NCBI GenBank assembly: GCA_963662465.1
Contig: OY759599.1
Coordinates: 1,536,001 to 1,600,000, forward strand
Source of the DNA: Desulfatiglandales bacterium
Lineage (GTDB): Bacteria > Desulfobacterota > DSM-4660 > Desulfatiglandales > Desulfatiglandaceae
Reading direction: 5' to 3'
Length of the DNA: 64,000 bases
Below the pieces are notes generated by a model, which saw only the letters and a list, made by a program, of their open reading frames with translations, had not been told where the DNA came from and did no database searches. Numbering within the stretch: position 1 is the stretch's first letter; the number at the start of each line of letters is the position of its first letter. Of the stretch, positions 1 to 64,000 are shown one piece after another. A program made the position numbers and the translations under genes.

Positions 1-239
1 ACAGAATCTGCCGGATTTTAAAGGTGCATTTGGATCAATATATCGATGCCCGCGATGGCTTGTTGGACAAGGATCTGATTGGGTTTGATGGCCGTCTGTT
101 TCAGGTTCTTTCGCTTCCCAGACGTCCTGTGATTGTGAAACAGGTAAAGGAGATCCGGCAAGGAAATTGGGTCAGTCTTGGAGAAACCATAGAGGAAATC
201 TTTCGGGAGACTGGGTATGGAATCCATCCGAACCGTTGA
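1..239 (+). CDS. Winged-helix/replication-protein-like accessory ORF of the IS21 element (3' part only)
   Basis: Identical to the C-terminal part of 56157..56576; cut by the window edge. Confidence 0.75.
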   Translation, partial: RICRILKVHLDQYIDARDGLLDKDLIGFDGRLFQVLSLPRRPVIVKQVKEIRQGNWVSLGETIEEIFRETGYGIHPNR

Positions 240-1101
240 TATTCATTTGCTGGAGTTGCGTTACGCTCATTGCCGGATAATGAATCACCAGGCTTTAAAG
301 CGATTGAGGGATTCCATCGAAACTTACGGGCAGATCGTTCCGGCCCTGGCTATTGAAGAAAAAGACAAACTGATTCTGATTGATGGCTACCTGCGTGTTC
401 GAGCGCTTTGTGCTTGTGGAAAGGACCGGATATGTGTCCAATTCTCAAAAGAAAACGAACAAAATGCCATGTTTTCGCTTTTAACCAAGGCCAATGAACG
501 GCAATGGGAAGTCATTGAGCAGTCTGTTTTACTTCAGGAATTACATCGGCGTTTTGGGTGCAGCCTCTCCCATATTGCAACCCGAATAGGGCGCGACAAG
601 AGTTTTGTAAAACGGCGGCTGGACCTGGTTGAAGCCCTGCCGGAAAATATTTTGAGAACCGTGATTGCAGGCTCACTTTCAACCTGGGCTGCCAGCCGTG
701 TCATGGCGCCGTTGGCGCGCGCCAACGGTGAAGACGCACAAAAACTGTTGGCCCACCTGGAAAAAGAACCTCTATCCACAAGGGAACTGGCCCGTTTCTA
801 CGCACATTACCAGAAAAGCAACCGGTCTGTTCGAGACCACATGCTGGAAAATCCATCCCTTTTCATAAAAGTTCTCGAACAAAGAACCCAGTCTAAACAA
901 GCCAAAGAAGTTCATGATGGACCGGAAGGCAAATGGTTCAAGGATATTGAAATGGCATATGCGGTTCTCAAACGTCTGGTGAAAACCGTTTCGCATGTCC
1001 ATTACCCAAAAAGCGATCAGTTGAAGAAACAAACGCTCAAAACCTGGGTGAAAAAGATAGAAAAACAAGCACTGGAACTCAAGAAAGCGACCCAATTATG
1101 A
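217..1101 (+). CDS. ParB/Spo0J-like protein (ParB N-domain + HTH)
   Basis: 294 aa with 'SIETYGQIVP', the 'LIDGYLRVRAL' GxxRxxA motif and HTH 'SLSHIATRIGRDKSFVKRRL'; overlaps the istA start. Confidence 0.85.
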   Translation: MESIRTVDIHLLELRYAHCRIMNHQALKRLRDSIETYGQIVPALAIEEKDKLILIDGYLRVRALCACGKDRICVQFSKENEQNAMFSLLTKANERQWEVIEQSVLLQELHRRFGCSLSHIATRIGRDKSFVKRRLDLVEALPENILRTVIAGSLSTWAASRVMAPLARANGEDAQKLLAHLEKEPLSTRELARFYAHYQKSNRSVRDHMLENPSLFIKVLEQRTQSKQAKEVHDGPEGKWFKDIEMAYAVLKRLVKTVSHVHYPKSDQLKKQTLKTWVKKIEKQALELKKATQL

Positions 1102-2480
1102 TCCGACAATCCAAAAAAGATGCCATTGTGGAATTGAAAAAAACCGGCATGAGTTTGCGCGACATCGCCAAAACCCTGAAGGCCGGTCGCAATACCGTCA
1201 CGAAGGTTTTAGATGATCATGACGAAGAGGCGGTACCCCAAAGGAACTCCCGGTATGAAGAACATGTCCCGTTGATCCGCGAGCTTTTCAAGGAATGTAA
1301 AGGAAATGCCGTGCGAGTAGCCGAGGAACTGGAAAGCCGCCAACAGATCAAAATCCCTTATCAGAGTCTGACCTGGATTATGAGAAAGTACGAGATCCGG
1401 GAACGTAAAAAAAGACGGGCGGGCCAATACCATTTTAAACCCGGTCAGGAGATGCAGCATGATACGTCACCCCATCTGGTTGTCATTAATGGGAAAAAAA
1501 TGTCGACCCAGTGCGCGTCCCTGACCCTGGCCTTTTGCCGAAGGATTTTTATTCAGTATTACCCCTGTTTTACCCGGTTTGAGTGCAAGGTTTTCCTAAA
1601 AAAAGCATTCGAGTTTATGGACGGGGTGTGTTCCCGGTGCATGGTTGACAACACCAATGTTATTGTGGCCGGCGGCACCGGGCCTGATGCATTGATTGCG
1701 CCTGAAATGAAATACTTCGGCGATATGTATGGAACCCGGTTTGAGGCCCATGCTGTAGGAGACGCCAATCGAAGTGCTCGTGTGGAAAGGCCTTTTCATT
1801 TTGTGGAAAACAATTTTCTTCCCGGTAGAACATTTGTTAGCTGGCAGGATTTGAACCGGCAGGCAATCGACTGGTGCCGGAATACAAGCGATAAAAAGTT
1901 TAAACGGGCTTTAGGGATGACGCCGGATGAGGCCTATGTCATTGAAAAGCCATATCTCATTGATTTACCGGCATACCAGCCGCCAGTCTATGTGGCAGAA
2001 CACAGGGTAGCCGATGTTCAGGGATATGTGCACTTGGACACCAACCGCTATTCAGTCCCTGAAGCGCTGATTGGGAACTCCCTGGAAGTACAGAAACATT
2101 GGCTCAAGGTCATCGTTTACGACAAAAACACAAAAGTGGCGGAACATGACCGCATACTGGATAAACGCAACACCCGAACAACCCTGCCCGGTCACCATGT
2201 TCCCATTCGAAGAAAAAAAGATCCCCGAATCCCTTCAAAAGAAGAACAGCTGTTGACGGGAGAGGATGCCATCCTGGATGAGTATGTGGCTGAACTGAAG
2301 AAAAGAAGTCACGGTCGCGGTGTGGTCAAGTTACGTCGGTTGCTTCATCTGAAACGCACTTATCCCGGGGAACCTTTTTTGAAAGCCATAACACAGGCGC
2401 TTAAATATGGACTTTTTGATTTGTCGCGTCTGGAAAACATTATTCTCGATTATATCGCGGGAGACTTTTTTGATCTATGA
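1098..2480 (+). CDS. istA: IS21-family transposase IstA
   Basis: 460 aa; N-terminal HTH, DDE motifs QHDTS / MVDNT / ARVERPF, C-terminal 'TNRYSVP' domain; followed by IstB. Confidence 0.93.
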   Translation: MIRQSKKDAIVELKKTGMSLRDIAKTLKAGRNTVTKVLDDHDEEAVPQRNSRYEEHVPLIRELFKECKGNAVRVAEELESRQQIKIPYQSLTWIMRKYEIRERKKRRAGQYHFKPGQEMQHDTSPHLVVINGKKMSTQCASLTLAFCRRIFIQYYPCFTRFECKVFLKKAFEFMDGVCSRCMVDNTNVIVAGGTGPDALIAPEMKYFGDMYGTRFEAHAVGDANRSARVERPFHFVENNFLPGRTFVSWQDLNRQAIDWCRNTSDKKFKRALGMTPDEAYVIEKPYLIDLPAYQPPVYVAEHRVADVQGYVHLDTNRYSVPEALIGNSLEVQKHWLKVIVYDKNTKVAEHDRILDKRNTRTTLPGHHVPIRRKKDPRIPSKEEQLLTGEDAILDEYVAELKKRSHGRGVVKLRRLLHLKRTYPGEPFLKAITQALKYGLFDLSRLENIILDYIAGDFFDL

Positions 2481-3196
2481 AAAAGAAAATTGAACAGTTA
2501 CTCATTGATTTGAAGTTTAAAGGCATGCTGAAGGCTCTCGAAGAACAGTTGGCTTCGGCTGAAAAGAACGGTTTTTCCATTCACGAGGTCATCTACAATC
2601 TCCTGGCTGAGGAATTACGTTTCCGGCAGGAGCGCAGCATGATCTATCGGGTCCAGATTGCAAAGCTTCCATGGGAATGGACCCTCAACTCCTTTCCGTT
2701 TGATCTTCAGCCGGGAATACAGAAGAGCCGGATCATGACGTTGTCCGGCCTTGACTTTATCAGCCGAAGAGAAAACATCGTGTTCCATGGAAAAACCGGC
2801 GTCGGCAAAACGGGATTGGCCGTGGGGATCCTTCGTCAAGCCATTATTGCCGGGTACCGGGGGCGTTTTTATAATGTTCAGGATTTGCTGGATCAGCTCT
2901 ATGCGTCTTTGGCAGATCGGTCCACCCCGAAACTCCTCAATGCCCTTTGCAGATATGACCTGCTTCTGCTCGATGAACTGGGATACCTGACCCTCAAAAA
3001 AGAGCAGATGAACGCCTTTTTTAAACTCATGAAAGATCGCTATGAAGCCGGTCGGTCCACAATTATTACGACCAATCTTCAACCTGAACAATGGTATTCG
3101 CTGCTTGAACCAAAGGACATGGTCGATGCCTTGCTGGATCGTCTCAACCATCGCTGCATCAACATTCATATTGATGGTCCTTCCCTCAGAAAATGA
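2477..3196 (+). CDS. istB: IS21 helper AAA+ ATPase IstB
   Basis: Walker A GKTGVGKT, Walker B LLLLDELG, 'STIITTN', 'ALLDRL'. Confidence 0.95.
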   Translation: MKKKIEQLLIDLKFKGMLKALEEQLASAEKNGFSIHEVIYNLLAEELRFRQERSMIYRVQIAKLPWEWTLNSFPFDLQPGIQKSRIMTLSGLDFISRRENIVFHGKTGVGKTGLAVGILRQAIIAGYRGRFYNVQDLLDQLYASLADRSTPKLLNALCRYDLLLLDELGYLTLKKEQMNAFFKLMKDRYEAGRSTIITTNLQPEQWYSLLEPKDMVDALLDRLNHRCINIHIDGPSLRK

Positions 3197-3294
3197 GATG
3201 TTCGCCAAAGGGCCGGTTTTGAGGTCTGAATATCACCGGTCTGTTTGAATCTCGTTACACGAATATCAGAAATTACCTTGTCTTGGAGCTTGAA

Positions 3295-3492
3295 ATGAGA
3301 GGTGGAAAACGGGTAGGCGCCGGCCGAAGAAAGAAACCGGAACATTTGAGACGTGAACTGCTCACCATTCGTCTCCCCAAATGGATGATTCTACAGCTGA
3401 AAAAAAACGGGGAAATTGGATATTTGATTGAGGATCAATTGGCGAAGGGAGGCCTCCTGAATTTACCGGACGACTATGACATAGACAAATAG
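3295..3492 (+). CDS. Small basic DNA-binding protein (RGGKRxGAGR + ribbon-helix-helix-like)
   Basis: MRGGKRVGAGRRKK...LLTIRLPKWM; lies inside the element in both copies. Confidence 0.6.
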   Translation: MRGGKRVGAGRRKKPEHLRRELLTIRLPKWMILQLKKNGEIGYLIEDQLAKGGLLNLPDDYDIDK

Positions 3493-3703
3493 TTCCTCAA
3501 TAAGCATTGCCCTTAACCGAAAAATCTAATCCCCTCTTCTCTGCCATCACCATATTGATGGTATCCTCATCACTGATTCTTCAACCAGAACGCTACGTGT
3601 CTCACCAGCATTTTTAAAATACCATCTGATATACTCTTTCATGCAACCTCTAACAAATTTACAAGAAAACCCTTCTAAAAGGAAAAGACCAGTGCGCAAT
3701 ATC

Positions 3704-3753
3704 TGGTTCCGTTTGGAGTAGCAAAACTGGTTCCATTTTGGTTAGCGCCCAAG
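3704..3753. repeat. Right terminal inverted repeat of the IS21 element (two tandem binding repeats)
   Basis: TGGTTCCGTTTGGAGTAGC AAAAC TGGTTCCATTTTGGTTAGC GCCCAAG; its reverse complement aligns with the left end at 55366-55415. Confidence 0.85.
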
Positions 3754-3820
3754 AGTATGCCTTTCCAGTCTTCAAAGCCTTTGGTGGGAATGTAGAACGA
3801 CGATCCGGCTTACCGAGTCT

Positions 3821-4177
3821 ATGCTTAAACCTTTAAAGGCGCAGAAAAAAATCCATGAACGATTCGAATGTGAATATTTTTTCTGCACTTCACAAGGCAG
3901 CCGGATTCACCCAAGCAACCTCCGGAAACGTGTTTGGCTACCTGCTCTGAAAAAGGCAGGGTGTGAGGTTCGAGAGATGAAACAGACCAGGCACAGTTTT
4001 GCCACGGTTGCGATAAGCTGTAGGGAAAATCCCCTCTGGGTTGCAAACGTCATGGAACACCGGAACACAGATATGATTATCAAAGTGTACAGCCGTTATG
4101 TCGAAGGTGAGAACGGTACGCAAGATGGAACGAACCTGGATAGAGCATTTCAGGCAGTATTAGGAAACGGTGGGTAG
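3821..4177 (+). pseudogene. Tyrosine integrase, C-terminal fragment
   Basis: 'KQTRHSFAT...ENPLWVANVMEH...KVYSRY' catalytic box; N-terminal part absent; points toward the tRNA 3' end. Confidence 0.85.
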
Positions 4178-4231
4178 GGACGGGTAAAATGTATTTTTGG
4201 CAAAATTATGGCAAAAACATTGCCAAAAATT

Positions 4232-4265
4232 AAAAAAGGACTTAACCAAAACCAGTTAAGTCCTT
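4232..4265 (-). terminator. Intrinsic terminator / att-associated hairpin downstream of tRNA-Arg
   Basis: AAGGACTTAAC-8nt-GTTAAGTCCTT, an 11-bp stem followed by a T-run on the minus strand. Confidence 0.7.
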
Positions 4266-4273
4266 GAAATAAT

Positions 4274-4350
4274 TGGTGCGCCTGGCAGGACTCGAACCTG
4301 CGGCCTGCGGATTAGAAGTCCGCTGCTCTATCCAGCTGAGCTACAGGCGC
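4274..4350 (-). tRNA. tRNA-Arg (anticodon TCT)
   Basis: Reverse complement GCGCCTGTAGCTCAGCTGGATAGAGCAGCGGACTTCTAATCCGCAGGCCGCAGGTTCGAGTCCTGCCAGGCGCACCA; cloverleaf, GTTCGA T-loop, encoded CCA. Confidence 0.97.
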
Positions 4351-4397
4351 AAAAAAATGCAATAATTTGTCAGATTGCAGATATTTGTGGGAAAGCA

Positions 4398-5741
4398 TTA
4401 CCGAATCTTTCCGTTGTGTCCATTCAATACTTCCCTGAGAACCACGTTGGTTTTTTCTTCCAACTGCCCGAAAATCTCAGCGACGGCCTTGAGACGGACA
4501 AGACTTTCCCTTGATTTTTCTTTGTGGGGAAGGTTGAAATGATGATTGTCTAATAAGTCTATCAGGCGATTCAGACGATGTAAACTAAAAACATCGTTAC
4601 CTTTGTAAAGAAGATCAACCCATTCCGCTCTTAAAGATTCGGGTAACTGGTCGCAGGCAGCCAGCAGCTCGGGGTCTCCACCCAGGTAAAGGGATTTTTT
4701 CAGCACTTCAATTTCCCCTTCTACCACTTTTACTTGCTTTTTGTCAATCTTTCCCTCTCGAATAAAAGTATCCCACTTGTCTTCGATCTTCATCCTCAAC
4801 CAGGTTTTGCCTTGTTCGGGGGAAGGATGGAGTTCAAGAAACCGGTTTTGCAGATGCATCAGGTCCTTTGCCATGTTCCCCTCTGAAATTTCGTCGGCAT
4901 TCCCCAGAAGATTGTTGAGGGTTTGAATAGCATTCCGGCGAATGTCTGCTTGATCCGAGCCCGCCATGAGGACTTTTTCCCACTGGTCCCTTAAAAAACC
5001 CAATTCCAATTTGATCAGGGAAAAAATCAAGCCGGATTTGGTGATGACATTTCGCAGGGAGTCAGCCAGAATGTTGCAGGAGTGAAGTCTGTCTTCAGCC
5101 AGGGCTCGGGTCGCTTTAAGGGACTGTTCTTTCAACTGGTATGAAAGAAGCTCCGTTCCCAGGGCGCGGGATAGCCTCTTGATGACTTTCGTCTCCGTCC
5201 CACCGATTTTGATGGAATAGGGCTGAAAGTGGATTTTGATAACCGCGGCGACACCGTAATCGCTTTTTTCCCAAATGGTTTCACCGGCATAGTTCTCCGG
5301 ATAGACTAACGGCTGGATTTTTCCGAGGTGCAAATCTTTTTTTCTGATCAGGACCGGTTCCATGTGATGAAAATCCGTCCAAACGCCTTCAACTTGCAGT
5401 CTGACGCTTCTGGCGTCGTCCCGGGGGTCTTCGGCGGTCCAGCTGGACTGCTTTTCCACACACCAAGCCATGGCTTCCAGCGGTCGACCGGGTTCATCGC
5501 GGTAGGCCAGCCACGGTTTTCCAGGGGGATTGTAATCTGATTCTTCGGGTAGACCCCACGAAATTTTTCTTCTTCCTTCGTCAATAATTCCCGATGCAAT
5601 CCGGGTCGTCACCATTTCAGGTAGAGCGCCGATTCGGTACACAGTCCCTTTAAAGGCATTGGGAAGACAGATCAAAATACTCTCAATGATCTCCTTGCAG
5701 GCATTTTCCAATGCTTCTTGCTCTATTTTGATGGCCAACAA
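4398..5741 (-). CDS. Hypothetical protein (447 aa)
   Basis: Long ORF with protein-like composition; no family recognised. Confidence 0.7.
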   Translation of the reverse strand: MLAIKIEQEALENACKEIIESILICLPNAFKGTVYRIGALPEMVTTRIASGIIDEGRRKISWGLPEESDYNPPGKPWLAYRDEPGRPLEAMAWCVEKQSSWTAEDPRDDARSVRLQVEGVWTDFHHMEPVLIRKKDLHLGKIQPLVYPENYAGETIWEKSDYGVAAVIKIHFQPYSIKIGGTETKVIKRLSRALGTELLSYQLKEQSLKATRALAEDRLHSCNILADSLRNVITKSGLIFSLIKLELGFLRDQWEKVLMAGSDQADIRRNAIQTLNNLLGNADEISEGNMAKDLMHLQNRFLELHPSPEQGKTWLRMKIEDKWDTFIREGKIDKKQVKVVEGEIEVLKKSLYLGGDPELLAACDQLPESLRAEWVDLLYKGNDVFSLHRLNRLIDLLDNHHFNLPHKEKSRESLVRLKAVAEIFGQLEEKTNVVLREVLNGHNGKIR

Positions 5742-5844
5742 CGATTTTTCCTCAAGTTAATGCCTTTTGTCGCCAAGTGGAAGCGAAATTTCCCCACTGT
5801 AGCGATTTTTAGAATTTTGTCAATAAATAATGGCCTTGACAATT

Positions 5845-6597
5845 TCAGACATCCATTCCTTTTTTCCGTTTTGCGGCCATTACCAGTTGAGATACAATAT
5901 CTCCGGCATTGCCTTGAAAGAATATATCCGTTACGGTATCCGTCAAATGTGTTCTTTCTTTATTAATTTCAATTATTTTAGCGCCATTGTGTTTGGCAAT
6001 GGATGGGATGGTGTTGACCGGGGAAACCACAGCGGAAGTTCCTACCACCAAAAGGGCCGCGGCAGAGGACGCCAGTTCAAAGGAACGGTTCATCGCCTTG
6101 TCGGGAATCGCTTCACCAAAAAAAATGACATCCGGTTTTAAAATTTCCCGGCATTCACATCTGGGAATGTTTTCGTCCCGTTTTTCCGTTGCCGGGTATT
6201 TTCTACCGCACCAGATACACGAAAAGGTACTGGAATTTCCGTGGTATTCAATAACGTTTTTTGAGCCCCCGGCTTGATGAAGATTGTCAATGTTCTGGGT
6301 GATGATGCAATGAAGACAACCCATATCCTCAAGCTCGCCCATTCCCAGGTGGGCCAAATTGGGTTTTGCCCGGCTTACGACCTTATCCATTTCCCTCAGC
6401 ATTTCCCATACTTTTTGAGGGTTGGCCCTGAAGGCCTGAATGGTGGCATATTCAGCCGGGTCAAACTTCGACCACAGTCCCTCGGCGCTCCTGAAATCCG
6501 GAATTCCGGACTCAACGGATACGCCTGCGCCGGTAAGGGCCAGGGTGAAGTTTGATTCCACAATGATGTCGGCCGCTTTTTCAAGCAGATCAATCAT
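5845..6597 (-). CDS. cobB: NAD-dependent protein deacylase, Sir2 family
   Basis: TGAGVSVESGIPDFR, ITQNIDNLH, HGN, LKPDVIFFGE, VGTSAVV. Confidence 0.95.
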   Translation of the reverse strand: MIDLLEKAADIIVESNFTLALTGAGVSVESGIPDFRSAEGLWSKFDPAEYATIQAFRANPQKVWEMLREMDKVVSRAKPNLAHLGMGELEDMGCLHCIITQNIDNLHQAGGSKNVIEYHGNSSTFSCIWCGRKYPATEKRDENIPRCECREILKPDVIFFGEAIPDKAMNRSFELASSAAALLVVGTSAVVSPVNTIPSIAKHNGAKIIEINKERTHLTDTVTDIFFQGNAGDIVSQLVMAAKRKKGMDV

Positions 6598-6618
6598 GTT
6601 GAGACGCCTCTCTGGGAT

Positions 6619-6807
6619 TTAAATGGGTTCAAAAACAATCTTTCCTTCCCGGTTGTTATAGCGGGTAAGCTTTCCCCGGATGGTTTTTTGTTCCCCGAAA
6701 ATGTTGACCAGGCGTATTTCTTCACCCTCTAATTCAACTAAATCGACACTTTCCAGTATCTTTTCTTCCTTTTGGTTGCGCAACATGTAGGCATGGGCTT
6801 CACACAT
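6619..6807 (-). CDS. cooT: CooT-family nickel-binding protein
   Basis: 62 aa starting MCEAHAY, with 'LVNIFGEQK'. Confidence 0.8.
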   Translation of the reverse strand: MCEAHAYMLRNQKEEKILESVDLVELEGEEIRLVNIFGEQKTIRGKLTRYNNREGKIVFEPI

Positions 6808-6863
6808 GATTCCCTCCCCCGTTTGCTGTAAATTCCCGGTTTAACCTGACGTCGTTTGAAAAA

Positions 6864-7061
6864 TTAAAGATTTTTCAGTGCATCACGAAGGCAGTCAGTG
6901 GATGCCACGCTTAATTCAACCATTTTTCTGATGGCTTTAGCGCTTTCGGTTTTCCCTGCATCCTCAAGCTGTTCCGCAAAGAGATTGTATTCTTCATGAT
7001 GATGGTCATTATGGGTGATCCAGTGCTCAAGCCTGATTTTTGATTTTTCAACAAATTCCAT
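6864..7061 (-). CDS. Small His-rich putative metal-binding protein
   Basis: 'LEHWITHNDHHHEEY' motif; RBS AAGGAG; upstream of cooT. Confidence 0.7.
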   Translation of the reverse strand: MEFVEKSKIRLEHWITHNDHHHEEYNLFAEQLEDAGKTESAKAIRKMVELSVASTDCLRDALKNL

Positions 7062-7320
7062 GTCTTTTCTCCTTATGATTTGTTTGACTTATTTAAAACC
7101 CCGGTTTTTGAACCGAACAATGATATGATTTTAATACCTGAAGATTAAGCAATACAGATGGCGATGTCAACCAGGGTTTAACATTTCATCGGTAATTGTC
7201 AGGTTGGGTTTTCCCCGCATTCTAAATTGTTGGGGAATGGAACAAAAATATTGACTGTAAACGTTGCATAAGGGTAAGATCTGCATCCAATTCGGATGCT
7301 ACGAGAAAGGGGGCCTGTAC

Positions 7321-7839
7321 ATGGAAGAGATTCTTAAAGGAAAAAGGGTTCTGATTGTTGACGATGAACCAGACATATTGGAAACTTTGGTGGAAATATT
7401 GGACATGTGTTTTATTGATACGGCGCCAAATTTTGAAACAGCTCGGAAGTTTTTGAATAGAAACCAGTACGATCTGGCCATTCTGGATATCATGGGGGTT
7501 AATGGATATGAACTCCTGAAAATGACGAATGAAAAAGGTATCCCCGCATTGATGCTCACGGCTCATGCGGTTAACCCGGAGAACCTGGTTAAATCCATAA
7601 CCGGCGGCGCTCGAAGCTATGTGCCAAAAGACAAGATCGCTGAGATTGATACCTATGTAGCGGATGTGTTGCGAACGGTCGAAGGGGGCGCGAATAAGCC
7701 AACAGACTGGTTTGGGAAACTTGAGCCCTTTTTTGATCGGAAATTCGGAAAGGGGTGGAAAGACAAACACCGAGAATTCTGGAAGGAGTTTGACAAAAAA
7801 TACCGGCCCACCAAGGGTGAGCTGAAGGACATTATGTAA
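7321..7839 (+). CDS. Response regulator (receiver domain)
   Basis: LIVDDE, LAILDIM, MLTAHA, YVPK. Confidence 0.9.
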   Translation: MEEILKGKRVLIVDDEPDILETLVEILDMCFIDTAPNFETARKFLNRNQYDLAILDIMGVNGYELLKMTNEKGIPALMLTAHAVNPENLVKSITGGARSYVPKDKIAEIDTYVADVLRTVEGGANKPTDWFGKLEPFFDRKFGKGWKDKHREFWKEFDKKYRPTKGELKDIM

Positions 7840-7854
7840 ACGAACAAAAAGATT

Positions 7855-8616
7855 TTATGAGGTTTTGTTATCGGTTTTGAGGGGTATTTTGACGAGGAAT
7901 TTTGCTCCTCGCCCCTCATCACTGTCCAACAGCATTTCACCCCCCAAATCTTCCACCAGGACCATTACCCCGGCCAGGCCCAGCCCGTGACCCCTGACAC
8001 TGCAGGTGCTGCTCGCTTCCAACTGAAAGTAGCATTCAAAAATCTTTTTGTGATAGGCAACGGGAATGCCCGCGCCATCGTCTTTAACCGACAAAACAAT
8101 AAAATCCTCCTGACGGTCAACGCTGAGTTCAACACGGGTTTTTCGATATTTCAATGCATTGCTTAGAAGGTTTCTTAAAATCTGTTTGACTTTTGTTTCA
8201 TCCTGGCAGATTTCTTGGGTCCACAATGTTTCATCGATAGAAAGATCGACGCCTTTTTCCGCCAATGTGTCTTTGAATTGCATAAGGGTTTTACATTTTT
8301 TGAGCTTTTCGGAGATGGTGGTGTCCGTGAGATCCAGAATTTCCACCAGTGTCTCTTCCAGAAAATTGGACAGCTTAAAGTTCGAAAAGAATAACATTCC
8401 TTCACCGGACCTCCCCAGTTCGAGGGCATCGCCAACCAGGGTTTTGAGAACCCGGGTATTTCGAAGCGCACGCTGGAAGACACGTTCTTGTTTTTCGGTA
8501 ATGGGTCCGTATTTCTCTTGTCGGTTCATCATGGAGGTTAACCCCGCTTCAATCACGGCAAGCGGTACTTTCAAATCGTGAATCAGGAGGTCAATTTTTA
8601 TTCTATCCCGTCGCAT
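7855..8616 (-). CDS. Sensor histidine kinase (HisKA + HATPase)
   Basis: H-box IHDLKVPL, N-box NLLSNALKY, DDGAGI, GHGLGL; start placed at ATG 8616. Confidence 0.9.
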   Translation of the reverse strand: MRRDRIKIDLLIHDLKVPLAVIEAGLTSMMNRQEKYGPITEKQERVFQRALRNTRVLKTLVGDALELGRSGEGMLFFSNFKLSNFLEETLVEILDLTDTTISEKLKKCKTLMQFKDTLAEKGVDLSIDETLWTQEICQDETKVKQILRNLLSNALKYRKTRVELSVDRQEDFIVLSVKDDGAGIPVAYHKKIFECYFQLEASSTCSVRGHGLGLAGVMVLVEDLGGEMLLDSDEGRGAKFLVKIPLKTDNKTS

Positions 8617-8892
8617 ATGCGAAGTTCCTTTGTTCTCTGGGTCTTGGGTGGGGGGTCTGTTCACGGTCGCGGTTACACCCCTTGTGACGGTGTGGCCCGG
8701 GGTGTTCTTGGACCGGTGCTTTCCAGCTTTTCTCAATCTATCAAGTATCTTAAAAAAAAGCAACTGGTAGGCCTCCTTTTTCCACTCCCCTCTTTCACGC
8801 TTGCCGCGAACAGGATTTACTGCTATGTAGTGCCTGAAACAAAACTCTGTTGCGGTAACCGGCATGTCGACCGGATTGCCGCGAGGTTAAGC

Positions 8893-9537
8893 ATGTCTTT
8901 TGATATTACACAGTGGATCGTAAAAATTCCGGTGTTGCTCTTTGCCATCACCCTTCACGAATACGCCCATGGCCGTGTTGCTTTTTACCTGGGAGATCCC
9001 ACGGCAAAACAGATGGGGAGATTGTCGTTCAATCCCCTTATTCATATTGACCCGCTGGGGGCCATCTGCCTGTTTCTCTTTAACTTCGGGTGGGCCAAGC
9101 CGGTGCCCGTGGATGTCCGGTATTTCAAAAATACCCGAAGAGATGTGATTCTCATGGCCCTTGCGGGTCCCATGGCCAATCTGTGCGTCGCTTTTATCGC
9201 CGGGATGCTCATCCGCTTCCTTGTTCTGCCTGTGGAGGTTTATCTGCAGGCGTTGTTGTGGTTGATACTCATGAATCTCGGATTGGGTCTTTTTAATCTC
9301 CTGCCTCTTCCGCCCCTTGATGGATCTCATGTTTTGGAAAACATCCTCCCTTTGGGCGCTGCTGAAAAGTTCCGGAAATGGGGGCGTTATGGGCCATTGG
9401 TACTCATCGGCGTCATCATGCTGGATAATTTCGCTCACACCGGGATTGTCAGCCGAATCCTGATGGGGCCCATGTTCAGTCTTGCGCACCTTTTTGCGGG
9501 AGACAACCTTTTCGCGCTATTGCCGCTGCTGCGGTAA
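8893..9537 (+). CDS. Site-2 protease (M50 zinc metalloprotease)
   Basis: HEYAH, FNLLPLPPLDG, AGPMAN. Confidence 0.92.
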   Translation: MSFDITQWIVKIPVLLFAITLHEYAHGRVAFYLGDPTAKQMGRLSFNPLIHIDPLGAICLFLFNFGWAKPVPVDVRYFKNTRRDVILMALAGPMANLCVAFIAGMLIRFLVLPVEVYLQALLWLILMNLGLGLFNLLPLPPLDGSHVLENILPLGAAEKFRKWGRYGPLVLIGVIMLDNFAHTGIVSRILMGPMFSLAHLFAGDNLFALLPLLR

Positions 9538-9587
9538 TAGGCGTCAAAAGCCTTTCAACCGGGACACTCTTTTTCGCCATCACCTTT

Positions 9588-10895
9588 TCATCGTTGCCTG
9601 AATATCAGCTTTATGGGGGTGCTGGTCAGGCCCAGGTGGAGCCGCAATTGATTGTTTAGAAACCGCTCGTATGAGAAATGCAGCATGTCAGGTCGGTTGA
9701 CGAATACCGCAAATGTCGGCGGTTTTGTACGGGTCTGGGTGGCATAGAAAAACTTGAGCCTTCCACGTCCGATCCTCGGGGGCGGATGTTTTTCGATCAC
9801 CTGTTGTATGGCGCGGTTGACAATGGCGGTGCTGATGCGCGTTGAAAATTGGTCATAGACCGTATCGATTTTGGAGAAAAGCGTCATGACCCGTTCGCCG
9901 GTGAGGGCGGACAGATTAATTTGCGGTGCAAAAGAAACAAATTTCAATTGTCTCTCAATGCCTTTTTTTAGCAATTCTTTTCTTTGTGCATCCCCCTTAA
10001 CCAGATCCCATTTATTGATCCCCAGGACAAGGCCCCGACCTTTTTCAAAAGCGTATCCGCAAATGCGGGCATCCTGATCGGAAATGTCTTCGGCGCCGTC
10101 CAGCAGAAGCACCGCCACGTGACAGCGGTCCAGGCTTTTGATGGCTTTGATCATGGAGAAGGTATCGATTTTTTCCTTTACCCTGGCCTTTCTGCGGATG
10201 CCGGCCGTATCGATTAACAGATATTCCCTGCCGCCATAGGAAAAAGGCGAGTCCACCGTATCGCGGGTGGTTCCGGGCAATTCGCTCACCACCAGCCGGT
10301 CCGCCTTGAGAATGCGATTGATGAGGGATGATTTCCCCACATTGGGCTTTCCCAGAATTGCGACCCGAATCTGGTCGGGGTTATCCGGGGTGCTCGGGGA
10401 AGGGGCGAGGTCCTGGATCAATTCATAGAGGAGGGCTTTAAGGCCGTAGCCATGAGCTGCTGAAATGGCGTGGACGGTTTCAAAACCCAGTTGATAAAAA
10501 TCATTGATCAGATGATCATGTTCGGGGCCATCGATTTTGTTGGCTGCAAGAAAAATTTTCTTATGGGTTCGCCGAAGAATCCCGGCCATTTCCTCATCGC
10601 CGGGCAATACGCCTTCCCGTCCGTCCACCATGAAGATCACCCGGTCCGCTTCCTTGATGGCTGTTTCCACCTGTGTTCTGACGCCTTTTTGAAGGGGGTC
10701 CTGCCCCAGGTCTTCAAAGCCGCCCGTGTCCACCAGCATCATTCGGATGCCCTCATGGGTAATGATTCCCTGGAGGCGGTCTCGGGTAATGCCCGGGCGA
10801 TTGTCCACGAGGGCATTTTTGGATCGGGTCAGCCGGTTGAAAAGCGAGGATTTTCCGACGTTGGGTCGTCCTACAATGGCGAGTATGGGTTCCAT
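9588..10895 (-). CDS. der: Ribosome biogenesis GTPase Der (EngA)
   Basis: Two tandem G-domains (GRPNVGKS, GKPNVGKS; DTGG/DTAG; NKID/NKWD) plus C-terminal KH-like 'PPTF...YERFL'. Confidence 0.97.
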   Translation of the reverse strand: MEPILAIVGRPNVGKSSLFNRLTRSKNALVDNRPGITRDRLQGIITHEGIRMMLVDTGGFEDLGQDPLQKGVRTQVETAIKEADRVIFMVDGREGVLPGDEEMAGILRRTHKKIFLAANKIDGPEHDHLINDFYQLGFETVHAISAAHGYGLKALLYELIQDLAPSPSTPDNPDQIRVAILGKPNVGKSSLINRILKADRLVVSELPGTTRDTVDSPFSYGGREYLLIDTAGIRRKARVKEKIDTFSMIKAIKSLDRCHVAVLLLDGAEDISDQDARICGYAFEKGRGLVLGINKWDLVKGDAQRKELLKKGIERQLKFVSFAPQINLSALTGERVMTLFSKIDTVYDQFSTRISTAIVNRAIQQVIEKHPPPRIGRGRLKFFYATQTRTKPPTFAVFVNRPDMLHFSYERFLNNQLRLHLGLTSTPIKLIFRQR

Positions 10896-10896
10896 A

Positions 10897-11376
10897 TCAG
10901 CTCCGCCCTCCCCCTGGGCCGTAATCAATGGGCGGCAAGGGAATATCTTCCACTTCCAGTGTTTCGGGATCGATCTGTTTGATCACGATTTGTTCAGTGG
11001 GCGATGTGTAGATATACCCGAAAAAGACGTTTTCGGGGCTCAGGATTTCATAGAGCATGGGCGGAAAATTGACATAGGATTCCAGCCATCCAACAATTTC
11101 TTCAACAACGGACGCGTCGGTCACGGGCATCCATTTCTCTCCCATGAGGCGTTTGCCGTCCGCCCTGGGCCCGAACATGATGGCTGACGGTGAATCGGTT
11201 GAGAGACCGGCATAAAGAATGTCGTAATTTTGCCAGTTTTCCTTGAGTTGTTGAATGGTCAGGTTATGATCACCTGATGTCATCCGGGTTTTGCCGTAGT
11301 TTCCCAGGCATCCGGAAAAAAACAACAGGAGTACGGAAATACCTGTCAAAAAGAGTACGGGTTTAATGGCTTTCAT
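10897..11376 (-). CDS. Putative lipoprotein
   Basis: Signal peptide with lipobox FSGC. Confidence 0.7.
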   Translation of the reverse strand: MKAIKPVLFLTGISVLLLFFSGCLGNYGKTRMTSGDHNLTIQQLKENWQNYDILYAGLSTDSPSAIMFGPRADGKRLMGEKWMPVTDASVVEEIVGWLESYVNFPPMLYEILSPENVFFGYIYTSPTEQIVIKQIDPETLEVEDIPLPPIDYGPGGGRS

Positions 11377-11519
11377 TTCAAAGCCTCCTTTCCAGATAGC
11401 TTTGTCATCAATTCTTCAATTTCATGAATTAACGCAGGACGATTGGGATATGGATAAACTACTTGAAGCAGTCTGGCATACCCACACAGATTAGGCAAGG
11501 GAAAATCATTCAAAATGAT

Positions 11520-14500
11520 TTATGCTTCCTGGTTCACTTTTCTTTGGGGATGAAACAACGAATAGACCGCTGGGATAAGGACCAAGGTGATCAACGTTGA
11601 TCCGGTAAGCCCTCCTACAACCGCACGGGCCAGGGGGGCCTGGGCGTCCGCGCCCTCGCCGATGCCGAGCGCCAGGGGCAACAGGCCCAGGATCGTCGTC
11701 AGCGTCGTCATGAGAATCGGCCGCAGCCTGCGGCGACCGGCCTCGGTCAGGGCATCAGGTGTATTCATACCGGCGCGAACCAGTTGACCGGCCTGGTCTA
11801 CCAGTAAAACGGCGTTGTTGACCACAATTCCCCCCAGCATGATGCAGCCGATGTAGGATTGAACATTCAGTGTGGTTTTGGTGATGAACAGCGTGACCAA
11901 TACCCCCACCGCCGCCAGGGGTACGGAAAACATCACCACCAGTGGGTCCCTGAGCGACTCGTATTGACAGGCCAGTACCATGTATACCAGGAGCAGGGCC
12001 AGAACAATTGAGGTTGCCATTTCGCCGAATGCCTTCTGCTGCTCTTCGAAATTACCGGCCACCATCAGGTCATACCCCATGGGACGGGGGATCCCGTTAA
12101 GCAGGGTCTGTACGTCCCGGGCCACGGAACCCAGGTCGCGCCCCGCAACGTTGGCCTGGACGGTAACCATTCGCTGCTGGTTTTTTCGGTCGATCAAAAG
12201 GGGGCCGCGTCCCTGTTTAGTGGTGACGAGGTTACGCAGCGCCACCTGTTCGCCGTTCCCGGTGGCCAATGTCAAGCCCAGAATTTCGTCCAGGGACCGT
12301 TTTTCGGCATCTTTCAGCTGAACGAGAATACGATAGGAATTACCCCCTGTTCGGTACTCCCCCGCTTTGGAACCGGCCACCGCTGTTTCCAGGAGCTGTG
12401 TCACGTTGCGAACGGTGAGGTCCAGGTCGGCGATTTTGCTTCGGTCCACCTGAATGTCCTGCTGAGGGACGCCTGCCTCGATACTGGTCTGAACATCCGT
12501 TATCCCCGGCACATCTTTAATAACCTCCGCTACCCTTTGGACCAGAGCGTTTAGAACGCTCAGTTCGAATCCTCGAATCTCGATGGTCAACCCTTCATCG
12601 CCGCCCAGGATTCGTTCCAGAAGGAACTGGCCCTTCGGTGCACGAACACGAATTTCCATGCCGGGGATGCTGCCCTCCAACCGGCGACGCAGGTCCTGTG
12701 CGATGTCATCGTTGGACCGATTCCGCTGTGCAGCTGGCGTAAGCGACAGGATTATTTCGCCTTCCGCGGCCGCGTCGGCTCTGCGACCGGAGGCCCCTAC
12801 CGTGACCACGGAAGCCACCGTCTCAGGCACGGCGGGGTAGACGATTTTTTCCATTTTGCGTGTTTGCTGATCCACCAGCGCCAGCCGGGTGCCGATTTCC
12901 ATCTTGCCGGTGATACGCACCTCTCCCTCATCGCTGGGGGGAAGGAACTCGCTGCCGATCATGGGCAGGAGCAAGAGGCTTAAGGCCAACAGGGCAGCCG
13001 ACACAAAGACGGTAACCAGGCGATGGGTCAACGCCTTTTTCAGCAGGCGCAGGTAGGCGTTGTCGAGACCCAGGAAAAGGGTGTTGGAAGAAGCGATCAA
13101 TCTTTTGATAAATATCCGTTGCTGTTTGCGGGGTTCCAGAGATGAGGTAAGGAGTCTGGACGCCAGCATGGGCACCAGTGTCAGGGAGACCGCCAGGGAA
13201 CAGATCAGAGAGAAGATGATCACGTAAGCCAGTTCCTTGAAAAGGATGCCCGCTACTCCCTGCACAAATACCAGCGGCAGGAAAATCACAAGGGTGGTGA
13301 TGGTGCTGGCGACGATGGCCATACTGACTTCCCGTGCCCCTTCCACGGCGGAAACGTCCGGCAACTCACTGTTCTCACAACCGCGGCGGAAAATATTTTC
13401 CAGAACAACGATGGAGCTATCAACCATCATGCCCACGCCCAACGCCAGCCCGCCCAAGGTCATGAGGTTGAGGGTGAACCCTCCGAAATACATCAGGGCA
13501 AAGGTGGCAATGATCGAGATGGGGATGGACAGGGAGATAATGATGGTGCTGCGCAGGTTGCGCAGGAAAAACAGTAACACCAGAATCGCCAGCCCACCGC
13601 CGTACAGTACCGACCGGGCGACGTTTTTAATGGACCGCTCAATGAAATTTCCCTGGTTGATGACCGGGACGATGTGGATCTGTGGAAAGGCGTCGTTGAC
13701 CGCCTTGATTTCGGCCAGAACCCGCTTGGATACCTCCACCGTATTGGCATTGGCCTGTTTACGAATGGCCACCCGGATGCCCTGTGTACCATTGACTCTC
13801 GTTATCCGTGTCAACTTTTCGTAGGTGTCTTCGATGTCCGCGATTTGACGAAGGGTGACGGCTGCGCCGTCCCGCTTTACAATGACAGTATCCCGAATCT
13901 GGTCCAGGTTGGTGAATTCGGCGGGCGCTCGGAGCATGACCTCATAACGCCCCTGTTCGATCTTGCCTGTAGGCAGATCCAGGTTGGCGTCATTGATGGC
14001 GGCAATCACGCGGTCCATGGAGAGCCCCAGGGCTTTGACCCGATCGGGGTCCAGTTCGATGCGAACCTCGCGGTTAAACCCTCCCCAGGTGTCCACCTGT
14101 GCAACGCCCGGAATGTGGGCGAACCGATATCGGATTTGAACTTCAATTAACTCGGTGAGTTCCACCGGATCCAGGCCGCTGGAAATGCCCAGCACCACCA
14201 CCGGAAAACTGGCAATATCAAACTTTCGAATGCGGGGCCTGACGACATCTTCCGGCAACTCGTTGATTTCATTTTCCAGCATGCCCTGAACGTCGATGGC
14301 AGCGGCATCAATTTTCGTGCCCCATGCGAAGCTGACGCGAACATTGCTGTTGCCTTCCGAGGATGTGGAACTGATTTCCTCCACGCCGGGGACCGTGGCG
14401 ACGATTTCTTCAATGATCTGTGTTACCAGCCGTTCCATGACTTCCGGGCCGGCCCCCTCGTACTCGGTGCGGATGCTCAATGTGGGCATTTCGATATCAG

Positions 14501-14612
14501 GCAGCATGTCGATTTGCAAGCGGCTCAGGGAGACGGTGCCAAGGATGACTACAATCAGGGTGACCATGGTGGTAAAGATGGGGCGCCGAACGCTGAATCC
14601 CGGCATGTTCAC
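11520..14612 (-). CDS. RND efflux permease (AcrB/AcrD/AcrF family)
   Basis: 1030 aa; '[14 protein letters not shown]', 'RRLRPILMT', hydrophobic TM pattern. Confidence 0.95.
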
Positions 14613-15823
14613 GATATGGGTTCCTCCTCGGAATCGATTTTAATTTCATGTTGCTTCTCGGGAATTGTGACGGCCGAACCGTTCTTTAACAGCTGTTGCC
14701 CCAGAATAACCACTTGGCCGGACAACCCTTCGCCTTCTACCTGCACCCGACCCTCCTCCCGAATGCCCACTTTTACCGCACGCCAGATAACCGATTTTCC
14801 ATCCTTACTCACCACAAATACCCCATGCAGGCCGTCACGGGTGGTCAAAGCCTGTTCGGGGACAATGGTGGTGTCAAGCACCCGTTTCAGCACCACCGTG
14901 GCCCGAATGAACATGCCCGGTTTGAGCCGGTGTCCCGGATTTTCAATGATCATTTCCACCCGGGCCTGGCGCGTGGCTTTTTGGAAAACGGGGGCAATAC
15001 GATCGATTCGACCGAAAAACGCTGCGTCCAAATAGGCATCCGTCGTCAATGAAACGGTCTGTCCTGGTCTTAGATGTGCATAATCTTTTTCGGTTGCATA
15101 AACCACACCCAGAATGGGGTCCAGTTCAACAATCAGCAGGAGGGGCTGGTTGGCCGCAACGGTCTGACCTTCATCGTAATAACGATCGGCCACAATGCGA
15201 TCATCGCCGCCGCCGCTCCAGCTGGCTGTGACTTGATTGTACCCGAGCCGAATGTTTGCCGTTTCCAGCGATGATGCCGCTTTGGCTACCTGGGCTTCCG
15301 CCACCTGGAGTTGTGCCTGCCTGGTCAGTTGATCCGCCTGGCGCGTATCGAACTCGGAATCGGACGCGATGCCGCGCTTGAGCAGTTGCCGGGTGCGCTC
15401 AAACTCTCGGTTCGCGATGGCAAGCGCGCTCTTCGCCATGGCCAGATTGGCTTTTGCCACCACCAGATCGGCTTTTGCCTGGGCCACAGCCTGAACATAC
15501 TCGGCGTTGTCGAGTTCCCCGACAACCTGTCCCCGCTTGACGATATCCGAAATATTAACCAGGAGCTTCTCGACACGCCCGCTGACTTTCGGCGCCACCA
15601 CGAACTCGGCCAGGGCCTCCAGTGCGCCACTGAAAGACCTCTTTAACACCATGGGGCCACGCTGAATCAGGGCGACTTCCACCGGCAACGATCGTGATGC
15701 ATTGCCACCTTTGCCTGGGGCCTCATGATCCTGAATTTGACGGAAGATCAGCCAGCCTGCGCTTGCTGCAACCCCAAGTAGAAGGAGAACCGGAATAAGC
15801 ATTTTCAGACTGGGGGTCTTCAT
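14609..15823 (-). CDS. RND efflux periplasmic adaptor (MFP)
   Basis: N-terminal TM, lipoyl half-motif '[12 protein letters not shown]...VKRGQ', coiled-coil hairpin, 'LKPGMF'. Confidence 0.93.
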
Positions 15824-16587
15824 GCTAAACCATCCTGATTGTCTTTATTGGAATGAAAAATCCTTGACCTCATCTTCTCATACGCCAATTCCATCAAGGG
15901 TTCCAGGTTGATGATATCGGCGCTGTTATAGGAAATTAAGGTTTTCAGCGCTTTTTTATCACCTCGCCGGTATTTCCGCCAGAGCCTGACCGCTTCAAAG
16001 CCGTCCACACCCTCTATGTCCGTGCCCCGGGTGATGCCCATCTTCTTTTCAATCCGTTTCAGCCCCCCCTCGTAACCCAGTTTTTTGAGAAGGAATCTTA
16101 GATCAATATGACCCGGGGGCAATGAAATTCCCGGAAAGCAGCTTCGGATAAAGGGCAGGTCAAAGCAGGCGCCGTTGAAGGTGATGACCAGATCATAGGC
16201 GGCCACGGCCATTTCAAATGCATCGAGGTTTTTTCCGTTCACGAAGGTCTGGACCCTGGCGCCGTCGTAAAGTCCGATGACGGTGATGTCATTGTTCCAT
16301 TGATCATAGCCGCTGGTTTCAATATCCAGATAAACGGCCCGATGTTTGAACCCATCAAAGAGGCGCCACATTTCCCCGGAAGGCAATCTTTCGCTGAAAA
16401 AACCGATATCGTCCCGGTGCGCCAAGGAAATTTCTAAATTCTGACGGATCAAACCGTCCCTTGCCGGGGAAAAAACAGGTTTTTCATGTTGCAGAAAATC
16501 CTGCCACCTGTAAATTCCCCTGCGCCGGAGATTCTGTTCCGTTTTTACGCCGATCCCCGGTATATGGATAAAGGTATATTCAAGCAT
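15820..16587 (-). CDS. RNase H-like exonuclease (YprB-like)
   Basis: YLDIETSG, TFNGACFDLPF, HIDL, YNSADI; N-terminal HhH IPGIG. Confidence 0.85.
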   Translation of the reverse strand: MLEYTFIHIPGIGVKTEQNLRRRGIYRWQDFLQHEKPVFSPARDGLIRQNLEISLAHRDDIGFFSERLPSGEMWRLFDGFKHRAVYLDIETSGYDQWNNDITVIGLYDGARVQTFVNGKNLDAFEMAVAAYDLVITFNGACFDLPFIRSCFPGISLPPGHIDLRFLLKKLGYEGGLKRIEKKMGITRGTDIEGVDGFEAVRLWRKYRRGDKKALKTLISYNSADIINLEPLMELAYEKMRSRIFHSNKDNQDGLA

Positions 16588-16588
16588 A

Positions 16589-16621
16589 TTAAGTTTTAAG
16601 TTTTAAGTTTTACGTTTTAAG
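16589..16621. repeat. Heptamer tandem repeat (AAGTTTT)n
   Basis: TTAAGTTTTAAGTTTTAAGTTTTACGTTTTAAG in an intergenic spacer; similar runs at 28123-28159 and, inverted, ~19630-19678. Confidence 0.8.
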
Positions 16622-16625
16622 ACCA

Positions 16626-17825
16626 TCAACATTTAAACATCCCGTTTTCATATATCACGACATTTTCTCCGGACTTCAAATGGGCCGTGACGGTTTTGGG
16701 TTCGGTGTTGACCAGGTCCCAGTGAAGGGCGGAATCGTTGAAGCCCAGGTCTTTTTTCATTTCTTCCGTGAGGGTGGCGGGATCCCCATCAAAGGTATCC
16801 GAGTAGGAGGCGCCCACGGCCAGGTGACAGTTGCCGTTGTCTCCGCCGAAGTTTTCATCATAGAGGGTGTTGGCCATGAAGCGGTCGATTTTGGAAAACC
16901 GTTTATCTGTCAGGGAAAACTCCCCAACCTGGGCCGCCCCTTCATCCATTTTCAGCTGTTTTTGGGTGAAGGCTTCCCCTTTTTTGGCCTTGATTTTGGT
17001 GACGACCCCTTCGTGGAAAGTCAGGTTGACCTCTTCCACATAGTTCCCGCTTCTGAAGGAGGGCTGGTTGGCAAAATAGACGCCTTCGGTGCCGCGCCAG
17101 TCAGGCGAGATAAACAGTTCAAAACTGGGGATGTTATGCCCGGATATGCCGATCCATTTTCGTCGTTCCCCCGGTGTGATTTTTAGATCAGTCCTCTCCG
17201 ACTCAACATGATAATGCTCGACATCCATGCTGTTCATCCATTTCTTGATGTCCATGGCGTCGTTATAGACGGTCTCCCAGGCTTTTACCGGGTCGGGCTG
17301 GTCCAGATAGCAAGCCTTTATGACCTGATGTGTGTATTCTTCAAGGGTCAGTTTGGCTTGTTTGGCCAATTCCTCGGTGGGGACGGTGCATAAGGTCCAT
17401 CCCAATTCTCCCCGTTCTTCCCGCTTCCGCATGATGTCCCGAAAGGGCTTCATGGCTACAGCGACCTTGCCGATGCGTTTGGGGTCAATGTCCGCCAGGT
17501 GGGTTAAGGAAGTGGGGGCATGGAGGAAAATCCTGCCGTTGAGGTTTTTAAAGAGTTCTTCATCCCATGAGCCCATGAAAACCAGTTGTTTTTCATCTGA
17601 TTTTTCATAAAAATCATGTTCCATGGTCGTTGTTCGACCTGAGCGCATGACCGGATGAACCCCCAACTCCAGGAGTTTTCCATGAAGCGCTTCAGCCAGT
17701 CCCACCGCTGGAAGGTCAAATTGAACCATAACCACGTCTTCCTTTTGAAAGGCGCCGCTCCTGGCTTTCTTGAGTCCCCACAGCAGGACGTCGGCGTACA
17801 TATCCATCTGATTTTTTGTTAACAT
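16626..17825 (-). CDS. Aminopeptidase, M29 (AmpS/PepS) family
   Basis: NIPSFELF, GEFSL, TLYDEN, HLAVGASY, FNDSALHWD. Confidence 0.92.
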   Translation of the reverse strand: MLTKNQMDMYADVLLWGLKKARSGAFQKEDVVMVQFDLPAVGLAEALHGKLLELGVHPVMRSGRTTTMEHDFYEKSDEKQLVFMGSWDEELFKNLNGRIFLHAPTSLTHLADIDPKRIGKVAVAMKPFRDIMRKREERGELGWTLCTVPTEELAKQAKLTLEEYTHQVIKACYLDQPDPVKAWETVYNDAMDIKKWMNSMDVEHYHVESERTDLKITPGERRKWIGISGHNIPSFELFISPDWRGTEGVYFANQPSFRSGNYVEEVNLTFHEGVVTKIKAKKGEAFTQKQLKMDEGAAQVGEFSLTDKRFSKIDRFMANTLYDENFGGDNGNCHLAVGASYSDTFDGDPATLTEEMKKDLGFNDSALHWDLVNTEPKTVTAHLKSGENVVIYENGMFKC

Positions 17826-17849
17826 TAGTAATTCTCCTTAGTTTGGTTG

Positions 17850-18302
17850 TTAACTCAGCATGTTTTCTCTGATCTCTTTTCCGGGGAGTTGGGAACGAAT
17901 AGCGCCATGAATATAAAGCCCCAGACCTAAGATTCTGTGATCCCCCAGGGTCAGAATGACATACCCTTTCTCCAGCTTCGCATCAACGGGAATCTCGCCG
18001 GTCAGGATGAGGGTTTGAAGTTGCGCCATGTCCATATGGAACATGTTTTTTGTGGCAAACCGACCGAAAAACTGGATGAAACGCGTGGTGGGTTTTAAAA
18101 ATTGGCCCACCCTTCGAAAGGCTCTCAGGCCGACCCTTGAAACCTTCAGGTGCGCCGCATTTTTCACCTGTTCGGATTTTCGCATGATAAACCATCCCTT
18201 CTTTCTTTCAAAGAGAAGGTAGTCATCTAAAATCGTCAGGGGGATTCCGAATCGTTCCAGCAGAAAAGCTGAAAGCGCTTGCCGACTACCATTTTCGGCC
18301 AA
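17850..18302 (-). CDS. Hypothetical protein, possibly PUA/NIP7-like partner of the methyltransferase
   Basis: Overlaps the end of the RsmB/NOP gene; probable TTG start; 'LKPTTRFIQ...GYVIL...LGLG'. Confidence 0.55.
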   Translation of the reverse strand: MAENGSRQALSAFLLERFGIPLTILDDYLLFERKKGWFIMRKSEQVKNAAHLKVSRVGLRAFRRVGQFLKPTTRFIQFFGRFATKNMFHMDMAQLQTLILTGEIPVDAKLEKGYVILTLGDHRILGLGLYIHGAIRSQLPGKEIRENMLS

Positions 18303-19191
18303 TTTTGGCCATGAAGAACCCCACCGAATTGACATGGTGGGGGTAAAATCTGGCTGTTTTTGTAAGACGTTTGTCATATACTTCATCTTTCCATTCCGAC
18401 AGTCCCGGTTCATAATCGATGCCCACATGGATGGGCAGCAGCTCCGCATCTCTCTCATTTAAAAGGAAATTAATCACCGATTCATTCTCTTCGGGGTTAT
18501 AGGTGCAGGTGGCGTAAAGCATTTGCCCGGTATCCGTCAGAAGGTCAAATCCTCGAAGGAGTATCCTTTTCTGGATTTCGGGAAGCCTGATTCTTCTTTG
18601 GTCCTCATGGTAAGCGGTCTGCTTCAGGGTTTTCCTGAACCGACCTTCGCAGGAGCAGGGAACATCGGCCAAAATATAGTCAAATGGTTGGCGCAAGGGA
18701 AATTCCTGTGCCTGGTAACCAGTTACCACCGCATTCTGTACGCCAAGCCTTGCGAGGGTATGCCCCAGGGATACATGCCGGGTTGCGTAGAGGTCGTTAC
18801 AAACAATGGCCCCCGTATTTTCCACCAGGTCCGCCAGATGAGCGCTTTTGCCGCCCGGCGCCGCACACATGTCAAGAATCAGCGTATCCTTGGTGGGGGC
18901 CAGGGCGATGGGGGCCAGGGCGGAGGTCAGGGCCTGGGGATGGATGTGCCCCAGAAAATATTCCAGCAGGTTTCCGGAAGTGGGGATATCTTCCGCAATA
19001 TAAAGGGTGTCGTGTTTGCGGCAGGCCCGGGTCAGGGAAACGCCTTTTTCCGTTAAAGTGGATACCACTTGTTGGGACGTCGCCATCAAGTGATTGATTC
19101 TCAGGTGAACCGGAAAGGGCCTTTCCAGGCTTTCCTCAAAAAGCGGAAAATCGTGAATGATGTCTTTATAAGCTTCAAACGTATCGGTCAT
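18286..19191 (-). CDS. RsmB/NOP (RsmF-like) RNA m5C methyltransferase
   Basis: LDMCAAPGGKS, ADVPCSCEG, YATCTYNPEENE, RFYPH...GFF. Confidence 0.92.
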   Translation of the reverse strand: MTDTFEAYKDIIHDFPLFEESLERPFPVHLRINHLMATSQQVVSTLTEKGVSLTRACRKHDTLYIAEDIPTSGNLLEYFLGHIHPQALTSALAPIALAPTKDTLILDMCAAPGGKSAHLADLVENTGAIVCNDLYATRHVSLGHTLARLGVQNAVVTGYQAQEFPLRQPFDYILADVPCSCEGRFRKTLKQTAYHEDQRRIRLPEIQKRILLRGFDLLTDTGQMLYATCTYNPEENESVINFLLNERDAELLPIHVGIDYEPGLSEWKDEVYDKRLTKTARFYPHHVNSVGFFMAKIGRKW

Positions 19192-19319
19192 GGGATCAAA
19201 AATTCCGGGATTAAATGTTTGTGCCTGGGTTACCAGGCCGGCGCGTGGGAACAAGGACAGCATCCCTTCTAATACTAGGCGTTCCCCCTTTCATTGTCAA
19301 TTCTCAATATCACCCCTTG

Positions 19320-19602
19320 TTGAAAGGCAAATTCCAGGAACTGGTCATGGCTCTTTTCAAAAAGACCGATCGGCCCGTGGTCATCCTGATCGACGAATAC
19401 GATAAACCCATCATCGATCATCTGGGCAAAGGCGATGCAGCCATTGAAATCGCCAAGGCCAACCGGGATATTCTGAAGTCGTTTTTGGGTTTTACCTGAT
19501 GGTCTCCGCTACAAAGGCCTCGGCAAAAAGCGCCTGCTCATGGGCATCGGCTTTGACCCGAAAAAGCGTCAGGTGGCAGGCTGGAAGCTGGAAAGCCTCT
19601 GA
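19320..19602 (+). pseudogene. Internally deleted AAA-ATPase / PD-(D/E)XK nuclease gene remnant
   Basis: 'VVILIDEYDKPI' fragment joined to a C-terminal-type 'LLMGIGFDPKKRQV' fragment. Confidence 0.7.
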
Positions 19603-19805
19603 GGCAGGCAGGCCCCCCCTCGTTCCCCTTAAGTAACGTAAAATTAAAATCGGCATTATTTAAAACGTAAAACGTAAGAATCTAAGATAGCTCGGGTTCT
19701 CCATCGCGTTGCCGCGCCATTGATTTGTGAAAGGATCCTTTTCCCCGCAGGGATGTACCCCATAAACTTCTTTACTTTTGATGATGCTGTCATTAATATT
19801 CAATC

Positions 19806-20565
19806 ATGTATATCGCAAGAATATTGACAAACAAGCTTTACAAGCTGGTCGAATCCTTCCCTGTCGTTGTTGTCAGCGGCGCCAGGCAAGTCGGAAAAAG
19901 TACACTGCTCCAGAATACATTGTACCTACATTGAGCGGGATGTGAGGCTTTTAGCTGAAGTATCAAGTTTGCAGTTATTCGGCAGATTCATTCAACTTGT
20001 TTCCGCCTTAACAGCGCAGGAAATAAATTACAGCCAACTTGGCAGAGAATTAGGCCTGACGCCGCAAACCGCGCAAAGATGGCTTGATATTTTAAAAGCC
20101 ACTTTCCAATGGTTTGAGATTCCCGCTTATTCGGGAAATTTAATAAAAAGGGTCAGCAGCAAGTCAAAAGGATATATTGCAGACACCGGCCTTGCCTGTT
20201 TGACTCAGGCGATCTCTACGCCTAAAGCCATAGGGGGCCATCCCCTTTGGGGCGCAATATTTGAAACTGCCGTTGCAGCTGAATTAAGGAAACAAACTTC
20301 TTTTTCATCACCCGTGCCTAATTTTTATCACTGGAGATCCTACAGCGGTGCGGAAGTTGATATTATACTGGAATATAACGGAATCCTTTACCCGATTGAA
20401 ATAAAAGCCAAAACCAATCCTTCCCGTCGTGATACAATGGGGATTTCCGCATTCCGCAAAAAATACCCACAGCTTAACATTGCTCAGGGTTTAGTAATTG
20501 CTCCATGCTCAGGGGTTATTCAGTTGTCCGAAAATGATTATGCGGCGCCCTGGGATTTGTTATAG
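19806..20565 (+). pseudogene. AAA ATPase with DUF4143-like C-terminus, internally deleted/frameshifted
   Basis: ATG 19806 frame gives 'SGARQVGKSTLL' then stops; another frame resumes 'TYIERDV...DTGL...YHWRSYSGAEVD...PIEIK'. Confidence 0.8.
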
Positions 20566-20577
20566 CAAATAAACCGT

Positions 20578-20793
20578 ATGAGCCCCGGGAGCAACCGGCT
20601 GGAATATTACGATTTGAAAACGGACCCCCGGGAGCTGAAGAACCTTTTCAGCAGCCCGGAGGCCGCTGGTTACGGAGACCTCCAGGAGGTGTTGATGCAG
20701 TGGCGAAACAGTTGGAAAAAGGGGGATCAGGGAGAGAAGCGGGTGGATGAAAAAACCCGGGAGAAGCTCCGGTCGTTGGGGTATTTGCGGTAA
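20578..20793 (+). pseudogene. Sulfatase-like C-terminal fragment
   Basis: 'EYYDLKTDPRELKNL...KLRSLGYL' tail only. Confidence 0.7.
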
Positions 20794-21065
20794 AACAAAA
20801 CAGCTGTTGTCATCTATTCTCATGAGCACCGAATCACTGGACTGCCAACCGGGCAGACACACAGGTCTGCCCTTACCCACCCAATTTTTTCATTGTCAAT
20901 TCTCAATTTGCCGGAACTATTTTGAAAACATCCCGGCATCATTATTGATTGATATCTATTCGTTAATGTTGTAAAAAAAATAATGAAGTTTTGCTAATGA
21001 TCTTTTAATCCTTCCCAGGAGAAATCAAGGATGACGGTTCTAACATCTTCGGAAACAGGTTTTAG

Positions 21066-21305
21066 ATGCCGATTCGATTCGGCCATGATACCTCTTTTGC
21101 GGCTGCCCATGGGTATGAGGCTGCACGTCTGTTTTTGAAGGCCTTGAAAGGGAAACGCCCTTCAGAGACGCTCAAGGCGGCGATTCTGAATCAGAAGCGC
21201 TTCTTCGGGGTCCTTGGGGATTTCAGTCTGGATGGCTTCGGGGATCCCCAAAGAGACCGTTTTCTGGTGGTATCCAATGCGGGCCAATTCAGGGGGTTGG
21301 AGTAG
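21066..21305 (+). pseudogene. C-terminal fragment of an ABC branched-chain-type substrate-binding protein
   Basis: 'AAHGYEAA...FFGVLGDFSLDGFGD' directly upstream of the Cache kinase. Confidence 0.6.
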
Positions 21306-21309
21306 TGCC

Positions 21310-24258
21310 ATGAAATTCAATCCGAGGCTTCAAACCATTTTGGCCGTTAATTTTATTCTGGTGGCCCTGGTTCCCGTCGTCGCCATTGGATTTATTACCC
21401 TGCATCTGCTGACGACGAGCCTTAAAAAAGATATTGTTCAAAAAAACTCGCTTCTGGCCCAATCCCTGGCGGGTGAAGTCAAGCGATATCTGGCTGAACC
21501 TCAGGCCGTGCTGGGGCAGGCTGCAACGGTCATCCAAGATAAAGGAATGTTGAAATCATCCGATATCGATGGTTTTCTGGAAACAACGGTTGCGTCTTAC
21601 CCTTTTCTTTCCTGTATTCAGATGATCGATCATAAAGGATGGGTCATCCATATGGCCCCCTTTCGTGAAGATTCAGTGGGGATTGATCTGTCGGAACAGC
21701 CGTTTTTTAAGGTTACGTCAAAAACCCATACTCCCTATTTGTCTCCCACCTTTATTTCCGTGGAATCCCTTGCTCCCACCATGGTCATGACGCGGCCCAT
21801 GGACCAGGGGATGCTGGTCGGATATATTTCGCTTGAAGATCTGAGCCGTATTACGGGCAGGGTAAAAATCGGGGAGAAGGGGTATGCGGTCATGACGGAC
21901 CGTGAGGGGGCGATCATTGCCCATCCCAATGCTGCTTTTGTGGCACAACGGTTGAACATCAAACAGCTTGAGATAATTCGTCAGGGGCTGATGGGAAAGG
22001 AGGGAACCTTTTCTTACCGTTTTGATGGGGTGAAAAATCTGGGATGCGTTGCGGTTGTTCCGAGCATCGGATGGCCGGTGGTGGTGGTTCAGCCGTTGGA
22101 TGAGGCCTTTGCGCCGGTTAGGCGGCTGCAACGGGTGTTTTTGTGGGGCATTTCATTTTCCGTTATCTTGGCCCTGAGCATCGCGTTTTTCAGCCTCAAA
22201 AAAATTGTGACCCCTTTTTCGCGGCTTATTTCCGACACCGGCAATATTTCCCAGGGGAATTATCAGATTCCGCCCCATCGGAAAAGTTATCCGGAAATTG
22301 ATGCGCTGGCTGATGATTTCAGGATCATGGCCGTGTCGCTGGCAGCGCGGGAAGTGGCGCTGCAGCAAAGCGAAGAGAAATATCGAAACCTGGTAGAAGG
22401 AAGCTTCGACGGTATTTTTATTCAGAAGGGTCCCAGGATTATTTTTGCCAACCAGCGCTTGTGCGAGATGCTGGGGTATGACTGGAAAGAATTGGCGGGT
22501 CTGGATCACTGGAGGGTCTACCACCCCGAATACCGTGATTTGACGCGCGAAAGGGCTCAGGCTCGCATGCGCGGTGAAACCGTTACATCCCGCTACGAGG
22601 TAAAATTGCTGCGCAAAGATGGTTCCTGGTTTTTCGGGGAGGTATCCGCCAAAGCGATTCAACTGAACGGTGAAGCGGGTATTCAGGTGTGGATCAACGA
22701 TCTCACGGATCGTAAGGAGGCCGGCGCAGCGGTTTTGCGGTCGGAGAAGCGCTTTCGGGATTTGTTTAATGCCATCAGCGACCTGATTTACACACAGGAT
22801 CTGGAGGGTCGGTTTCTTTCTGCCAACCCGGCCATGTGTGCCCTTTTCGGCTACCATCTGAGAGAATTCCTGGGCCGGAGGGCCTTGGATTTCATGGACC
22901 CCGAAGTGCAGCTGTTATTTGAAAGCGAATACCTGGAAGTACTCAAAACGAAAGGCCGGTATGAGGGTGTTTCGGGCTATAAAGCAAAAGACGGACGCAG
23001 GATTTTCATTGAATATCACAGCACCCTGGTGAAGCCCGAAGAAGGAGAGCCGTACATCAGCGGTATCGGGCGGGATGTTACGGAACGGATACACTCCAAA
23101 AAGCAACTTAAGATGTTAAGGGAACAGGTCGCACAGGCTGAAAAAATGAAAGCCATAGGCGTTCTGGCCGGCGGTGTGGCCCATGATTTCAACAACCTTC
23201 TCATGGGCATTCAGGGGAACGCTTCTTTAATGCTCTTGACGGTGAGCAGCACCCATCCCCATCATGAAAAGCTCAAAAATATCGAAAAATATGTTCAACA
23301 GGGAGCGGATTTAACCCGGCAGCTGCTGGGGTTTGCCCGGGGCGGCAAATACGAGGTCAAGCCGACGGAGATCAATCGGCTTCTGGAGGATGAGTTGCGT
23401 CCTTTCCAGCGGACCCGTAAAGAACTCATGATTCATCGAGATTATCAGGAAGGCATCTGGATTGTCGATATTGACCGGGGGCAGATTATTCAGGCCCTGC
23501 TGAATCTTTTGATTAATGCCTGGCAGGCAATGCCCGGCGGCGGGGATCTCCAGGTTCAAACCCGGAATGTGAAAATTGACGAGGCGGAAAGCGGTTTGCA
23601 TCAAGTGGACCCCGGGAAATATGTTAAAATTTCCATAAGGGATTCAGGTGTGGGGATGGATGAAGGGACTCTGGCGAGAATCTTTGAACCGTTCTTCACT
23701 ACCAAGGGGATGGGAAGAGGCACCGGTTTGGGTCTGGCATCGGTTTATGGTACGATTAAGAACCATGGCGGTTTTATTCATGTGGAGAGCGAACCGGGCC
23801 AGGGAACGGTATTTCATATTCATCTGCCGGCATCCATGTCTACCGTAAAGGAGACAAACGTCAGCGTCAGTGCCGTGCCGTTTCAGGGAAAAGGTGAAAA
23901 AATCCTCTTGGTGGATGATGAAGAAATGATCCTGGATGTGGGCGAACAGATGCTTGAGAAGCTGGGTTACGGCGTTATCACGGCAAACAGGGGGGAGGCT
24001 GCCGTTGAGATATCGAAAAGAGAAAAAGATGGGATTGCCATGGTGATTCTTGATATGATCATGCCCGGCATGGGCGGCGGAGAAACCTATGACCGCTTGA
24101 AGGAGATCAAAAAAGATGCAAAAGTGTTGCTTTCCAGCGGGTACAGCATCGATGGGCAGGCACGGGAAATCCTTGACCGGGGATGCAGTGGGTTTATTCA
24201 GAAGCCCTTTAACCTCGAAACACTGTCTCGGATGGTTCGGAAGGTGTTGATCGGTTGA
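21310..24258 (+). CDS. Hybrid sensor kinase (Cache-HAMP-PAS-PAS-HisKA-HATPase-REC)
   Basis: TM-flanked Cache region, [27 protein letters not shown], receiver LLVDDE / LDMIMP / QKPF. Confidence 0.95.
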
Positions 24259-24321
24259 ACGTCAGGGTGGGCGGATCTTGTGTTTGCTCTGGAAAAAATA
24301 AAAAGGAAAGGAGCGGCGGGT

Positions 24322-26175
24322 ATGCAAAGGGCGGCGGTTACCTTGGAACTGAACCCTGAAAAGGCCTCAAAAAGGAAAGAAGCGGCGATCCATCGTTTGA
24401 ATGTGATGCAGTTTCCCGTCCTGAGGGTGTTTGGTTTTTTTCTCCTGGCGTTTTTTGTATTCATCCATAATTATTATATATCCAGGGCCTTTTCGTGGGA
24501 AGAAACTTCTCAATTTCAGGTGATTGCCTTTTCCTATGCCGGATTTTCGTGGTTCGTCCTTTATCTTTTTTTCGGGAAGACCGGTAGATTTGATCTCGGC
24601 CTTTTCTTTTTAATTGCGGACTTTTTCGTGTTTGCGCTAGCCATATATTTTTCAGGCGGTCAGCGGAGCCTTCTTTTTTTCATCTTTCTGATTCGTGTTG
24701 CCGATCAAGCCAACACCAATTTCAGGCGAGTCATTGTTTTTTCACACATTGCCGTTGCCGTTTATGGGGGTCTACTCCTCTATCTCCACTATTTTGAGCA
24801 TGAAGATATCTGGTTGGCATATGAAATCCCAAAACTATTGGGACTTTATCTGGCAGGCATCTATATTTCTTTTACCGCGAGGACGGCTGAAGGACTCAGG
24901 AACCGAACGAAGGCTGCCATGAAACTGGCCCGGGAGTCCATTGAAAGGTTGGAGGTCCAATCAACGGAATTAAGAGATGCGAAGCTCAGGGCCGAAGCCG
25001 GCAACCTCGCCAAGATTGAATTTTTGGCCAACATCAATCACGAAATTCGCACGCCGCTCAATGGTATCATCGGCATGATTCATTTGGTTCGGGATACCGC
25101 CCTGGACGAGGAGCAGCAGGAGCATCTGGGACTGGCGAGCCAATCCGCGGATGTGCTTTCGGGCATCTTGAATGATATTCTCGATTTTACCAAAAGCGAT
25201 GCCAATGCCATTGTGTTGAAACCCAAGCCTTTTGATTTGAGGGCGTTGCTCAACAATGTGGGAGAGACCATTTCACCGTCGGCAGCGGAAAAAGGATTGC
25301 GATTTATCCTCGACTGTGCTGATGATGCGCCATACCAGTTGTTGGGAGATTCAAGCCGGCTGCGGCAAATCCTGGTTCACCTGGGCCGTAACGCCATCAA
25401 ATTTACCGAGGCGGGCAACGTGATGATGCATGCCGAAATTGAGGAGCGAACCGATGAATCCATTTCGTTACATTTTATGGTGTCGGATACGGGCATCGGC
25501 ATCCCCGAAGACAGGTTGAAAGGCGTGTTTGATACCTTCAGCCAAGTGGATGGTTCCAGCACGCGAAAGTATGGCGGCGCGGGTTTGGGGCTGGCGCTGG
25601 CCAGTCGTATCGTGGATATGATGGGAGGCCGCATCTGGGTGGAAAGCCCGGCAAATCATTTATGCCCGGAAGAAGGTGGGCCGGTGCGGGAGGATATTCA
25701 AGCATCCGTTGGTCCGGGGAGTGCCTTCCATTTTGTACTCCCTTTTCCACGATCCCGTAATGAGACATCCCCGAAGTCGCCTGGTCCCGGGTTGCTGATT
25801 CCCGTCACGTCGTCCCCGGTGAAGGGAAACGTCAAAGAGACGACGAAGCCTCTCGATTTTACAAAGGCAACGGAAATGTTTGATGGGGATATGAATCTTT
25901 TCAAAGAAATCGCCACCTTGTTTGTCGAAGATTTTCCGAAAAAAGCGGATCTGATCCTGGAGGGAATCAGAAAGAAAGATGGCGATATGGTGGTGCAGGG
26001 GGCGCAAAACCTGAAGGATTCAGCGGGAAGTCTCGGAGCGGATCAAATTTTTGATGCATCCTATCGTCTTGAAGTTATGGGCGTTGAAAATCGCTTGCCC
26101 GAGGCTGAGACGCTTTTGGCGGAATTAACGGTTGCCGTGGCGTCCTTTAAGGCGGCGCTGGAAGAGATTCAATAA
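24322..26175 (+). CDS. Membrane sensor histidine kinase with C-terminal Hpt-like domain
   Basis: Multi-TM N-terminus, '[10 protein letters not shown]', NAIKFT, DTGIGI, '[19 protein letters not shown]', Hpt-like tail. Confidence 0.9.
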
Positions 26176-26209
26176 AATGGAAGGGGAGAAGCCTTCCAAC
26201 CTTTATTCA

Positions 26210-27181
26210 TCATATCATGAAATTCTTGAACTCTTTTTTATCCGGAACCGTTACGGATACGATTCGGTTTATATCGGGGCCAACAATCCGAACATCCTGA
26301 ATTTCCCCTTCCTTCGCGTCGCTGTAGGAAAGTGTGATTTGGGTGGCCAGGTCAATGGCCTCGGTCAAAAGGTTTCCCGACATCAAAACAGCGGGGCCCG
26401 GGACCGAAACGGTGTTCAGAATTATATCCTCTTTTGTCGCAAGTTCCCGGAGTTTTTCATTTTCCCCTTTGTTTCGGCCCACCACAACTTTGGCGTCAGC
26501 GCTGATTCTGAAATGCCTTCCCAGTTTTAAGGTTTCCAGATGATTGACAACCACTTCGGATTTTGAGGAGAGCAGGTCTTTCAGTCGGCGGGAAAAGCCC
26601 CTTTCCGTCAACATGCATCCCCCCGCAGGAGCGGGATAATCCCCCAGTCCCAGATCGATCGCCATTGCCATCTGCGGTTTCCGGGAACGCCCCTGAAAGC
26701 CCTTTAACTGATCTCTTTGGACCCAGCCTTTTTCTTCCGGGATGGTGGGGGTCAGGCATTTTGCCGAAAGGGGCCTAAGCAGCATTCCGTGAAGTCCGCT
26801 TTCCTCGGCAACCAAACTGAGCGCCCTCTTGTTTTGGCTCATGGGCCTCTGCCCCATGACCTCCCCGGTAAAAATAAACGAGGCTTCTTCCGGTTCAAGC
26901 ATTTCCCCGGCAATGCGAAACATCAGGGCGTGGCAATCGATGCAGGGATTCATGTTCCCGCCGTAGCCATGTTTCGGGTGCTTGACCACCTCAAGATGCC
27001 GCTCGGTTATATCGACGACCTTAAACGGCAGGTCCATGGACCGGGCCGACGCCCTGGCCCTGTGGGATGTAAAGAACGGGGTCTCAAAAAAAAGGGCCAG
27101 AACGTCTATGCCCTGTGCCCTTATCAATTCGGCGGCCAGCATGCTGTCGAGGCCGCCTGAAAAAACGCAGATTGCTTTCAT
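26210..27181 (-). CDS. tRNA thiouridylase-like PP-loop protein (ThiI/MnmA-like)
   Basis: SGGLDS PP-loop, NPCIDC, TGEVMGQRPMSQ, PAGGC. Confidence 0.8.
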   Translation of the reverse strand: MKAICVFSGGLDSMLAAELIRAQGIDVLALFFETPFFTSHRARASARSMDLPFKVVDITERHLEVVKHPKHGYGGNMNPCIDCHALMFRIAGEMLEPEEASFIFTGEVMGQRPMSQNKRALSLVAEESGLHGMLLRPLSAKCLTPTIPEEKGWVQRDQLKGFQGRSRKPQMAMAIDLGLGDYPAPAGGCMLTERGFSRRLKDLLSSKSEVVVNHLETLKLGRHFRISADAKVVVGRNKGENEKLRELATKEDIILNTVSVPGPAVLMSGNLLTEAIDLATQITLSYSDAKEGEIQDVRIVGPDINRIVSVTVPDKKEFKNFMI

Positions 27182-27198
27182 CTGAAATGATCTTCTTC

Positions 27199-28113
27199 CT
27201 ATAATTCCGCCTTTGCCAGCGAAGCCATCACGGTTTTTTGCTCTTCCGTCAGTTCTTTGGGAATATCGATGCCGATTTCAATATAGGCATTTCCCTTGCC
27301 CGAACCATTATAGATGGGCAATCCAAAATTCTTAAGCCTGAATTTGGCGCTGTCTTGAGTCCCGGGAGGGATTTTGAGTTTGAGTACCTTTTCTTCCAGG
27401 GTGGGCACCTCAATATCAGCCCCCAGGACGGCCTGTGAAAATTTGATTTTCTGCTTTAGATACAGATCGGCATTTTCCCTCCGGAACAGCGGATGAGAGA
27501 CCTCTTTGATCTGAACGTAAAGATCCCCCGCGGGCCCGCCATAGGGTCCCGGCTGCCCTTTTCCCTGCAATCTCAACTTCTGCCCATCCTTGATGCCGGC
27601 GGGCACTTTCACGGAGACCTGTTCCTGGTGGCCGTTGATCTGATAGGTAATGGTCTTGCTGGTGGGTTTGAGCAGTTCTTCCAGGGTCATGGGGAGTTCA
27701 TAGATCAGATTTTGACCCCTTATGGTTTGTCCCCGGTCTTGAAATCCATCAAAACCGCGTCCGCCGCAACCACCGCCGGGCATGCGGCCAAAACCTCCCT
27801 GACTCCTGCCGCCTCTTCCGAAGCCGAATTCCTTGAAAATGCTGCCCAGGTCAAAATCCCGGAAAATATCTTCCTGGCTGAATCTGTTTTGAAAGCCTTC
27901 AGCACCGAACATATCATACTGTTGTTTTTTCCCAGGATCACGAAGGACGGCGTAGGCCTCATTGAGATCCTTGAATGTCGCTTCGGCGGATTTATCCCCT
28001 TCGTTATGATCCGGGTGATATTTCAGCGCCAGCTTACGATAGGATTTTTTAATTTCCTCGGGGGAAGCTGATTTATCAACTCCCAGAATTTCATAGTAGT
28101 CTTTTCCGGACAT
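27199..28113 (-). CDS. Class II J-domain co-chaperone (DnaJ/CbpA-like)
   Basis: J-domain with HPD, G/F region, C-terminal 'GDLYV...HPLFRR'; no CxxCxGxG zinc finger. Confidence 0.92.
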
Positions 28114-28122
28114 GGTTTATAT

Positions 28123-28159
28123 ACGTTTTAAGTTTTAAGTTTTAGGTTTTAAGTTAAAA
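28123..28159. repeat. Heptamer tandem repeat (AAGTTTT)n
   Basis: ACGTTTTAAGTTTTAAGTTTTAGGTTTTAAGTTAAAA in an intergenic spacer. Confidence 0.8.
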
Positions 28160-28190
28160 CATCAGTACCCTCGAAAATTAAGCACAAGGT

Positions 28191-28934
28191 TCAGGAAGTC
28201 AAGGACGGAGACGATGGGATGTTCATATCTTTTTCCAGGTGATAAAGCGTGGCGCCCACGGGGGCAAACGAAAGGAGTAGGATATTTAAGCCTGGGATCA
28301 GAAACGGGATGCCGAACCCGAGGTGAAAAGGGAGGGTTCCCAGCAGAAAGCGGAACCGGACGCCAAAAGGGCTCATCCGTCTGGCGGGTATCAGGTCCGT
28401 ATTGTCCCATGCAAGGAATACGGCGGCAATCCCCGAGGAAAGGATCGTTACAAAAGGTCCCAGTGGGGTGAGCCAGCCCAAAAGCATCAGGAGTATGGCC
28501 AATAATACCGGGATGGTGGCGCGGGGAATTTCCTGCTTGATTAGATAACCAAAGAAACGGAGGAACGAAATGTTTTCCGCTTCAGCAATTCGACCGGTGA
28601 TTTTCTGCTCAGTGATCCGGGACATATGATCCATAATTAGAACACTGAAAAAGATTTGGGAGATCAGGTAAGAAAACAGGGTCGATAACCCCACAAGCGC
28701 AAGGGTCAAGATCCAGGACACCACATACCATAACCAGAGAATCCAGTGGCTTGCGGGTTTGCTCCAGATAATTTCAAGGATTTCGCGCTGGTACGCAAAA
28801 ATAAAACCGGCGGCAAGGATGGTCAGCAGTATGACCACGATAAACCGCAATAACCCCCAGAAAAGAAGCCGGGGCGTCTTCATCCCCAGCGAAAGACCTC
28901 GAAAATTATAGCCAATCCCTTTTAAAAAATTCAT
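28191..28934 (-). CDS. EI24/CysZ-like membrane protein
   Basis: Multi-TM; 'YNFRGL', 'APVGATL' pattern. Confidence 0.75.
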   Translation of the reverse strand: MNFLKGIGYNFRGLSLGMKTPRLLFWGLLRFIVVILLTILAAGFIFAYQREILEIIWSKPASHWILWLWYVVSWILTLALVGLSTLFSYLISQIFFSVLIMDHMSRITEQKITGRIAEAENISFLRFFGYLIKQEIPRATIPVLLAILLMLLGWLTPLGPFVTILSSGIAAVFLAWDNTDLIPARRMSPFGVRFRFLLGTLPFHLGFGIPFLIPGLNILLLSFAPVGATLYHLEKDMNIPSSPSLTS

Positions 28935-28939
28935 TTTGT

Positions 28940-29527
28940 TTATCCCTCGGTTGGGTTGGAAGCGCCATTCACCCACCAGTCCGTATCGTCGTCAAACCAC
29001 CATGCATCGCTTTTGGATGCCATAATTTCACGGCCCAATGCTTTTCCGCTTTCGGTGCATAATCGCTTTAGCGCAAATACCAGCCATTCTTTGGCATGGG
29101 GGTTGCCTAAATCCTGTTGCCCTTTCAATTCCAGAATAAGATCCAGTTGATCCGCATCCTTTGAAATCCTGGCTTCCAGGGTGTCGGCGGCGTTGAACTC
29201 ATGGGTTAATACGACAATATCATTTCCAAAAGGCAGATCTCGGGTCTGGTCTAAAATCGCCTTTTCCTCGTTGACCATTACATACTTTTTATTGACATAA
29301 TTATGATCCCCCGTCCTGGCTTCCGGCAGATCATGGAACAAACACATGCGAACGGTTTTGTCAATATCCGCTCCCTTTTCCATGGTGGCCAGGACATACC
29401 CCAGGATGGTCGTCCTAAAGGAGTGATCGGCCACGGATTCAGCACCGGAGCCAAGAAACTGGTATCCGGTTCGGGGCGTCTTTTTCAGCATACCCGCTTC
29501 AAACAAAAATTCTACAGTGCGCTTCAT
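28940..29527 (-). CDS. HD-domain phosphohydrolase
   Basis: LKKTPRTG, ESVADHS, FHDLPEARTGD, DADQLD. Confidence 0.9.
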   Translation of the reverse strand: MKRTVEFLFEAGMLKKTPRTGYQFLGSGAESVADHSFRTTILGYVLATMEKGADIDKTVRMCLFHDLPEARTGDHNYVNKKYVMVNEEKAILDQTRDLPFGNDIVVLTHEFNAADTLEARISKDADQLDLILELKGQQDLGNPHAKEWLVFALKRLCTESGKALGREIMASKSDAWWFDDDTDWWVNGASNPTEG

Positions 29528-29626
29528 CTTGATTTATCCTGACAATATGTTTAGTATGGGGCAATCTTATAGATCACTTGGGATTCAAAATCAATCTGTA
29601 ACTCGAATAAATGGTTATCATCACAT

Positions 29627-30145
29627 ATGGAACATGAAATGTCTGACATGAGAATATATACTTATCCGGATTCGGTACTGAAAACGCCCGCGGAACCGAT
29701 ACAAAATATTGACGAAGAACTGCAGCTCCTCATCGATCAAATGATTGAGACTATGTATTTGGCCCCGGGCATTGGTTTGGCGGCCAATCAGGTGGGCGTG
29801 CTTAAAAGAGTCATTGTCTTTGACGGTTCTCCGAGGGAAGAGGAGCAAAACCCCCTGGCGTTGATAAATCCGGAAATTGTTGAAAGCGAAGGCGCCATTA
29901 AATGGGATGAAGCCTGCCTCAGCGTTCCTGATTATTCCGCGGAAGTTGTCCGAAATGCCCGGGTGCAGGTGAAAGGGATTGACAGACGCGGCAATCCCTT
30001 CAGTCTGGAAGCTGAAGAACTGCTGGCCGTATGCTTGCAACACGAAATCGATCACCTGAAAGGGATTCTCTTCATCGATCATATCAGCAGCCTGAAACGT
30101 GCGCTGTACAAAAAGAAACGCAAGAAAAAACAAAAAGGTAATTGA
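29627..30145 (+). CDS. def: Peptide deformylase
   Basis: GIGLAANQVG, EACLS, QHEIDHLKG. Confidence 0.97.
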   Translation: MEHEMSDMRIYTYPDSVLKTPAEPIQNIDEELQLLIDQMIETMYLAPGIGLAANQVGVLKRVIVFDGSPREEEQNPLALINPEIVESEGAIKWDEACLSVPDYSAEVVRNARVQVKGIDRRGNPFSLEAEELLAVCLQHEIDHLKGILFIDHISSLKRALYKKKRKKKQKGN

Positions 30146-30149
30146 GTAA

Positions 30150-31121
30150 ATGATCGAACATGAATCGCGCCCGTTGCCGGCTCGACCGGGGATCATATTC
30201 ATGGGCACGCCGTATTTTGCCTTGCCTTCACTGGAAGCCTTGGCAGCCCATGGACATCGTATTCAGGCGGTGGTGACGCAGCCGGACAGACCCAGGGGAA
30301 GAAGCAAGAAACTTGTCGCATCCCCGGTAAAGCAGGCGGCGGAACGGTTGGGCATGGAAGTCCTTCAGCCGGAAAGGGCATCGGATCCGTCGTTCTGCGA
30401 GGTCATCCGCGAAATTGCGCCCGATATCCTGGTGGTAATTGCCTTCGGACAGGTCTTGTCTCAAGATTTTTTGGATATCCCTGTGTGGGGGGGGCTGAAC
30501 ATCCATGCCTCCCTGTTGCCCAGATATCGAGGGGCCGCCCCCATTCAGAGAGCCGTTATGAACGGGGAAACTGAAACCGGAATTACGGCCATGCGCATGG
30601 CGCAGGGGCTCGATACGGGTCCCATTCTGCTGCAACAAAAGACACCCATCGGCGCCCATGAAACAGCCGGTGAACTTCATGATCGGCTCGCCGACTTATC
30701 CGCTCCCTTCCTTCTTAAAACCCTTCAACTTCTGCTGGATCATCAAATCCATGAAATGCCCCAGAATGACGCTCAATCTACTTATGCCGCAAAGATCGAC
30801 CGGACAACCGGTCGCATTTCGTGGGACCTGCCCGCGGACCATGTCTCCGCGCTGATTCGAGGTCTGGATCCATGGCCGGGGGCGCAGACAACGCTTAACG
30901 GTAAAACATTGAAGCTGTTTTCATCCCGGGTGGCGGAAACCAGCTGCTCGGGCACAGTCCCCGGAAGGGTCAAGGGTCATTTGGAGGAAGGACTTCTGGT
31001 GGAAACGGGGGACGGCGTTATTCTGGTAAAGGCATTGCAGCTTGCCGGTAAAAAACGCTTGCGGGTCTCGGATTTTCTACGGGGTTTTCCCTTGAATCCG
31101 GGAACGCTTTTGGGACGATAA
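30150..31121 (+). CDS. fmt: Methionyl-tRNA formyltransferase
   Basis: FMGTP, VVTQPDRP, NIHASLLPRYRGAAPI, LDTGP. Confidence 0.97.
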   Translation: MIEHESRPLPARPGIIFMGTPYFALPSLEALAAHGHRIQAVVTQPDRPRGRSKKLVASPVKQAAERLGMEVLQPERASDPSFCEVIREIAPDILVVIAFGQVLSQDFLDIPVWGGLNIHASLLPRYRGAAPIQRAVMNGETETGITAMRMAQGLDTGPILLQQKTPIGAHETAGELHDRLADLSAPFLLKTLQLLLDHQIHEMPQNDAQSTYAAKIDRTTGRISWDLPADHVSALIRGLDPWPGAQTTLNGKTLKLFSSRVAETSCSGTVPGRVKGHLEEGLLVETGDGVILVKALQLAGKKRLRVSDFLRGFPLNPGTLLGR

Positions 31122-31122
31122 T

Positions 31123-31950
31123 ATGAAAGATTCTGAGACCCAGGACCGCAAAATGCCTGAAGGCAAACTCACACAAGAACGGATCGACCTTGGCACATTT
31201 CGCAGACCCAAAAAACGGGTCTTCATCTTTCTTCTGCTGGCAACCTGCTTGCTTCTCCTCGGCGTTGCGTTTCTGCTGTGGTGGGTACCCTATGTGGGCC
31301 TGGCCAATATTCATGAATTTCTGCCGCTGATTCTGGCTGTTGTATTGGGCGGCGTTGTACTTGTGAGCCTTGGGGCTTGTCTTACCCTGGTGTTTACCAT
31401 CATCAGGGGGAAAAACCTCTTTTTCAACCGTCGCATCAGAGGGGTGGTCATTCGGGTGCTTTTCCCCTTGCTGGTGGGTGTCGGCAAGTGTTTCGGCATT
31501 CAAAAATCGGAGATCAGAAGATCCTTTGTGGCCATTAATAACCAATTGGTAATGGCCGAAGCCCAAAAGGTCAAACCGGAAAAGATGCTGATCCTTCTAC
31601 CCCATTGTCTGCAGAATCATAATTGCGCCGTAAGAATCACCGGAAATGTGCAAAATTGCAAGGCCTGCGGAAAATGTAAAATAAAGGATCTGGCGGCACT
31701 TTCGGACAAATACCACGTGCATGTGGCCGTGGCCACCGGCGGCACCCTGGCGCGAAAAATTGTTGTAGACAAACGCCCTAAAATTATCATTGCGGTGGCC
31801 TGTGAACGGGATCTCACCAGCGGCATTCAGGACGCTTATCCCATTCCCGTTTTCGGCATCTTTAACCGTCGACCTTTCGGACCCTGTTATGACACGGATG
31901 TGGATATCGATCTTGTGGAAAAAGGGTTAAAATCCTTTCTGGACGACTGA
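31123..31950 (+). CDS. DUF116 family Cys-rich membrane protein
   Basis: LPHCLQ, CKACGKC, VATGGTLA, AVACERDL; located between fmt and rsmB. Confidence 0.85.
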   Translation: MKDSETQDRKMPEGKLTQERIDLGTFRRPKKRVFIFLLLATCLLLLGVAFLLWWVPYVGLANIHEFLPLILAVVLGGVVLVSLGACLTLVFTIIRGKNLFFNRRIRGVVIRVLFPLLVGVGKCFGIQKSEIRRSFVAINNQLVMAEAQKVKPEKMLILLPHCLQNHNCAVRITGNVQNCKACGKCKIKDLAALSDKYHVHVAVATGGTLARKIVVDKRPKIIIAVACERDLTSGIQDAYPIPVFGIFNRRPFGPCYDTDVDIDLVEKGLKSFLDD

Positions 31951-31956
31951 CCTATC

Positions 31957-33300
31957 ATGTCAAGAAATCTTGCCTTAAACGCGCTGAACAACGCTGAGAA
32001 CGCTCCCGGCCAGGCGGAGCGACGTCTCGAATCTCTCTTTTCGCAAAACCCTCGTTTGAGTGAGAGGGATCGGGCCTTTGCGGTTCATCTGGTTCAGGGG
32101 GTTCTGAGATGGCAAATCAGACTCGACTGGATTTTGAAGCAGTATGTTCGGTTCTCCTTCAAAAAAATCGATCCATCGGTTTTAAACATCCTCCGCCTGG
32201 CCCTTTTTCAGATCCTGTTTTTGGATCGCGTTCCCGAATCCGCGGCCGTCAATGAAGCCGTAAAACAGACCAAGAGCATGGGCCAAAAGCATGTGGTGAA
32301 TTTCGTCAATGGCGTCCTGAGGCAGATTTGCCGTGAAAAAGAGCATCTGCCTTACCCCCACCCTGAAAAAGAGAGGGACCTCTATCAGTCCGTGTATTAT
32401 GCCTATCCCCTCTGGCTGGTGAAAAAATGGTTCCATGAGCTGGGACCGGATTTGACTGAACAACTGTTGAAGGCCGGGAATGAAATTCCCAGGACAACCA
32501 TCAGGACCAATACCCTGCGGACCCGCCGCCGGGACCTGCTTGATCGCCTTCTGGAAGAGGGGGTTGAGAGTAGGGCGGTTCCCTTTGCTCCCGAGGGCAT
32601 CGAACTGCTCGATTTTAGAGGATCCATCTCCCGGTTAAGGGCCTTTCAAGACGGCCTGTTTCAGGTGCAGGGAGAGGCGGCTCAGATCTGCTCTCACCTT
32701 CTTTCCCCCGGCAAAGGAACGAATATAGCGGATATGTGCGCCGGTTTGGGCGGAAAGTCCACCCATCTGGCCGAACTGATGGGGGATCGTGGCCGGGTTT
32801 TCTCCCTGGATACCAGTATCCACCGTTTGAAAGGCCTTCAGCAAAACGTCAAAAGGCTTTGTATTAACAGCGTTTTTCCCCTGGTTGCCGATGCGATGGC
32901 GCCGGTCTCTTTTTTGCGGTGGTCCGTGAATAAAATCATGGTGGATGGTCCCTGTTCCGGCCTAGGGGTCATCAGTAAGCACCCCGACACGAAACTAGCC
33001 AAAAAAGAGGGCGACATCAAACGCATGGCGATGATACAGAAATCAATTATGACCCAATCCTTGCATGCGCTCCACAGTGGCGGTGAAATGCTGTATGCCG
33101 CCTGTACCATTTCAAAAGAGGAGAATGAAGGGGTCGTGGAACAATTTTTACAAGAAAACGATGGGATTGCGCTTGAAAATTTACGCAGACACATCCCCGG
33201 ATGGGGGATCGATCTGGTGGATGACAACGGCTTTTTTAAAACCTTTCCCCATATTCACGGCATGGAAGGTTTTTTTGCGGCCCTTTTTAGAAAAATATGA
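31957..33300 (+). CDS. rsmB: 16S rRNA m5C967 methyltransferase
   Basis: NusB-like N-domain (VPESAAVNEAV, VNGVLR), DMCAGLGGKS, DGPCSGLG; follows def-fmt. Confidence 0.93.
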   Translation: MSRNLALNALNNAENAPGQAERRLESLFSQNPRLSERDRAFAVHLVQGVLRWQIRLDWILKQYVRFSFKKIDPSVLNILRLALFQILFLDRVPESAAVNEAVKQTKSMGQKHVVNFVNGVLRQICREKEHLPYPHPEKERDLYQSVYYAYPLWLVKKWFHELGPDLTEQLLKAGNEIPRTTIRTNTLRTRRRDLLDRLLEEGVESRAVPFAPEGIELLDFRGSISRLRAFQDGLFQVQGEAAQICSHLLSPGKGTNIADMCAGLGGKSTHLAELMGDRGRVFSLDTSIHRLKGLQQNVKRLCINSVFPLVADAMAPVSFLRWSVNKIMVDGPCSGLGVISKHPDTKLAKKEGDIKRMAMIQKSIMTQSLHALHSGGEMLYAACTISKEENEGVVEQFLQENDGIALENLRRHIPGWGIDLVDDNGFFKTFPHIHGMEGFFAALFRKI

Positions 33301-33319
33301 CAAAGAAAAGAGGAAAAAC

Positions 33320-33973
33320 ATGAAAAAAATAGCGCCTTCAATCCTGTCCGCCGATTTCACCCGCCTGGGCGAAGAAGTTATCTCCGTTGTGAATGCGGGA
33401 GCGGACTATATTCACATCGATGTCATGGATGGTCATTTTGTCCCCAATATCACCATTGGTCCTCTGGTGGTCGAAGCGGTGGATCGGGTTACGCAGATCC
33501 CTTTGGACGTCCATCTGATGATTTCCCAACCGGAACTCTATATTAAGGAATTTGTGAAAGCCGGGGCTAATATTATCAGCGTCCATGGTGAAAGCACCGT
33601 CCACCTTCACCGAACCCTCGAATATATCAGATCCCTGGGCGCCAAAGCGGCTGTGGCGTTGAACCCCGCCACCCCCTTATGCGTACTGGATCATGTCTTC
33701 TCTCAATTGGATATGGTCCTGATCATGAGCGTCAATCCCGGTTTTGAAGCACAGAAATTTATTCCCGAAATGATTCCAAAGATCAAATCCCTACGAAAAA
33801 AGATTGATGAACTGGGTCTTGATATTGAAATCGAGGTGGATGGCGGCATCAACCATGAAACCATCGGAAGCGTATCTTCCGCCGGCGCTGATGTTTTTGT
33901 GGCCGGATCGGCCATTTATCACAGCAAAAATTATGCCGATACGATTCAGGTGTTGAGACGGAATATGGGGTGA
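33320..33973 (+). CDS. rpe: Ribulose-phosphate 3-epimerase
   Basis: IAPSILSADF, HIDVMDGHFVPN, DVHLM, MSVNPGF, EVDGG; ATG at 33320 after AGAGG. Confidence 0.97.
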   Translation: MKKIAPSILSADFTRLGEEVISVVNAGADYIHIDVMDGHFVPNITIGPLVVEAVDRVTQIPLDVHLMISQPELYIKEFVKAGANIISVHGESTVHLHRTLEYIRSLGAKAAVALNPATPLCVLDHVFSQLDMVLIMSVNPGFEAQKFIPEMIPKIKSLRKKIDELGLDIEIEVDGGINHETIGSVSSAGADVFVAGSAIYHSKNYADTIQVLRRNMG

Positions 33974-34079
33974 CAATCTTCGGTCATATTTTGAGCTTGT
34001 TTCTTCTGCTCCTTACCATCCTTATCTTTGCAGCTTGGCGCATCGTTTATGGCAATTGCAATGATCTTTTCCCTGGATT

Positions 34080-34583
34080 TTTCAAGAGCGAAGGGATTGG
34101 GATTGTTTTCCAGCATCGCCATGTCATTATAATCCAAAAGCTTGGTCATGGGAAATTCGATTTCGGGCCGGAATCCCCATCGTTTGTAGCCGAAGGAAGT
34201 GGGACGCCACCTTGGGTTTTCATCCGTCAGCACGGCAAGGCTCACCACGGGACAGCGGTACTTGTCATAAATCCGGTAATTGTAAACATATAACCGCTCG
34301 GGGAAATTACGTTCATATTGCCCCTGCACCTCTATATGCGCCAAAACCATGAGAGGTCCACCGTCACGGGTATGCACCCTGACGAGTTTATCGGCAAGCC
34401 TGCGTCCCATCTCCGAATCCCTGACAAGCTGCTGAAACTCCTTGTCCATAAAGGTGCATTCTCTGTCCCAGTCAATACCGGCGTGAACGTCGGGAAAAAA
34501 GAACGCGACAAAGTCGAAGAAAAACGTTCCAGAATATCTTTCCAAGGGGAATCATAATCGGGTTGATCAGGTATCGGAAACAT
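34080..34583 (-). pseudogene. Rpn/putative-transposase (PD-(D/E)XK) family N-terminal fragment, frameshifted and truncated
   Basis: 'DYDSPWKDILER' in one frame, then 'DKEFQQL...ADKLVRV...HIEVQ...YVYNYRIYD...NPFAL' in another. Confidence 0.8.
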
Positions 34584-34586
34584 TCC

Positions 34587-34883
34587 TTAATTGCTTTGAA
34601 ACTCAGACTCAAACTGTTCCAGTGACCGGGTTAACACTGCTTTTTTATGTAGTTCTTTCAAAATCTTTCGATCTTCAATGGCAGCAATTGCTTTCACGAT
34701 CTTTTCAGGAATTTGAGAAAACCTTGTGGAAAGCACTTCGGCAACCATTTCCCTGGCTTCTGCCGGCATGCCTTTTTCCATACCCAGTTCTTCTACGCTG
34801 CTGATAAATCTCATTTTTCTTTCCTCCTCATAAGCAATGATCCGTTCTGAGAAATCTTTTTTAAGTTCATCGGGAAGGGTCAT
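34587..34883 (-). CDS. Rpn-family C-terminal-domain fragment or small protein
   Basis: 'DWIMTLP...EEERKMRFISSVEELGMEKG...VLSTRF...LEQFE'. Confidence 0.6.
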   Translation of the reverse strand: MTLPDELKKDFSERIIAYEEERKMRFISSVEELGMEKGMPAEAREMVAEVLSTRFSQIPEKIVKAIAAIEDRKILKELHKKAVLTRSLEQFESEFQSN

Positions 34884-35288
34884 GATCCAGTCGATGAACA
34901 GAAACGGGATACCTCGATACCTAAATGAAAACCTGCCAGATCGGTTTTGCGGCCATGGCTGTCCTTGGCGATAACTTGCAGTGTATGGGAACCGGATGGA
35001 ATATTTGACAATGGAATCTCAAGATCAAAACCCAAAATATCGTAAGGCTCAAAAAAGCTGTGTTATCATCAAATCAGAGGGCTATAACGAACGTTGAGAT
35101 TTATTCTATTTTTCAATTTTATCATTATTGCAATAGATTGAGAGTATTCCCAAAAAAATCAGCACCGTGAAAACCTGGTGATTCGAATTATTTATGCCCA
35201 CATACTCACATCCTGTCCAGCATCCTCTTGGCTCCCGGGAAGGCCCTTTAAAGCAACCGACCAAATAATGAACTACATTAAGCGGCTC

Positions 35289-35561
35289 TTATTTAGTTAG
35301 CCCCAACTGCCCTTGGTTTATCTTGTTGACATACTTTCCGTTAATGACCTGCACGGTCGCAATTCGCTTATCGCAAGAAGGGCAATAAATATCGGTGCCT
35401 TTCTCTGAGTAGTCATTTATAAAAATGCCTGTATAGTCTTCCGTTATTCGGTCCCGATGAATCTTCAACAACTTTCTTCCAGGGCCTTTTTTATATTTCA
35501 GTAGTTTTTGGCCGCATTGGCAATAAATTTCAAGGATTTTGTATTTGGTTAGCTTCTTCAA
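35289..35561 (-). CDS. Small putative zinc-binding protein
   Basis: CQCG and CPSC motifs in 90 aa. Confidence 0.6.
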   Translation of the reverse strand: MKKLTKYKILEIYCQCGQKLLKYKKGPGRKLLKIHRDRITEDYTGIFINDYSEKGTDIYCPSCDKRIATVQVINGKYVNKINQGQLGLTK

Positions 35562-35875
35562 TCGTGGTCTTTCTTGTTCTGGTTAAGGGTCAATTGGAAT
35601 TTTGAATTGAGTGCCAACTTCTGGAAAAGAAGGCGATAAATAAAGAGGCTTAAAAAACCCTTTTAAACAATCCAAAGCATAATCACAAATTTTCCATCCC
35701 ATAACAATAGAAAATTCTTAAACCCTCATTATTTTTTGCTTTCATCTGGAATCTTTTTATACCATTCAGCTTTTTGGTCTGCTATCTTTCCGATATCTTT
35801 CTTTATTTTTTTGATTCTTTCGAATCCTTTGTTTGTACTAAGATTACTATTAACGGCGAAAATGCTTGATATGTT

Positions 35876-36372
35876 TTACACTCTGGCCATTATGCAATCT
35901 TCCAGGTCATCCAGAACATTTTTTCGGTCCGGTTCCAATTCATTGTAGATTTCATGGTACAGGCCTTCGTATACCCTTAGCGTTTTGTCTTTCGACCCAA
36001 GCTTTTCGTAAAACGACTTCGATGCTGCAGCATCAACCAAATGATCATCACCGGCTATCTGCATCAGAATCGGAACCTTCAGTGACGGTGCAAGCCGATG
36101 GGCTTCTTCCATGGCTCCTACAAATTCCGTAAACCATCTGGCGCTCACTTTCCCATGCCTGAGAGGGTCGTTATCGTATTTGTTGACAACCTCCTTGTCC
36201 CTGCTGATCTTAGATGAATCCAGTTCGTTGCCAAGGGACAGACCGGGCCAAATGGATGACATCACTTTTCCCATGAATGCTTTTAAACCGGGAATCTTCA
36301 CCTTCATGCCCAACCTGGGAGAAGAAACAATAACGCCATCAATCATATCGGGGTGTTTTAAAACTGGCTCTT
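35876..36372 (-). pseudogene. Alpha/beta hydrolase (lysophospholipase-like), C-terminal fragment
   Basis: 'YDNDPLRH', 'VPILMQIAGDDHLV', 'YEGLYHEIYNE'; the N-terminal half with GxSxG is missing. Confidence 0.8.
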
Positions 36373-36374
36373 GG

Positions 36375-36782
36375 TTAATAAGGGACTTCCGATGTGACAC
36401 GTTCCAAGCACTCTTCTAAAGTTATCACGGACGTGGGATACCACTTGCCGGTATGCCTCATATAGCTGTATTGGAACTTATCGTCACCCAGATATTCAAA
36501 TTTGACGAATTTACTTTCAAAGAATGGTGCAGTGGCATTTGGCGGACACTTATATTTGGAACAGAAATAGAATGCGTTTCTATACCATTTGGTATAGATA
36601 TCAAACAGTTGATTTAATGACTGTTCTTCCTGAGAGACAGGCGAGAGATACTCCGGCTTGAAAACTGTTTCTACAATCACATCAGCTTTTGCTTTGATGT
36701 CCCGCTTTAATTCCTCTGACAATTCAGGTTTTGGCTCTTTGATCTTTTTTGGATTGTATCTCCATGTTTTCCGGGTTGCCAT
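36375..36782 (-). CDS. Hypothetical protein (135 aa)
   Basis: RBS GGAG before ATG; 'KWYRNAFYFCSKY...YMRHTGKW'. Confidence 0.65.
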   Translation of the reverse strand: MATRKTWRYNPKKIKEPKPELSEELKRDIKAKADVIVETVFKPEYLSPVSQEEQSLNQLFDIYTKWYRNAFYFCSKYKCPPNATAPFFESKFVKFEYLGDDKFQYSYMRHTGKWYPTSVITLEECLERVTSEVPY

Positions 36783-36985
36783 CGTTTACTCCAAAGTGTC
36801 CAAGGAGTTCCATTGCTGAGAATATTGGCAGAAAGTATATTGGAACTCCCAAAACAGTCAAGGCAATTCGGAATTCTCCATCTTCTGGAGTATAAAATTT
36901 TGATGATTCTGAAAGCAGTGGTCCTTCTTGACAACTCTATAAAATTAAGGCTATTTTCTCCCAAACCTTCAGGGAACCATAGACT

Positions 36986-37264
36986 ATGATATGTGTTATC
37001 TGCGGAACGGAAGTGGCCTCCATTGAAGAAACCGTCGATCAAGGCTGGATTCCATGTTTTTATGACAATCAGACTGAATGCGGTCCTGCCTGTCCAAATT
37101 GTTCGGAAGCTTTTTTTGAGACGGACGAAAATGGGGACATGGAACTGAAGGAACGGTTTCAAGGGAAAATCAATTATAAGAAAGATCCTTTCGATGAAGT
37201 TACAGAGGAAATGGTCCTGATAGGTGTTGTCCTAGAAAACAACTCGAACAAAATTCTGAATTGA
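36986..37264 (+). CDS. Small CxxC...CxxC hypothetical protein
   Basis: CVIC and CPNC motifs; directly upstream of the IHF-like gene. Confidence 0.6.
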   Translation: MICVICGTEVASIEETVDQGWIPCFYDNQTECGPACPNCSEAFFETDENGDMELKERFQGKINYKKDPFDEVTEEMVLIGVVLENNSNKILN

Positions 37265-37271
37265 GGTTACA

Positions 37272-37562
37272 ATGATGACCGTTATGAAAGCCAGCCTGAT
37301 AGATTCTATTTGCGAATCATGTGATTGTCCAAAACTGTTGTCCTCATCTACGATTGAATCCCTCCTGGAAATAATAAAGCGTACTTTGGCATCTGGTGAG
37401 GATATCCTGATCAGCGGTTTCGGGAAATTCTGTGTTAAAGAAAAAGGGGAACGAAGAGGAAGGAACCCTCAAACTGGCGATGACTTGATGATGGATGCAA
37501 GACGGATTGTAACTTTTAAATGCTCTAATATCATGCGGGACAAGATTAATGGGAAAGGGTAG
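37272..37562 (+). CDS. Integration host factor alpha-like protein
   Basis: 'GEDILISGFGKFCVKEK...RGRNPQTG...IVTFK'; diverged N-terminus suggests a paralogue. Confidence 0.9.
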   Translation: MMTVMKASLIDSICESCDCPKLLSSSTIESLLEIIKRTLASGEDILISGFGKFCVKEKGERRGRNPQTGDDLMMDARRIVTFKCSNIMRDKINGKG

Positions 37563-37615
37563 GGCGGTTCTTTCAAATAATCCACAGACTATTGAGAGGC
37601 ATCAGCGAGGATTCC

Positions 37616-38110
37616 ATGGCGGGTGACAAAATCAAAGAGCTCAGAAAAGGAAACCGGGAACATTTACATGATCTTTGGGAAATCGCGAAAACCGGAGATC
37701 TGAAATCACTTTCCGGGGAAGACAAGCGGTTGGCTGAAGTAATGAACGATCACAGCGATCAGTATTTTAACCAATTTGAAATGGGGGATTTGACATACGA
37801 TCACGAATATGATGCCAACTCAGAAGAAAATCCCTTCCTCCATATTATGCTTCATTCAGCCATTGAGCGTCAGTTGGAATCAAAGAACCCCATCGAGGTT
37901 TTCCAATTCTACAATTCCATGAGAAAAAAGAAAGTCTCCCGTCACGATACGATTCATCTGATAGGAGCGATCCTGACACCTCTAATGGTCAATGTTATGC
38001 GGCAGAAAGCTCCCTTTGATAAAAATAAATATGCTGCCTTGTTAAATAAATACAAAGGCAAAAAGCCAAGCAGAATATATGAATCTTTGGAAAAAGCGTC
38101 TTTGGAATAG
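37616..38110 (+). CDS. DUF1841-like protein
   Basis: 'ENPFLHIMLHSAIERQL...RHDTIH'. Confidence 0.7.
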   Translation: MAGDKIKELRKGNREHLHDLWEIAKTGDLKSLSGEDKRLAEVMNDHSDQYFNQFEMGDLTYDHEYDANSEENPFLHIMLHSAIERQLESKNPIEVFQFYNSMRKKKVSRHDTIHLIGAILTPLMVNVMRQKAPFDKNKYAALLNKYKGKKPSRIYESLEKASLE

Positions 38111-38125
38111 GAGTTCATCAAAAAA

Positions 38126-38455
38126 ATGAAAAAACTCACATCCTTCACATACAGTTATGCGATGATTTCAGGAGAAAAAAGAGCGTTTGGGAAATGCGAT
38201 ATGGAGATCGAAAGCAGAAAAGCTGAACCGCCTCCTGAAAAACGGGGTGACATTGCCAGAACCTACTTTTATATGGACTGGGCTTATCCCGGTCATGGTG
38301 TTCTTTCAAATAAAAACAAGAAATTATTTCAGGCTTGGGATAAAGAGGACCCGGTTGATGCTTGGGAATGTGAGAGATGTAAGAGAATTGAAGGGATTCA
38401 AAAAAACGAAAATCCCTTTGTAAAAAAGGCGTGTCAAGAGAAGAGGATGTGGTGA
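38126..38455 (+). pseudogene. Endonuclease I (EndA/Dns) C-terminal fragment
   Basis: 'FGKCDMEI...EPP...RGDIARTYFYM...AWDKEDPVDAWECER...IQKNENPFV'; N-terminal active-site part absent. Confidence 0.85.
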
Positions 38456-39030
38456 TGGGGGTTGAATATACGAACCGAAAGGGCAAGAAATACTATCTGA
38501 ATGTGGGGAAGACCAAAACAGGAAAACCCAGATACTATTTCTCCATGAAAACACGGGAGAAGCTTGCTGAAGAAATCCCTGAAGGTTATGAAATATATGA
38601 ACATCCAGGCAATGCACAGGTCTTTCTTCGGAAAGAGATTCCACCTCTGATCACGGAACTCGAAAAAAAACTCATTGAAAAGGAACTCAAGGAATTAGAT
38701 GGTTCGAGACTGTATATTGCTGACGTAAAAGGAGAAGAAATCGTAATCTATGAGTCCAATAAGAATGTTGAAGACCTGAAAGAAGTCTTTGGTTCCATAA
38801 GCCATGATACATCCAGATTTGAGAATATCATCAAAAGCAAGACGACATATTCGCCGATCATGAAATTCATCCTGGTTGACGAAAAGAAGCGGACAGTCAT
38901 TGTGAACAGGTACTGTTTTCTGGGTTCCATTGATGACTGGATCAATGTAGCAGGCCCGATGCACTTGAAAGAGGCATCAGAAGCATTTTCACAGCATTTA
39001 GGCAAAGAATCTTTCTTTGATGTGTTTTGA
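38455..39030 (+). CDS. Hypothetical protein (~191 aa)
   Basis: 'YTNRKGKKYYL...TKTGKPRYYFS...GYEIYEHP'; coupled to the previous stop. Confidence 0.7.
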   Translation: MGVEYTNRKGKKYYLNVGKTKTGKPRYYFSMKTREKLAEEIPEGYEIYEHPGNAQVFLRKEIPPLITELEKKLIEKELKELDGSRLYIADVKGEEIVIYESNKNVEDLKEVFGSISHDTSRFENIIKSKTTYSPIMKFILVDEKKRTVIVNRYCFLGSIDDWINVAGPMHLKEASEAFSQHLGKESFFDVF

Positions 39031-39126
39031 TGCCTGAACTTCGCAGGTGAGTGAAATGGGCAGGAAATTTGAGTATGGAAGCTAAGTCGATTCAAATCGT
39101 CACCTTCATTAAATAAGGATATTAAC

Positions 39127-39795
39127 ATGGAACCTAAGATTCTTTCAAACCTCTGGCAAGTGGGGGGACCTGTATTCACGTCATCCGAAGACGCCGCCAT
39201 TTATCTCATACGGTTCGGTGACAAAGCGGCCCTCATTGATGCAGGGTGTGGAAACGGTCATGACCTGTTGAAACTCAACATTTCAGAATGCATACCGGAG
39301 AATATGCCGATTGAATATCTCCTGCTCACACACTGTCATTTCGACCACACAGGTGGCGCTGAAAGGGTCCGTAACGAGTACGGTTGTAAAATCGTTGCAC
39401 ATGCCCTTGATGCCGTCTACCTGGAATCAGGCGACAGCGAAGTGACGGCTGCATCCTGGTACGGCGCCAATATGGAACCGTTAGACATTGATATTAAAAT
39501 TGAAGCAGATACTCAGAGCATCAAGATCGGAAACGGAAAGATAACCGCTCATCACTGGCCCGGCCATTCTCCCGGGTCTCTGGTGTACACAACACAAATG
39601 GATGGTCAGAAAGTGTTGTTTGGTCAGGATGTGCATGGACCACTGGATGCATCACTTCATTCCGATGCCAAGGCGTATCAGGAATCACTTAGAAAAATCC
39701 TGGAAATGGAGGCAGATATTCTCTGTGAAGGACACTTCGGTATTTATCGGGGTAAGAAATCAGTTCAACAATTCATCCGGTCTTTTATTTCTTGA
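39127..39795 (+). CDS. Metallo-beta-lactamase-fold hydrolase
   Basis: LIDAG, THCHFDHTGG, PGHSPGS, CEGH. Confidence 0.92.
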   Translation: MEPKILSNLWQVGGPVFTSSEDAAIYLIRFGDKAALIDAGCGNGHDLLKLNISECIPENMPIEYLLLTHCHFDHTGGAERVRNEYGCKIVAHALDAVYLESGDSEVTAASWYGANMEPLDIDIKIEADTQSIKIGNGKITAHHWPGHSPGSLVYTTQMDGQKVLFGQDVHGPLDASLHSDAKAYQESLRKILEMEADILCEGHFGIYRGKKSVQQFIRSFIS

Positions 39796-39840
39796 TAGAT
39801 TGGATTTTAGAATAGGGGATTGAAGGTTTTTCCGTTTGAT

Positions 39841-40155
39841 CTAAACAGCCCGGCCTTCTTTGATAGCTTCCAAGGCATCTTTGTAGTGTGCCCTGACATT
39901 TTGAACGAGATCCAGGAGCTCTTCTGATCCCTCTGATTGTCGGAGAATGTTTTCGATGACCACAATCAGGGGTTCCATTAATTTCAGATTCCTGACCGTT
40001 TCCCAGCTCATGGCCTCATCAATATGGAATAACACCCTGTCGGACCCTTTGAATCCGAATTCCTCGACAACCTGCCCCCTCAATACTATCCATGCCCCCT
40101 GCAAATCAGAAATAGCAGTTTTGGTGTATCCTGTTTCTTCTTCAATAAATGCCAT
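39841..40155 (-). CDS. Hypothetical protein (104 aa)
   Basis: ATG at 40155 with AAAGGAA upstream; first gene downstream (minus strand) of the non-coding array. Confidence 0.65.
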   Translation of the reverse strand: MAFIEEETGYTKTAISDLQGAWIVLRGQVVEEFGFKGSDRVLFHIDEAMSWETVRNLKLMEPLIVVIENILRQSEGSEELLDLVQNVRAHYKDALEAIKEGRAV

Positions 40156-40191
40156 CAAAATTCCTTTTTTTAGGCGATATGGGGCGAACAA

Positions 40192-42000
40192 CCTTGATAT
40201 GCATCCCTGTCAGCGACCTCTTTCCTCCCAGGACCGGCGCACGGCGCAACCTCCTTCGCCAAATAGAACCACAGCCAGCCGAGCGCCTACATCGTAGCTG
40301 TTTTAATCAGTGGGGCTATGGGCGTTTCATTGGGATTGGCTCAAGGGTGGGCGCAAAGAACCGCGCTCACCCTTGAGCCAATCCCAATGGCTGGTATTCC
40401 ATAGGTAGTTTAGTTGCAGGGCGCAAGGTCGGGGACCAGATTTAATCACACACCTTTGCAGCAACCCTCTTCGACCAACCTCTCAACATCGATGTGCCTC
40501 AACCCTGGTAAGCAGACCATCGGAAGGGTTTTTGGCATGCACCATGCGATTTATCTTCCCGGGAGTAGCGTATGGGCCACGCCAAAAACCTGCCAACCTT
40601 AATTCACAACCCTTTGCCCTTTGCAGCAACCTCCATAATTCCACCTCAAACTTTGGTTGCTGCCTCGAACTTCTACGACATCGGTTGGCTGTTTTCGGCA
40701 CCCTTCCCCCCTCTCCTTCCATCCCCTCCGTGCATTTGTTTAACCGCAATCCAGTTGGTATGCTGACAAATGCACGGTACAAGGAAGGGGCTAAGCATGC
40801 GGCGCCGTTCCGGCTTGCAGCCCCATCTTTTTTTTTAAAGGGGGGGAAGGGGAAAACCGCCAGTCTCGCCAACTCAATTTAATGCCCTTTGGGAAATTCC
40901 GTCCGGAGGCTGGCAACTCGCCGGAGGCGTATCAGAAGAAACAGCACAATCCAATGGCACTATGGCCCGGCACATCATCCGGCCAGGCACTTCCAAACAG
41001 CCGCAAGTGCCCCGGCCTGCTTCAGCGCCAGGCCACAGCGCCCCCAAGTTTCACCCTGGTACTTTTCCTATCAAAGCCTATCAAGCCCATAACCTTGGTA
41101 AGCAGGGCATCAGACCGCCCGGTGGCGGGCATATTAAACAAAAACATACATCGGATCGGCCCGGTGGCCGTCTTAATTTAAAAGAGCATACATCAGGCCG
41201 CCCGGAGGCGGTCACTGTTTTGATTACATATCTTCGCAGCAACCTCTTTCCTCTCATCCACCAGCATCGGAATCCCTTAACCTTGGGGCCAAACGTCGCG
41301 CCAAAACAAGAGCGTGATATTTCTCCAACGTCCACAGTCAATGGCCCGTCCTCAATCACGCACTCGTTTTGGCGCGGCGAGGTGTGTTTTCTCTTCGCTC
41401 GCGGTAAGCTATTTCCTTAATTCAAAAGTCCTCGCATCACGCGGGCAAAGGCAAAACACCCCACTCGGTTTTGATCACATACCTTTGCAGCGATCTCTTT
41501 CCTTTTATGCACCAGCGCACGGCGGAACGTCCTATATTTATTTCAACCTCAACCAGCCGAGCGCTTCCTCTTACAGGGTCTTAACCTGTGGGGCTATGGT
41601 CATTCCATGGAAACGCGGGTGGGCGCAAGGAGCCGCGCTCACCCTTGAGCCAATTTCGAAGTTCAGTATTTCATGGGCAGTCCTCATCCTTAACAACCAG
41701 TCGCCTACCCTGCTTCTGTTACGGCCTCCGGCGGCCCGGTTCCGCGTTGTGCGCGGGTATGAGGAACTTTTCATCATTTTTCCCTATTGGCATGGTTTTG
41801 TGCAGTAAATGCCCGGCTGAAAAGAATGCCCGCATCGCAAAAACCATCGCCAATAGAAAAAAAGGAGAAACGCTATTCAATAACACCCCTTTGCAGCAAC
41901 CTCTTTTTTCTCTTTATTATCCCTCACCCACATTCCAAGTGACCATCGAACCCTGGTTATCCGGATGTGTCTGCGGACAACAAACATACCAGGACCTTGC
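40192..42000. repeat. Non-coding array of ~30-bp degenerate direct repeats separated by hairpin-rich segments
   Basis: Six copies of consensus TTTRATCACAYACCTTTGCAGCAACCTCTTT at ~40192, 40441, 40600-40633, 41218, 41469 and 41875; many long inverted repeats in between; no credible ORF. Confidence 0.75.
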
Positions 42001-42089
42001 AATTATCCGTATTCTTTTGTCCCTCTGGTACTGGTTATGCGAGGACGTTTCAACTCAACTTTGAAGTTCGATACCAACACAACCGATCA

Positions 42090-42479
42090 CTAACCCAAAA
42101 CTGCCGACAGTACCTTGAATGCCAGCTTCAGTTGTTCGGTATCCGCTTGATCCAGGAGAGACATTATTATGGACTTCCTTTCCACTGGATCTTCGATTTG
42201 AATAAAGCCGAAGATTTCACCCAGACCCACTTCCAATGATTCCGAGAGCTTTATCAAGGTATTAAGGGTCGGATTTTCATTTCCCCTCTCAATGCTGCTA
42301 AGATATTTCGGGTTGATTTCCATTTTTTCAGACAATTGCTCCTGGGTGAGTCCTTTCTTGTTTCTGACCTCCTTTATTCGTGCCCCGATCATCTGTTTTT
42401 TATCCACGGCCTTTAACCCCCCGTCATTTTTGATTTTTCTAATTGTGACAGAGAGCAAGCCAGTTAAAAACAGTCCCAC
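42090..42479 (-). CDS. XRE-family HTH transcriptional regulator
   Basis: 'IGARIKEVRNKKGLTQEQLSE...YLSSIERGNENPTLNTL'; true start probably further downstream, near VDKKQM. Confidence 0.9.
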   Translation of the reverse strand: MGLFLTGLLSVTIRKIKNDGGLKAVDKKQMIGARIKEVRNKKGLTQEQLSEKMEINPKYLSSIERGNENPTLNTLIKLSESLEVGLGEIFGFIQIEDPVERKSIIMSLLDQADTEQLKLAFKVLSAVLG

Positions 42480-43432
42480 ACACGGAATATGTTTGACATA
42501 TTCTTGGTGTGAGACTTAGGGTTCAACTTTTCAGATGGAATTTTGGGTATATTTGATGTCCTGTGGATGGAACATCTGTCTTTCCATTATGGAAGTGAAT
42601 GAAAATAGATCAGATAAGGGGATATTTGGTGAAATACTTAATATACCTATTCGGTGCGCTGGTTTTAGTTCTGCTTACGCCCACAGTAAACGTGGAAAAG
42701 TTACACTATGAAAAGTGGTATCAAGTTACGCCCAGAGCAAACGGAAAAAAGTTGCACTATGAAAAATGGTATCAGGAGAGATGGTGTAAGGCGAATGGTG
42801 GGTAGATGGAAGTGGTATTTCCGGACAAAACCCGATGTGATTGTTTGACGAACACTCACGCCATTGAATTTGATTTTCAGACCATTCCGGATCGTTTTAA
42901 GTACAGATCCTAAGACATGTTTTTGGTACACTTCGTTCAGGTATTCTCGGCATACTGATTTTCGAATTTGACCTTCAGGCCAAGCCCTCCCCACCAGGTA
43001 ACCCTGTTGAGCCCACGTTCAGAACGACTCTGCAGAAGACGACCAATCGCGGACTGGAGTTCTCCCTCTCCCATGTCCAGATAGGTAAGTTCGAGATGGT
43101 CTCCACGTTGACGAATTTTACAGTTGTGCCTCCCAAATAGCAAGTATCGAAAGGTCGATAGTGTTCTCTTGTATCCTGCTGAATCTCTGACAAACTTTTC
43201 ATCCAGGGACTGGAGGAAGTTCTCGTAGGCTAGCCTGGCAATCTGTACGCAGTAGAAGTTGGTCTCTATCTTCTCTGGATCTTTACCCAGGATGTGATCT
43301 ATGAAGTAGCTGTGGATCAAATCCTTTAGCCCGTTTTCGATGGGCCAGCGTAGCCTGTATCTCTCCAAGACTTCTCGATTCGAGAGATCTTGAAAAGTCG
43401 TTCCGAAACAACGCACATCACCTGTCTTCTTG

Positions 43433-45230
43433 CAGCAATTCCCGGTCAAGAATTTACTCACAGAGTTTGAAAAACATATTTCAAAAACAAACCCTGAGAT
43501 CAGATCCTTTTCAGAAAAATTGTATTAAATCCACTATTACCTCCCTCGATTTCTTGCAGGTTGAGCTTCTTTGACAAGAGTAAGAGCATAAAAGCACGAG
43601 TTAGGGCAGAGATATCCATTTCCGGAATCTCCAGTTTTTTATTAATGAGAGCATTTTTGTATGCGAACTTGGGCATGACAAATTTAACCACTGTTATATA
43701 GAATAACTGGCGCTTGAAACTTTACGCCATAATAGAGGGCTTCATAGAGCATCCTCATCGATTTGAATTCAAAATCTCTAAACAAAGCTCTCATCCGTTC
43801 CCACAATTCCCTTTTTGAGCCGAGTTTATGCCATGCGGCTATAAATAGAGGGCAACAAAGCTGTTGAGTTTGATCCACCAAGAATGCCAGCATCATGAGC
43901 ATCGCAAAAACAACACTCAGATTCTTCTTGCCGAGCCCGTAGTTGTGTTCAAAATGATATCCTTGGTTCTTAAGAGTATTGAAGGTTTCATTTTCGATCT
44001 TCCATCTCGCACGGCCGCCTCGCATTAGCTGGTATGCATTGTCCTTTCCTATTAAAAAATCTGTCACCCAACTAAAATGTTTTGTTTTTTTCGGTGTAAT
44101 TTCCCAATATTCCAGAAAGTTAACCAGCATATTCTTGTTAGAGGCATTGAGAGGTACCTGGTTAATAAATCGGAAACGATGTATTTTTTCCGGATCCTCT
44201 TTATCGACCAATTCGAATTCAGTGACGTCACCATTTATCCGCGCTTGTTCGACGTGATTAAACAAGAAATGGTGATCTCCTTTTTTAACTCCCAGAATAT
44301 AATGAAAATTTTGCTTTTGTATTTCTTCAATGTGGGGTGCATTCGAACTTAACGCGTCCTCTGTTATAATGATAGGCAGATGGGGATGCTCCTCTTTTAG
44401 CTTTTGCAAGAAACGTTTCGCGGCATTACGCTCACAGTCGTTCTTGCTTTGGCCATCCTGCTTGACTATGAATTCCGGAGCAAGCGGAATGACCTCTTTG
44501 AAATCCGGATGGACAATTGCTGCCCCCAACATCTGCTGATAATAGGTTTTTTCGCCGGTTTTTTTCGATACTTTTACCAAACAACTATCAGAGGAAAGTT
44601 TCTTCGATGAGAAGAAACCCGTTCCATCCAAAGATAGAAGATAACAACCTTCGAAAAATACCATACGTTCAAGCACCTTTCCCCTTTGCAGTTCCCAGAA
44701 GATATTCCTATACGGTTTCCGAAGTTCTTCTGCGAGCACTTCATCAAGAATGGTGCGCATCGTACTGTCACATGGGATCTTTCCAATATGGTATATGTTC
44801 CCAAGATTACTATCGGTTTTTCTTCTTTCATCAAAGGCAAGCAACGATGGCTCCTTGAGCGAAAACATTGCAAACCCGGACATCAAGGCATCCGCAATAG
44901 TAATATCGGGATCCTCACGGCAGTCAGAGACTTCAGAAAAATCTTTATGCAGACGCTTGAAAATTGCATCTGCATTAAGATGCTTGCGAACTCCAATCTT
45001 GCCTCTCTCTTTTCTTCCTTTTTGGCTTCTGATTCCCATAGGCAGTAATCATCGGCCAAGTTGATCTGAAAGTCCAGCTTTTTCTGAGAATTGCCAAAAA
45101 AATTCCTGTTTTATTTTAAAAATTGGAGAAAAAAGCCTTTTCAGGCTATTCATTCAACGTAAAGCTTTACGAAAAGGAAATGCCAAAAGGTACTGTCCTA
45201 GCGCCTTTAGAATCTAAGCGGGAATTGCTG
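43433..45230 (-). mobile_element. ISNCY-like insertion sequence (1798 bp)
   Basis: 12-bp IR CAGCAATTCCCG; 9-bp TSD GTCTTCTTG (43424-43432 / 45231-45239). Confidence 0.92.
43684..45039 (-). CDS. DDE transposase (ISNCY-like), apparently intact
   Basis: 451 aa; LSLDGTG, TEDALS, GRARWKIENETFNTLKNQGY. Confidence 0.92.
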   Translation of the reverse strand: MGIRSQKGRKERGKIGVRKHLNADAIFKRLHKDFSEVSDCREDPDITIADALMSGFAMFSLKEPSLLAFDERRKTDSNLGNIYHIGKIPCDSTMRTILDEVLAEELRKPYRNIFWELQRGKVLERMVFFEGCYLLSLDGTGFFSSKKLSSDSCLVKVSKKTGEKTYYQQMLGAAIVHPDFKEVIPLAPEFIVKQDGQSKNDCERNAAKRFLQKLKEEHPHLPIIITEDALSSNAPHIEEIQKQNFHYILGVKKGDHHFLFNHVEQARINGDVTEFELVDKEDPEKIHRFRFINQVPLNASNKNMLVNFLEYWEITPKKTKHFSWVTDFLIGKDNAYQLMRGGRARWKIENETFNTLKNQGYHFEHNYGLGKKNLSVVFAMLMMLAFLVDQTQQLCCPLFIAAWHKLGSKRELWERMRALFRDFEFKSMRMLYEALYYGVKFQAPVILYNSG

Positions 45231-45697
45231 GTCTTCTTGTTCCTTTTGACAACCAAGTGGAGTACCTTGGCGAGATTGTTCAGATCAAACCGTTTTCCCG
45301 CGATCTCGTATTCCTTACCGAAGGCTTCCCATTGGGCTTCGGAAACCACTTCACGCATCATCTGATCAACTCGCTTGTTTCGCTTCATGCACATGATCAC
45401 ATCAACTTGGGAGAACTCATCGACGACAAAGTAGTCGATTACCGGAAAGCTTGTGTATTCACTGTCCATGTATATCTCACGAATCGCATCGCGCCCCAGG
45501 ATCGGATAAAGGTTCTTTTCGCAGAACTCGCGGACAATCCTTGTTGCTCTGCTCGAACCATTGCAGAATGCTATGTTGATCAGAACGTCCGTGTCGAGGT
45601 CCCAGATAACGTGGGGCCGAAAGCCGGGGCAAATATCGCCGGCGGAGTTGGGTCCTTTGCCAATTTCCTCTGCGTCGGGTTGGTTGCCGTAGAACTC

Positions 45698-45809
45698 TTT
45701 GAAGTGGAAATCCTGTGCGATCCTCTCTCCCCGAATCAAACCCAGGTCCCGCGCCCTGGCGGCCACGTCATTTCGAAGATCCTGGAGGTGTTCGAACTTC
45801 ATATCAACA
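45698..45809. repeat. 112-bp direct repeat flanking the IS66 element, left copy (right copy 53294-53405)
   Basis: TTTGAAGTGGAAATCC...CTTCATATCAACA abuts both IS66 IRs; encodes VDMKFEHLQ...QDFHFK twice. Confidence 0.93.
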
Positions 45810-46306
45810 GTGTCCTTTCTGCAAGCCTGCATAGGGCAAATTTTTTCATTTTTTTTTGGGTGGCCGGAAGACGCTAGGTGGCGAGCTCCGTTATCCGGCG
45901 TCTTCTGTCGATCTGATTATCTGTGAGTTACTAAGACTGGGAATTTAGATTTTGCCTGTAATTCCAGGGAAGCCAGTTTTCGGGGTTTACCTTTACCAGC
46001 TCGGGATTTTTGTGAATGGTCAGGAGATATTCGTACGGATTTTCTCCGTTCATGGCACAGGTCTGAATAAGGCTCATAAAGATGTCTCCAATGAGGGCGC
46101 CATGCTCTGTTTTGTAAAACAGGGAGTTTTTTCTGTGAAGAATGGCCTTTTTCAAAGCCCTTTCGCAGATGTAATGCCGACTCCCGGATTATGCCGCATT
46201 ACAAGAATTTTGTGGGATTATTCGTGCCTTGAAGTAGTTGCTGACGCGGCATAATTTTTGTGGGATCTTCGGTTTGGCAATCCCGCCAAACGAAAGGAGA
46301 GACCAC

Positions 46307-47551
46307 ATGAAAACATTCAGTAATTTCGTATCGAAAAACAACCCGCATTCGAACCTATGTCAAACCCATGTCAACTCCTTCCTATCACACCTTCGCACTC
46401 TGGGGTATGCAGAACGGACGCTACGGAAAAAGCGTCCAGTTGCTGCCTCTTTTGCCCGATGGACAGTGGGGAAGCGGCTTACTGTAAACGATCTAAACGA
46501 ATCCCATCTGACCGAATTCGTGGAGCGTTTGCACAAAAGGCAAAAAGCCCGGATAAAATTCGAAATGGCTGCCCTGCGGCTTTTTCTCAGCTATCTGCGC
46601 CAAGAAGGTGTGGTTCCAAATCCTCCAATACTTGATGCTTCACCCGTGGATGATTTTAAGCGGACCTACATAGAATACCTGCGAAAGGAGCGAGGACTCG
46701 CCGAAAACTCAATTCTTGTTTATTCGCCTTTCATCAGTGATTTTCTCAATGATCGGTTAGCCCAAACCGGTTGCATCTCTTTCCATGCATTGGATGCCCT
46801 GACAATCCAAAATTTCCTCCTCGATCGCATTCAAAACCGGTCGAGAGAATACTCGAGGCTTCTGGCCGCCGCCCTCCGATCATTCTTGCGGTTTCTTTAC
46901 CTTCGCAAAGAAATAACAATTGATTTTTCCCTATCGATTCCCAGAGTCCGTAAATGGCATCAGTCCGAGGTAATTGGCTTTCTAACCCCCGACCAGGTAG
47001 AAAGGATCCTTTCGTCAACCGATCTGTCGACGCCACGTGGAAGACGCGATTATGCCATTTTGCTTCTTCTTGCACGACTCGGTCTGCGTGCGGGAGAGAT
47101 AATCACGATAGAACTCGGTGACATCCTCTGGCGGATCGGGGAGATCGTTATTCGCGGCAAGGGCCAAGTACAGGACCGACTACCATTGGTCTCAGATGTC
47201 GGAGATGCTTTAGCGGTTTATCTACGTCAAGACAGAGGAGATAGCGTATCGCGACGGGTTTTTCTGCGAATGATTGCTCCACGCGTTGGCTTGGCCGGCC
47301 CAGGGGCGATTGGCCATATTGTACGCCTTGCATTTGCCCGAGCCGGCATATGTGCTCCGAGCCGTGGCGCAGCCCATCTCTTCCGCCACGGTCTGGCCAC
47401 CAGAATGATCCGCCAGGGTGCCTCCATCGCTGAGATCTCTGAGGTTCTCCGTCATCAATCCCAGAGTTCCACAGCCATTTACGCGAAGGTCGATTTCGAG
47501 ACACTCCGTGAGATTGCTCCGCCTTGGCCGGGTCAAGGAGGTGTGCGATGA
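46307..47551 (+). CDS. RIT tyrosine recombinase A
   Basis: RDYAILLLLARLGLRAGE, RGKG, HLFRH, LRH, TAIY; RBS AAGGAG. Confidence 0.93.
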   Translation: MKTFSNFVSKNNPHSNLCQTHVNSFLSHLRTLGYAERTLRKKRPVAASFARWTVGKRLTVNDLNESHLTEFVERLHKRQKARIKFEMAALRLFLSYLRQEGVVPNPPILDASPVDDFKRTYIEYLRKERGLAENSILVYSPFISDFLNDRLAQTGCISFHALDALTIQNFLLDRIQNRSREYSRLLAAALRSFLRFLYLRKEITIDFSLSIPRVRKWHQSEVIGFLTPDQVERILSSTDLSTPRGRRDYAILLLLARLGLRAGEIITIELGDILWRIGEIVIRGKGQVQDRLPLVSDVGDALAVYLRQDRGDSVSRRVFLRMIAPRVGLAGPGAIGHIVRLAFARAGICAPSRGAAHLFRHGLATRMIRQGASIAEISEVLRHQSQSSTAIYAKVDFETLREIAPPWPGQGGVR

Positions 47552-48489
47552 CTGCAATCCGTGACGCACTTGCACGGTATTTAACAGTCCGCCGTGCCCT
47601 CGGTACTCGTCTACAAGAGCCAGCCACGACACTTGGCTATTTTGTAGATTTCCTTGACCTTCAGGGAGCAAAATTCATCACCACTGATCTCGCCCTTCGT
47701 TGGGCGTGCCAGCCAAAGCATGTGCAAAGAGCGACATGGGCACGCCGGCTTACTATGGTCAGGCAGTTTGGTGCTTGGCTGAGTGCATTCGACCCGCGAA
47801 CGGAAGTACCGCCAAAACGGCTCCTCAATGCCCGTCATCGGCGCAGTAAGCCCTACATCTATACCGAACAGGAAATAGAACATCTCATGATCGAGGCCGC
47901 TTTGCTCCCGTCACCGATGGGATTGCGCGCATTAACCTATGTGACGCTCATAGGTCTTCTTGCCGTTACGGGTATTCGGCCAGGTGAAGTGGTAGCTTTG
48001 AATCTGTCTGATGTGGATCTAAAGAACGGTATTCTTGTAATTCGGCAGACGAAATTTGGAAAGTCCCGTTTTGTTCCGATTGACGATTCGACATGTTCCG
48101 CCCTTTTGGATTATGCAAATCGACGCAATAACTTTTACACACGTTTTCAGACCAACAGTTTTTTTGTCTCCGAACGAGGCACAAGACTAAGTCTTGGATC
48201 CGCCCGACGTACATTCGCCAAAGTATCATGTGCTGTCGGTCTTCGAACTGCAAAAGATGGCTGCCGAATCGGTCGCGGACCAAGGCTTCAGGATTTTAGG
48301 CATACGTTTGCAACAAGAAGAATTATCAAATGGTATCAGGCCGGATTGGACGTGAACAGAGAGTTGCCAAAGCTCACTTCCTATCTCGGCCACTCAAACG
48401 TCAGTCATACTTATTGGTATATTGAGGCGGTCCCGGAGCTCCTCCAGCTCGCTTCCGAGCACATGGGCCGGCAAGGAGGTGCACAATGA
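47548..48489 (+). CDS. RIT tyrosine recombinase B
   Basis: TGIRPGE, TKFGKSR, QDFRHTFA, YLGH, TYWY; 4-nt overlap with A. Confidence 0.93.
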   Translation: MTAIRDALARYLTVRRALGTRLQEPATTLGYFVDFLDLQGAKFITTDLALRWACQPKHVQRATWARRLTMVRQFGAWLSAFDPRTEVPPKRLLNARHRRSKPYIYTEQEIEHLMIEAALLPSPMGLRALTYVTLIGLLAVTGIRPGEVVALNLSDVDLKNGILVIRQTKFGKSRFVPIDDSTCSALLDYANRRNNFYTRFQTNSFFVSERGTRLSLGSARRTFAKVSCAVGLRTAKDGCRIGRGPRLQDFRHTFATRRIIKWYQAGLDVNRELPKLTSYLGHSNVSHTYWYIEAVPELLQLASEHMGRQGGAQ

Positions 48490-49481
48490 AAGCCTCCAGC
48501 TTTTCATCACTTCTCCAGCGTTTCTTTACGGACAGATTGCTCGCACAGCTTGGCGCCAGTCCGCACACTGTTGCCGCATACCGGGATACCTTCCGTCTGT
48601 TGCTTCGCTTCGCCGCGAAACACTTCGGGCGTTCGCCTTCTGAACTGCGCATAGAAGAGCTCGATGTTTCTTTCCTGTGCAAGTTTATTCAACACCTTGA
48701 ACTTGATCGCTGTAATTGCATCCGGACACGGAATAACCGCCTTTCCGCCCTGCAAGGTTTCTTTCGGTATGTGTCCTTCAGTGAACCCGCACTGTCATTG
48801 CACTGTCAGAGGGTTCTGGCGATCCCTGCCAAACGGTACGAGCGCCGTCCGGTTGAGTTCCTGTCGGATGAAGAAACTGCCGCTCTTGTTGCAGTTCCCG
48901 ATTCAAAAAAATGGATCGGCAGGCGTGACCGAGCGCTCCTGTTGCTCGCCTTACAGACAGGATTGCGAAATAGCGAAATCACATCGCTTCAGTGCAAGGA
49001 TGTGGAACTCGGCACCGGTGCTCACGTCCGTTGCCTCGGAAAGGGTCGAAAGATGCGATGTACCCCTTTGCGCCCTGATGTCGTCGCAGTGCTGAAGAAA
49101 TGGTTAAAGGAGCAAGATGGCCATCCACAAGATCCTCTCTTCCCAAGCTCACGCGGTTTACGTCTCAGTGCAGATGCTCTCCAGCGACTCGTTGCCAAAC
49201 ATGCAGCCATGGCGAGTCATACATGTCCATCCCTAAAAGGGAAAACAGTTACACCCCACACCTTGCGGCATTCGGCGGCCATGAGCCTGCTCCGACGTGG
49301 TGTTGATCTGACCGTGATTGCTCTCTGGCTCGGGCACGAATCAAATGAGACAACACAAATCTACTTGCATGCTGATATGGGAATTAAGGAGCAAGCCCTT
49401 GCCCATACCACTGCAAGTGGTTCCATACCTGATCGGTATCTTCCTGAAGACCCTTTGCTAACATTCCTTGAGAGCCTTTGA
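48486..49481 (+). CDS. RIT tyrosine recombinase C
   Basis: TGLRNSE, GKGRK, TPHTLRHS, WLGHE, TQIY; 4-nt overlap with B. Confidence 0.93.
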   Translation: MKASSFSSLLQRFFTDRLLAQLGASPHTVAAYRDTFRLLLRFAAKHFGRSPSELRIEELDVSFLCKFIQHLELDRCNCIRTRNNRLSALQGFFRYVSFSEPALSLHCQRVLAIPAKRYERRPVEFLSDEETAALVAVPDSKKWIGRRDRALLLLALQTGLRNSEITSLQCKDVELGTGAHVRCLGKGRKMRCTPLRPDVVAVLKKWLKEQDGHPQDPLFPSSRGLRLSADALQRLVAKHAAMASHTCPSLKGKTVTPHTLRHSAAMSLLRRGVDLTVIALWLGHESNETTQIYLHADMGIKEQALAHTTASGSIPDRYLPEDPLLTFLESL

Positions 49482-50080
49482 TTATGCCGATTGAAAGAGC
49501 CATGAGAATAAGGGGTCCAACGCAGTTTCGACCAGTTAAAACGGATAAAATTGGCAATACGGCATAATCCGGGAGTCGGCATTATATCTGTTATGCCGCT
49601 CGCGGCATAACAGATATTGTTGTCAAGGGGCGCTCCAGGAACTTCCAGGAACCGGGTTAACGCCTTCCAGTGATTCAGCATATACTGAATTGCCTTTCCC
49701 AAACCGGAATTCGGTTCCACGAGTTTTTCGTCCAATTGCTTGTTGAGCCAGCAATACAATTTATCCATCAAGGGTTTGCTTTCAGCCTGATGGAAGGCCA
49801 GACGCTCTTCGGGTGACATGTTTTCGTCCCTGGCAATCTGATCATTGTGATACACTTTGGCAAGGGTATCGATCACAAACCGGCACTCTTCTGGAAAGCT
49901 CGGGGCGACATCCACGAAGTATCGGCGGGCATGGGTCAGGCAGTTTGCCATAATGACATCCAGGTCCTCCGATGAATTTCGAGACAAGGCATCGCACATA
50001 AGCTGAGGTGGACTGAGACCGGTCAGGCGATTTTCAAGAAGCGCCTTCAGATTTTCACCCGCGTGATTTCTGCCGGTAAA

Positions 50081-50661
50081 CTAAACAACCACCGTCTTGA
50101 AGACGGTGGGTTTAAAAGCGCGGACTGAAAGTCCAGCAAGACCGGCTTTAGCCGGTAAATTATTCGATATCGAAACGATCGTTTGGGTCTTTTTCAAAAT
50201 GGTGCTCAAGATACTCTTGAATCATGTCCTTGGTAAGCTCGCCAGATGTGACACAGAAATACCCCCGCGCCCAGAAATGCTTACCCCAGTATCGTTTCTT
50301 CAGGTGTGGGAATTCCTCAAAGATCTTTCGCGACGCCCTTCCCTTCACCCTTCGCATTATGTCCGAAGGGGAAATATTTGGTGGCGCCGAAACGAGAATA
50401 TGCACGTGATCCTTGCTGACCACACCACGCACTATCTGGATTTCGAAACGTTCGCAGGTCTGTCGCACGAGTTCCCGAACTCTAAGGGCAACATCACCCT
50501 GCAAAACGTGATAGCGGTATTTGGTTACCCAAACAAAATGATATTCAATCTTGTAGCGAGTGTGGCTTCCTTGACGGTATTCCATGCCAAGTATTATAAG
50601 CCAACCGCTAGCAAAATGCTACCCGCCTGAAAGGCGGGGGTTTTAACCTTTTCCAGAAACA
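50081..50661 (-). mobile_element. IS200/IS605-family element, tnpA-only (581 bp)
   Basis: Subterminal hairpins CCACCGTCT-TGA-AGACGGTGG (~50089) and CCCGCCT-GAA-AGGCGGG (~50622); no TSD; inserted 3' of TTTAT on the minus strand (boundary +/-1 nt). Confidence 0.92.
50160..50585 (-). CDS. tnpA: IS200-type Y1 HUH transposase
   Basis: YHFVWVTKYR, DHVHIL, KGRASR, FWARGYF, IQEYLEHH. Confidence 0.96.
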   Translation of the reverse strand: MEYRQGSHTRYKIEYHFVWVTKYRYHVLQGDVALRVRELVRQTCERFEIQIVRGVVSKDHVHILVSAPPNISPSDIMRRVKGRASRKIFEEFPHLKKRYWGKHFWARGYFCVTSGELTKDMIQEYLEHHFEKDPNDRFDIE

Positions 50662-51544
50662 ATAAAGAACCGCCTGGCGGTCATCCATTTTGGATATAAC
50701 ACCGGTGGTAAAAATCTCTTTTCGACCGTTTTTGGTTTCACCTTCCTTCATGAGGCTCAGAACTTTTCCCGTCGTATCGTCAATGTGGAACAACTCCCCC
50801 TGTGCGGATTGTTTCAGTAGTTCGATATACGGCCCTTTGGCCTCCAAACCCAATGGCTCAACGATACCCCACTGGGTTGATGCGGGAACCGGAACACCCA
50901 TCATGGCTTGAAACTGCTGCAACCGATAGAAAGGAACGCCGTTGGCGTATTTTAGAAGGGCAATGGAAACCGCAACCGTTTCATCATGTTTCTGAGTTCC
51001 CATATCTTCAGGAGGCGTTGCGGTAAAAATTTGGCCGCACAGGTTGCAGCGAAGCTTTTCCAGTTCATAAATCGTTCCCGTTAAAGGCGGCGAACCCTTA
51101 ATCCGGATTAACTTTTCGGGAACTTTTAACCGATACACTTTTCCCCTGGGACATTCCGGACAGGGGTCACCATGTTTGAGACTCTCGTGGCTTATGAACT
51201 TTCTTTCGGCGCCGGTAAAAGCCGAAGCACCGTTTCGACCATGGCCTTTCGGTGGGGGGTTGCCGCCTTTTGGACCGGGATCATCTTCCGGATTATCGCC
51301 GTCTTCGGAATCGGCGTCATCTTCCGGATCATTAAACACTTTATCTTTCTTTTCGGATTTTTGCCCGAACAAGAGGTTTAGCAGCCGCTTGATGGATGCG
51401 GCCTTCTGGTCCAGTACCTGACTCAGGGCTTCAATGGTATCCGCCATGACCTTGATAATCTCGTAGTCGGATTCGGAAACCGCCGGTTTTATCCTTTCAA
51501 GAAGGGACTTGACGTCTTCGGGGGTTAATTCGAGTTTTTGGGGT

Positions 51545-52423
51545 TTATCCGGCATGACATAAATACTCCCGAAAGTCTTTACCCATGGGATACCCCCAGA
51601 CGGCCTTTATGGAACGATTGGGTTTACCGGTTTGATCGTTTTTGCCTCTTCCGGTGGTATCTCCCAGATAGACCCAGTTGGCGGCTTTATAACAGGTGCC
51701 GGAAAACAAGGTTTTATCAACGAATGTCTCAAGATAACAAATAGGATGGCGGTATTGCTTTTGCCAATCCTTTGAAATACGCCGGGCCATTTGGCTCAAT
51801 ATATGAGACGCCAGATATTTGACCCGAATCCAGGGCAATATGAGAAGCCGGGTATTATAGGCCATCAGCGACAGGTTCTTCATGCGAACATCAGGAGACC
51901 ATCCGATAAACTGATCCCGGCTTTTGATATGGCGTGGCGGTGAACTCCAGGCCATGCATGCAATGGGATTTTCCCCTGCGAAAACAATGTATTTCAGATG
52001 TTCTCCGACAGGTCTGCAATAACCCAGGTAATGGTACTGGTCCACCAAGCTGTTGAACAGTTTCTCCAAAGGGGTGCGGCGTACCTGAATAAACCGCAGT
52101 GGGCGAATCGAAATCACCGATGTTGTCAGAGGCTTTTCGGGAACGGGGATCACTTCAGGTTTTTTCTGTTTTCCCGATGGATTGACCGGAGGCCGTTTCC
52201 TTTTGGGCAGCTGAATATGCCCCGACCGGTGAAGCTGCAACATCAACCCCCGGCATACCATATCCCTTGTAACACCATTGGGCTGCACCCAGTTCCATGC
52301 CTTACACAGTTTCACCGATAATGCATACCGGCTGTCTTGCGGGTTAGACGCGATCAACTCCTTTATAAAGGAGATGTCTTCTCGGTTGTAGTTCTTGCCT
52401 CTGTATTTGATGATCGTTTCCAT
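51545..52423 (-). CDS. DUF4338-family protein
   Basis: YHYLGY, GEHLKY, RDQFIGW, LILPW...LASHIL, LETFVD...GTCYKAANW...TTGRG. Confidence 0.85.
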   Translation of the reverse strand: METIIKYRGKNYNREDISFIKELIASNPQDSRYALSVKLCKAWNWVQPNGVTRDMVCRGLMLQLHRSGHIQLPKRKRPPVNPSGKQKKPEVIPVPEKPLTTSVISIRPLRFIQVRRTPLEKLFNSLVDQYHYLGYCRPVGEHLKYIVFAGENPIACMAWSSPPRHIKSRDQFIGWSPDVRMKNLSLMAYNTRLLILPWIRVKYLASHILSQMARRISKDWQKQYRHPICYLETFVDKTLFSGTCYKAANWVYLGDTTGRGKNDQTGKPNRSIKAVWGYPMGKDFREYLCHAG

Positions 52424-52476
52424 GGCAAAAACATAAGCATGTATGTTTTGAACGCAAGGGGGGGGACCTGGTTTTT

Positions 52477-52839
52477 TCAGGGTAAGCTAATTTTTTTCCA
52501 TAAAGGCGCGGCTCCTTTGGGGTTGGTGTTCCATAAAATCATCTGCAGTTCATGGGCGGCCAGCTGCTCCAAACGGCCATTTTCCGGCCACCAGTGAAAA
52601 CGACCACTCGACAGCCGTTTTTGGCAAAGCCAGAATCCCTGGCCATCATACCCGAGAATTTTGATGGTGGTCCCTCGTCTATTACGAAAAACAAAAATAT
52701 ACCCGGAGAAGGGATCTGATTTTAAAACACTGCGGCAAATGCCGGCCAGGCCATCAATGCCTTTTCGAAAATCCACCGGCTTCACCGCCACAAGTATCCG
52801 CATTTGGGGGCTGATCTGCATCATGACTGTTGCCTCCAA
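52477..52839 (-). CDS. tnpB: IS66 accessory protein TnpB (Orf2)
   Basis: PVDFRKGIDGL, FVFRNRR, KILGYDGQGFWLCQKRLSSGRF. Confidence 0.95.
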   Translation of the reverse strand: MEATVMMQISPQMRILVAVKPVDFRKGIDGLAGICRSVLKSDPFSGYIFVFRNRRGTTIKILGYDGQGFWLCQKRLSSGRFHWWPENGRLEQLAAHELQMILWNTNPKGAAPLWKKISLP

Positions 52840-53216
52840 AATGTTTGGATCAGGGATGCAACATCAATAGGCCCCTTCACATGGACTTTCATTCTGGCGC
52901 CTGCTTGTTCAAGCTCCAGATTTACTTCAACCGAATCAGCTGGTGGGTTGAGTGGTGGCAATTCTATGAATGTGGGTGGAAGAAGTTCTTCGGTCGGGCT
53001 GTTCGGAATACTTTCAATGCGATCCTTCAGGTCACTGTAATTCAGGTGCAATGCTTTGGAAAGTTTATTAATGCTGAAATTATCCACCAGGGAAACAGCA
53101 GCATCCCATAAGGACTCAGGAATACGGTCCCGTTTCTTGCGGTTTTTGCGCCAGTCGGAAAACTGGGCTTGTACTGCTTCGAGACGTTGCTTCTCTTTTG
53201 ATTTTTTCTTCGCCAT
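52821..53216 (-). CDS. IS66 accessory protein TnpA (Orf1)
   Basis: 'RIPESLWDAAV' HTH-like region and 'PTFIEL'; first gene after the IR, RBS AGGAGG. Confidence 0.8.
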   Translation of the reverse strand: MAKKKSKEKQRLEAVQAQFSDWRKNRKKRDRIPESLWDAAVSLVDNFSINKLSKALHLNYSDLKDRIESIPNSPTEELLPPTFIELPPLNPPADSVEVNLELEQAGARMKVHVKGPIDVASLIQTFWRQQS

Positions 53217-55615
53217 GGGCTATCCTCCTGAAAGGTTTTAGCCCAAGTTAAGTCCCCCGCGCAGCATTTCATGCGGGCTTGCCGAAAGGACACTTTGAAG
53301 TGGAAATCCTGTGCGATCCTCTCTCCCCGAATCAAACCCAGGTCCCGCGCCCTGGCGGCCACGTCATTTCGAAGATCCTGGAGGTGTTCGAACTTCATAT
53401 CAACAAACCCATCGTACAGGGCCGTTTTCCCCGGAAAAACACCGACGCCGGCGGCAACCGCCACAGAGCGGTCGCTGTTTCTATTGAGGTGTCCCACCGT
53501 CTCGTATCCAGCCAGGATACGGCAGACGTTCAAGAGGACAAGATTGGTGATCTCACTGCCCTCGCCCCTCTTGGGAGCGTAGACCTGGAGAGCCTCGCAG
53601 ACCCCCAGATCATCAATGAACTGCGCAAGCACAATCGGGCCAGGATCGCAAACCGCAAATGCTCGGCTCTGCATGCGATTCAAGAAATGTGCAAAGTGTG
53701 CGTTCAACTTCTTCGGAACCCGAAACTGGCCTGCCTCGGCCGCATCCTTTGCTGTCTTGAGAAGCGGCGCCGGTTTCTCCGGTACCTCTTCTCCCCAAAG
53801 ACCTCGCAATCGTACAGGCCTACGTTCCTTCTCCAAGAGTTCCCAGTATCGCAGAACTTCGTAAAGCGCCGATCGGGAACAGCGCAACTCCATCCGTGCC
53901 ATCAGCTCATCCAGACTGAAACGCGGATGTTCCATCTTCTCCTCAATGACACGTATTTCCAATTCATCGGAAATTTTCCCTCGACCCCGACCGGGCTGTA
54001 TCCAATCCACCAACCCCCACACACCGTAGTTCCGAAAGCGATACAGGTACTTGTAAAAAGTTGGTCGCGACATGCCATAGCGGCGTATTGTATCCCCTAA
54101 CTTGAAAGCATAGGAATTTCCATTTTTGATTTGGCATATCAAATAGTTGTTGCAGTGATGGCATTAAATGTGTCAAAAAAAGCACATTATGCATATGCCA
54201 TCAAACCAAAAAATTGATAAGGAGACTTTCCGGACGATTTTTATTGATCATTGGGAATCATTCAAAGAGCATCATCCAGGGTATGATAATTCGCAATATG
54301 AAGATCCGGTTCAGAAAATGCTTGGTTGCGGCAAGGAAAGCGCCGGATATAGCGAGCACCGGTGTGTTTATTGCGGTGGTGATGTTCGCCGGATAGGTTT
54401 TAGTTGCAAGAGCTGTTTTTGTTTATCCTGCGCCAAGAAATATGTTGACGATTTTGTCAGTCAAGTGAGTAGGGTGCTTCATGGGGGCATGAATTACCGT
54501 CACATTGTTTTGACAATTCCCGAGCAACTGAGAATCGTTTTTTATAAGGCTCGAAATGATGGACGTTTGTTATCGGCTTTTATGAGATGCGGGTACGAAT
54601 GTTTGGAGGATGTTGTCGGAACGGTTCTTCGGCGGAAACTGAAAATAGGAACGATCGTCGTTGTTCAAACGCATGGTCGATCCGGTCATTATAATCCGCA
54701 TTTGCATATCATCATGACAAGCGGTGGGATAAATGAAGATCTGTGCGGTTGGTTTGATTTAAGGTTCTTCAAGTATGAGATTATACATAAGAAATGGCAG
54801 TATCATCTATTCAGAATGCTCAAGTCCCATTTTAACAGCAGTGCGGTCGATAAACTTATTGATGAGCTGTGGAAAAAATACCCTAAAGGTTTGGTAGCCA
54901 ATGTGAGCAAGGGTAATGTTCCTGAGACATGTGGGGGTCTGGCGCGATATTTGGCGAAATATGTTGCATCTCCTCCGATAGCTCTGAGACGGATAATCAG
55001 TTATGATGGCCAATATGTTACCTATTGGTACAATGATCACATGACAAAATCCAGGAAGGTTGAAACCGTGGAAGTGGATGTTTTTATCGGTCGAATGGTT
55101 CAACACATAATGCCCAAAGGGTTCCAGCGGGTTCGTTATTATGGGCTACAGGCTACGAAAACTTTTAAGAAATGGTCGGAAGTAATACGGAAAGGGATGA
55201 AGGCTTTGGGGCGTGGGATTAAAGGAACGTATCAAGTCGTAAAAGCGAAAAGATATCGAGAACGTTATAAGGAGATCAGCTCTCAAGATCCTTTTTTGTG
55301 TCGTTATTGTGGCCATGAAATGGTGCTATGGAAGATATGGCATCCAAAATATGGAGTTTTATATGCTTCAACGCTAATCAAAACTGAACCAAGTTTGCTA
55401 ATGGAAATTGAACCATTGGCTGTCACCGCCGGTGAGTACGGCCCTCAGGTATAGCGGACGATGAGGGATCCATAAGTGGCGGCAAAGGAGTCGTTGATGT
55501 AGATTTACTTTTCAATAAATTTTTATAAAATCTATTTTCTTTGGATTTGGTTTTCTTCTTCCAAGACAGAGGCTTGGTTAAGTGGAAATGCGATTTACTT
55601 TGTAGAATGGATGGT

Positions 55616-55651
55616 GAAGGCCCGAAGTAGCCGCTTCGGGCCTTCTTTTTT
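55616..55651 (+). terminator. Strong intrinsic terminator inside the IS21 left end
   Basis: GAAGGCCCGAAG-TAGCCG-CTTCGGGCCTTC-TTTTTT, a 12-bp perfect stem plus U-tract. Confidence 0.85.
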
Positions 55652-55727
55652 GACCACCGGATAGAGCCGGAAGCCACACACACGCCAATTTTATATAAGT
55701 GTGTTTCCGGCCAATTGCAAGGCCGGA

Positions 55728-56144
55728 ATGATGGGAGATGTCCTTTTAAGAGTGGTTCAATGCCGATGTTGTGGTTGCTTTTTTCACGTCTGTCGGTCGT
55801 GTTGGCGTGGCCAGGCCTATTGTGGGGAACGATGTCGCAGGATACGCCAAAGACAGCTGCACCGGAAAGCTCAGGGGAAATACCGCAATTCGAAAAAAGG
55901 GAAAGAGCGCCGTCGTTTGTACGAAAAAACAAAAAAATCCAAAAAAAATGGACTGAACCCTGGTGATGATAGTTCAACACCTCAAAAAGACTGTGATATT
56001 GAACCCAAAAAGCGGTCGGGGAACCGACCCAGCTGTCTTTTTTGCGGGTCGATCGGGGTTGTTGTGGACCATTTTCCTCGCCGTGCTTATGCAGGGAGGG
56101 TTTTTTCAGATGTAACAGGCTTTGAGAAAACCCCATATCCATGA
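55728..56144 (+). CDS. Cys-rich basic putative zinc-finger protein
   Basis: CRCCGC-CRSC-YCGERC cluster, Arg/Lys-rich helix, C-terminal CLFCG; start uncertain (55701-55731). Confidence 0.65.
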   Translation: MMGDVLLRVVQCRCCGCFFHVCRSCWRGQAYCGERCRRIRQRQLHRKAQGKYRNSKKGKERRRLYEKTKKSKKNGLNPGDDSSTPQKDCDIEPKKRSGNRPSCLFCGSIGVVVDHFPRRAYAGRVFSDVTGFEKTPYP

Positions 56145-56156
56145 CAGGAGAAAAAA

Positions 56157-56576
56157 ATGATCAAAAAAAGAGTCCTTTTTCCCGAAAGAGTGCGTGTCAT
56201 CAATGGAAGCTTCGGCTTTCTGGAGCATCGTTTTTTGAGAAACGGCTTTTGGGAGAGCCTGAATCATCATGAGCTGCTGCTCTACATTTTTCTGGTGTTG
56301 GTATCTGACAAAAACGGGCTCTCTTATTATGGTTACGACAGAATCTGCCGGATTTTAAAGGTGCATTTGGATCAATATATCGATGCCCGCGATGGCTTGT
56401 TGGACAAGGATCTGATTGGGTTTGATGGCCGTCTGTTTCAGGTTCTTTCGCTTCCCAGACGTCCTGTGATTGTGAAACAGGTAAAGGAGATCCGGCAAGG
56501 AAATTGGGTCAGTCTTGGAGAAACCATAGAGGAAATCTTTCGGGAGACTGGGTATGGAATCCATCCGAACCGTTGA
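56157..56576 (+). CDS. Winged-helix/replication-protein-like accessory protein
   Basis: 139 aa, RBS AGGAG; 'ELLLYIFLVLVSDKNGLSYYGYDRICRIL' resembles an HTH replication-initiator N-domain. Confidence 0.75.
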   Translation: MIKKRVLFPERVRVINGSFGFLEHRFLRNGFWESLNHHELLLYIFLVLVSDKNGLSYYGYDRICRILKVHLDQYIDARDGLLDKDLIGFDGRLFQVLSLPRRPVIVKQVKEIRQGNWVSLGETIEEIFRETGYGIHPNR

Positions 56577-57438
56577 TATTCATTTGCTGGAGTTGCGTTA
56601 CGCTCATTGCCGGATAATGAATCACCAGGCTTTAAAGCGATTGAGGGATTCCATCGAAACTTACGGGCAGATCGTTCCGGCCCTGGCTATTGAAGAAAAA
56701 GACAAACTGATTCTGATTGATGGCTACCTGCGTGTTCGAGCGCTTTGTGCTTGTGGAAAGGACCGGATATGTGTCCAATTCTCAAAAGAAAACGAACAAA
56801 ATGCCATGTTTTCGCTTTTAACCAAGGCCAATGAACGGCAATGGGAAGTCATTGAGCAGTCTGTTTTACTTCAGGAATTACATCGGCGTTTTGGGTGCAG
56901 CCTCTCCCATATTGCAACCCGAATAGGGCGCGACAAGAGTTTTGTAAAACGGCGGCTGGACCTGGTTGAAGCCCTGCCGGAAAATATTTTGAGAACCGTG
57001 ATTGCAGGCTCACTTTCAACCTGGGCTGCCAGCCGTGTCATGGCGCCGTTGGCGCGCGCCAACGGTGAAGACGCACAAAAACTGTTGGCCCACCTGGAAA
57101 AAGAACCTCTATCCACAAGGGAACTGGCCCGTTTCTACGCACATTACCAGAAAAGCAACCGGTCTGTTCGAGACCACATGCTGGAAAATCCATCCCTTTT
57201 CATAAAAGTTCTCGAACAAAGAACCCAGTCTAAACAAGCCAAAGAAGTTCATGATGGACCGGAAGGCAAATGGTTCAAGGATATTGAAATGGTATATGCG
57301 GTTCTCAAACGTCTGGTGAAAACCGTTTCGCATGTCCATTACCCAAAAAGCGATCAGTTGAAGAAACAAACGCTCAAAACCTGGGTGAAAAAGATAGAAA
57401 AACAAGCACTGGAACTCAAGAAAGCGACCCAATTATGA
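56554..57438 (+). CDS. ParB/Spo0J-like protein
   Basis: Same as 217..1101 apart from one A/V change. Confidence 0.85.
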   Translation: MESIRTVDIHLLELRYAHCRIMNHQALKRLRDSIETYGQIVPALAIEEKDKLILIDGYLRVRALCACGKDRICVQFSKENEQNAMFSLLTKANERQWEVIEQSVLLQELHRRFGCSLSHIATRIGRDKSFVKRRLDLVEALPENILRTVIAGSLSTWAASRVMAPLARANGEDAQKLLAHLEKEPLSTRELARFYAHYQKSNRSVRDHMLENPSLFIKVLEQRTQSKQAKEVHDGPEGKWFKDIEMVYAVLKRLVKTVSHVHYPKSDQLKKQTLKTWVKKIEKQALELKKATQL

Positions 57439-58817
57439 TCCGACAATCCAAAAAAGATGCCATTGTGGAATTGAAAAAAACCGGCATGAGTTTGCGCGAC
57501 ATCGCCAAAACCCTGAAGGCCGGTCGCAATACCGTCACGAAGGTTTTAGATGATCATGACGAAGAGGCGGTACCCCAAAGGAACTCCCGGTATGAAGAAC
57601 ATGTCCCGTTGATCCGCGAGCTTTTCAAGGAATGTAAAGGAAATGCCGTGCGAGTAGCCGAGGAACTGGAAAGCCGCCAACAGATCAAAATCCCTTATCA
57701 GAGTCTGACCTGGATTATGAGAAAGTACGAGATCCGGGAACGTAAAAAAAGACGGGCGGGCCAATACCATTTTAAACCCGGTCAGGAGATGCAGCATGAT
57801 ACGTCACCCCATCTGGTTGTCATTAATGGGAAAAAAATGTCGACCCAGTGCGCGTCCCTGACCCTGGCCTTTTGCCGAAGGATTTTTATTCAGTATTACC
57901 CCTGTTTTACCCGGTTTGAGTGCAAGGTTTTCCTAAAAAAAGCATTCGAGTTTATGGACGGGGTGTGTTCCCGGTGCATGGTTGACAACACCAATGTTAT
58001 TGTGGCCGGCGGCACCGGGCCTGATGCATTGATTGCGCCTGAAATGAAATACTTCGGCGATATGTATGGAACCCGGTTTGAGGCCCATGCTGTAGGAGAC
58101 GCCAATCGAAGTGCCCGTGTGGAAAGGCCTTTTCATTTTGTGGAAAACAATTTTCTTCCCGGTAGAACATTTGTTAGCTGGCAGGATTTGAACCGGCAGG
58201 CAATCGACTGGTGCCGGAATACAAGCGATAAAAAGTTTAAACGGGCTTTAGGGATGACGCCGGATGAGGCCTATGTCATTGAAAAGCCATATCTCATTGA
58301 TTTACCGGCATACCAGCCGCCAGTCTATGTGGCAGAACACAGGGTAGCCGATGTTCAGGGATATGTGCACTTGGACACCAACCGCTATTCAGTCCCTGAA
58401 GCGCTGATTGGGAACTCCCTGGAAGTACAGAAACATTGGCTCAAGGTCATCGTTTACGACAAAAACACAAAAGTGGCGGAACATGACCGCATACTGGATA
58501 AACGCAACACCCGAACAACCCTGCCCGGTCACCATGTTCCCATTCGAAGAAAAAAAGATCCCCGAATCCCTTCAAAAGAAGAACAGCTGTTGACGGGAGA
58601 GGATGCCATCCTGGATGAGTATGTGGCTGAACTGAAGAAAAGAAGTCACGGTCGCGGTGTGGTCAAGTTACGTCGGTTGCTTCATCTGAAACGCACTTAT
58701 CCCGGGGAACCTTTTTTGAAAGCCATAACACAGGCGCTTAAATATGGACTTTTTGATTTGTCGCGTCTGGAAAACATTATTCTCGATTATATCGCGGGAG
58801 ACTTTTTTGATCTATGA
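57435..58817 (+). CDS. istA: IS21-family transposase IstA
   Basis: Same protein as 1098..2480. Confidence 0.93.
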   Translation: MIRQSKKDAIVELKKTGMSLRDIAKTLKAGRNTVTKVLDDHDEEAVPQRNSRYEEHVPLIRELFKECKGNAVRVAEELESRQQIKIPYQSLTWIMRKYEIRERKKRRAGQYHFKPGQEMQHDTSPHLVVINGKKMSTQCASLTLAFCRRIFIQYYPCFTRFECKVFLKKAFEFMDGVCSRCMVDNTNVIVAGGTGPDALIAPEMKYFGDMYGTRFEAHAVGDANRSARVERPFHFVENNFLPGRTFVSWQDLNRQAIDWCRNTSDKKFKRALGMTPDEAYVIEKPYLIDLPAYQPPVYVAEHRVADVQGYVHLDTNRYSVPEALIGNSLEVQKHWLKVIVYDKNTKVAEHDRILDKRNTRTTLPGHHVPIRRKKDPRIPSKEEQLLTGEDAILDEYVAELKKRSHGRGVVKLRRLLHLKRTYPGEPFLKAITQALKYGLFDLSRLENIILDYIAGDFFDL

Positions 58818-59533
58818 AAAAGAAAATTGAACAGTTACTCATTGATTTGAAGTTTAAAGGCATGCTGAAGGCTCTCGAAGAACAGTTGGCTTCGGCTGAA
58901 AAGAACGGTTTTTCCATTCACGAGGTCATCTACAATCTCCTGGCTGAGGAATTACGTTTCCGGCAGGAGCGCAGCATGATCTATCGGGTCCAGATTGCAA
59001 AGCTTCCATGGGAATGGACCCTCAACTCCTTTCCGTTTGATCTTCAGCCGGGAATACAGAAGAGCCGGATCATGACGTTGTCCGGCCTTGACTTTATCAG
59101 CCGAAGAGAAAACATCGTGTTCCATGGAAAAACCGGCGTCGGCAAAACGGGATTGGCCGTGGGGATCCTTCGTCAAGCCATTATTGCCGGGTACCGGGGG
59201 CGTTTTTATAATGTTCAGGATTTGCTGGATCAGCTCTATGCGTCTTTGGCAGATCGGTCCACCCCGAAACTCCTCAATGCCCTTTGCAGATATGACCTGC
59301 TTCTGCTCGATGAACTGGGATACCTGACCCTCAAAAAAGAGCAGATGAACGCCTTTTTTAAACTCATGAAAGATCGCTATGAAGCCGGTCGGTCCACAAT
59401 TATTACGACCAATCTTCAACCTGAACAATGGTATTCGCTGCTTGAACCAAAGGACATGGTCGATGCCTTGCTGGATCGTCTCAACCATCGCTGCATCAAC
59501 ATTCATATTGATGGTCCTTCCCTCAGAAAATGA
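58814..59533 (+). CDS. istB: IS21 helper ATPase IstB
   Basis: Same protein as 2477..3196. Confidence 0.95.
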   Translation: MKKKIEQLLIDLKFKGMLKALEEQLASAEKNGFSIHEVIYNLLAEELRFRQERSMIYRVQIAKLPWEWTLNSFPFDLQPGIQKSRIMTLSGLDFISRRENIVFHGKTGVGKTGLAVGILRQAIIAGYRGRFYNVQDLLDQLYASLADRSTPKLLNALCRYDLLLLDELGYLTLKKEQMNAFFKLMKDRYEAGRSTIITTNLQPEQWYSLLEPKDMVDALLDRLNHRCINIHIDGPSLRK

Positions 59534-59631
59534 GATGTTCGCCAAAGGGCCGGTTTTGAGGTCTGAATATCACCGGTCTGTTTGAATCTCGTTACACGAA
59601 TATCAGAAATTACCTTGTCTTGGAGCTTGAA

Positions 59632-59829
59632 ATGAGAGGTGGAAAACGGGTAGGCGCCGGCCGAAGAAAGAAACCGGAACATTTGAGACGTGAACTGCTC
59701 ACCATTCGTCTCCCCAAATGGATGATTCTACAGCTGAAAAAAAACGGGGAAATTGGATATTTGATTGAGGATCAATTGGCGAAGGGAGGCCTCCTGAATT
59801 TACCGGACGACTATGACATAGACAAATAG
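59632..59829 (+). CDS. Small basic RHH-like DNA-binding protein
   Basis: Same as 3295..3492. Confidence 0.6.
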   Translation: MRGGKRVGAGRRKKPEHLRRELLTIRLPKWMILQLKKNGEIGYLIEDQLAKGGLLNLPDDYDIDK

Positions 59830-60149
59830 TTCCTCAATAAGCATTGCCCTTAACCGAAAAATCTAATCCCCTCTTCTCTGCCATCACCATATTGATGGTA
59901 TCCTCATCACTGATTCTTCAACCAGAACGCTACGTGTCTCACCAGCATTTTTAAAATACCATCTGATATACTCTTTCATGCAACCTCTAACAAATTTACA
60001 AGAAAACCCTTCTAAAAGGAAAAGACCAGTGCGCAATATCTGGTTCCGTTTGGATTAGCAAAACTGGTTCCATTTTAGTTAGCGCCCAAGTTTATATGAC
60101 GAATATGAAAACATCAAAAACGACAGGTACGGCACGGTTACAGGACAAA

Positions 60150-60386
60150 ATGACAGCGGGGGTGGAAGGCGAGGACTTCCCGTTCGGCCCTCCTCCGGAG
60201 GAATATCCTTACCGTTGTTCCCATTGCCGGCATGAAATGAAGGTAAATGAAGCGATAATAGACGTCGAGATTGCAAAAGCAGAATATGAAGGAAGGAATG
60301 TGGAAGGCTTTATGCCCATTCTCGGTTGCCCTCAGTGCAATCGAGAAACAATGAAATATGCGCAAGGTAGAAAGCCCGCGCGTTAG
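60150..60386 (+). CDS. Small CxxC...CxxC accessory ORF of the IS91-like element
   Basis: YRCSHC...LGCPQC; overlaps the transposase 3' end and stops at the terminal palindrome. Confidence 0.6.
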   Translation: MTAGVEGEDFPFGPPPEEYPYRCSHCRHEMKVNEAIIDVEIAKAEYEGRNVEGFMPILGCPQCNRETMKYAQGRKPAR

Positions 60387-61696
60387 CGCGCTAAGTTCTT
60401 TTTCTGCTTCAAGCCCAGTTCCCGAAATAACTCGAAGCGTAATTGCAGCGCCTCCTCAGGAATGTAAAACGTACCCCTGCGGTCTTTCTTACTTCGCATT
60501 GACCCCGTTTGCGACGTCAACCACCGAATCGCCCGTACGCTCTGCTGGATTCCATACCAGTAGCTCTGGTCATTTTCGTCGCGGCTATTCCCGATTCCGT
60601 GGCAATGCAAGATATGGCTGATCGTTTTCAACGTGGGTCGCGGTGAAAGACCAAGTGCCTCGGCGAAGCGCAATATCATCGTTTCCGTGGCCTTGGGCCT
60701 GGTCATCTTCAGAATCAAAGCGAGACGTTCAAGCTTTTTGTTCTGCTTCTTTGCGCCCAACTCAGGGAAGAGTGCAGCACACCCGTGCTCGATGAATGCG
60801 GTCTCTAACCGGTAGAAGTCAGTCCTGGAGCAACAAGCAGCTTTGCAGGCGTCTGTTATGGAATTCCCTTCCATCCAAACACTACGAAGCATCTCGTAAT
60901 TCTGCACAGCCGGATCGTCGGTAAAGAAAGGTACATCAGTATTGGGGCGCCTTCGGCAGTGCATGGGCAACCGTTGAAGGGAGCTCGGCCAGATAGCTCA
61001 TTTGTTTTTGCGTGAAGATCATGGCCGATATTGTAAATATCTAAACTGGATAAGTCAAGCATTTTTGTATACCCCTATACCAAACACACAGAACTCGCCT
61101 CAATTTTATATAACCATTTGAAATAATAAAGTATTTTGCTGATAGCCATGATCAGACAAGGCCGGAGCTCGGATCGATCGCTGATAGGATTTCCACCACA
61201 GGGATAAAATCTCCTTATTTATAAAGGGATTGGAGCTCAACTCCCGCGTTTTGCGACTATTCAGTTAGGGGGTTTACTTTTTGTTCGGAATGGCTATTTA
61301 CACCGCAATGGAATGTCAAACTTTTTCAGCTAATTGCATAGGAAGTGCATCCGATGACACGACAAAAACTGTATCGAAAAAGGGTCCGGAATGGTCTGAT
61401 TTTGGAAAAAAATGGGCTGAATCTATCGGCCAGGCGCTTTACTATTCGATCCAGACGGGGAAAAGGGCAGGGGTAGTACTCATACTGGAAAAACCGGGTG
61501 ATTATAAATATTGGATTCGATTAAATACCATTATTGAGCATTTCAGTTTGCCCATTGACACATGGAAAACAGCGCCGCCGGGCGGTCTTGATTGATGTTT
61601 TTCACTGTACAAATCCGGATGCTACTCTGAAAAGGCTGACAGATCAATCCTTCACTTTTTTTGAAAATATTGAGATTCAAGAATAATATAGGAAGT

Positions 61697-62084
61697 CTTC
61701 ACTTTTGGATTAACAATCTGAAAAGGGAGCGAACACAAGATATAGGGGTCTCAAACATTTGTCGAAAGCGGTTTTCAAATACGGACCGGATGCAATATGT
61801 GGCTCATATCACAACGTCGTCTTTGGTTGTGGTACGTTGGAGATATACCCGGTTTCGTTAACAATATAGGAACCACAATATATGGTATGACCGCCCGCTA
61901 TTGGAAAAGCGTTGTGTCGGGTTTGAGAACCGATTAGTGAGCCCAGGACTTACTCTTCCAAAACGGAAGGCCGCCAAAGTTATTGTTCTGTGGGATGAAA
62001 AATCCTTGACGGAACAGTTATATTAGGAAACCTTCACTTTTGGATTAACAGTCTGAAAATGGCGTGACCACAAAATATAGAGGT
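61697..62084. repeat. ~53-bp degenerate direct repeat (61697-61750, 62032-62084) with NrdR-box-like motifs
   Basis: CTTCACTTTTGGATTAACA(A/G)TCTGAAAA...CACAA(G/A)ATATAG twice; a third CACAATATATGGT at ~61874. Confidence 0.65.
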
Positions 62085-62162
62085 TTGTTTGTTGTTGACG
62101 TACAAGGGGCATTTCTCTATAGCCTCTCCCAAAAAAAGCAAGGTCTTAACAGACAGATCGGA

Positions 62163-64000
62163 TCAAAACCCATATTTTGTTGAATGACCTTTGGGAATAT
62201 CTCGCTGTTCCTCTGAAGTCCCCCTCTGCTGTCCGGATGAAGAGGCACCACCCCCGCCAATACTTCCAAACGTGTCCCGGTTGACCGTTTTTGATCCGAC
62301 CTGCTTTTGCCAACCGCCGTCGGCCGGTTGCGGCAGGGCATTGTTGCCCGCCCAGATCTTGTAGTTCGCCTTGGCGATCTTAAACATTGTCTGGATGTTT
62401 TGGATCAGACCGGCCTTGTCATCGGCGGAAAGGTCGGGTGCCTCGCGGATCGCCTTGGTCAGTTTGCTTAAGATCATCTTTTGGGCGACAACCTCTCCGA
62501 CCTTTTTCATGATAGTCACGAAGGCCTTGTCGTAATTGCCCGTGGAATAGGCGCAGAGCGACGAGAATGTGGTGAAGCCCCAGCTTATGCCGCTACCGTA
62601 TACGGGCATTAGTTTCAGGGTCTCGCGCAGGACGACCTGTTGGGGCGTGTGCGCCTCGAACATGCAGGCAAAGAGCTGCTGCCACGAGGGATCGGACTCG
62701 AAGGTGGCGGTATAGAAAAAGTTCTGAGTCAGGTCGCCGAAATCCCAGGCCTCTCTGCTGCCAACGCGAGGTCGAAGCGCGGTCATGAACGAGTATTCGC
62801 CGGTGACCGCCAGTGCCACGCCGGGATACCGGTACTTGCCGAATTGGTGCTGCGGCCCGCCGCCGCCCTGTTTGACCTGCACGGGCATGATACCATCGAC
62901 GACCAGCACCGCCTCCTTGTCGTTCAGACGCGCGAAGGCCAAGGGGCCGCGATAGACCTGCAGTTTGACCGGGGCGCCGAACACCTCGTTGGGACCGATC
63001 AGCACCTCAGGCCGCAGATTGACCTTGATGTCGGGCTGCATGCGAGCCCGCCGGGCGCCTTGACGGCAGGTGTCGTAGCCCTCGAACCAGGCTCCGACAT
63101 CCAGGCCGGGTCGAAGGGCCGAGGCTACCGTCAGAACCAGGGCATGCGTCGCCAGCCGCGAGGGCTCGGTGTCGACCAGTATCAGCTTGGCGCCGGTATA
63201 GGCGAGGCCCAGGCCGACACGAAAGGGCAGCGTCTTGGAATCCAGGACTTTGCCCTCGTCGTCCAGGACCTCGAAAGTGATGGTCTTGTCGACCTTGCGG
63301 GTGCGCTGCTTGTCGTCGGCGCCGTTGTCATAGGCCAAGATTTCGAGCCGCGGCGCGTCTAGGGCAATATTGTGCGCCTCATCCTCGTCGCTTTGCATAT
63401 AGCGCAGACGCTTCCAGCCGTCGCCCTCAACTTTGATGTCGAAGCGCGCCGGGAAGCCCGGCCAGTTAGGGATCAGTGCGCCCTGACCTGATGGGTCGGC
63501 TGGGCAGGCGGTCACCTTCAAAGTTGCGTTTTTTGTGACCGAAGAATCCTTTATTAAGTCTTTCTTCTCCTCTCCCTGTAAGGAGCCGCTGACCACCAAC
63601 CCTCTGCTCCCGGCATTATATTCTCCGGTCATGTCCACGCGGAAACCACCCGATCCGGCGCCCTTAGGCACTTGAAGCGTCAGATTGAAGGACCGAGACT
63701 CGCCCTTTTTGAATTTCGCATTAAACTTTCGTTTTTCCTTTCCGGCCCAGAGTTCCACCCTGACCGATGCCCCATAGCCCCAGTCCTGCTTGACGCTGCC
63801 CGACAGGGTCATGGTTCCAGCACCTAGAACACCCTCGTAATGCCTGGCCGTTGTAAAGCCCGGCTTATCCACGGGTTTCCCGCAGACTCCCCCATTGAAA
63901 CTGTAGGTGATCTGCATACCATTAAATGGAGACCCCGGATAGGTACCGCTAACTGTTCCTCCTGAGTCCTTAGCCACACAAACGCCTGTTAAAAGCAGGA
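62163..64000 (-). CDS. Large putative secreted hypothetical protein (>604 aa; start outside window)
   Basis: Frame stays open to the window edge through 'LLLTGVCVA', which resembles a signal-peptide end. Confidence 0.7.
   Translation of the reverse strand, partial: LLLTGVCVAKDSGGTVSGTYPGSPFNGMQITYSFNGGVCGKPVDKPGFTTARHYEGVLGAGTMTLSGSVKQDWGYGASVRVELWAGKEKRKFNAKFKKGESRSFNLTLQVPKGAGSGGFRVDMTGEYNAGSRGLVVSGSLQGEEKKDLIKDSSVTKNATLKVTACPADPSGQGALIPNWPGFPARFDIKVEGDGWKRLRYMQSDEDEAHNIALDAPRLEILAYDNGADDKQRTRKVDKTITFEVLDDEGKVLDSKTLPFRVGLGLAYTGAKLILVDTEPSRLATHALVLTVASALRPGLDVGAWFEGYDTCRQGARRARMQPDIKVNLRPEVLIGPNEVFGAPVKLQVYRGPLAFARLNDKEAVLVVDGIMPVQVKQGGGGPQHQFGKYRYPGVALAVTGEYSFMTALRPRVGSREAWDFGDLTQNFFYTATFESDPSWQQLFACMFEAHTPQQVVLRETLKLMPVYGSGISWGFTTFSSLCAYSTGNYDKAFVTIMKKVGEVVAQKMILSKLTKAIREAPDLSADDKAGLIQNIQTMFKIAKANYKIWAGNNALPQPADGGWQKQVGSKTVNRDTFGSIGGGGASSSGQQRGTSEEQRDIPKGHSTKYGF

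Follow-up and report, generated by a model that had tools for sequence, protein, structure and literature searches.

Exploring a 64,000-nucleotide stretch of DNA from a Desulfatiglandales bacterium (the window), we found a gene-free modular array of conserved repeats and long imperfect hairpins that is real and apparently undescribed, and that probably represents a cis-region orphaned from a satellite-like island (Table 1). One of its hairpins belongs to a family, found also in two related arrays of the host chromosome and in viral contigs, whose arms resemble the -24/-12 element of σ54 promoters.

Table 1. The array and its parts (positions are those of the window)
Positions	Strand	Feature	Remark
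40192..42089	none	Whole gene-free modular array	Matches the L002 and L001 arrays
40192..40223	+	Repeat copy 1	Degenerate
40237..40286	none	Module A core	Invariant 9-bp inverted repeat, 31-32-nt spacer
40328..40389	none	27-bp stem	26 Watson-Crick pairs and 1 G.T on +; not σ54-type
40441..40471	+	Repeat copy 2	
40501..40521	+	AACCYTGG, then CATCRG motif	Directly ahead of the σ54-type stem
40526..40591	none	σ54-type hairpin	+ arm 11/13 consensus positions at 40532; - arm 10/13 at 40585
40600..40633	+	Repeat copy 3	Duplicated internally; lies 6 nt past the σ54-type stem
40712..40790	none	Long stem	Not σ54-type; diverged yet still paired in L002
41110..41213	none	Three short GC-rich hairpins	~42-nt period, CATCRG ahead of each
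41218..41249	+	Repeat copy 4	
41294..41379		25-bp stem	Outward-pointing σ54-like site (11/13) begins at 41304, minus strand
41381..41460	none	Long stem	Not σ54-type
41469..41654	+	Repeat copy 5 and second module A	Stem of module A shortened
41784..41856	none	Stem whose σ54-type blocks are separated by one base too many (TGGC-N8-TTGC)	Bulged base
41875..41905	+	Repeat copy 6	Sole copy with intact TAAC at the attC R'' position
42090..42479	-	XRE (HTH_3) gene	Accompanies the array 3' end in L001 and G055; no counterpart next to the L002 array

The earlier note on this DNA had described a non-coding array of repeats and hairpins, and both the repeat and the stems indeed exceeded shuffled controls. 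None of the four ORFs tested inside the array matched Pfam, six-frame tblastn of the array against the host gave no match beyond the paralogous arrays, and no coding relic was found in it. No cas gene was found in 30-64 kb, and no integron integrase near the window. With an irregular repeat spacing of 165-778 nt, stems between the repeats and no cas gene in that region, the array is not of the CRISPR type. Scans of the array for σ70 promoters (one σ70-like site versus 3.3 expected) and for terminators stayed at chance level. The six repeat copies reported before were recovered: four copies of the 21-nt repeat core (40448, 41226, 41477 and 41883) carry no more than 3 mismatches, versus 0.00 in 100 shuffles, and two further copies, at ~40192 and ~40600-40633, are degenerate. 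The motif AACCYTGG stands 48, 48 and 61 nt past the repeat core, as claimed, and a fourth AACCYTGG at 41091 is not preceded by a repeat. That the segments between repeats mostly differ in sequence is true except for module A, as 40192-40382 recurs at 41469-41654 with 74% identity. Module A has six copies in the genome, including the two in the window and a solo one, whose core (C1:592431-592479; L066 9430-9520) lies ~300 bp past a gene resembling a diversity-generating-retroelement target.

Between 40190 and 42050 we counted four stems in which 16 or more of 20 pairs are Watson-Crick, versus a mean of 0.02 in 60 shuffles, and none of 400 random host windows held four such stems. Six of the seven long stems listed in the earlier note, which were hand-picked, fold at z -3.5 to -11.9 (RNA, + strand); the exception is 41952-41993, which at z of only -1.2 is not significant (folded as 41948-41996). 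G.T wobbles had been said to point to different strands in different stems; both strands are indeed seen, but minus is favoured 30 to 14 (23 stems of the three arrays, orthologous pairs included), and the same stems hold 59 non-wobble mismatches. Between the window and the paralogous arrays, orthologous stems show compensatory changes, to which the differences between the stem at 40526-40591 and its L002 ortholog belong. Given these changes, folded single strands, as suggested earlier, probably matter.

The two relatives of the array, L001 and L002, lie at ~163 kb and ~7.729 Mb of the host chromosome C1. The L002 array matches window positions 40505-41655 with 83% identity over 1179 bp and carries five extra long stems upstream of the matching part; the L001 array matches 41470-42089 with 98.5% identity over 620 bp and is without 40935-41470, a 534-bp loss. 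Because the module lost from L001 lay between two repeat copies, the 30-bp repeat serves as a joint where modules come and go, through either homologous or site-specific recombination. Read joints in three public DNA runs of one study were accounted for by the paralogous arrays. The cassette-like reading of the earlier note stood in part: the array is modular, structured, non-coding and reshuffled, as seen from the L001 loss and from the mosaic chromosomal copies. Cassette ORFs between the modules were not found, and the attC version of that reading failed (see below).

Examining the surroundings of the arrays, we found the gene order integrase, two DUF3987 genes, array and cargo at L002, in a 23.9-kb stretch flanked by a 61-bp direct repeat whose sequence resembles the 3' part of a tRNA gene. 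At L001 the order is integrase, Toprim primase, small-terminase-like gene, array, XRE and cargo, and no bounding att repeat was found. Both islands carry an SNF2/PLD-type helicase region and toxin-antitoxin-like genes. As in PICI and P4-like satellites and iOriT islands, there is an integrase, a primase or DUF3987 replicase and defence cargo, together with the small-terminase-like gene in L001 and an att repeat in L002 only; unlike in these, a 2-3-kb hairpin array sits between the replication genes and the cargo. The window copy has no integrase, primase or replicase beside it; what surrounds it is limited to accessory genes, IS elements and a trio of recombinase genes, and the gene beyond the XRE is interrupted by an IS. 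As no core genes lie near the window copy, which has evidently lost them, we read it as an orphan; the array very probably originated in a satellite-like island. A search of the host gave no match to the large-terminase family PF03354, the one family searched, and none to Zot; in view of the former, we name no helper phage.

The neighbouring XRE gene is likely cargo. Its control of the array, considered earlier, found no support, as the L002 array is without such an XRE and the window gene is oriented towards the array, which leaves its upstream region at the end away from the array. At the other end of the array, a gene for a 104-aa protein (39841-40155, minus strand) adjoins it, with 954 homologues and no Pfam family. 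The recombinase trio consists of three tyrosine recombinase genes in a row (46238-49481; RIT-like), near-identically scoring copies of which occur at three other genome sites. An imperfect ~130-bp direct repeat, at window 35026-35160 and at C1:1608059-1608190, 37 kb apart, possibly marks the bounds of an island around the window array.

Outside the host chromosome, genome G055 holds the array 3' end and the XRE gene at a contig end. At 2 mismatches the 21-nt repeat core occurred in 12 of 209 genomes of the class, in more than one copy only in the host, and the module A pattern in one of the 209. A sequence model gave matches in 2 of 105 class genomes, the second at E 0.0066 without BLAST support. 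Searching with the L002 array at E 0.01 returned 13 of 209 class genomes, of which only genome G001 appears related, by a 32-nt motif; the motif of the short hairpins at 41110-41213 lies at a contig end of this genome. An exact scan for the repeat core gave 0 stretches in 2.9 million viral contigs, and 8 genome-contig and 29 metagenome-contig stretches, all single and with no second module. Beyond G055 and G001, the repeat was not found in the 209 class genomes or the three contig collections. Two of the exact core matches that were checked (L037, L051) fell inside coding sequence, the matches of the module A and short-hairpin patterns in viral contigs (7 and 6) were attributed to chance, as was the single 29-nt match in a phage collection, and no viral locus related to the 197-aa protein of L002 was found.

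Aligning the arms of 23 stems, we found a family whose minus-strand 5' arm reads TGGCG-N6-TTGC, followed by a loop and a 3' arm GCAA-N6-TGHCA (also TGMCA). Continuous pairing ends at the -12 GC, and the six spacer bases vary between family stems yet stay paired. Eight window stems were scored for the motif: one is a clear member (40526-40591, whose minus arm has lost TTGC), one has +1 spacing, one carries an outward-pointing site and five are without the motif. A search pattern derived from the host stems found, in its loose form, at least 120 stretches in IMG/VR; among the matches listed, 8 of 104 distinct sites paired at 5-6 of the 6 spacer bases where 0.5 were expected, versus 1 of 107 distinct sites at 6 or more of 8, with 0.45 expected, in a +2-spacing control. 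The strict pattern gave 37 stretches versus 2 for +1 spacing; of its 33 distinct sites, 22 had at least 4 of the 6 spacer bases paired, and pairing was also seen in one of the two control matches (6/7). Across the 24 outside hairpins among the matches listed, four of the six spacer columns show four Watson-Crick pair types, and 11 of the 24 seem to be one kin group. Any widespread hairpin repeat would yield a spacing-specific excess, which counts against the σ54 reading.

Among 100 other genomes of the phylum the family occurred in three: in an attC site (G271), twice in REP-like palindromes (G247) and in G302. In the two G247 loci (L411, L413) the family hairpin forms the tip of the palindrome, which suggests that it travels as a module. 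The island layout recurs in part in three IMG/VR proviruses. G307 and G309 combine an integrase and DUF3987 with restriction cargo and a gene-poor stretch, which holds three family hairpins in G307 and one in G309; G308 has 2 family hairpins, restriction cargo and a P22-type coat gene. With the window array the outside arrays share only the hairpin, the alignments not clearly exceeding shuffles (best score 39 versus 30.4±3.6). Rfam found nothing but a tRNA in 14 family-bearing loci outside the host. Nor is the window array itself a known repeat by this measure: no Rfam family was reached at gathering score, and with three arrays and one solo module in the whole host it is unlike a MITE or REP, the kind of match that the earlier note had named as telling against a new system. 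The G307 record, a 28-kb provirus (L391; L418:7200-9900), shows a 2.5-kb gene-poor mosaic of duplicated hairpin modules, similar in build to the window array but different in sequence. In a 417-kb viral contig, tandem ~72-bp palindromic repeats (L166:3001-3408) hold four loose-pattern matches.

TGGC-N7-TTGC is the σ54 -24/-12 form, and the host has rpoN. Both arms of the family hairpins fit the σ54 consensus, including positions left free in the search. Among the matches listed, G at spacer position 2 was found in 20 of 24 paired versus 23 of 91 unpaired sites (10 of 13 paired hairpins when the kin group is left out), A/T following TTGC on the opposite strand in 20 of 24 versus 43 of 91, and a pyrimidine at spacer position 1 in 18 of 24 versus 51 of 91, sites pairing at 3-4 being left out of these comparisons. 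In the window, GG at -24 together with GC at -12 was found at 40532 on the plus strand, and most other stems lack it; five L001 and L002 stems match 11-12 of 13 consensus positions on the better arm. As far as the available part of PMC3844500 goes, Salmonella sites bound by σ54 share the form, beginning TGGCACG, TGGCATG or, once, TGTCACG. In a nifH scaffold of the σ54 closed complex, described in an excerpt of PMC5505868, a mismatch right after TTGC mimics the -12/-11 fork junction, and the family stems open where this scaffold is mismatched, just past TTGC. Family hairpins are thus like σ54 promoters in the TGGCRYG-N4-TTGC form, the fixed spacing and the duplex ending at the -12 GC, as far as the same two partial sources (PMC3844500, PMC5505868) describe them, and unlike them in carrying the motif on both arms of an inverted repeat, in their paired spacers, in being arrayed and in having no downstream operon and no recognised activator site.

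A model built from the 24 outside hairpins ranked array stems 1-4, 8-11 and 13 in the 8.16-Mb genome (the window stem 40526-40591 at 10) and long host attC stems 5-7, a ranking that is partly circular because the search pattern was drawn from host stems. Rank 12 went to C1:76829-76874, where two σ54-like sites stand head to head 8 nt apart, outside the arrays and weakly paired. Genome-wide there is no excess of TGGC-N7-TTGC (444 versus 245-505 for other spacings). The family also occurs in attC and in the REP-like elements of G247, where a role for σ54 is not obvious. Weighing these comparisons of sequence, we lean slightly towards σ54 being the reader of the family motif.

The compensatory changes and the minus-strand bias of the wobbles would also be expected if the array were transcribed, mainly from the minus strand, with the σ54-like sites of linear DNA as possible promoters, and then cut into structured small RNAs; that minus arms retain GG at -24 better than plus arms fits this as well. 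We nevertheless regard this reading as quite improbable, as Rfam gave only generic hairpin matches far below the gathering score, 59 non-wobble mismatches lie within the stems and the fixed 11-bp spacing of the blocks would suit a reader of DNA grooves better than RNA.

The proposal of attC-like cassettes did not survive its own test, although parts of the array resemble attC pieces. These pieces could be relics: the repeat would be a decayed attC left end (R''-spacer-L''), AACCYTGG-TAAGC a piece of L' and the stems attC terminal stems, scrambled into islands, and the likeness to σ54 sites would be a side effect of the attC stem family. The host codes for five integron integrases above the cut-off, and its short attC sites have TTTGCAGC in the L'' box and stems with similar tips; the right half of the repeat matches this L'' box in register, weakly (1-5 bits). 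Scored with a profile made from the left ends of 13 host attC sites, six of the 11 repeat-type sites fell in the top 0.05-0.3% of genome positions, in register, and the ranks of the long host attC stems under the hairpin model point the same way. However, no intact attC frame was present in the window, L001, L002 or the solo copy on either strand (cores AAC, GAT, AAT and GAC), for which reason an attC with altered core (GAT/ATC) was rejected too, and the only two attC-frame matches are the perfect 27-bp palindrome. Aligned with 18 host attC sites, the arrays scored no better than shuffles; at the best of 23 offsets the repeat reached those 1-5 bits versus 15-30 for attC; 20 of 22 outside hairpins lie outside any attC frame, the other two being an inner stem within one; and the integron integrases of the host are not near the window. 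We therefore consider attC relics unlikely. Like integron attC sites and CALINs, the array has a hairpin that forms the terminal stem of some attC sites and a repeat resembling R''-L''; unlike them, it has no paired L''/L' or R''/R' boxes and no cassette genes between modules.

Returning to the three arrays, we found the AT-rich half of the repeat within 30 nt after 12 of 23 stems versus 10% of array windows, with a pattern that was fitted afterwards. Such a hairpin closely trailed by a conserved AT-rich motif could belong to a key ring of oriT mimics or Frpo/ssi-type single-strand origins, by which the islands would hitch on conjugative elements with one hairpin and core per helper. Islands carrying only an oriT are common and some plasmids have several oriTs, according to excerpts of bioRxiv 10.64898/2026.01.13.699239 and PMC11389934, respectively. 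By eye, the published Frpo sequences of PMC11541004 supplement 7 show a stem closing TTGC/GCAA and a CCCTGG motif, and a Replic_Relax (PF13814) gene lies at C1:148786-149421, ~6 kb from the L001 integrase. On the other side, 72,556 plasmids held no match beyond one 37-nt chance match; MOBP relaxases were found in 2 and Replic_Relax in 8 of the 209 class genomes, a class whose helpers are poorly sampled, and their loci and the IncC oriT region are dissimilar to the array; comparison with F leading-region spacers reached a best z of 2.9 in 18 comparisons; the hairpins have no downstream genes, unlike Frpo; and the L001 terminase-like gene and the G308 coat gene point to phage packaging. The host itself has no MOBP or TrwC relaxase, its MOBH relaxase match was an HD-type protein as judged by its ORF, and MOBH was found in 0 of 209 class genomes, a count of no weight since the control was silent as well. 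A conjugative role of this kind is accordingly rather unlikely in our view. As far as the part of PMC11541004 at hand describes them, Frpo and ssi elements are folded single-stranded DNA promoters of σ70 type in conjugative leading regions (F, ColIb-P9). The array shares with them long imperfect stems on mobile DNA, several per element, that make a promoter-like duplex when folded; it differs in its σ54-type -24/-12 blocks, which point into a closed loop, in place of σ70 -35/-10 elements, in its place in satellite-like islands, in the lack of downstream genes and in the absence of significant sequence similarity. With its chance-level count of σ70-like sites and the z of 2.9 against F spacers, we do not assign it to Frpo/ssi.

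The L001 array starts just upstream of the small-terminase-like gene and holds an iteron-like run (L001:7150-7330), with 6-7 copies of a 10-nt motif at a ~22-nt period whose core is common to the repeat. The arrays might hence be packaging or replication signals of satellites, i.e. pac or cos mimics or iterons, with the hairpins as by-products. This is very unlikely, given that the repeat core is absent from 2.9 million viral contigs, neither the window array nor that of L002 has the iteron-like run, and no similarity to the array was seen at the loci in G003 and G008 that hold small-terminase relatives. In G003 (L091; G003:C23) the small-terminase-like gene adjoins a short tyrosine-recombinase-like gene (218 aa). 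Likenesses to the SXT oriT, c4 RNA, lambda cos, the DnaA box and IHF sites are conceivable at most.

Coming back to σ54 as the reader, the array may be the cis-region of a satellite, with hairpins that serve to dock or trap σ54 polymerase, a chain of steps that we put forward tentatively, as its chance falls short of even. Upon excision and replication, or in a single-stranded state as during transfer, the inverted repeats would extrude. Folded in this way, a stem would present the -24/-12 element as a duplex with its end at the -12 GC, where the σ54 closed complex has its fork junction, and this duplex would point into a closed loop of 5-33 nt without downstream DNA. The holoenzyme would thus bind the folded stem but make no long transcript, and because the site points into a closed loop, several copies could work together as a σ54 sink or switch that damps transcription of the host or of a helper phage. 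In linear DNA the hairpin sequence would instead amount to a pair of σ54 promoters facing head to head. As the AT-rich half of the repeat follows the stems, on the minus strand it sits upstream of the -24 box, where it may serve as a site for an accessory protein.

In its widest form the proposal is doubtful: satellite-like islands in several lineages would carry hairpin arrays in which the fork junction of the σ54 closed complex is rebuilt on both strands, and with them, needing no protein, would soak up or switch σ54 polymerase: the first folded-DNA promoter mimic of σ54 type and a mobile module also riding in attC and REP elements. The literature searched, in which subscription journals were thinly covered, yielded no description of hairpins of σ54 type in either satellites or attC. 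Should the σ54 reading prove wrong, the analysis has still defined a hairpin family that is short, searchable and absent from Rfam, and that links non-coding regions of satellites, some attC stems and REP-like elements. If it is true, a folded promoter of σ54 type or a DNA decoy for the sigma factor on satellites would be a new, protein-free interference with transcription in the host or a helper. The effect of a σ54 decoy could be large, as sulfate reducers depend strongly on this sigma factor.

Follow-up and report, generated by a model that had tools for sequence, protein, structure and literature searches.

Positions 42878-61398 of the DNA studied here hold a nest of seven mobile elements, three levels deep, in which four recombination chemistries are represented. 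We consider it probable that this nest grew stepwise in dispensable DNA and that two of its layers, the long repeats of an IS66 element and the site-specificity of a RIT element, have a mechanism of their own. The nest itself only illustrates dead mobile DNA gathering further mobile DNA. A 112-bp repeat, merely listed in an earlier note on this DNA, is the more unusual feature of the nest, and the two specific layers are open to experimental test. More tentatively, we propose that the IS66 group makes long variable duplications in one step and that a widespread RIT clade homes to the catalytic codons of IS66, with a palindromic adaptor that would enable both integration and inversion. The window is the whole 64,000-nucleotide stretch of the Desulfatiglandales bacterium assembly GCA_963662465.1 (contig OY759599.1, 1,536,001-1,600,000, forward strand), and coordinates refer to it unless given as genome positions.

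Anatomy of the nest

42878-61398, minus: outer IS (level 1), 2,824 bp, in pieces 42878-43432, 45240-45809, 53406-54104 and 60399-61398
61022 (ATG) to 42937 (stop), minus: outer transposase, HTH and DDE_Tnp_1, 795 aa in intact relatives
43433-45230, minus: 1.8-kb DDE IS, 1,798 bp, single gene (ORF 43684-45039)
45698-45809: 112-bp direct repeat, copy 1; outer-IS sequence, single in outer homologs
45810-53293, minus: IS66-family element, about 3.46 kb without inserts, ends GTGTCCTTTC(T/G)GCAAGC
51555 to about 45934, minus: IS66 tnpC, three pieces
46172-49584, plus: RIT body, 3,413 bp (ritA 46238-47551, ritB 47524-48489, ritC 48486-49481)
49585-49616: RIT outer adaptor (spacer TATCTG, palindrome TTATGCCG-CTCG-CGGCATAA, spacer CAGATA)
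50080-50660, minus: IS200-like element, 581 bp, inside IS66 tnpC, no TSD (Y1 transposase 50160-50585)
51545-52423, minus: IS66 DUF4338/DruA gene
52477-52839, minus: IS66 tnpB
52821-53216, minus: IS66 tnpA-like
53294-53405: 112-bp direct repeat, copy 2, perfect match to copy 1
54105-60398, plus: IS91-like element, 1,561 bp in two pieces (54105-55365, 60099-60398), Y2 and zinc-finger transposase
55366-60090, plus: extended IS21, 4,725 bp (wHTH 56157-56576, ParB-like 56554-57438, istA 57435-58817, istB 58814-59533)

The seven-element, three-level anatomy proposed in the earlier note held, with every element in its place, the IS66 element inside the outer transposase, and RIT and IS200 (50080-50660) inside IS66 tnpC. 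Pfam and NCBIfam protein matches in the nest (DDE, Y1, Y2 and tyrosine recombinase) agree with the DDE, Y1-HUH, Y2-HUH and tyrosine recombinase chemistries claimed, and the duplication sizes (5 bp for the outer IS, 9 bp for the 1.8-kb IS, 8 bp for IS21, 112 bp for IS66) were likewise confirmed. All six inner insertions do lie within transposase coding sequence; this is a weak argument, because the three elements hit consist of such sequence to about 85%, 85% and 46%. Outside the nest, a metallo-beta-lactamase-fold gene at 39127 scored far under resistance-gene cut-offs.

The outer IS has the terminal IR CAGACCATTCCGGA and a 5-bp TSD (ATTTT), and its empty site is present in a paralogous flank at genome position 166878. 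In-script removal of the six inner elements left a 2,824-nt IS colinear with intact relatives, over its full length with two of them (L003, 90.5%; L004, 88.6%) and over 2,730 nt with a third (L005). The claim that excision restores an in-frame ORF stood only in part for the outer IS: a 787-codon open stretch was recovered, but one extra base in the run 60944-60947, a +1 frameshift, puts the start ATG at 61022, common to 4/4 homologs, out of frame with it. A tblastn search of the genome with the outer transposase matched solely the nest's own pieces, with no intact copy, so the suggestion that the nest could move as a unit with transposase in trans lacks a donor in this genome; the transposase being frameshifted and no intact copy present, nothing here can mobilise the whole nest. 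The genome's 2.6-kb Transposase_29 family was rejected as a donor (24% over 215 aa, E=0.001). Two fused transposases, considered in view of IS481-like and IS4-like matches, were also rejected, since intact relatives carry a single 795-aa gene.

Outer-IS DNA found no match in 40 relatives, and the nearest Atlas clusters of its transposase are unnamed transposases. Against the IS4, IS1634, ISH3 and IS1380 family models it scored 18-33 bits, below all cut-offs (100-225), these NCBIfam scores being those of the pieces and the intact homolog having been scanned with Pfam alone. DDE_Tnp_1, CAG ends and a 5-bp TSD liken the element to large DDE_Tnp_1 insertion sequences near IS4, IS1634 and ISH3, as these families are described in the relevant passages of PMC2266710, whereas its 795-aa product with N-terminal HTH domains, its 2.8-kb length and scores below every NCBIfam cut-off set it apart.

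The 1.8-kb DDE IS (IR CAGCAATTCCCG, 9-bp TSD GTCTTCTTG) interrupts the outer transposase near codon 631 and has 11 near-identical copies in the genome and 3 relatives at about 85%. Called ISNCY-like in the earlier note, it gave a DDE_Tnp_1 match at the cut-off and sub-threshold IS4 and ISAs1 matches. We corrected the end of the IS200-like element to 50660, the AATAAA that follows being target; this hexamer stands at 4/4 right ends. Its Y1 transposase scored 161 bits with NF033573 (cut-off 55), and the Y1 protein, the lack of a TSD and the fixed short target place it in the IS200/IS605 family, among elements with tnpA only.

For the IS91-like element the absence of a TSD was upheld, but the proposed target CTAA was rejected. 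It is 4 nt off, because 13 paired copies each follow a TAACTTG-like 7-mer and outer homologs read TGACTTG at this position in 4/4; the real target is TAACTTG on the 5' side, near codon 208 of the outer-transposase gene, and the element spans 54105-60398 and ends in GTTC. CTTG precedes 8/13 copies and similar 4-mers the remainder, and GTTC ends all. The transposase scored 217 bits with NF033538 (cut-off 125; Y2 with a zinc-binding domain). Members of the IS91 family make no TSD and have CTTG/GTTC-type tetranucleotides at target and end, and the element resembles them in both respects and in its Y2 protein. The transposase of IS91, however, has the opposite orientation relative to the target end, whereas here it points away from the end adjoining the CTTG-like target. 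The extended IS21 (8-bp TSD TTTATATG) lies within the final 45 codons of the IS91-like transposase, and 26 left and 26 right ends of it occur in the genome. IstB scored 225 bits (cut-off 200) and IstA, with a Mu-transposase C domain, 129 (cut-off 160). The istA-istB pair and a TSD within 6-10 bp place the element in the IS21 family, from which it differs by additional wHTH and ParB-like genes.

Contig depths in the short-read run X1, which may be the source sample, were about 50 for single-copy DNA, 149 for IS66, 180 for RIT and about 1,140 for IS21, and fit the assembled copy numbers. No contig in the compared sets spans the stretch, and SNPs private to the window are absent from the collapsed X1 contigs, as might be expected if the nest were a chimeric assembly of repeats. 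We nevertheless regard a chimera as highly improbable, given that matching duplications close four layers, that the pieces of the outer IS are unique and follow intact relatives colinearly, and that the depths agree with three complete right ends of IS66, of which two continue into other flanks. In run X3 the RIT-free joint 46171>49617 is present, and 53302-53839 is without cover. X1 also has a loose end at 53293 that continues as the DNA preceding repeat copy 1; this may be that copy's own junction or an IS66-free allele.

Nesting and dispensable DNA

The genome is 6.6% mobile, 17.7% non-coding and 75.7% host coding DNA. Of 135 IS insertions, 21 lie in mobile DNA, 15 beside it, 76 in non-coding DNA and 23 in genes. 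The scarcity of insertions in host genes (23/135, against 76% coding DNA) supports the safe-haven branch of the earlier interpretation. Its other branch, a general targeting of transposase genes, found no support: 27% of non-genic insertions would be expected in mobile DNA and 21/97 fell there (p=0.25), in a test biased towards no enrichment in that the gene caller was home-made (79.6% coding) and broken genes may count as non-coding. Counting the 15 "beside" cases as mobile gave 36/112 (32%). With the whole genome as reference, nesting does show enrichment (21/135 vs 6.6%, p=0.0002), and the verdict hence depends on the null chosen. The data show no nesting excess over non-coding DNA, together with the anatomy and copy numbers given above.

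It is quite improbable, in our judgement, that several families, such as the ParB-carrying IS21, actively seek out transposase genes or mobile DNA of other kinds. Nesting does reach 2.4 times the genome-wide share, a single 2.8-kb element received three insertions and mobile DNA is unevenly spread (0-28% per 100 kb); yet no family exceeded the non-coding null except a tandem IS91b array, which is one amplification. IS21-ParB was rejected as a targeter (5/15 insertions in mobile DNA, p=0.39), and its five targets are five different elements. In a simulation of neutral growth, nests of at least seven elements arose in 3% of runs and of at least six in 11% at the middle setting (range over nine settings 0.1-25%). 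The seven-element nest lies in the tail, at <1% for some settings, and under this model would exceed chance expectation only modestly.

The very recent burst suggested earlier is borne out insofar as the inner elements, 99.7-100% identical to other copies in the genome, were recently active. The outer IS, however, being single-copy and frameshifted, does not fit such a burst, and the IS66 copy, with 5 private SNPs in 1.5 kb, does not fully fit it. Further repeat blocks of 13-19 kb occur elsewhere in the genome.

In the stepwise growth that we favour, a 2.8-kb DDE IS would have entered a duplicated flank in this IS-rich sulfate reducer and then died, three unrelated elements (the 1.8-kb DDE IS, IS66 and the IS91-like element) would subsequently have inserted into it, and IS200 and IS21 would then have entered these level-2 elements. 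Each of the five insertions would obey its element's short target rule and would survive because it is harmless, and every addition would enlarge the target for the next. Both the order of events and selection as their cause are what we infer.

Long repeats flanking the IS66 element

TnpC of the IS66 element, scored on a RIT-free genome copy, matched PF03050 at 175 bits (cut-off 23); D259/D260, D328 and E456 are conserved, and E456 is invariant in 24 TnpC sequences. TnpB matched NF033819 at 97.8 bits (cut-off 50), and the tnpA position holds a 131-aa ORF, conserved in relatives, without a family match. IRs are present and start GTGT. Those of the IS66 family start GT, GTAA in most members, and the family rule is an 8-bp target duplication. 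Ends of the GTAA type are exemplified in PMC12888890, and ISDge4 has GTGA at one end (PMC12898284). The element resembles the family (including passenger-carrying tIS66 such as ISPa75, PMC12888890; ISDge4, PMC12898284) in TnpB, DDE TnpC, gene order and a passenger gene, and partly in its GT-starting IRs and the 8-bp repeat at 3/10 sites. It differs in its GTGTCC ends, where GTAA is usual, and in carrying DUF4338 between tnpB and tnpC.

Among 10 sites of this GTGTCC-ended, DUF4338-carrying group, four have repeats of 112, 169, 35 and 25 bp, three have 8 bp (including the sister copy at genome position 7133218) and three have none. Of 207 insertions belonging to 20 other families of this genome, none had a repeat of at least 20 bp (Fisher p=2e-6), the IS66 count being small and including the window copy that prompted it (3/9 without it; 4/15 if five MAG contigs with flanks <90 nt and no repeat are counted). 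The 112-bp sequence is single in outer homologs, and no empty site was observed for the three other long-repeat cases. No report of long repeats in the IS66 family was found in the literature searched. Viral contigs and phages yielded no further case, no plasmid searched had the four-gene layout, and one additional short-contig match was found. DUF4338 was rejected as a sufficient cause, since an ISAs1-type element here gives 10-13 bp and a G678 element 8 bp.

IS1549 and IS1634, of the IS1634 family, have long variable direct repeats of 8-514 bp, for which, according to PMC2266710 (2008), no mechanism had been put forward. The repeats of the IS66 group are similarly long, variable and perfect; the transposase is of a different family, and there are three genes and an accessory gene rather than a single gene.

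The IS66 transposase may sometimes attach the element's two ends to the target at positions far apart, whereupon gap filling would make the 112-bp repeat. A possible but less likely origin lies in more than one step, through recombination of two nearby 8-bp-type insertions on sister chromosomes or a local hop leading to duplication. Rearrangement around IS66 elements is common, judging from the 8-bp repeat at 3/10 sites and its absence at 3/10, two genome copies are truncated, and relatives without DUF4338 have 8 bp in 3/3 plasmid cases. Such an origin is nevertheless disfavoured by four long repeats that arose independently in four genomes, are exact and directly adjoin both IRs, and by the absence of any from the 207 other insertions in the same IS-rich genome. 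Were wide joining correct, the IS66 group would be a second, unrelated transposase family doing what IS1549 and IS1634 do. An active group with both 8-bp and long repeats would provide a second system for long variable duplications, and these would be a way to duplicate gene segments.

The RIT element and its target in TnpC

The three adjacent, overlapping tyrosine recombinase genes identify the RIT element, and its size, terminal IR and flanking palindrome fit the about-3.5-kb definition of PMC3414803. The body is flanked by 25-bp IRs (TAATGCCG-N9-TTATGCCG), with a 6-bp spacer (CAGATG, 46166-46171) on the left. We corrected the right limit to 49616 to include a 20-bp palindrome and two 6-bp spacers (3,445 bp in total); this outer adaptor is missing from the empty IS66 site. 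The insertion point lies inside the TnpC codons N-N-I-C-E (motif NNxxE). All five genome copies occupy the NNxxE codons of IS66 TnpC, in either orientation, and the closest plasmid RITs (RitB 53-60%) have their junction in the matching register in 7/7 cases. The target read from the junctions is AAYAA-6bp-YGAR. Same-genus RITs with RitC at about 55% (L153, L154, L163) do not adjoin IS66. Among the nest elements, only RIT is targeted to a transposase gene.

The insertion removes the last 79 TnpC residues, including E456, the likely third catalytic residue; RIT in TnpC would thus be one mobile element disabling another at its likely active site. The TnpC model is poor around E456 (pLDDT <50) and the fold match weak (E=0.002), the fold search giving no match at E<=0.001.

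The element resembles ritA1B1C1 of Cupriavidus metallidurans CH34 (PMC2864759, PMC3414803, PMC10214605) in its three overlapping tyrosine recombinases, about-3.5-kb size, terminal IR and flanking palindrome. For that archetype, inactivation of an IS66 transposase gene is reported, one published RIT-in-IS66 case. RIT target specificity is given as not formally tested in the relevant passages of PMC10214605 (2023), and the codon-level site, three-spacer junction and inversion were not found in the CH34 passages on the element; earlier RIT literature may cover them.

We suggest that RIT enters site-specifically within the 6 bp that separate the Asn-Asn codons of NNxxE from its Glu codon. Its circle would carry IR-6bp-palindrome-6bp-IR and integrate by tyrosine recombination across one spacer, and the integrated element could later invert across the remaining two. 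Empty and filled sites are both seen; no circle joint is listed in the four contig sets. RIT elements are common, and the donor and target for an assay follow from a fixed site, an empty allele and the presence of both orientations in a single genome; if homing is correct, this would be a defined target site for the first RIT recombination assay.

Spread of IS66::RIT as a single composite moved in trans, in place of repeated RIT homing, is unlikely. Orientation and spacers are alike in the 2.49- and 4.39-Mb copies, and a RIT-free TnpC reading frame survives at 7.133 Mb, but the spacers differ among the window, 2.49/4.39 and 7.14 Mb copies. The RIT of the window and the inverted copy at 7.14 Mb show no sequence difference, whereas the IS66 host of the window RIT carries 5 private SNPs and different spacers. 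Furthermore, an IS66 relative at 5.17 Mb (70% identical) holds a 98.8%-identical RIT remnant in the matching codons, and Burkholderiaceae IS66 elements only 26-35% identical use the identical RIT site. Composite spread is thereby refuted as the sole route, and may explain the 2.49/4.39 pair.

Anatomy and surroundings of the nest

All boundaries of the nest were resolved by BLAST against the genome, and family scans backed its four recombination chemistries. Together with excision and alignment to relatives, these analyses confirm the three-level arrangement of seven elements that had been read from the sequence alone.

Elements of the nest
42878-61398: outer IS, level 1, 5-bp target duplication
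Inside the outer IS, level 2: a 1,798-bp DDE IS, an IS66 and an IS91-like element (54105-60398)
Inside IS66 tnpC, level 3: RIT (tyrosine recombinase genes ritABC) and a 581-bp IS200
Inside the IS91 gene, level 3: an extended IS21

In-script excision of the inserts, a check proposed in the earlier note, left an outer IS of 2,824 nt. Of the four related loci found, two aligned with it end to end (90.5% and 88.6%), one over 2,730 nt and one over 1,317 nt. One of these loci, L004, encodes a single 795-aa HTH and DDE protein, and the relatives with names are MAGs of Deltaproteobacteria, Thermodesulfobacteriota and Desulfobacteraceae. The empty site of the outer IS is present in a 97-99% identical flank copy elsewhere in the genome. 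The IS91-like element does lie inside the outer IS as first described; its target, however, is not CTAA, as the 13 paired copies, which start AAAGCATA and finish GTTC, are preceded by a TAACTTG-like 7-mer, and all four outer homologs have TGACTTG at the insertion point.

Four contig sets were compared with 45770-61900, and none contains a contig spanning the whole nest. In short-read run X1, which may be the source sample, depth is ~50 over unique parts, 149 over the IS66 right part, 180 over RIT, 499 over IS91 and ~1,140 over IS21, corresponding to about 3, 4, 10-11 and 23-25 copies of the last four. Run X3 contains the RIT-free joint and leaves the outer piece 53302-53839 uncovered.

The outer IS would have arrived first and then decayed. 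IS66 probably came next, acquiring private SNPs, with RIT and IS200 entering it afterwards. The 1.8-kb IS and IS21 are likely the latest arrivals, or among the latest, since they are identical to other genome copies.

A duplicated block (41470-42877 plus 61399-61595 versus genome 163670-167076, 97-99% identical) houses the outer IS together with an XRE-type regulator (42090-42479); in its other copy the 1.8-kb IS takes the place of the outer IS. Two 49-bp tandem repeats (86%) at 42675-42774, between the XRE gene and the outer IS, are possibly operator sites. The stretch 40200-41920 has few ORFs, C-skew, repeated 49-65-bp motifs, long hairpins (40328-40389, 40527-40590 and 41294-41379), no matches in a Pfam scan and a counterpart at genome 7729294-7730498. 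A metallo-beta-lactamase-fold gene (39127-39795), 3 kb from the nest, scores 94 bits, far below the resistance-family cut-off of 240.

Targeting, safe haven and mobility

The genome is a single contig of 8.16 Mb with dsrA. Mobile DNA makes up 6.6% of it, as counted from 28 reference pieces, the proteins they encode and stretches located with Pfam, with families outside this set uncounted. Pairing the ends of 20 multi-copy families, IS66 and RIT excluded, gave 207 insertions, of which 29 lie within mobile DNA, 27 next to it, 125 in non-coding DNA and 26 in genes. Without the 37 MITEs, the 25 group II introns and one IS91b family (10 copies, of which 8 form a tandem array), 135 remained, distributed in the same order 21, 15, 76 and 23.

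The earlier note had offered either targeting of transposase genes or a safe haven as the cause of the nest. Measured against the genome as a whole, nesting of the 135 insertions in mobile DNA is enriched (p=0.0002), as targeting would have it. Non-coding DNA is likewise enriched, and genes, by our own calls in which broken genes may be under-called, occupy 76% of the genome yet hold only 17% of these insertions. Within non-genic space the excess disappears, with 21/97 insertions in mobile DNA versus 27% expected (p=0.25), or 36/112 when the 15 lying next to mobile DNA are counted as mobile. Family by family, none passes the test for a mobile-DNA excess except the tandem IS91b array. These data give no support to general targeting, and the nest is best read as a safe-haven pile-up. 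In a neutral simulation, where 260 insertions fall in 1.44 Mb of neutral DNA or in earlier elements, nests of at least six arise in 11% of runs and of at least seven in 3% (0.1% to 25% across nine settings); six is the fair size because RIT entry is not random. The nest is uncommon, but a special mechanism is not required.

Compared with all four homologs, the outer transposase gene contains one additional base near codon 26, at a site spanned without a gap by one X1 contig. No other copy of this transposase was found in the genome; the one relative, at 7.144 Mb, is short and deleted. A frameshifted gene with no second copy leaves the nest without a visible means of moving whole, and the suggestion that transposase in trans could mobilise it as a unit lacks a donor.

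RIT junctions in IS66 tnpC

The empty RIT site has a single CAGATG. Once filled, it consists of a spacer, the ritABC genes between two IRs, a second spacer, the 20-bp palindrome and a third spacer, in that order. The 6-bp target lies, on the tnpC strand, within codons N-N-I-C-E. E456 of TnpC is invariant in 24 homologs. In the predicted structure it falls in a helix that follows the strand-rich core, where a third DDE residue would be expected, and it is probably that residue. All four full RITs of the genome and one remnant occupy this site, with 0-3 differences per 3,413 bases and differing spacers; one is inverted, its palindrome still on the Asn-Asn side.

A pattern scan listed at least 129 other junctions of three-spacer form, some being two views of one element. 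In 53 of these the two spacers that flank the palindrome are perfect reverse complements of each other, and in 84 they are so with at most one mismatch (shuffles: 1.5 and 6.6); body orientation, where assignable, is 48 versus 24. Among 10 of 299 plasmid records examined, all seven RITs with RitB at 53-60% have their junction in the same IS66 register (WVENQ, VIERD, AAERA, PCENA), and the three at 49-51% show no end matching the search pattern. Three metagenome loci (L069, L075, L130) add RITs at this register; a further one, L079, has NNIC in a host unconfirmed as IS66. More distant RITs lie in reverse transcriptase, integrase or IS21 genes or at a different IS66 motif, and IS66 does not adjoin same-genus RITs with 55% RitC. 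Four RIT elements (L028, L055, L091, L104) have the palindrome at both ends; they may represent true intermediates or stem from the assembly.

RIT gene preferences were reportedly described by Ricker in 2013, so the codon-level target in IS66 TnpC, which has partial precedent, may be largely known. The RIT archetype of CH34 is reported to inactivate an IS66 transposase gene (PMC2864759), the IR and palindrome are described (PMC3414803), the mechanism is called undeduced (PMC5737581) and target specificity is given as untested (PMC10214605).

IS66 flanking repeats and other mobile DNA

An exact 112-bp repeat abuts both IS66 IRs; in the outer homologs this sequence occurs only once. Relatives sharing the GTGTCC ends and the gene order tnpA-tnpB-DUF4338-tnpC were found in 15/208 other genomes of the class, and in a few more by further searches.

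Repeat lengths at the ten independent sites where both ends and long flanking stretches are present
This genome, three sites: 112 bp; 8 bp (7.133 Mb); none (2.49 Mb)
Genome G004, two sites: 35 bp; 8 bp (L196 duplicates L197 in a repeated block)
G121: 169 bp
G095: none
G604: 25 bp
G641: 8 bp
G511: none

Omitted were five contigs with <90 nt on one side, none with a repeat, one site without a flank and two deleted derivatives without a repeat. Among the 207 insertions of other families, searched for exact repeats up to 300 bp, none has a repeat of at least 20 bp (longest 13). Three IS66 relatives from plasmids, all lacking DUF4338, show 8-bp repeats; DUF4338, termed a GNAT domain in PMC10853773, also occurs on elements with ordinary repeats. 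The GTGTCC-ended, DUF4338-carrying IS66 elements form a long-repeat group on the small count of 4/10 sites. Long variable repeats are known from IS1549 and IS1634 (PMC2266710). A literature search, with the main IS66 papers outside its reach, found no case of IS66 with long repeats.

DUF4338/DruA occurs 26 times in the genome, mostly on IS elements (ISAs1-type, IS66), and adjoins varied transposases in relatives; a DruA match in this genome is therefore not a Druantia system. A second IS21-ParB copy, at window 1-3753 (genome 1533098-1539753), and the one at genome 5974616 both carry a DUF4338-ISAs1 element, inserted at an identical position; the composite was therefore either duplicated whole or converted. 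Tandem IS91-like copies at genome 1050991-1052862 share an end-to-start joint (TAAGTTC|AAAGC), as expected from insertion into their own end or via a circle.

A second pile of 19 kb (L025, genome 7125000-7144999) contains several 2.0-kb DUF6431 elements and two IS66 copies, one free of RIT but with an insert of IS5 type, the other with its RIT inverted; it also holds a deleted, 550-bp relative of the outer IS that the IS66 end interrupts. A 2.86-kb element (L024, genome 3315892-3318749) has three copies, 7-bp repeats and ORFs of 669 and 241 codons without a Pfam match. A 2.0-kb element at genome 3302409-3304414 (L007) is present in 20 full copies with perfect terminal IRs and 8-9-bp repeats; its frame of 605 codons matches DUF6431 only weakly.

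Follow-up and report, generated by a model that had tools for sequence, protein, structure and literature searches.

A branch of IS21-family elements with a ParB-like gene, an internal palindrome and a zinc-finger gene: a candidate control module for istAB

Results

The window, a 64,000-nucleotide stretch of contig OY759599.1 (GenBank assembly GCA_963662465.1) from a Desulfatiglandales bacterium, contains a real and recently active IS21-family element of 4725 bp. It belongs to a large and apparently undescribed IS21 branch carrying a zinc-finger gene and a ParB-like gene with an internal palindrome; no description of a ParB-bearing IS21 branch was found in the literature searched, the ISfinder and TnCentral catalogues lying outside that search. 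On the best reading, taken at roughly even odds (probability about 0.5), these genes form a control module for istAB of the KorB/BisD kind, in which the ParB-like protein would bind the palindrome in its own gene and, probably with the zinc-finger protein, set the expression of parB-istA-istB.

Boundaries, ends and copies

The element is delimited by the following features.

55366-60090: IS21-family element, 4725 bp, intact, multicopy
55358..55365, no strand: target site duplication, left copy, 8 bp, inside an IS91-family transposase gene
60091..60098, no strand: target site duplication, right copy
55366..55415, plus strand: left terminal inverted repeat, starting 5'-CT, with sub-repeats 55373-55391 and 55397-55415, 24 bp apart
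60041..60090, minus strand: right terminal inverted repeat, ending AG-3', with two sub-repeats 24 bp apart
55616..55651, plus strand: terminator-like hairpin, 13 pairs and a T-run, core 8-mers recurring in 12-13 of 18 type-A elements
1..3753, plus strand: right-hand portion of another copy, at 99.9% identity, truncated by the window start

The boundaries and the 8-bp duplication are exact, since the 8-mer is single in 12 further copies of the IS91-family element that is interrupted here and contigs of public runs end at 55366 and 60090, matching the element borders. The earlier note, which had this duplication-bounded unit present twice, was right about the borders and too low in its count: the genome holds 25 end-paired copies, 19 of them with target duplications of 5-8 bp, and in the genome the other copy seen in the window is split by a further IS and has no duplication. 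Duplications of 4-8 bp are the range of the IS21 family. The flanks are mismatched in 6 of the 25 copies, with one pair reciprocal, which indicates that rearrangements between copies still happen.

Instead of TG...CA, the ends read 5'-CT...AG-3'. Across the clade, whose elements are 3.9-5.0 kb long, CT or CC rather than TG...CA begins 77 of the 80 distinct ends, and such ends were seen only among ParB-bearing elements; in the distant ParB lineages, most of whose loci are too short, the end matrix located no ends. An end-to-end joint, as expected of the circular intermediate proposed earlier, was found in none of four contig sets, a weak test as contigs drop rare forms; the single joint considered as a circle junction is the empty site of other IS91 copies. 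Contigs from RNA libraries span the element, which is coverage without demonstration of transcription, and no Rfam family was matched in the element, hairpin included (best E 0.23).

Gene layout and the transposition proteins

Between these ends lie six genes, with two further sites inside them.

55701..56144, plus strand: zinc-finger gene of type A, probably starting at ATG 55728 and homologous to the more frequent type B
55973..56002, plus strand: candidate promoter internal to the zinc-finger gene, with a weak -35, a spacer of 18 bp and an extended -10, picked by eye from conserved codons
56157..56576, plus strand: winged-helix gene, HTH_36-like, optional in the clade
56554..57438, plus strand: ParB-like gene, 294 aa, with ParB NTP-binding fold, HTH and all-helical C-terminus
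57046..57065, no strand: perfect 20-bp palindrome (conserved core 16 bp, 57048-57063) in parB-like codons 165-171, probable binding site of the ParB-like protein
57435..58817, plus strand: istA, DDE transposase, 460 aa, D122, D184 and E230 invariant, start overlapping the parB-like stop
58814..59533, plus strand: istB, AAA+ helper ATPase, 239 aa, NF038214 at 225 bits against a cutoff of 200
59620..59829, plus strand: 69-aa gene without family match, a passenger common to other mobile elements of the genome

The six open reading frames and the junctions 56144/56157, 56554/56576 and 57435/57438 are all as first described, so the six-gene layout is correct at this locus; four of the genes make up the conserved unit. 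DNA cutting and joining are likely carried out by IstA and IstB, as in IS5376. The DDE residues of IstA align with those of IS5376 IstA (E 1.9e-36), and the element shares with IS21 and IS5376 the istA-istB operon with an intact DDE triad and istB directly downstream, an IstB that passes NF038214, ends with multiple sub-repeats and short target duplications; two sub-repeats at each end are likewise described for IS5376 in the cited part of PMC10122671. Unlike IS21 and IS5376, it belongs to elements of 3.9-5.0 kb with conserved zinc-finger and ParB-like genes 5' of istA and an internal palindrome, and so departs from the canonical form of istA and istB only. Its IstA has a longer helical C-terminus and matches NF033546 at E 1.9e-37 but with 129 bits, under the curated cutoff of 160. 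The ends, CT/CC here, are terminal CA-3' in IS5376 as far as PMC10122671 is cited here. Terminal TG...CA is usual in the IS21 family, not strictly defining.

A predicted complex of the ParB-like protein with IstA and IstB scored 0.16 against a mark of 0.32 and counts neither way. Two candidate ParB-IstA fusions among the 50% representatives were rejected: the N-terminus of P0368 is unstructured, and P0353 looks like read-through of two truncated genes.

Conservation of the accessory genes

The ParB-like gene lies 5' of istA in 75 of 75 related loci with room and in 88 of 88 rows with room of the 92-row clade, the only exception in the clade being a chimeric istA. The zinc-finger gene is present in 55 of 57 related loci, the winged-helix gene in 6 of 57, with 4 changes on the IstA tree (FastTree, several long branches), and the gene first called RHH-like in 1 of 42. 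The earlier view of the accessory genes as core machinery rather than cargo is thus upheld for the ParB-like and zinc-finger genes, which are fixed in the clade and not mostly lacking from the closest IstA homologues; it finds no support for the patchy winged-helix gene and for the RHH-like gene. The co-phylogeny proposed as a check shows ParB evolving at the rate of IstA (slope 1.01, r 0.93), a co-divergence that linkage alone predicts.

The accessory slot is modular, holding zinc finger plus ParB, zinc finger plus winged helix, zinc finger alone, or all three. In the ParB-less sister group, whose elements are multicopy with duplications present, the winged helix is the usual accessory, and a relative 49% identical to the winged-helix protein heads a tyrosine-recombinase trio in the same genome. 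A modular slot, together with winged helices heading recombinase trios, fits regulators better than transposase cofactors.

The ParB-like protein and its palindrome

The fold of the ParB-like protein is best matched by ParB, Noc and KorB (8qa9). Its GxxRxxA motif, noted before, is present as G57-R60-A63, and R20, S33, G38, Q39, P42, G57 and R60 of Box I and Box II (GxxR) are kept at 93-99% in 110 rows. The Box II glutamate of GERR, which has a catalytic role in ParB, is replaced by Tyr58 here and by Tyr/Phe in the alignment, and the EN pair of Box III is not conserved, R95 being the only Box III residue kept. Since both the glutamate and the EN pair are missing, clamp closure is only hypothetical, and sliding of the protein may not occur. 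We take the Box III Asn lacking here to be the equivalent of KorB N146. According to the cited part of PMC11790492, the N146A substitution blocks both hydrolysis and long-range repression by KorB; Box III is, as excerpted from 10.1101/2025.10.10.680097, often divergent in orphan ParBs, and the nucleotide preference of ParB-like proteins is there called unpredictable from sequence.

With chromosomal ParB-parS and Noc-NBS the system shares the NTP-binding fold, the HTH and a 16-bp palindrome. Unlike them, it scores below the TIGR00180 cutoff (44 bits against 58), has different recognition residues and a different site, and lacks the components of a ParABS system: no parA is among the six open reading frames, and the protein, which opens directly with the NTP-binding fold, does not have the N-terminal arm for ParA binding whose motif is given in the cited part of 10.1101/2025.10.10.680097. 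The host genome has its own separate ParB.

The palindrome is likely the recognition site of the ParB-like protein itself, because silent positions are kept, both arms change together and a recognition-helix residue is tracked. Across 73 loci, silent-site constraint in the three genes is strongest at the palindrome (window score 47.5 versus about 20 at best in istA/istB), and at least 7 of 8 pairs are found in 78 of 97 ParB rows, compared with 7.6 (maximum 15) after synonymous recoding. Variants alter both arms together, with the encoded residues dragged along. Base 4 of the half-site is G in 48 of the 49 rows with Arg133 and a different base in 24 of 24 with another residue; the independent switches behind this match are few, at 5 changes each on the tree and only 2 independent pairs on well-supported branches, and not significant. 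Genome-wide, the site occurs only in the 25 element copies and one relic. ParB rows without the palindrome are L137 and L138 and the distant lineages L166-L168, L187, L205, L206 and L215.

The zinc-finger gene

Type A has invariant C12, C22, C25, C32, C36, C103 and C106, followed by a long basic helix. The candidate promoter at 55973..56002 was not listed by the promoter scan. Elements with the type-B zinc finger carry their own triple DNA repeat, which the type-A gene of the window element lacks: at least two repeats lie 5' of istA in 33 of 46 type-B elements with ParB, in 6 of 11 type-B elements with winged helix and in 0 of 24 type-A elements. Alanine in the in-frame repeats is encoded by GCA in 79 of 79 cases versus 90 of 682 elsewhere, and the third copy, in another frame or intergenic, lies directly upstream of a -10-like box (by eye). 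The structural model (pLDDT 70.5) found no Foldseek match at E up to 0.001, with weak YacG rows; the best VIA Z, 4.3, covers the long helix only, and sequence matches in the PDB include none of note. Atlas returned unnamed clusters only, with NinG as a lead at 0.87.

A control module and its alternatives

In the control module proposed here, a dimer of the ParB-like protein would read the palindrome with its HTH and, with NTP bound via the retained Box I and Box II residues, would spread from the site in the manner of KorB and BisD, across 0.5-1.1 kb, until it reaches the promoter region upstream. The zinc-finger protein would act on its own sites near the internal promoter and could be the partner fixing or releasing the clamp, the role of KorA or BisC. 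Because every copy bears one site and makes the protein, such a circuit would count copies and throttle transposition. The winged-helix protein would serve as an interchangeable regulator, with the 69-aa gene as passenger, and the net effect of the module could be repression or activation.

Like KorB-KorA of plasmid RK2, as presented in the cited part of PMC11790492, the element combines a ParB-fold protein of a mobile element, a palindromic operator, a partner DNA-binding protein and possible action at a distance. It differs in that ParA/IncC and the arm to bind it are absent, the one site lies within the parB-like gene, Box III is degenerate, the host is an insertion sequence and the partner would be a Cys-rich zinc finger. 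BisD-BisC of ICEclc is likewise, in the part of PMC12409273 drawn on, a ParB-like clamp on parS-like sites of its own element that controls mobility genes with a second factor. BisD has an activator domain and acts over 50 kb of the ICE, whereas the element here is under 5 kb and no such domain was identified in its ParB-like protein.

The evidence fits regulation best, and a role in cis in synapsis or immunity remains compatible with it; the altered ends, like the overlap of parB with istA, suggest a link with the transposase that goes beyond regulation alone. It is conceivable, though we would bet against it, that a ParB-type sliding clamp and its parS-like site form a third core component beside IstA and IstB, which marks the copy in cis and pairs or licenses the CT/CC ends or shields the copy from IstB; this would be the first NTP-gated clamp in DDE transposition. 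One form of this idea, which we regard as doubtful, makes the palindrome a transposition enhancer comparable to the Mu enhancer or strong gyrase site: loaded ParB-like protein would spread to both ends and help IstA to pair the correct ones, perhaps being needed for CT/CC ends. The single internal site per element, the overlap of parB stop and istA start with ParB in every row with room, the matched rates of ParB and IstA, the restriction of CT/CC ends to ParB-bearing elements and a relic in which the site persists outside genes, 270 bp away from a solitary right end, are in its favour. However, the site sits asymmetrically, 1.7 kb from one end and 3.0 kb from the other, sister elements are mobile with a winged helix instead of ParB, and the mismatched flanks show inter-copy rearrangements persisting; moreover, IS5376 IstA synapses ends without such a factor in the cited part of PMC10122671. 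Target immunity, by spreading of the ParB-like protein around resident copies and exclusion of IstB from that DNA, is unlikely. Only self DNA is marked by the site, copies are never nested (the nearest two start 24.8 kb apart), and immunity has been suggested for IS21 but left unexplained in the portion of PMC11208146 cited; yet the spacing of the copies does not differ from random (7 gaps below 100 kb versus 6.9 expected, 1 below 25 kb versus 1.9; low power with 26 positions), and other IS, another IS21 type among them, have inserted in these elements.

The parS-like size and symmetry of the site, and primase-like parts in relatives (a CHC2 gene in L042) that hint at a replicative step, would suit a miniature system that partitions or tethers a circular intermediate after excision. 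We hold this to be very improbable, given the missing parA and ParA-binding arm and the lack of an end-to-end joint in contigs, which would drop rare forms. No more probable are accessory proteins that, like the target selectors of Tn7, direct IstB to particular DNA, a role raised earlier that finds no support here. As with TniQ, TnsD, TnsE and TnsF, extra genes share an operon with a DDE transposase and an AAA+ ATPase; a zinc finger belongs to the TniQ core according to the cited part of PMC10293859, a survey which there reports no target selector for IS21; and multicopy DNA holds 7 of the 19 insertions flanked by duplications, compared with 16.7% of 1000 sites drawn at random (one-sided p 0.028, uncorrected, from one of five tests of this sort). 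By contrast with Tn7-like systems, no accessory protein matches TniQ and no attachment-site preference is seen: the 19 target sites are unrelated, without consensus or strand bias (15/25, p 0.42), insertions are no nearer site-like host sequences than random (p 0.49), and near-perfect sites occur only inside elements. Least probable of all, the extra genes would have travelled along for a long time as passengers, with a self-contained function that has nothing to do with mobility. This is true of the 69-aa gene and partly of the winged helix, and linkage alone would give the co-divergence; against it, every clade member with room has the ParB-like gene, the chimeric istA excepted, dN/dS is below 1 wherever measurable, and close relatives of the ParB-like protein preceded istA in 5 of the 6 cases where downstream DNA was available.

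Significance and distribution of the branch

IS21 is the structural model for transposases requiring an AAA+ helper and is regarded as a two-gene system for which we know of no selector or dedicated regulator. The branch adds a ParB-like protein, a candidate site defined base by base and natural protein-site variants, which open three questions to direct testing: by what means IS21 elements restrict their own copy number, whether an extra factor takes part in IS21 immunity or end-pairing, and whether ParB clamps serve transposition as they do plasmid and ICE gene control. Its changed ends show an IstA lineage cutting after G, not after CA.

The 69-aa gene, earlier labelled RHH, matches no family of Pfam, NCBIfam or PHROGs, and is also located in other element types. 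No relatives of IstA were found in viral contigs, and plasmids yielded one close relative only. The ParB-like query had no match among plasmids, though the plasmid with the IstA relative has the gene, which indicates that single-sequence searches miss distant members. At least 561 confirmed metagenome stretches carry the branch, and records titled Deltaproteobacteria, Planctomycetota and a Thermoplasmatales archaeon are among the carriers.

Boundaries and recent movement of the element

The unit at window positions 55366-60090 was confirmed with an 8-bp target duplication at both flanks, and the six ORFs with their tight gene junctions proved to be as the earlier note described them. The element breaks an IS91-family transposase gene, and the 8-mer is single in the 12 other copies of that host. 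In the 8.16-Mb complete genome, 26 left-end and 26 right-end matches resulted in 25 pairs, 19 of which carry duplications (7 bp in nine, 8 bp in eight, 5 bp and 6 bp in one each); 21 copies have no interruption and share identities of 99.4% or more, and four contain nested insertions. Contigs from public runs also end at 55366 and 60090, one of them with a different flank. The duplications, the near-identical copies and the contig ends at the same two positions therefore establish the element as real and recently mobile.

The surroundings (window 52821-55365 and 60091-60970) hold an IS91-family element (13 copies) and HTH/transposase-like fragments as nested mobile DNA. Six copies have no duplications. 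The right flank of one of the copies at genome 5352463 and 6067428 matches the left flank of the other in opposite orientation, a mark of rearrangement between copies. In two copies (locus L270, genome 1533471 and 5974989) the same 1.9-kb IS, which has DruA-like and DDE-associated domains, is nested where the zinc-finger gene likely starts; a 7-bp duplication flanks one of these two copies, so that a copy already disrupted may have transposed in trans.

Conserved gene content

IstA was used as the search query to avoid selecting for accessory genes. Among the best 80 of at least 561 confirmed metagenome stretches (42-70% identity, some near-duplicates), a ParB-like gene lies 5′ of istA in 77, including 75/75 loci with more than 300 bp upstream; a zinc-finger gene is present in 55 of the 57 loci with room (18 type A and 37 type B, homologous to each other), the winged-helix gene in 6/57 and the 69-aa gene in 1/42. 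When 139 non-redundant IstA proteins were placed on a tree with FastTree, 92 rows formed a clade (support 98) made up of 88 ParB rows and four cut by contig ends; eight further ParB rows are distant lineages, and 20 rows form a separate group that has a zinc finger, either together with a winged helix or by itself. The ParB-less neighbour of the clade, L062, has a chimeric istA (L062:4089-5708), which derives its N-terminal half from an IS21 group lacking ParB and its C-terminal one from the ParB clade.

Searching 401 genomes in the reverse direction gave ten non-self matches at E 2e-30 or better, with istA next in five, a contig edge in four, and one broken copy that has no istA in the nearest 1.5 kb; of the weaker matches, the four inspected were ordinary parAB genes. 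A winged-helix relative (49% identical) occurs 5′ of three tyrosine recombinases at two places in the same genome, and the 69-aa gene recurs next to a large serine recombinase and in an element with an IstA-Toprim fusion. From the conservation counts and these other contexts, the fixed unit is therefore zinc finger, ParB-like gene, istA and istB. To the earlier note the accessory genes had looked like core machinery; the closest IstA homologues mostly carry the ParB-like and zinc-finger genes, for which that view is supported, and mostly lack the winged-helix and 69-aa genes, for which it is not supported. The co-phylogeny proposed there was seen in 73 loci as a ParB-IstA distance-matrix correlation of 0.93 (IstA-IstB, 0.96), which linkage alone would give. 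dN/dS was below 1 wherever measurable (ParB 0.21, IstA 0.16, winged helix 0.31 and zinc finger 0.40 versus the NaphS2 element).

At the two recombinase loci (L268:73-4176 and genome 284119-288273), a Cys-containing 203-216-aa gene and a winged-helix gene precede the three recombinases in a RIT-like layout.

Core enzymes and ends

The IstA of the element matches IS5376 IstA, with D122, D184 and E230 invariant, and IstB scores above the cutoff of the curated IstB model. Each end contains two sub-repeats 24 bp apart, an arrangement like that of IS5376, whose ends also have two sub-repeats according to the available text of PMC10122671; unlike IS5376, the element reads 5′-CT...AG-3′. In related ParB-bearing loci, 77 of 80 distinct ends begin with CT (50) or CC (27), the outer six bases having been left unscored by the end-finding matrix, and the end position was set by duplications in eight loci, among which are two pairs that each represent a single element. 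The termini of the ParB-less multicopy sister elements are TG...CA or TA...TA. The end matrix matched 0/36 ParB-less loci versus 7/24 ParB loci, the majority of which lacked the length to contain an end.

Sister IS21 group (locus, coordinates, description)
L241, 2187-5550, zinc finger and winged helix, no ParB, multicopy
L181, 2161-5518, zinc finger and winged helix, no ParB, multicopy
L179, 2584-6087, zinc finger and winged helix, no ParB, multicopy

The ParB-like protein and its candidate site

For the ParB-like protein, the predicted structure (pLDDT 89) and the profile both find matches in ParB, Noc and KorB. It retains the residues of Boxes I and II; Tyr58 replaces the GERR glutamate, the Box III EN is not conserved, and the N-terminal arm for ParA is missing. 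In the available text of a ParB-fold survey (10.1101/2025.10.10.680097), orphan ParBs frequently have a divergent Box III, nucleotide preference is not predictable, and the words transposon and IS21 are absent.

The strongest synonymous constraint of all three genes falls on parB-like codons 165-170, which in the window form a perfect 20-bp palindrome (57046-57065), likely the site of the ParB-like protein. At least 7/8 pairs of the 16-bp core are kept in 78 of 97 ParB rows (a total in which frameshifts make two loci appear twice), versus 7.6 after synonymous recoding; about nine distant rows lack the palindrome. In variant lineages both arms change together and the encoded residues follow. 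Half-site base 4 is G with recognition-helix Arg133 in 48/49 rows and is not G with another residue at 133 in 24/24, as would be expected from direct arginine-guanine readout, a match not statistically shown because only two independent residue-site pairs lie on well-supported branches. Within one mismatch, the genome contains 26 sites, 25 in copies and one outside any gene. This last site, in non-coding DNA (G000:C1:3732980-3733252), copies 18 bp of the palindrome perfectly and lies 270 bp from the solitary right end of a related element, near which no left end was found.

Repeats of the zinc-finger gene

In type-B genes a direct repeat occurs as two copies, mostly 81 bp apart; a variant third copy follows after another 50-80 bp, in another frame or intergenic, just 5′ of a -10-like box (read by eye). 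Codon choice indicates that the constraint acts on DNA, since the Ala codon is GCA at 79/79 motif positions versus 90/682 elsewhere and the preceding codon ends in TT at 79/79 versus 341/1143. Two or more repeats occur in 33/46 type-B elements with ParB, 6/11 with winged helix and 0/24 type-A elements; the repeats track zinc-finger type, not ParB. Type-A elements, the window's kind, share a terminator-like hairpin upstream and a conserved block within the gene at a promoter-like position; fold comparison of the window's type-A protein gave no clear match.

Possible roles of the accessory genes

A ParB-fold protein with a single self-site, a partner that has sites of its own close to a promoter, and an accessory slot open to exchange are most simply explained as a control module like KorB-KorA or BisD-BisC, as these appear in the available text of PMC11790492 and PMC12409273, an account to which we assign a probability of about 0.5. 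Since parB and istA overlap and the ends are changed, the ParB-like protein may instead act in cis; a part in end pairing seems rather unlikely, and one in immunity, called unresolved for IS21 in the available text of PMC11208146, is more doubtful still.

Target selection, which the earlier note had suggested, is unlikely: the 19 target sites compared showed no common consensus or strand bias, and the insertions no closeness to site-like host DNA. The spacing of copies in the genome was not unusual, and a mild excess of insertions in multicopy DNA (7/19, p 0.028 uncorrected) may reflect tolerance there. The available text of a Tn7 survey has IS21 without a reported target selector (PMC10293859). 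Partition of circles is also improbable, no circle junction having appeared in four contig sets, a weak test. Nor are the accessory genes likely to be pure cargo; the ParB-like and zinc-finger genes belong to the fixed unit, and the winged-helix and 69-aa genes do not.

Related elements

By its enzymes the element belongs to the IS21 family, of which its accessory module, its ends and the site inside it make it a new form. No published description of such elements was found by full-text searches of the literature, main texts only, with ISfinder, TnCentral and most subscription journals outside the scope. The IstA-Toprim element (L063:8238-10943, also L065 and L066; three genome copies) encodes a 901-aa IstA that carries a DnaG/Toprim primase-like domain as a fusion, and after it come two small relatives of the 69-aa gene and then istB; relatives of about 900 aa occur in many genomes of the class. 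It interrupts one copy of a second ParB-type IS21 element of the same genome (L064:3474-8501 and L063; 8094473-8099500 and 6813482-6822866), whose IstA is 31% identical, whose ends read CTA, and which has a 7-bp duplication as well as a palindrome variant of its own. A complete member with an 8-bp duplication resides on plasmid pHRM2a of Desulforapulum autotrophicum (L042:3195-7931), where zinc-finger, ParB-like, istA and istB genes are joined by a CHC2 zinc-finger gene, providing a cultured source for experiments.
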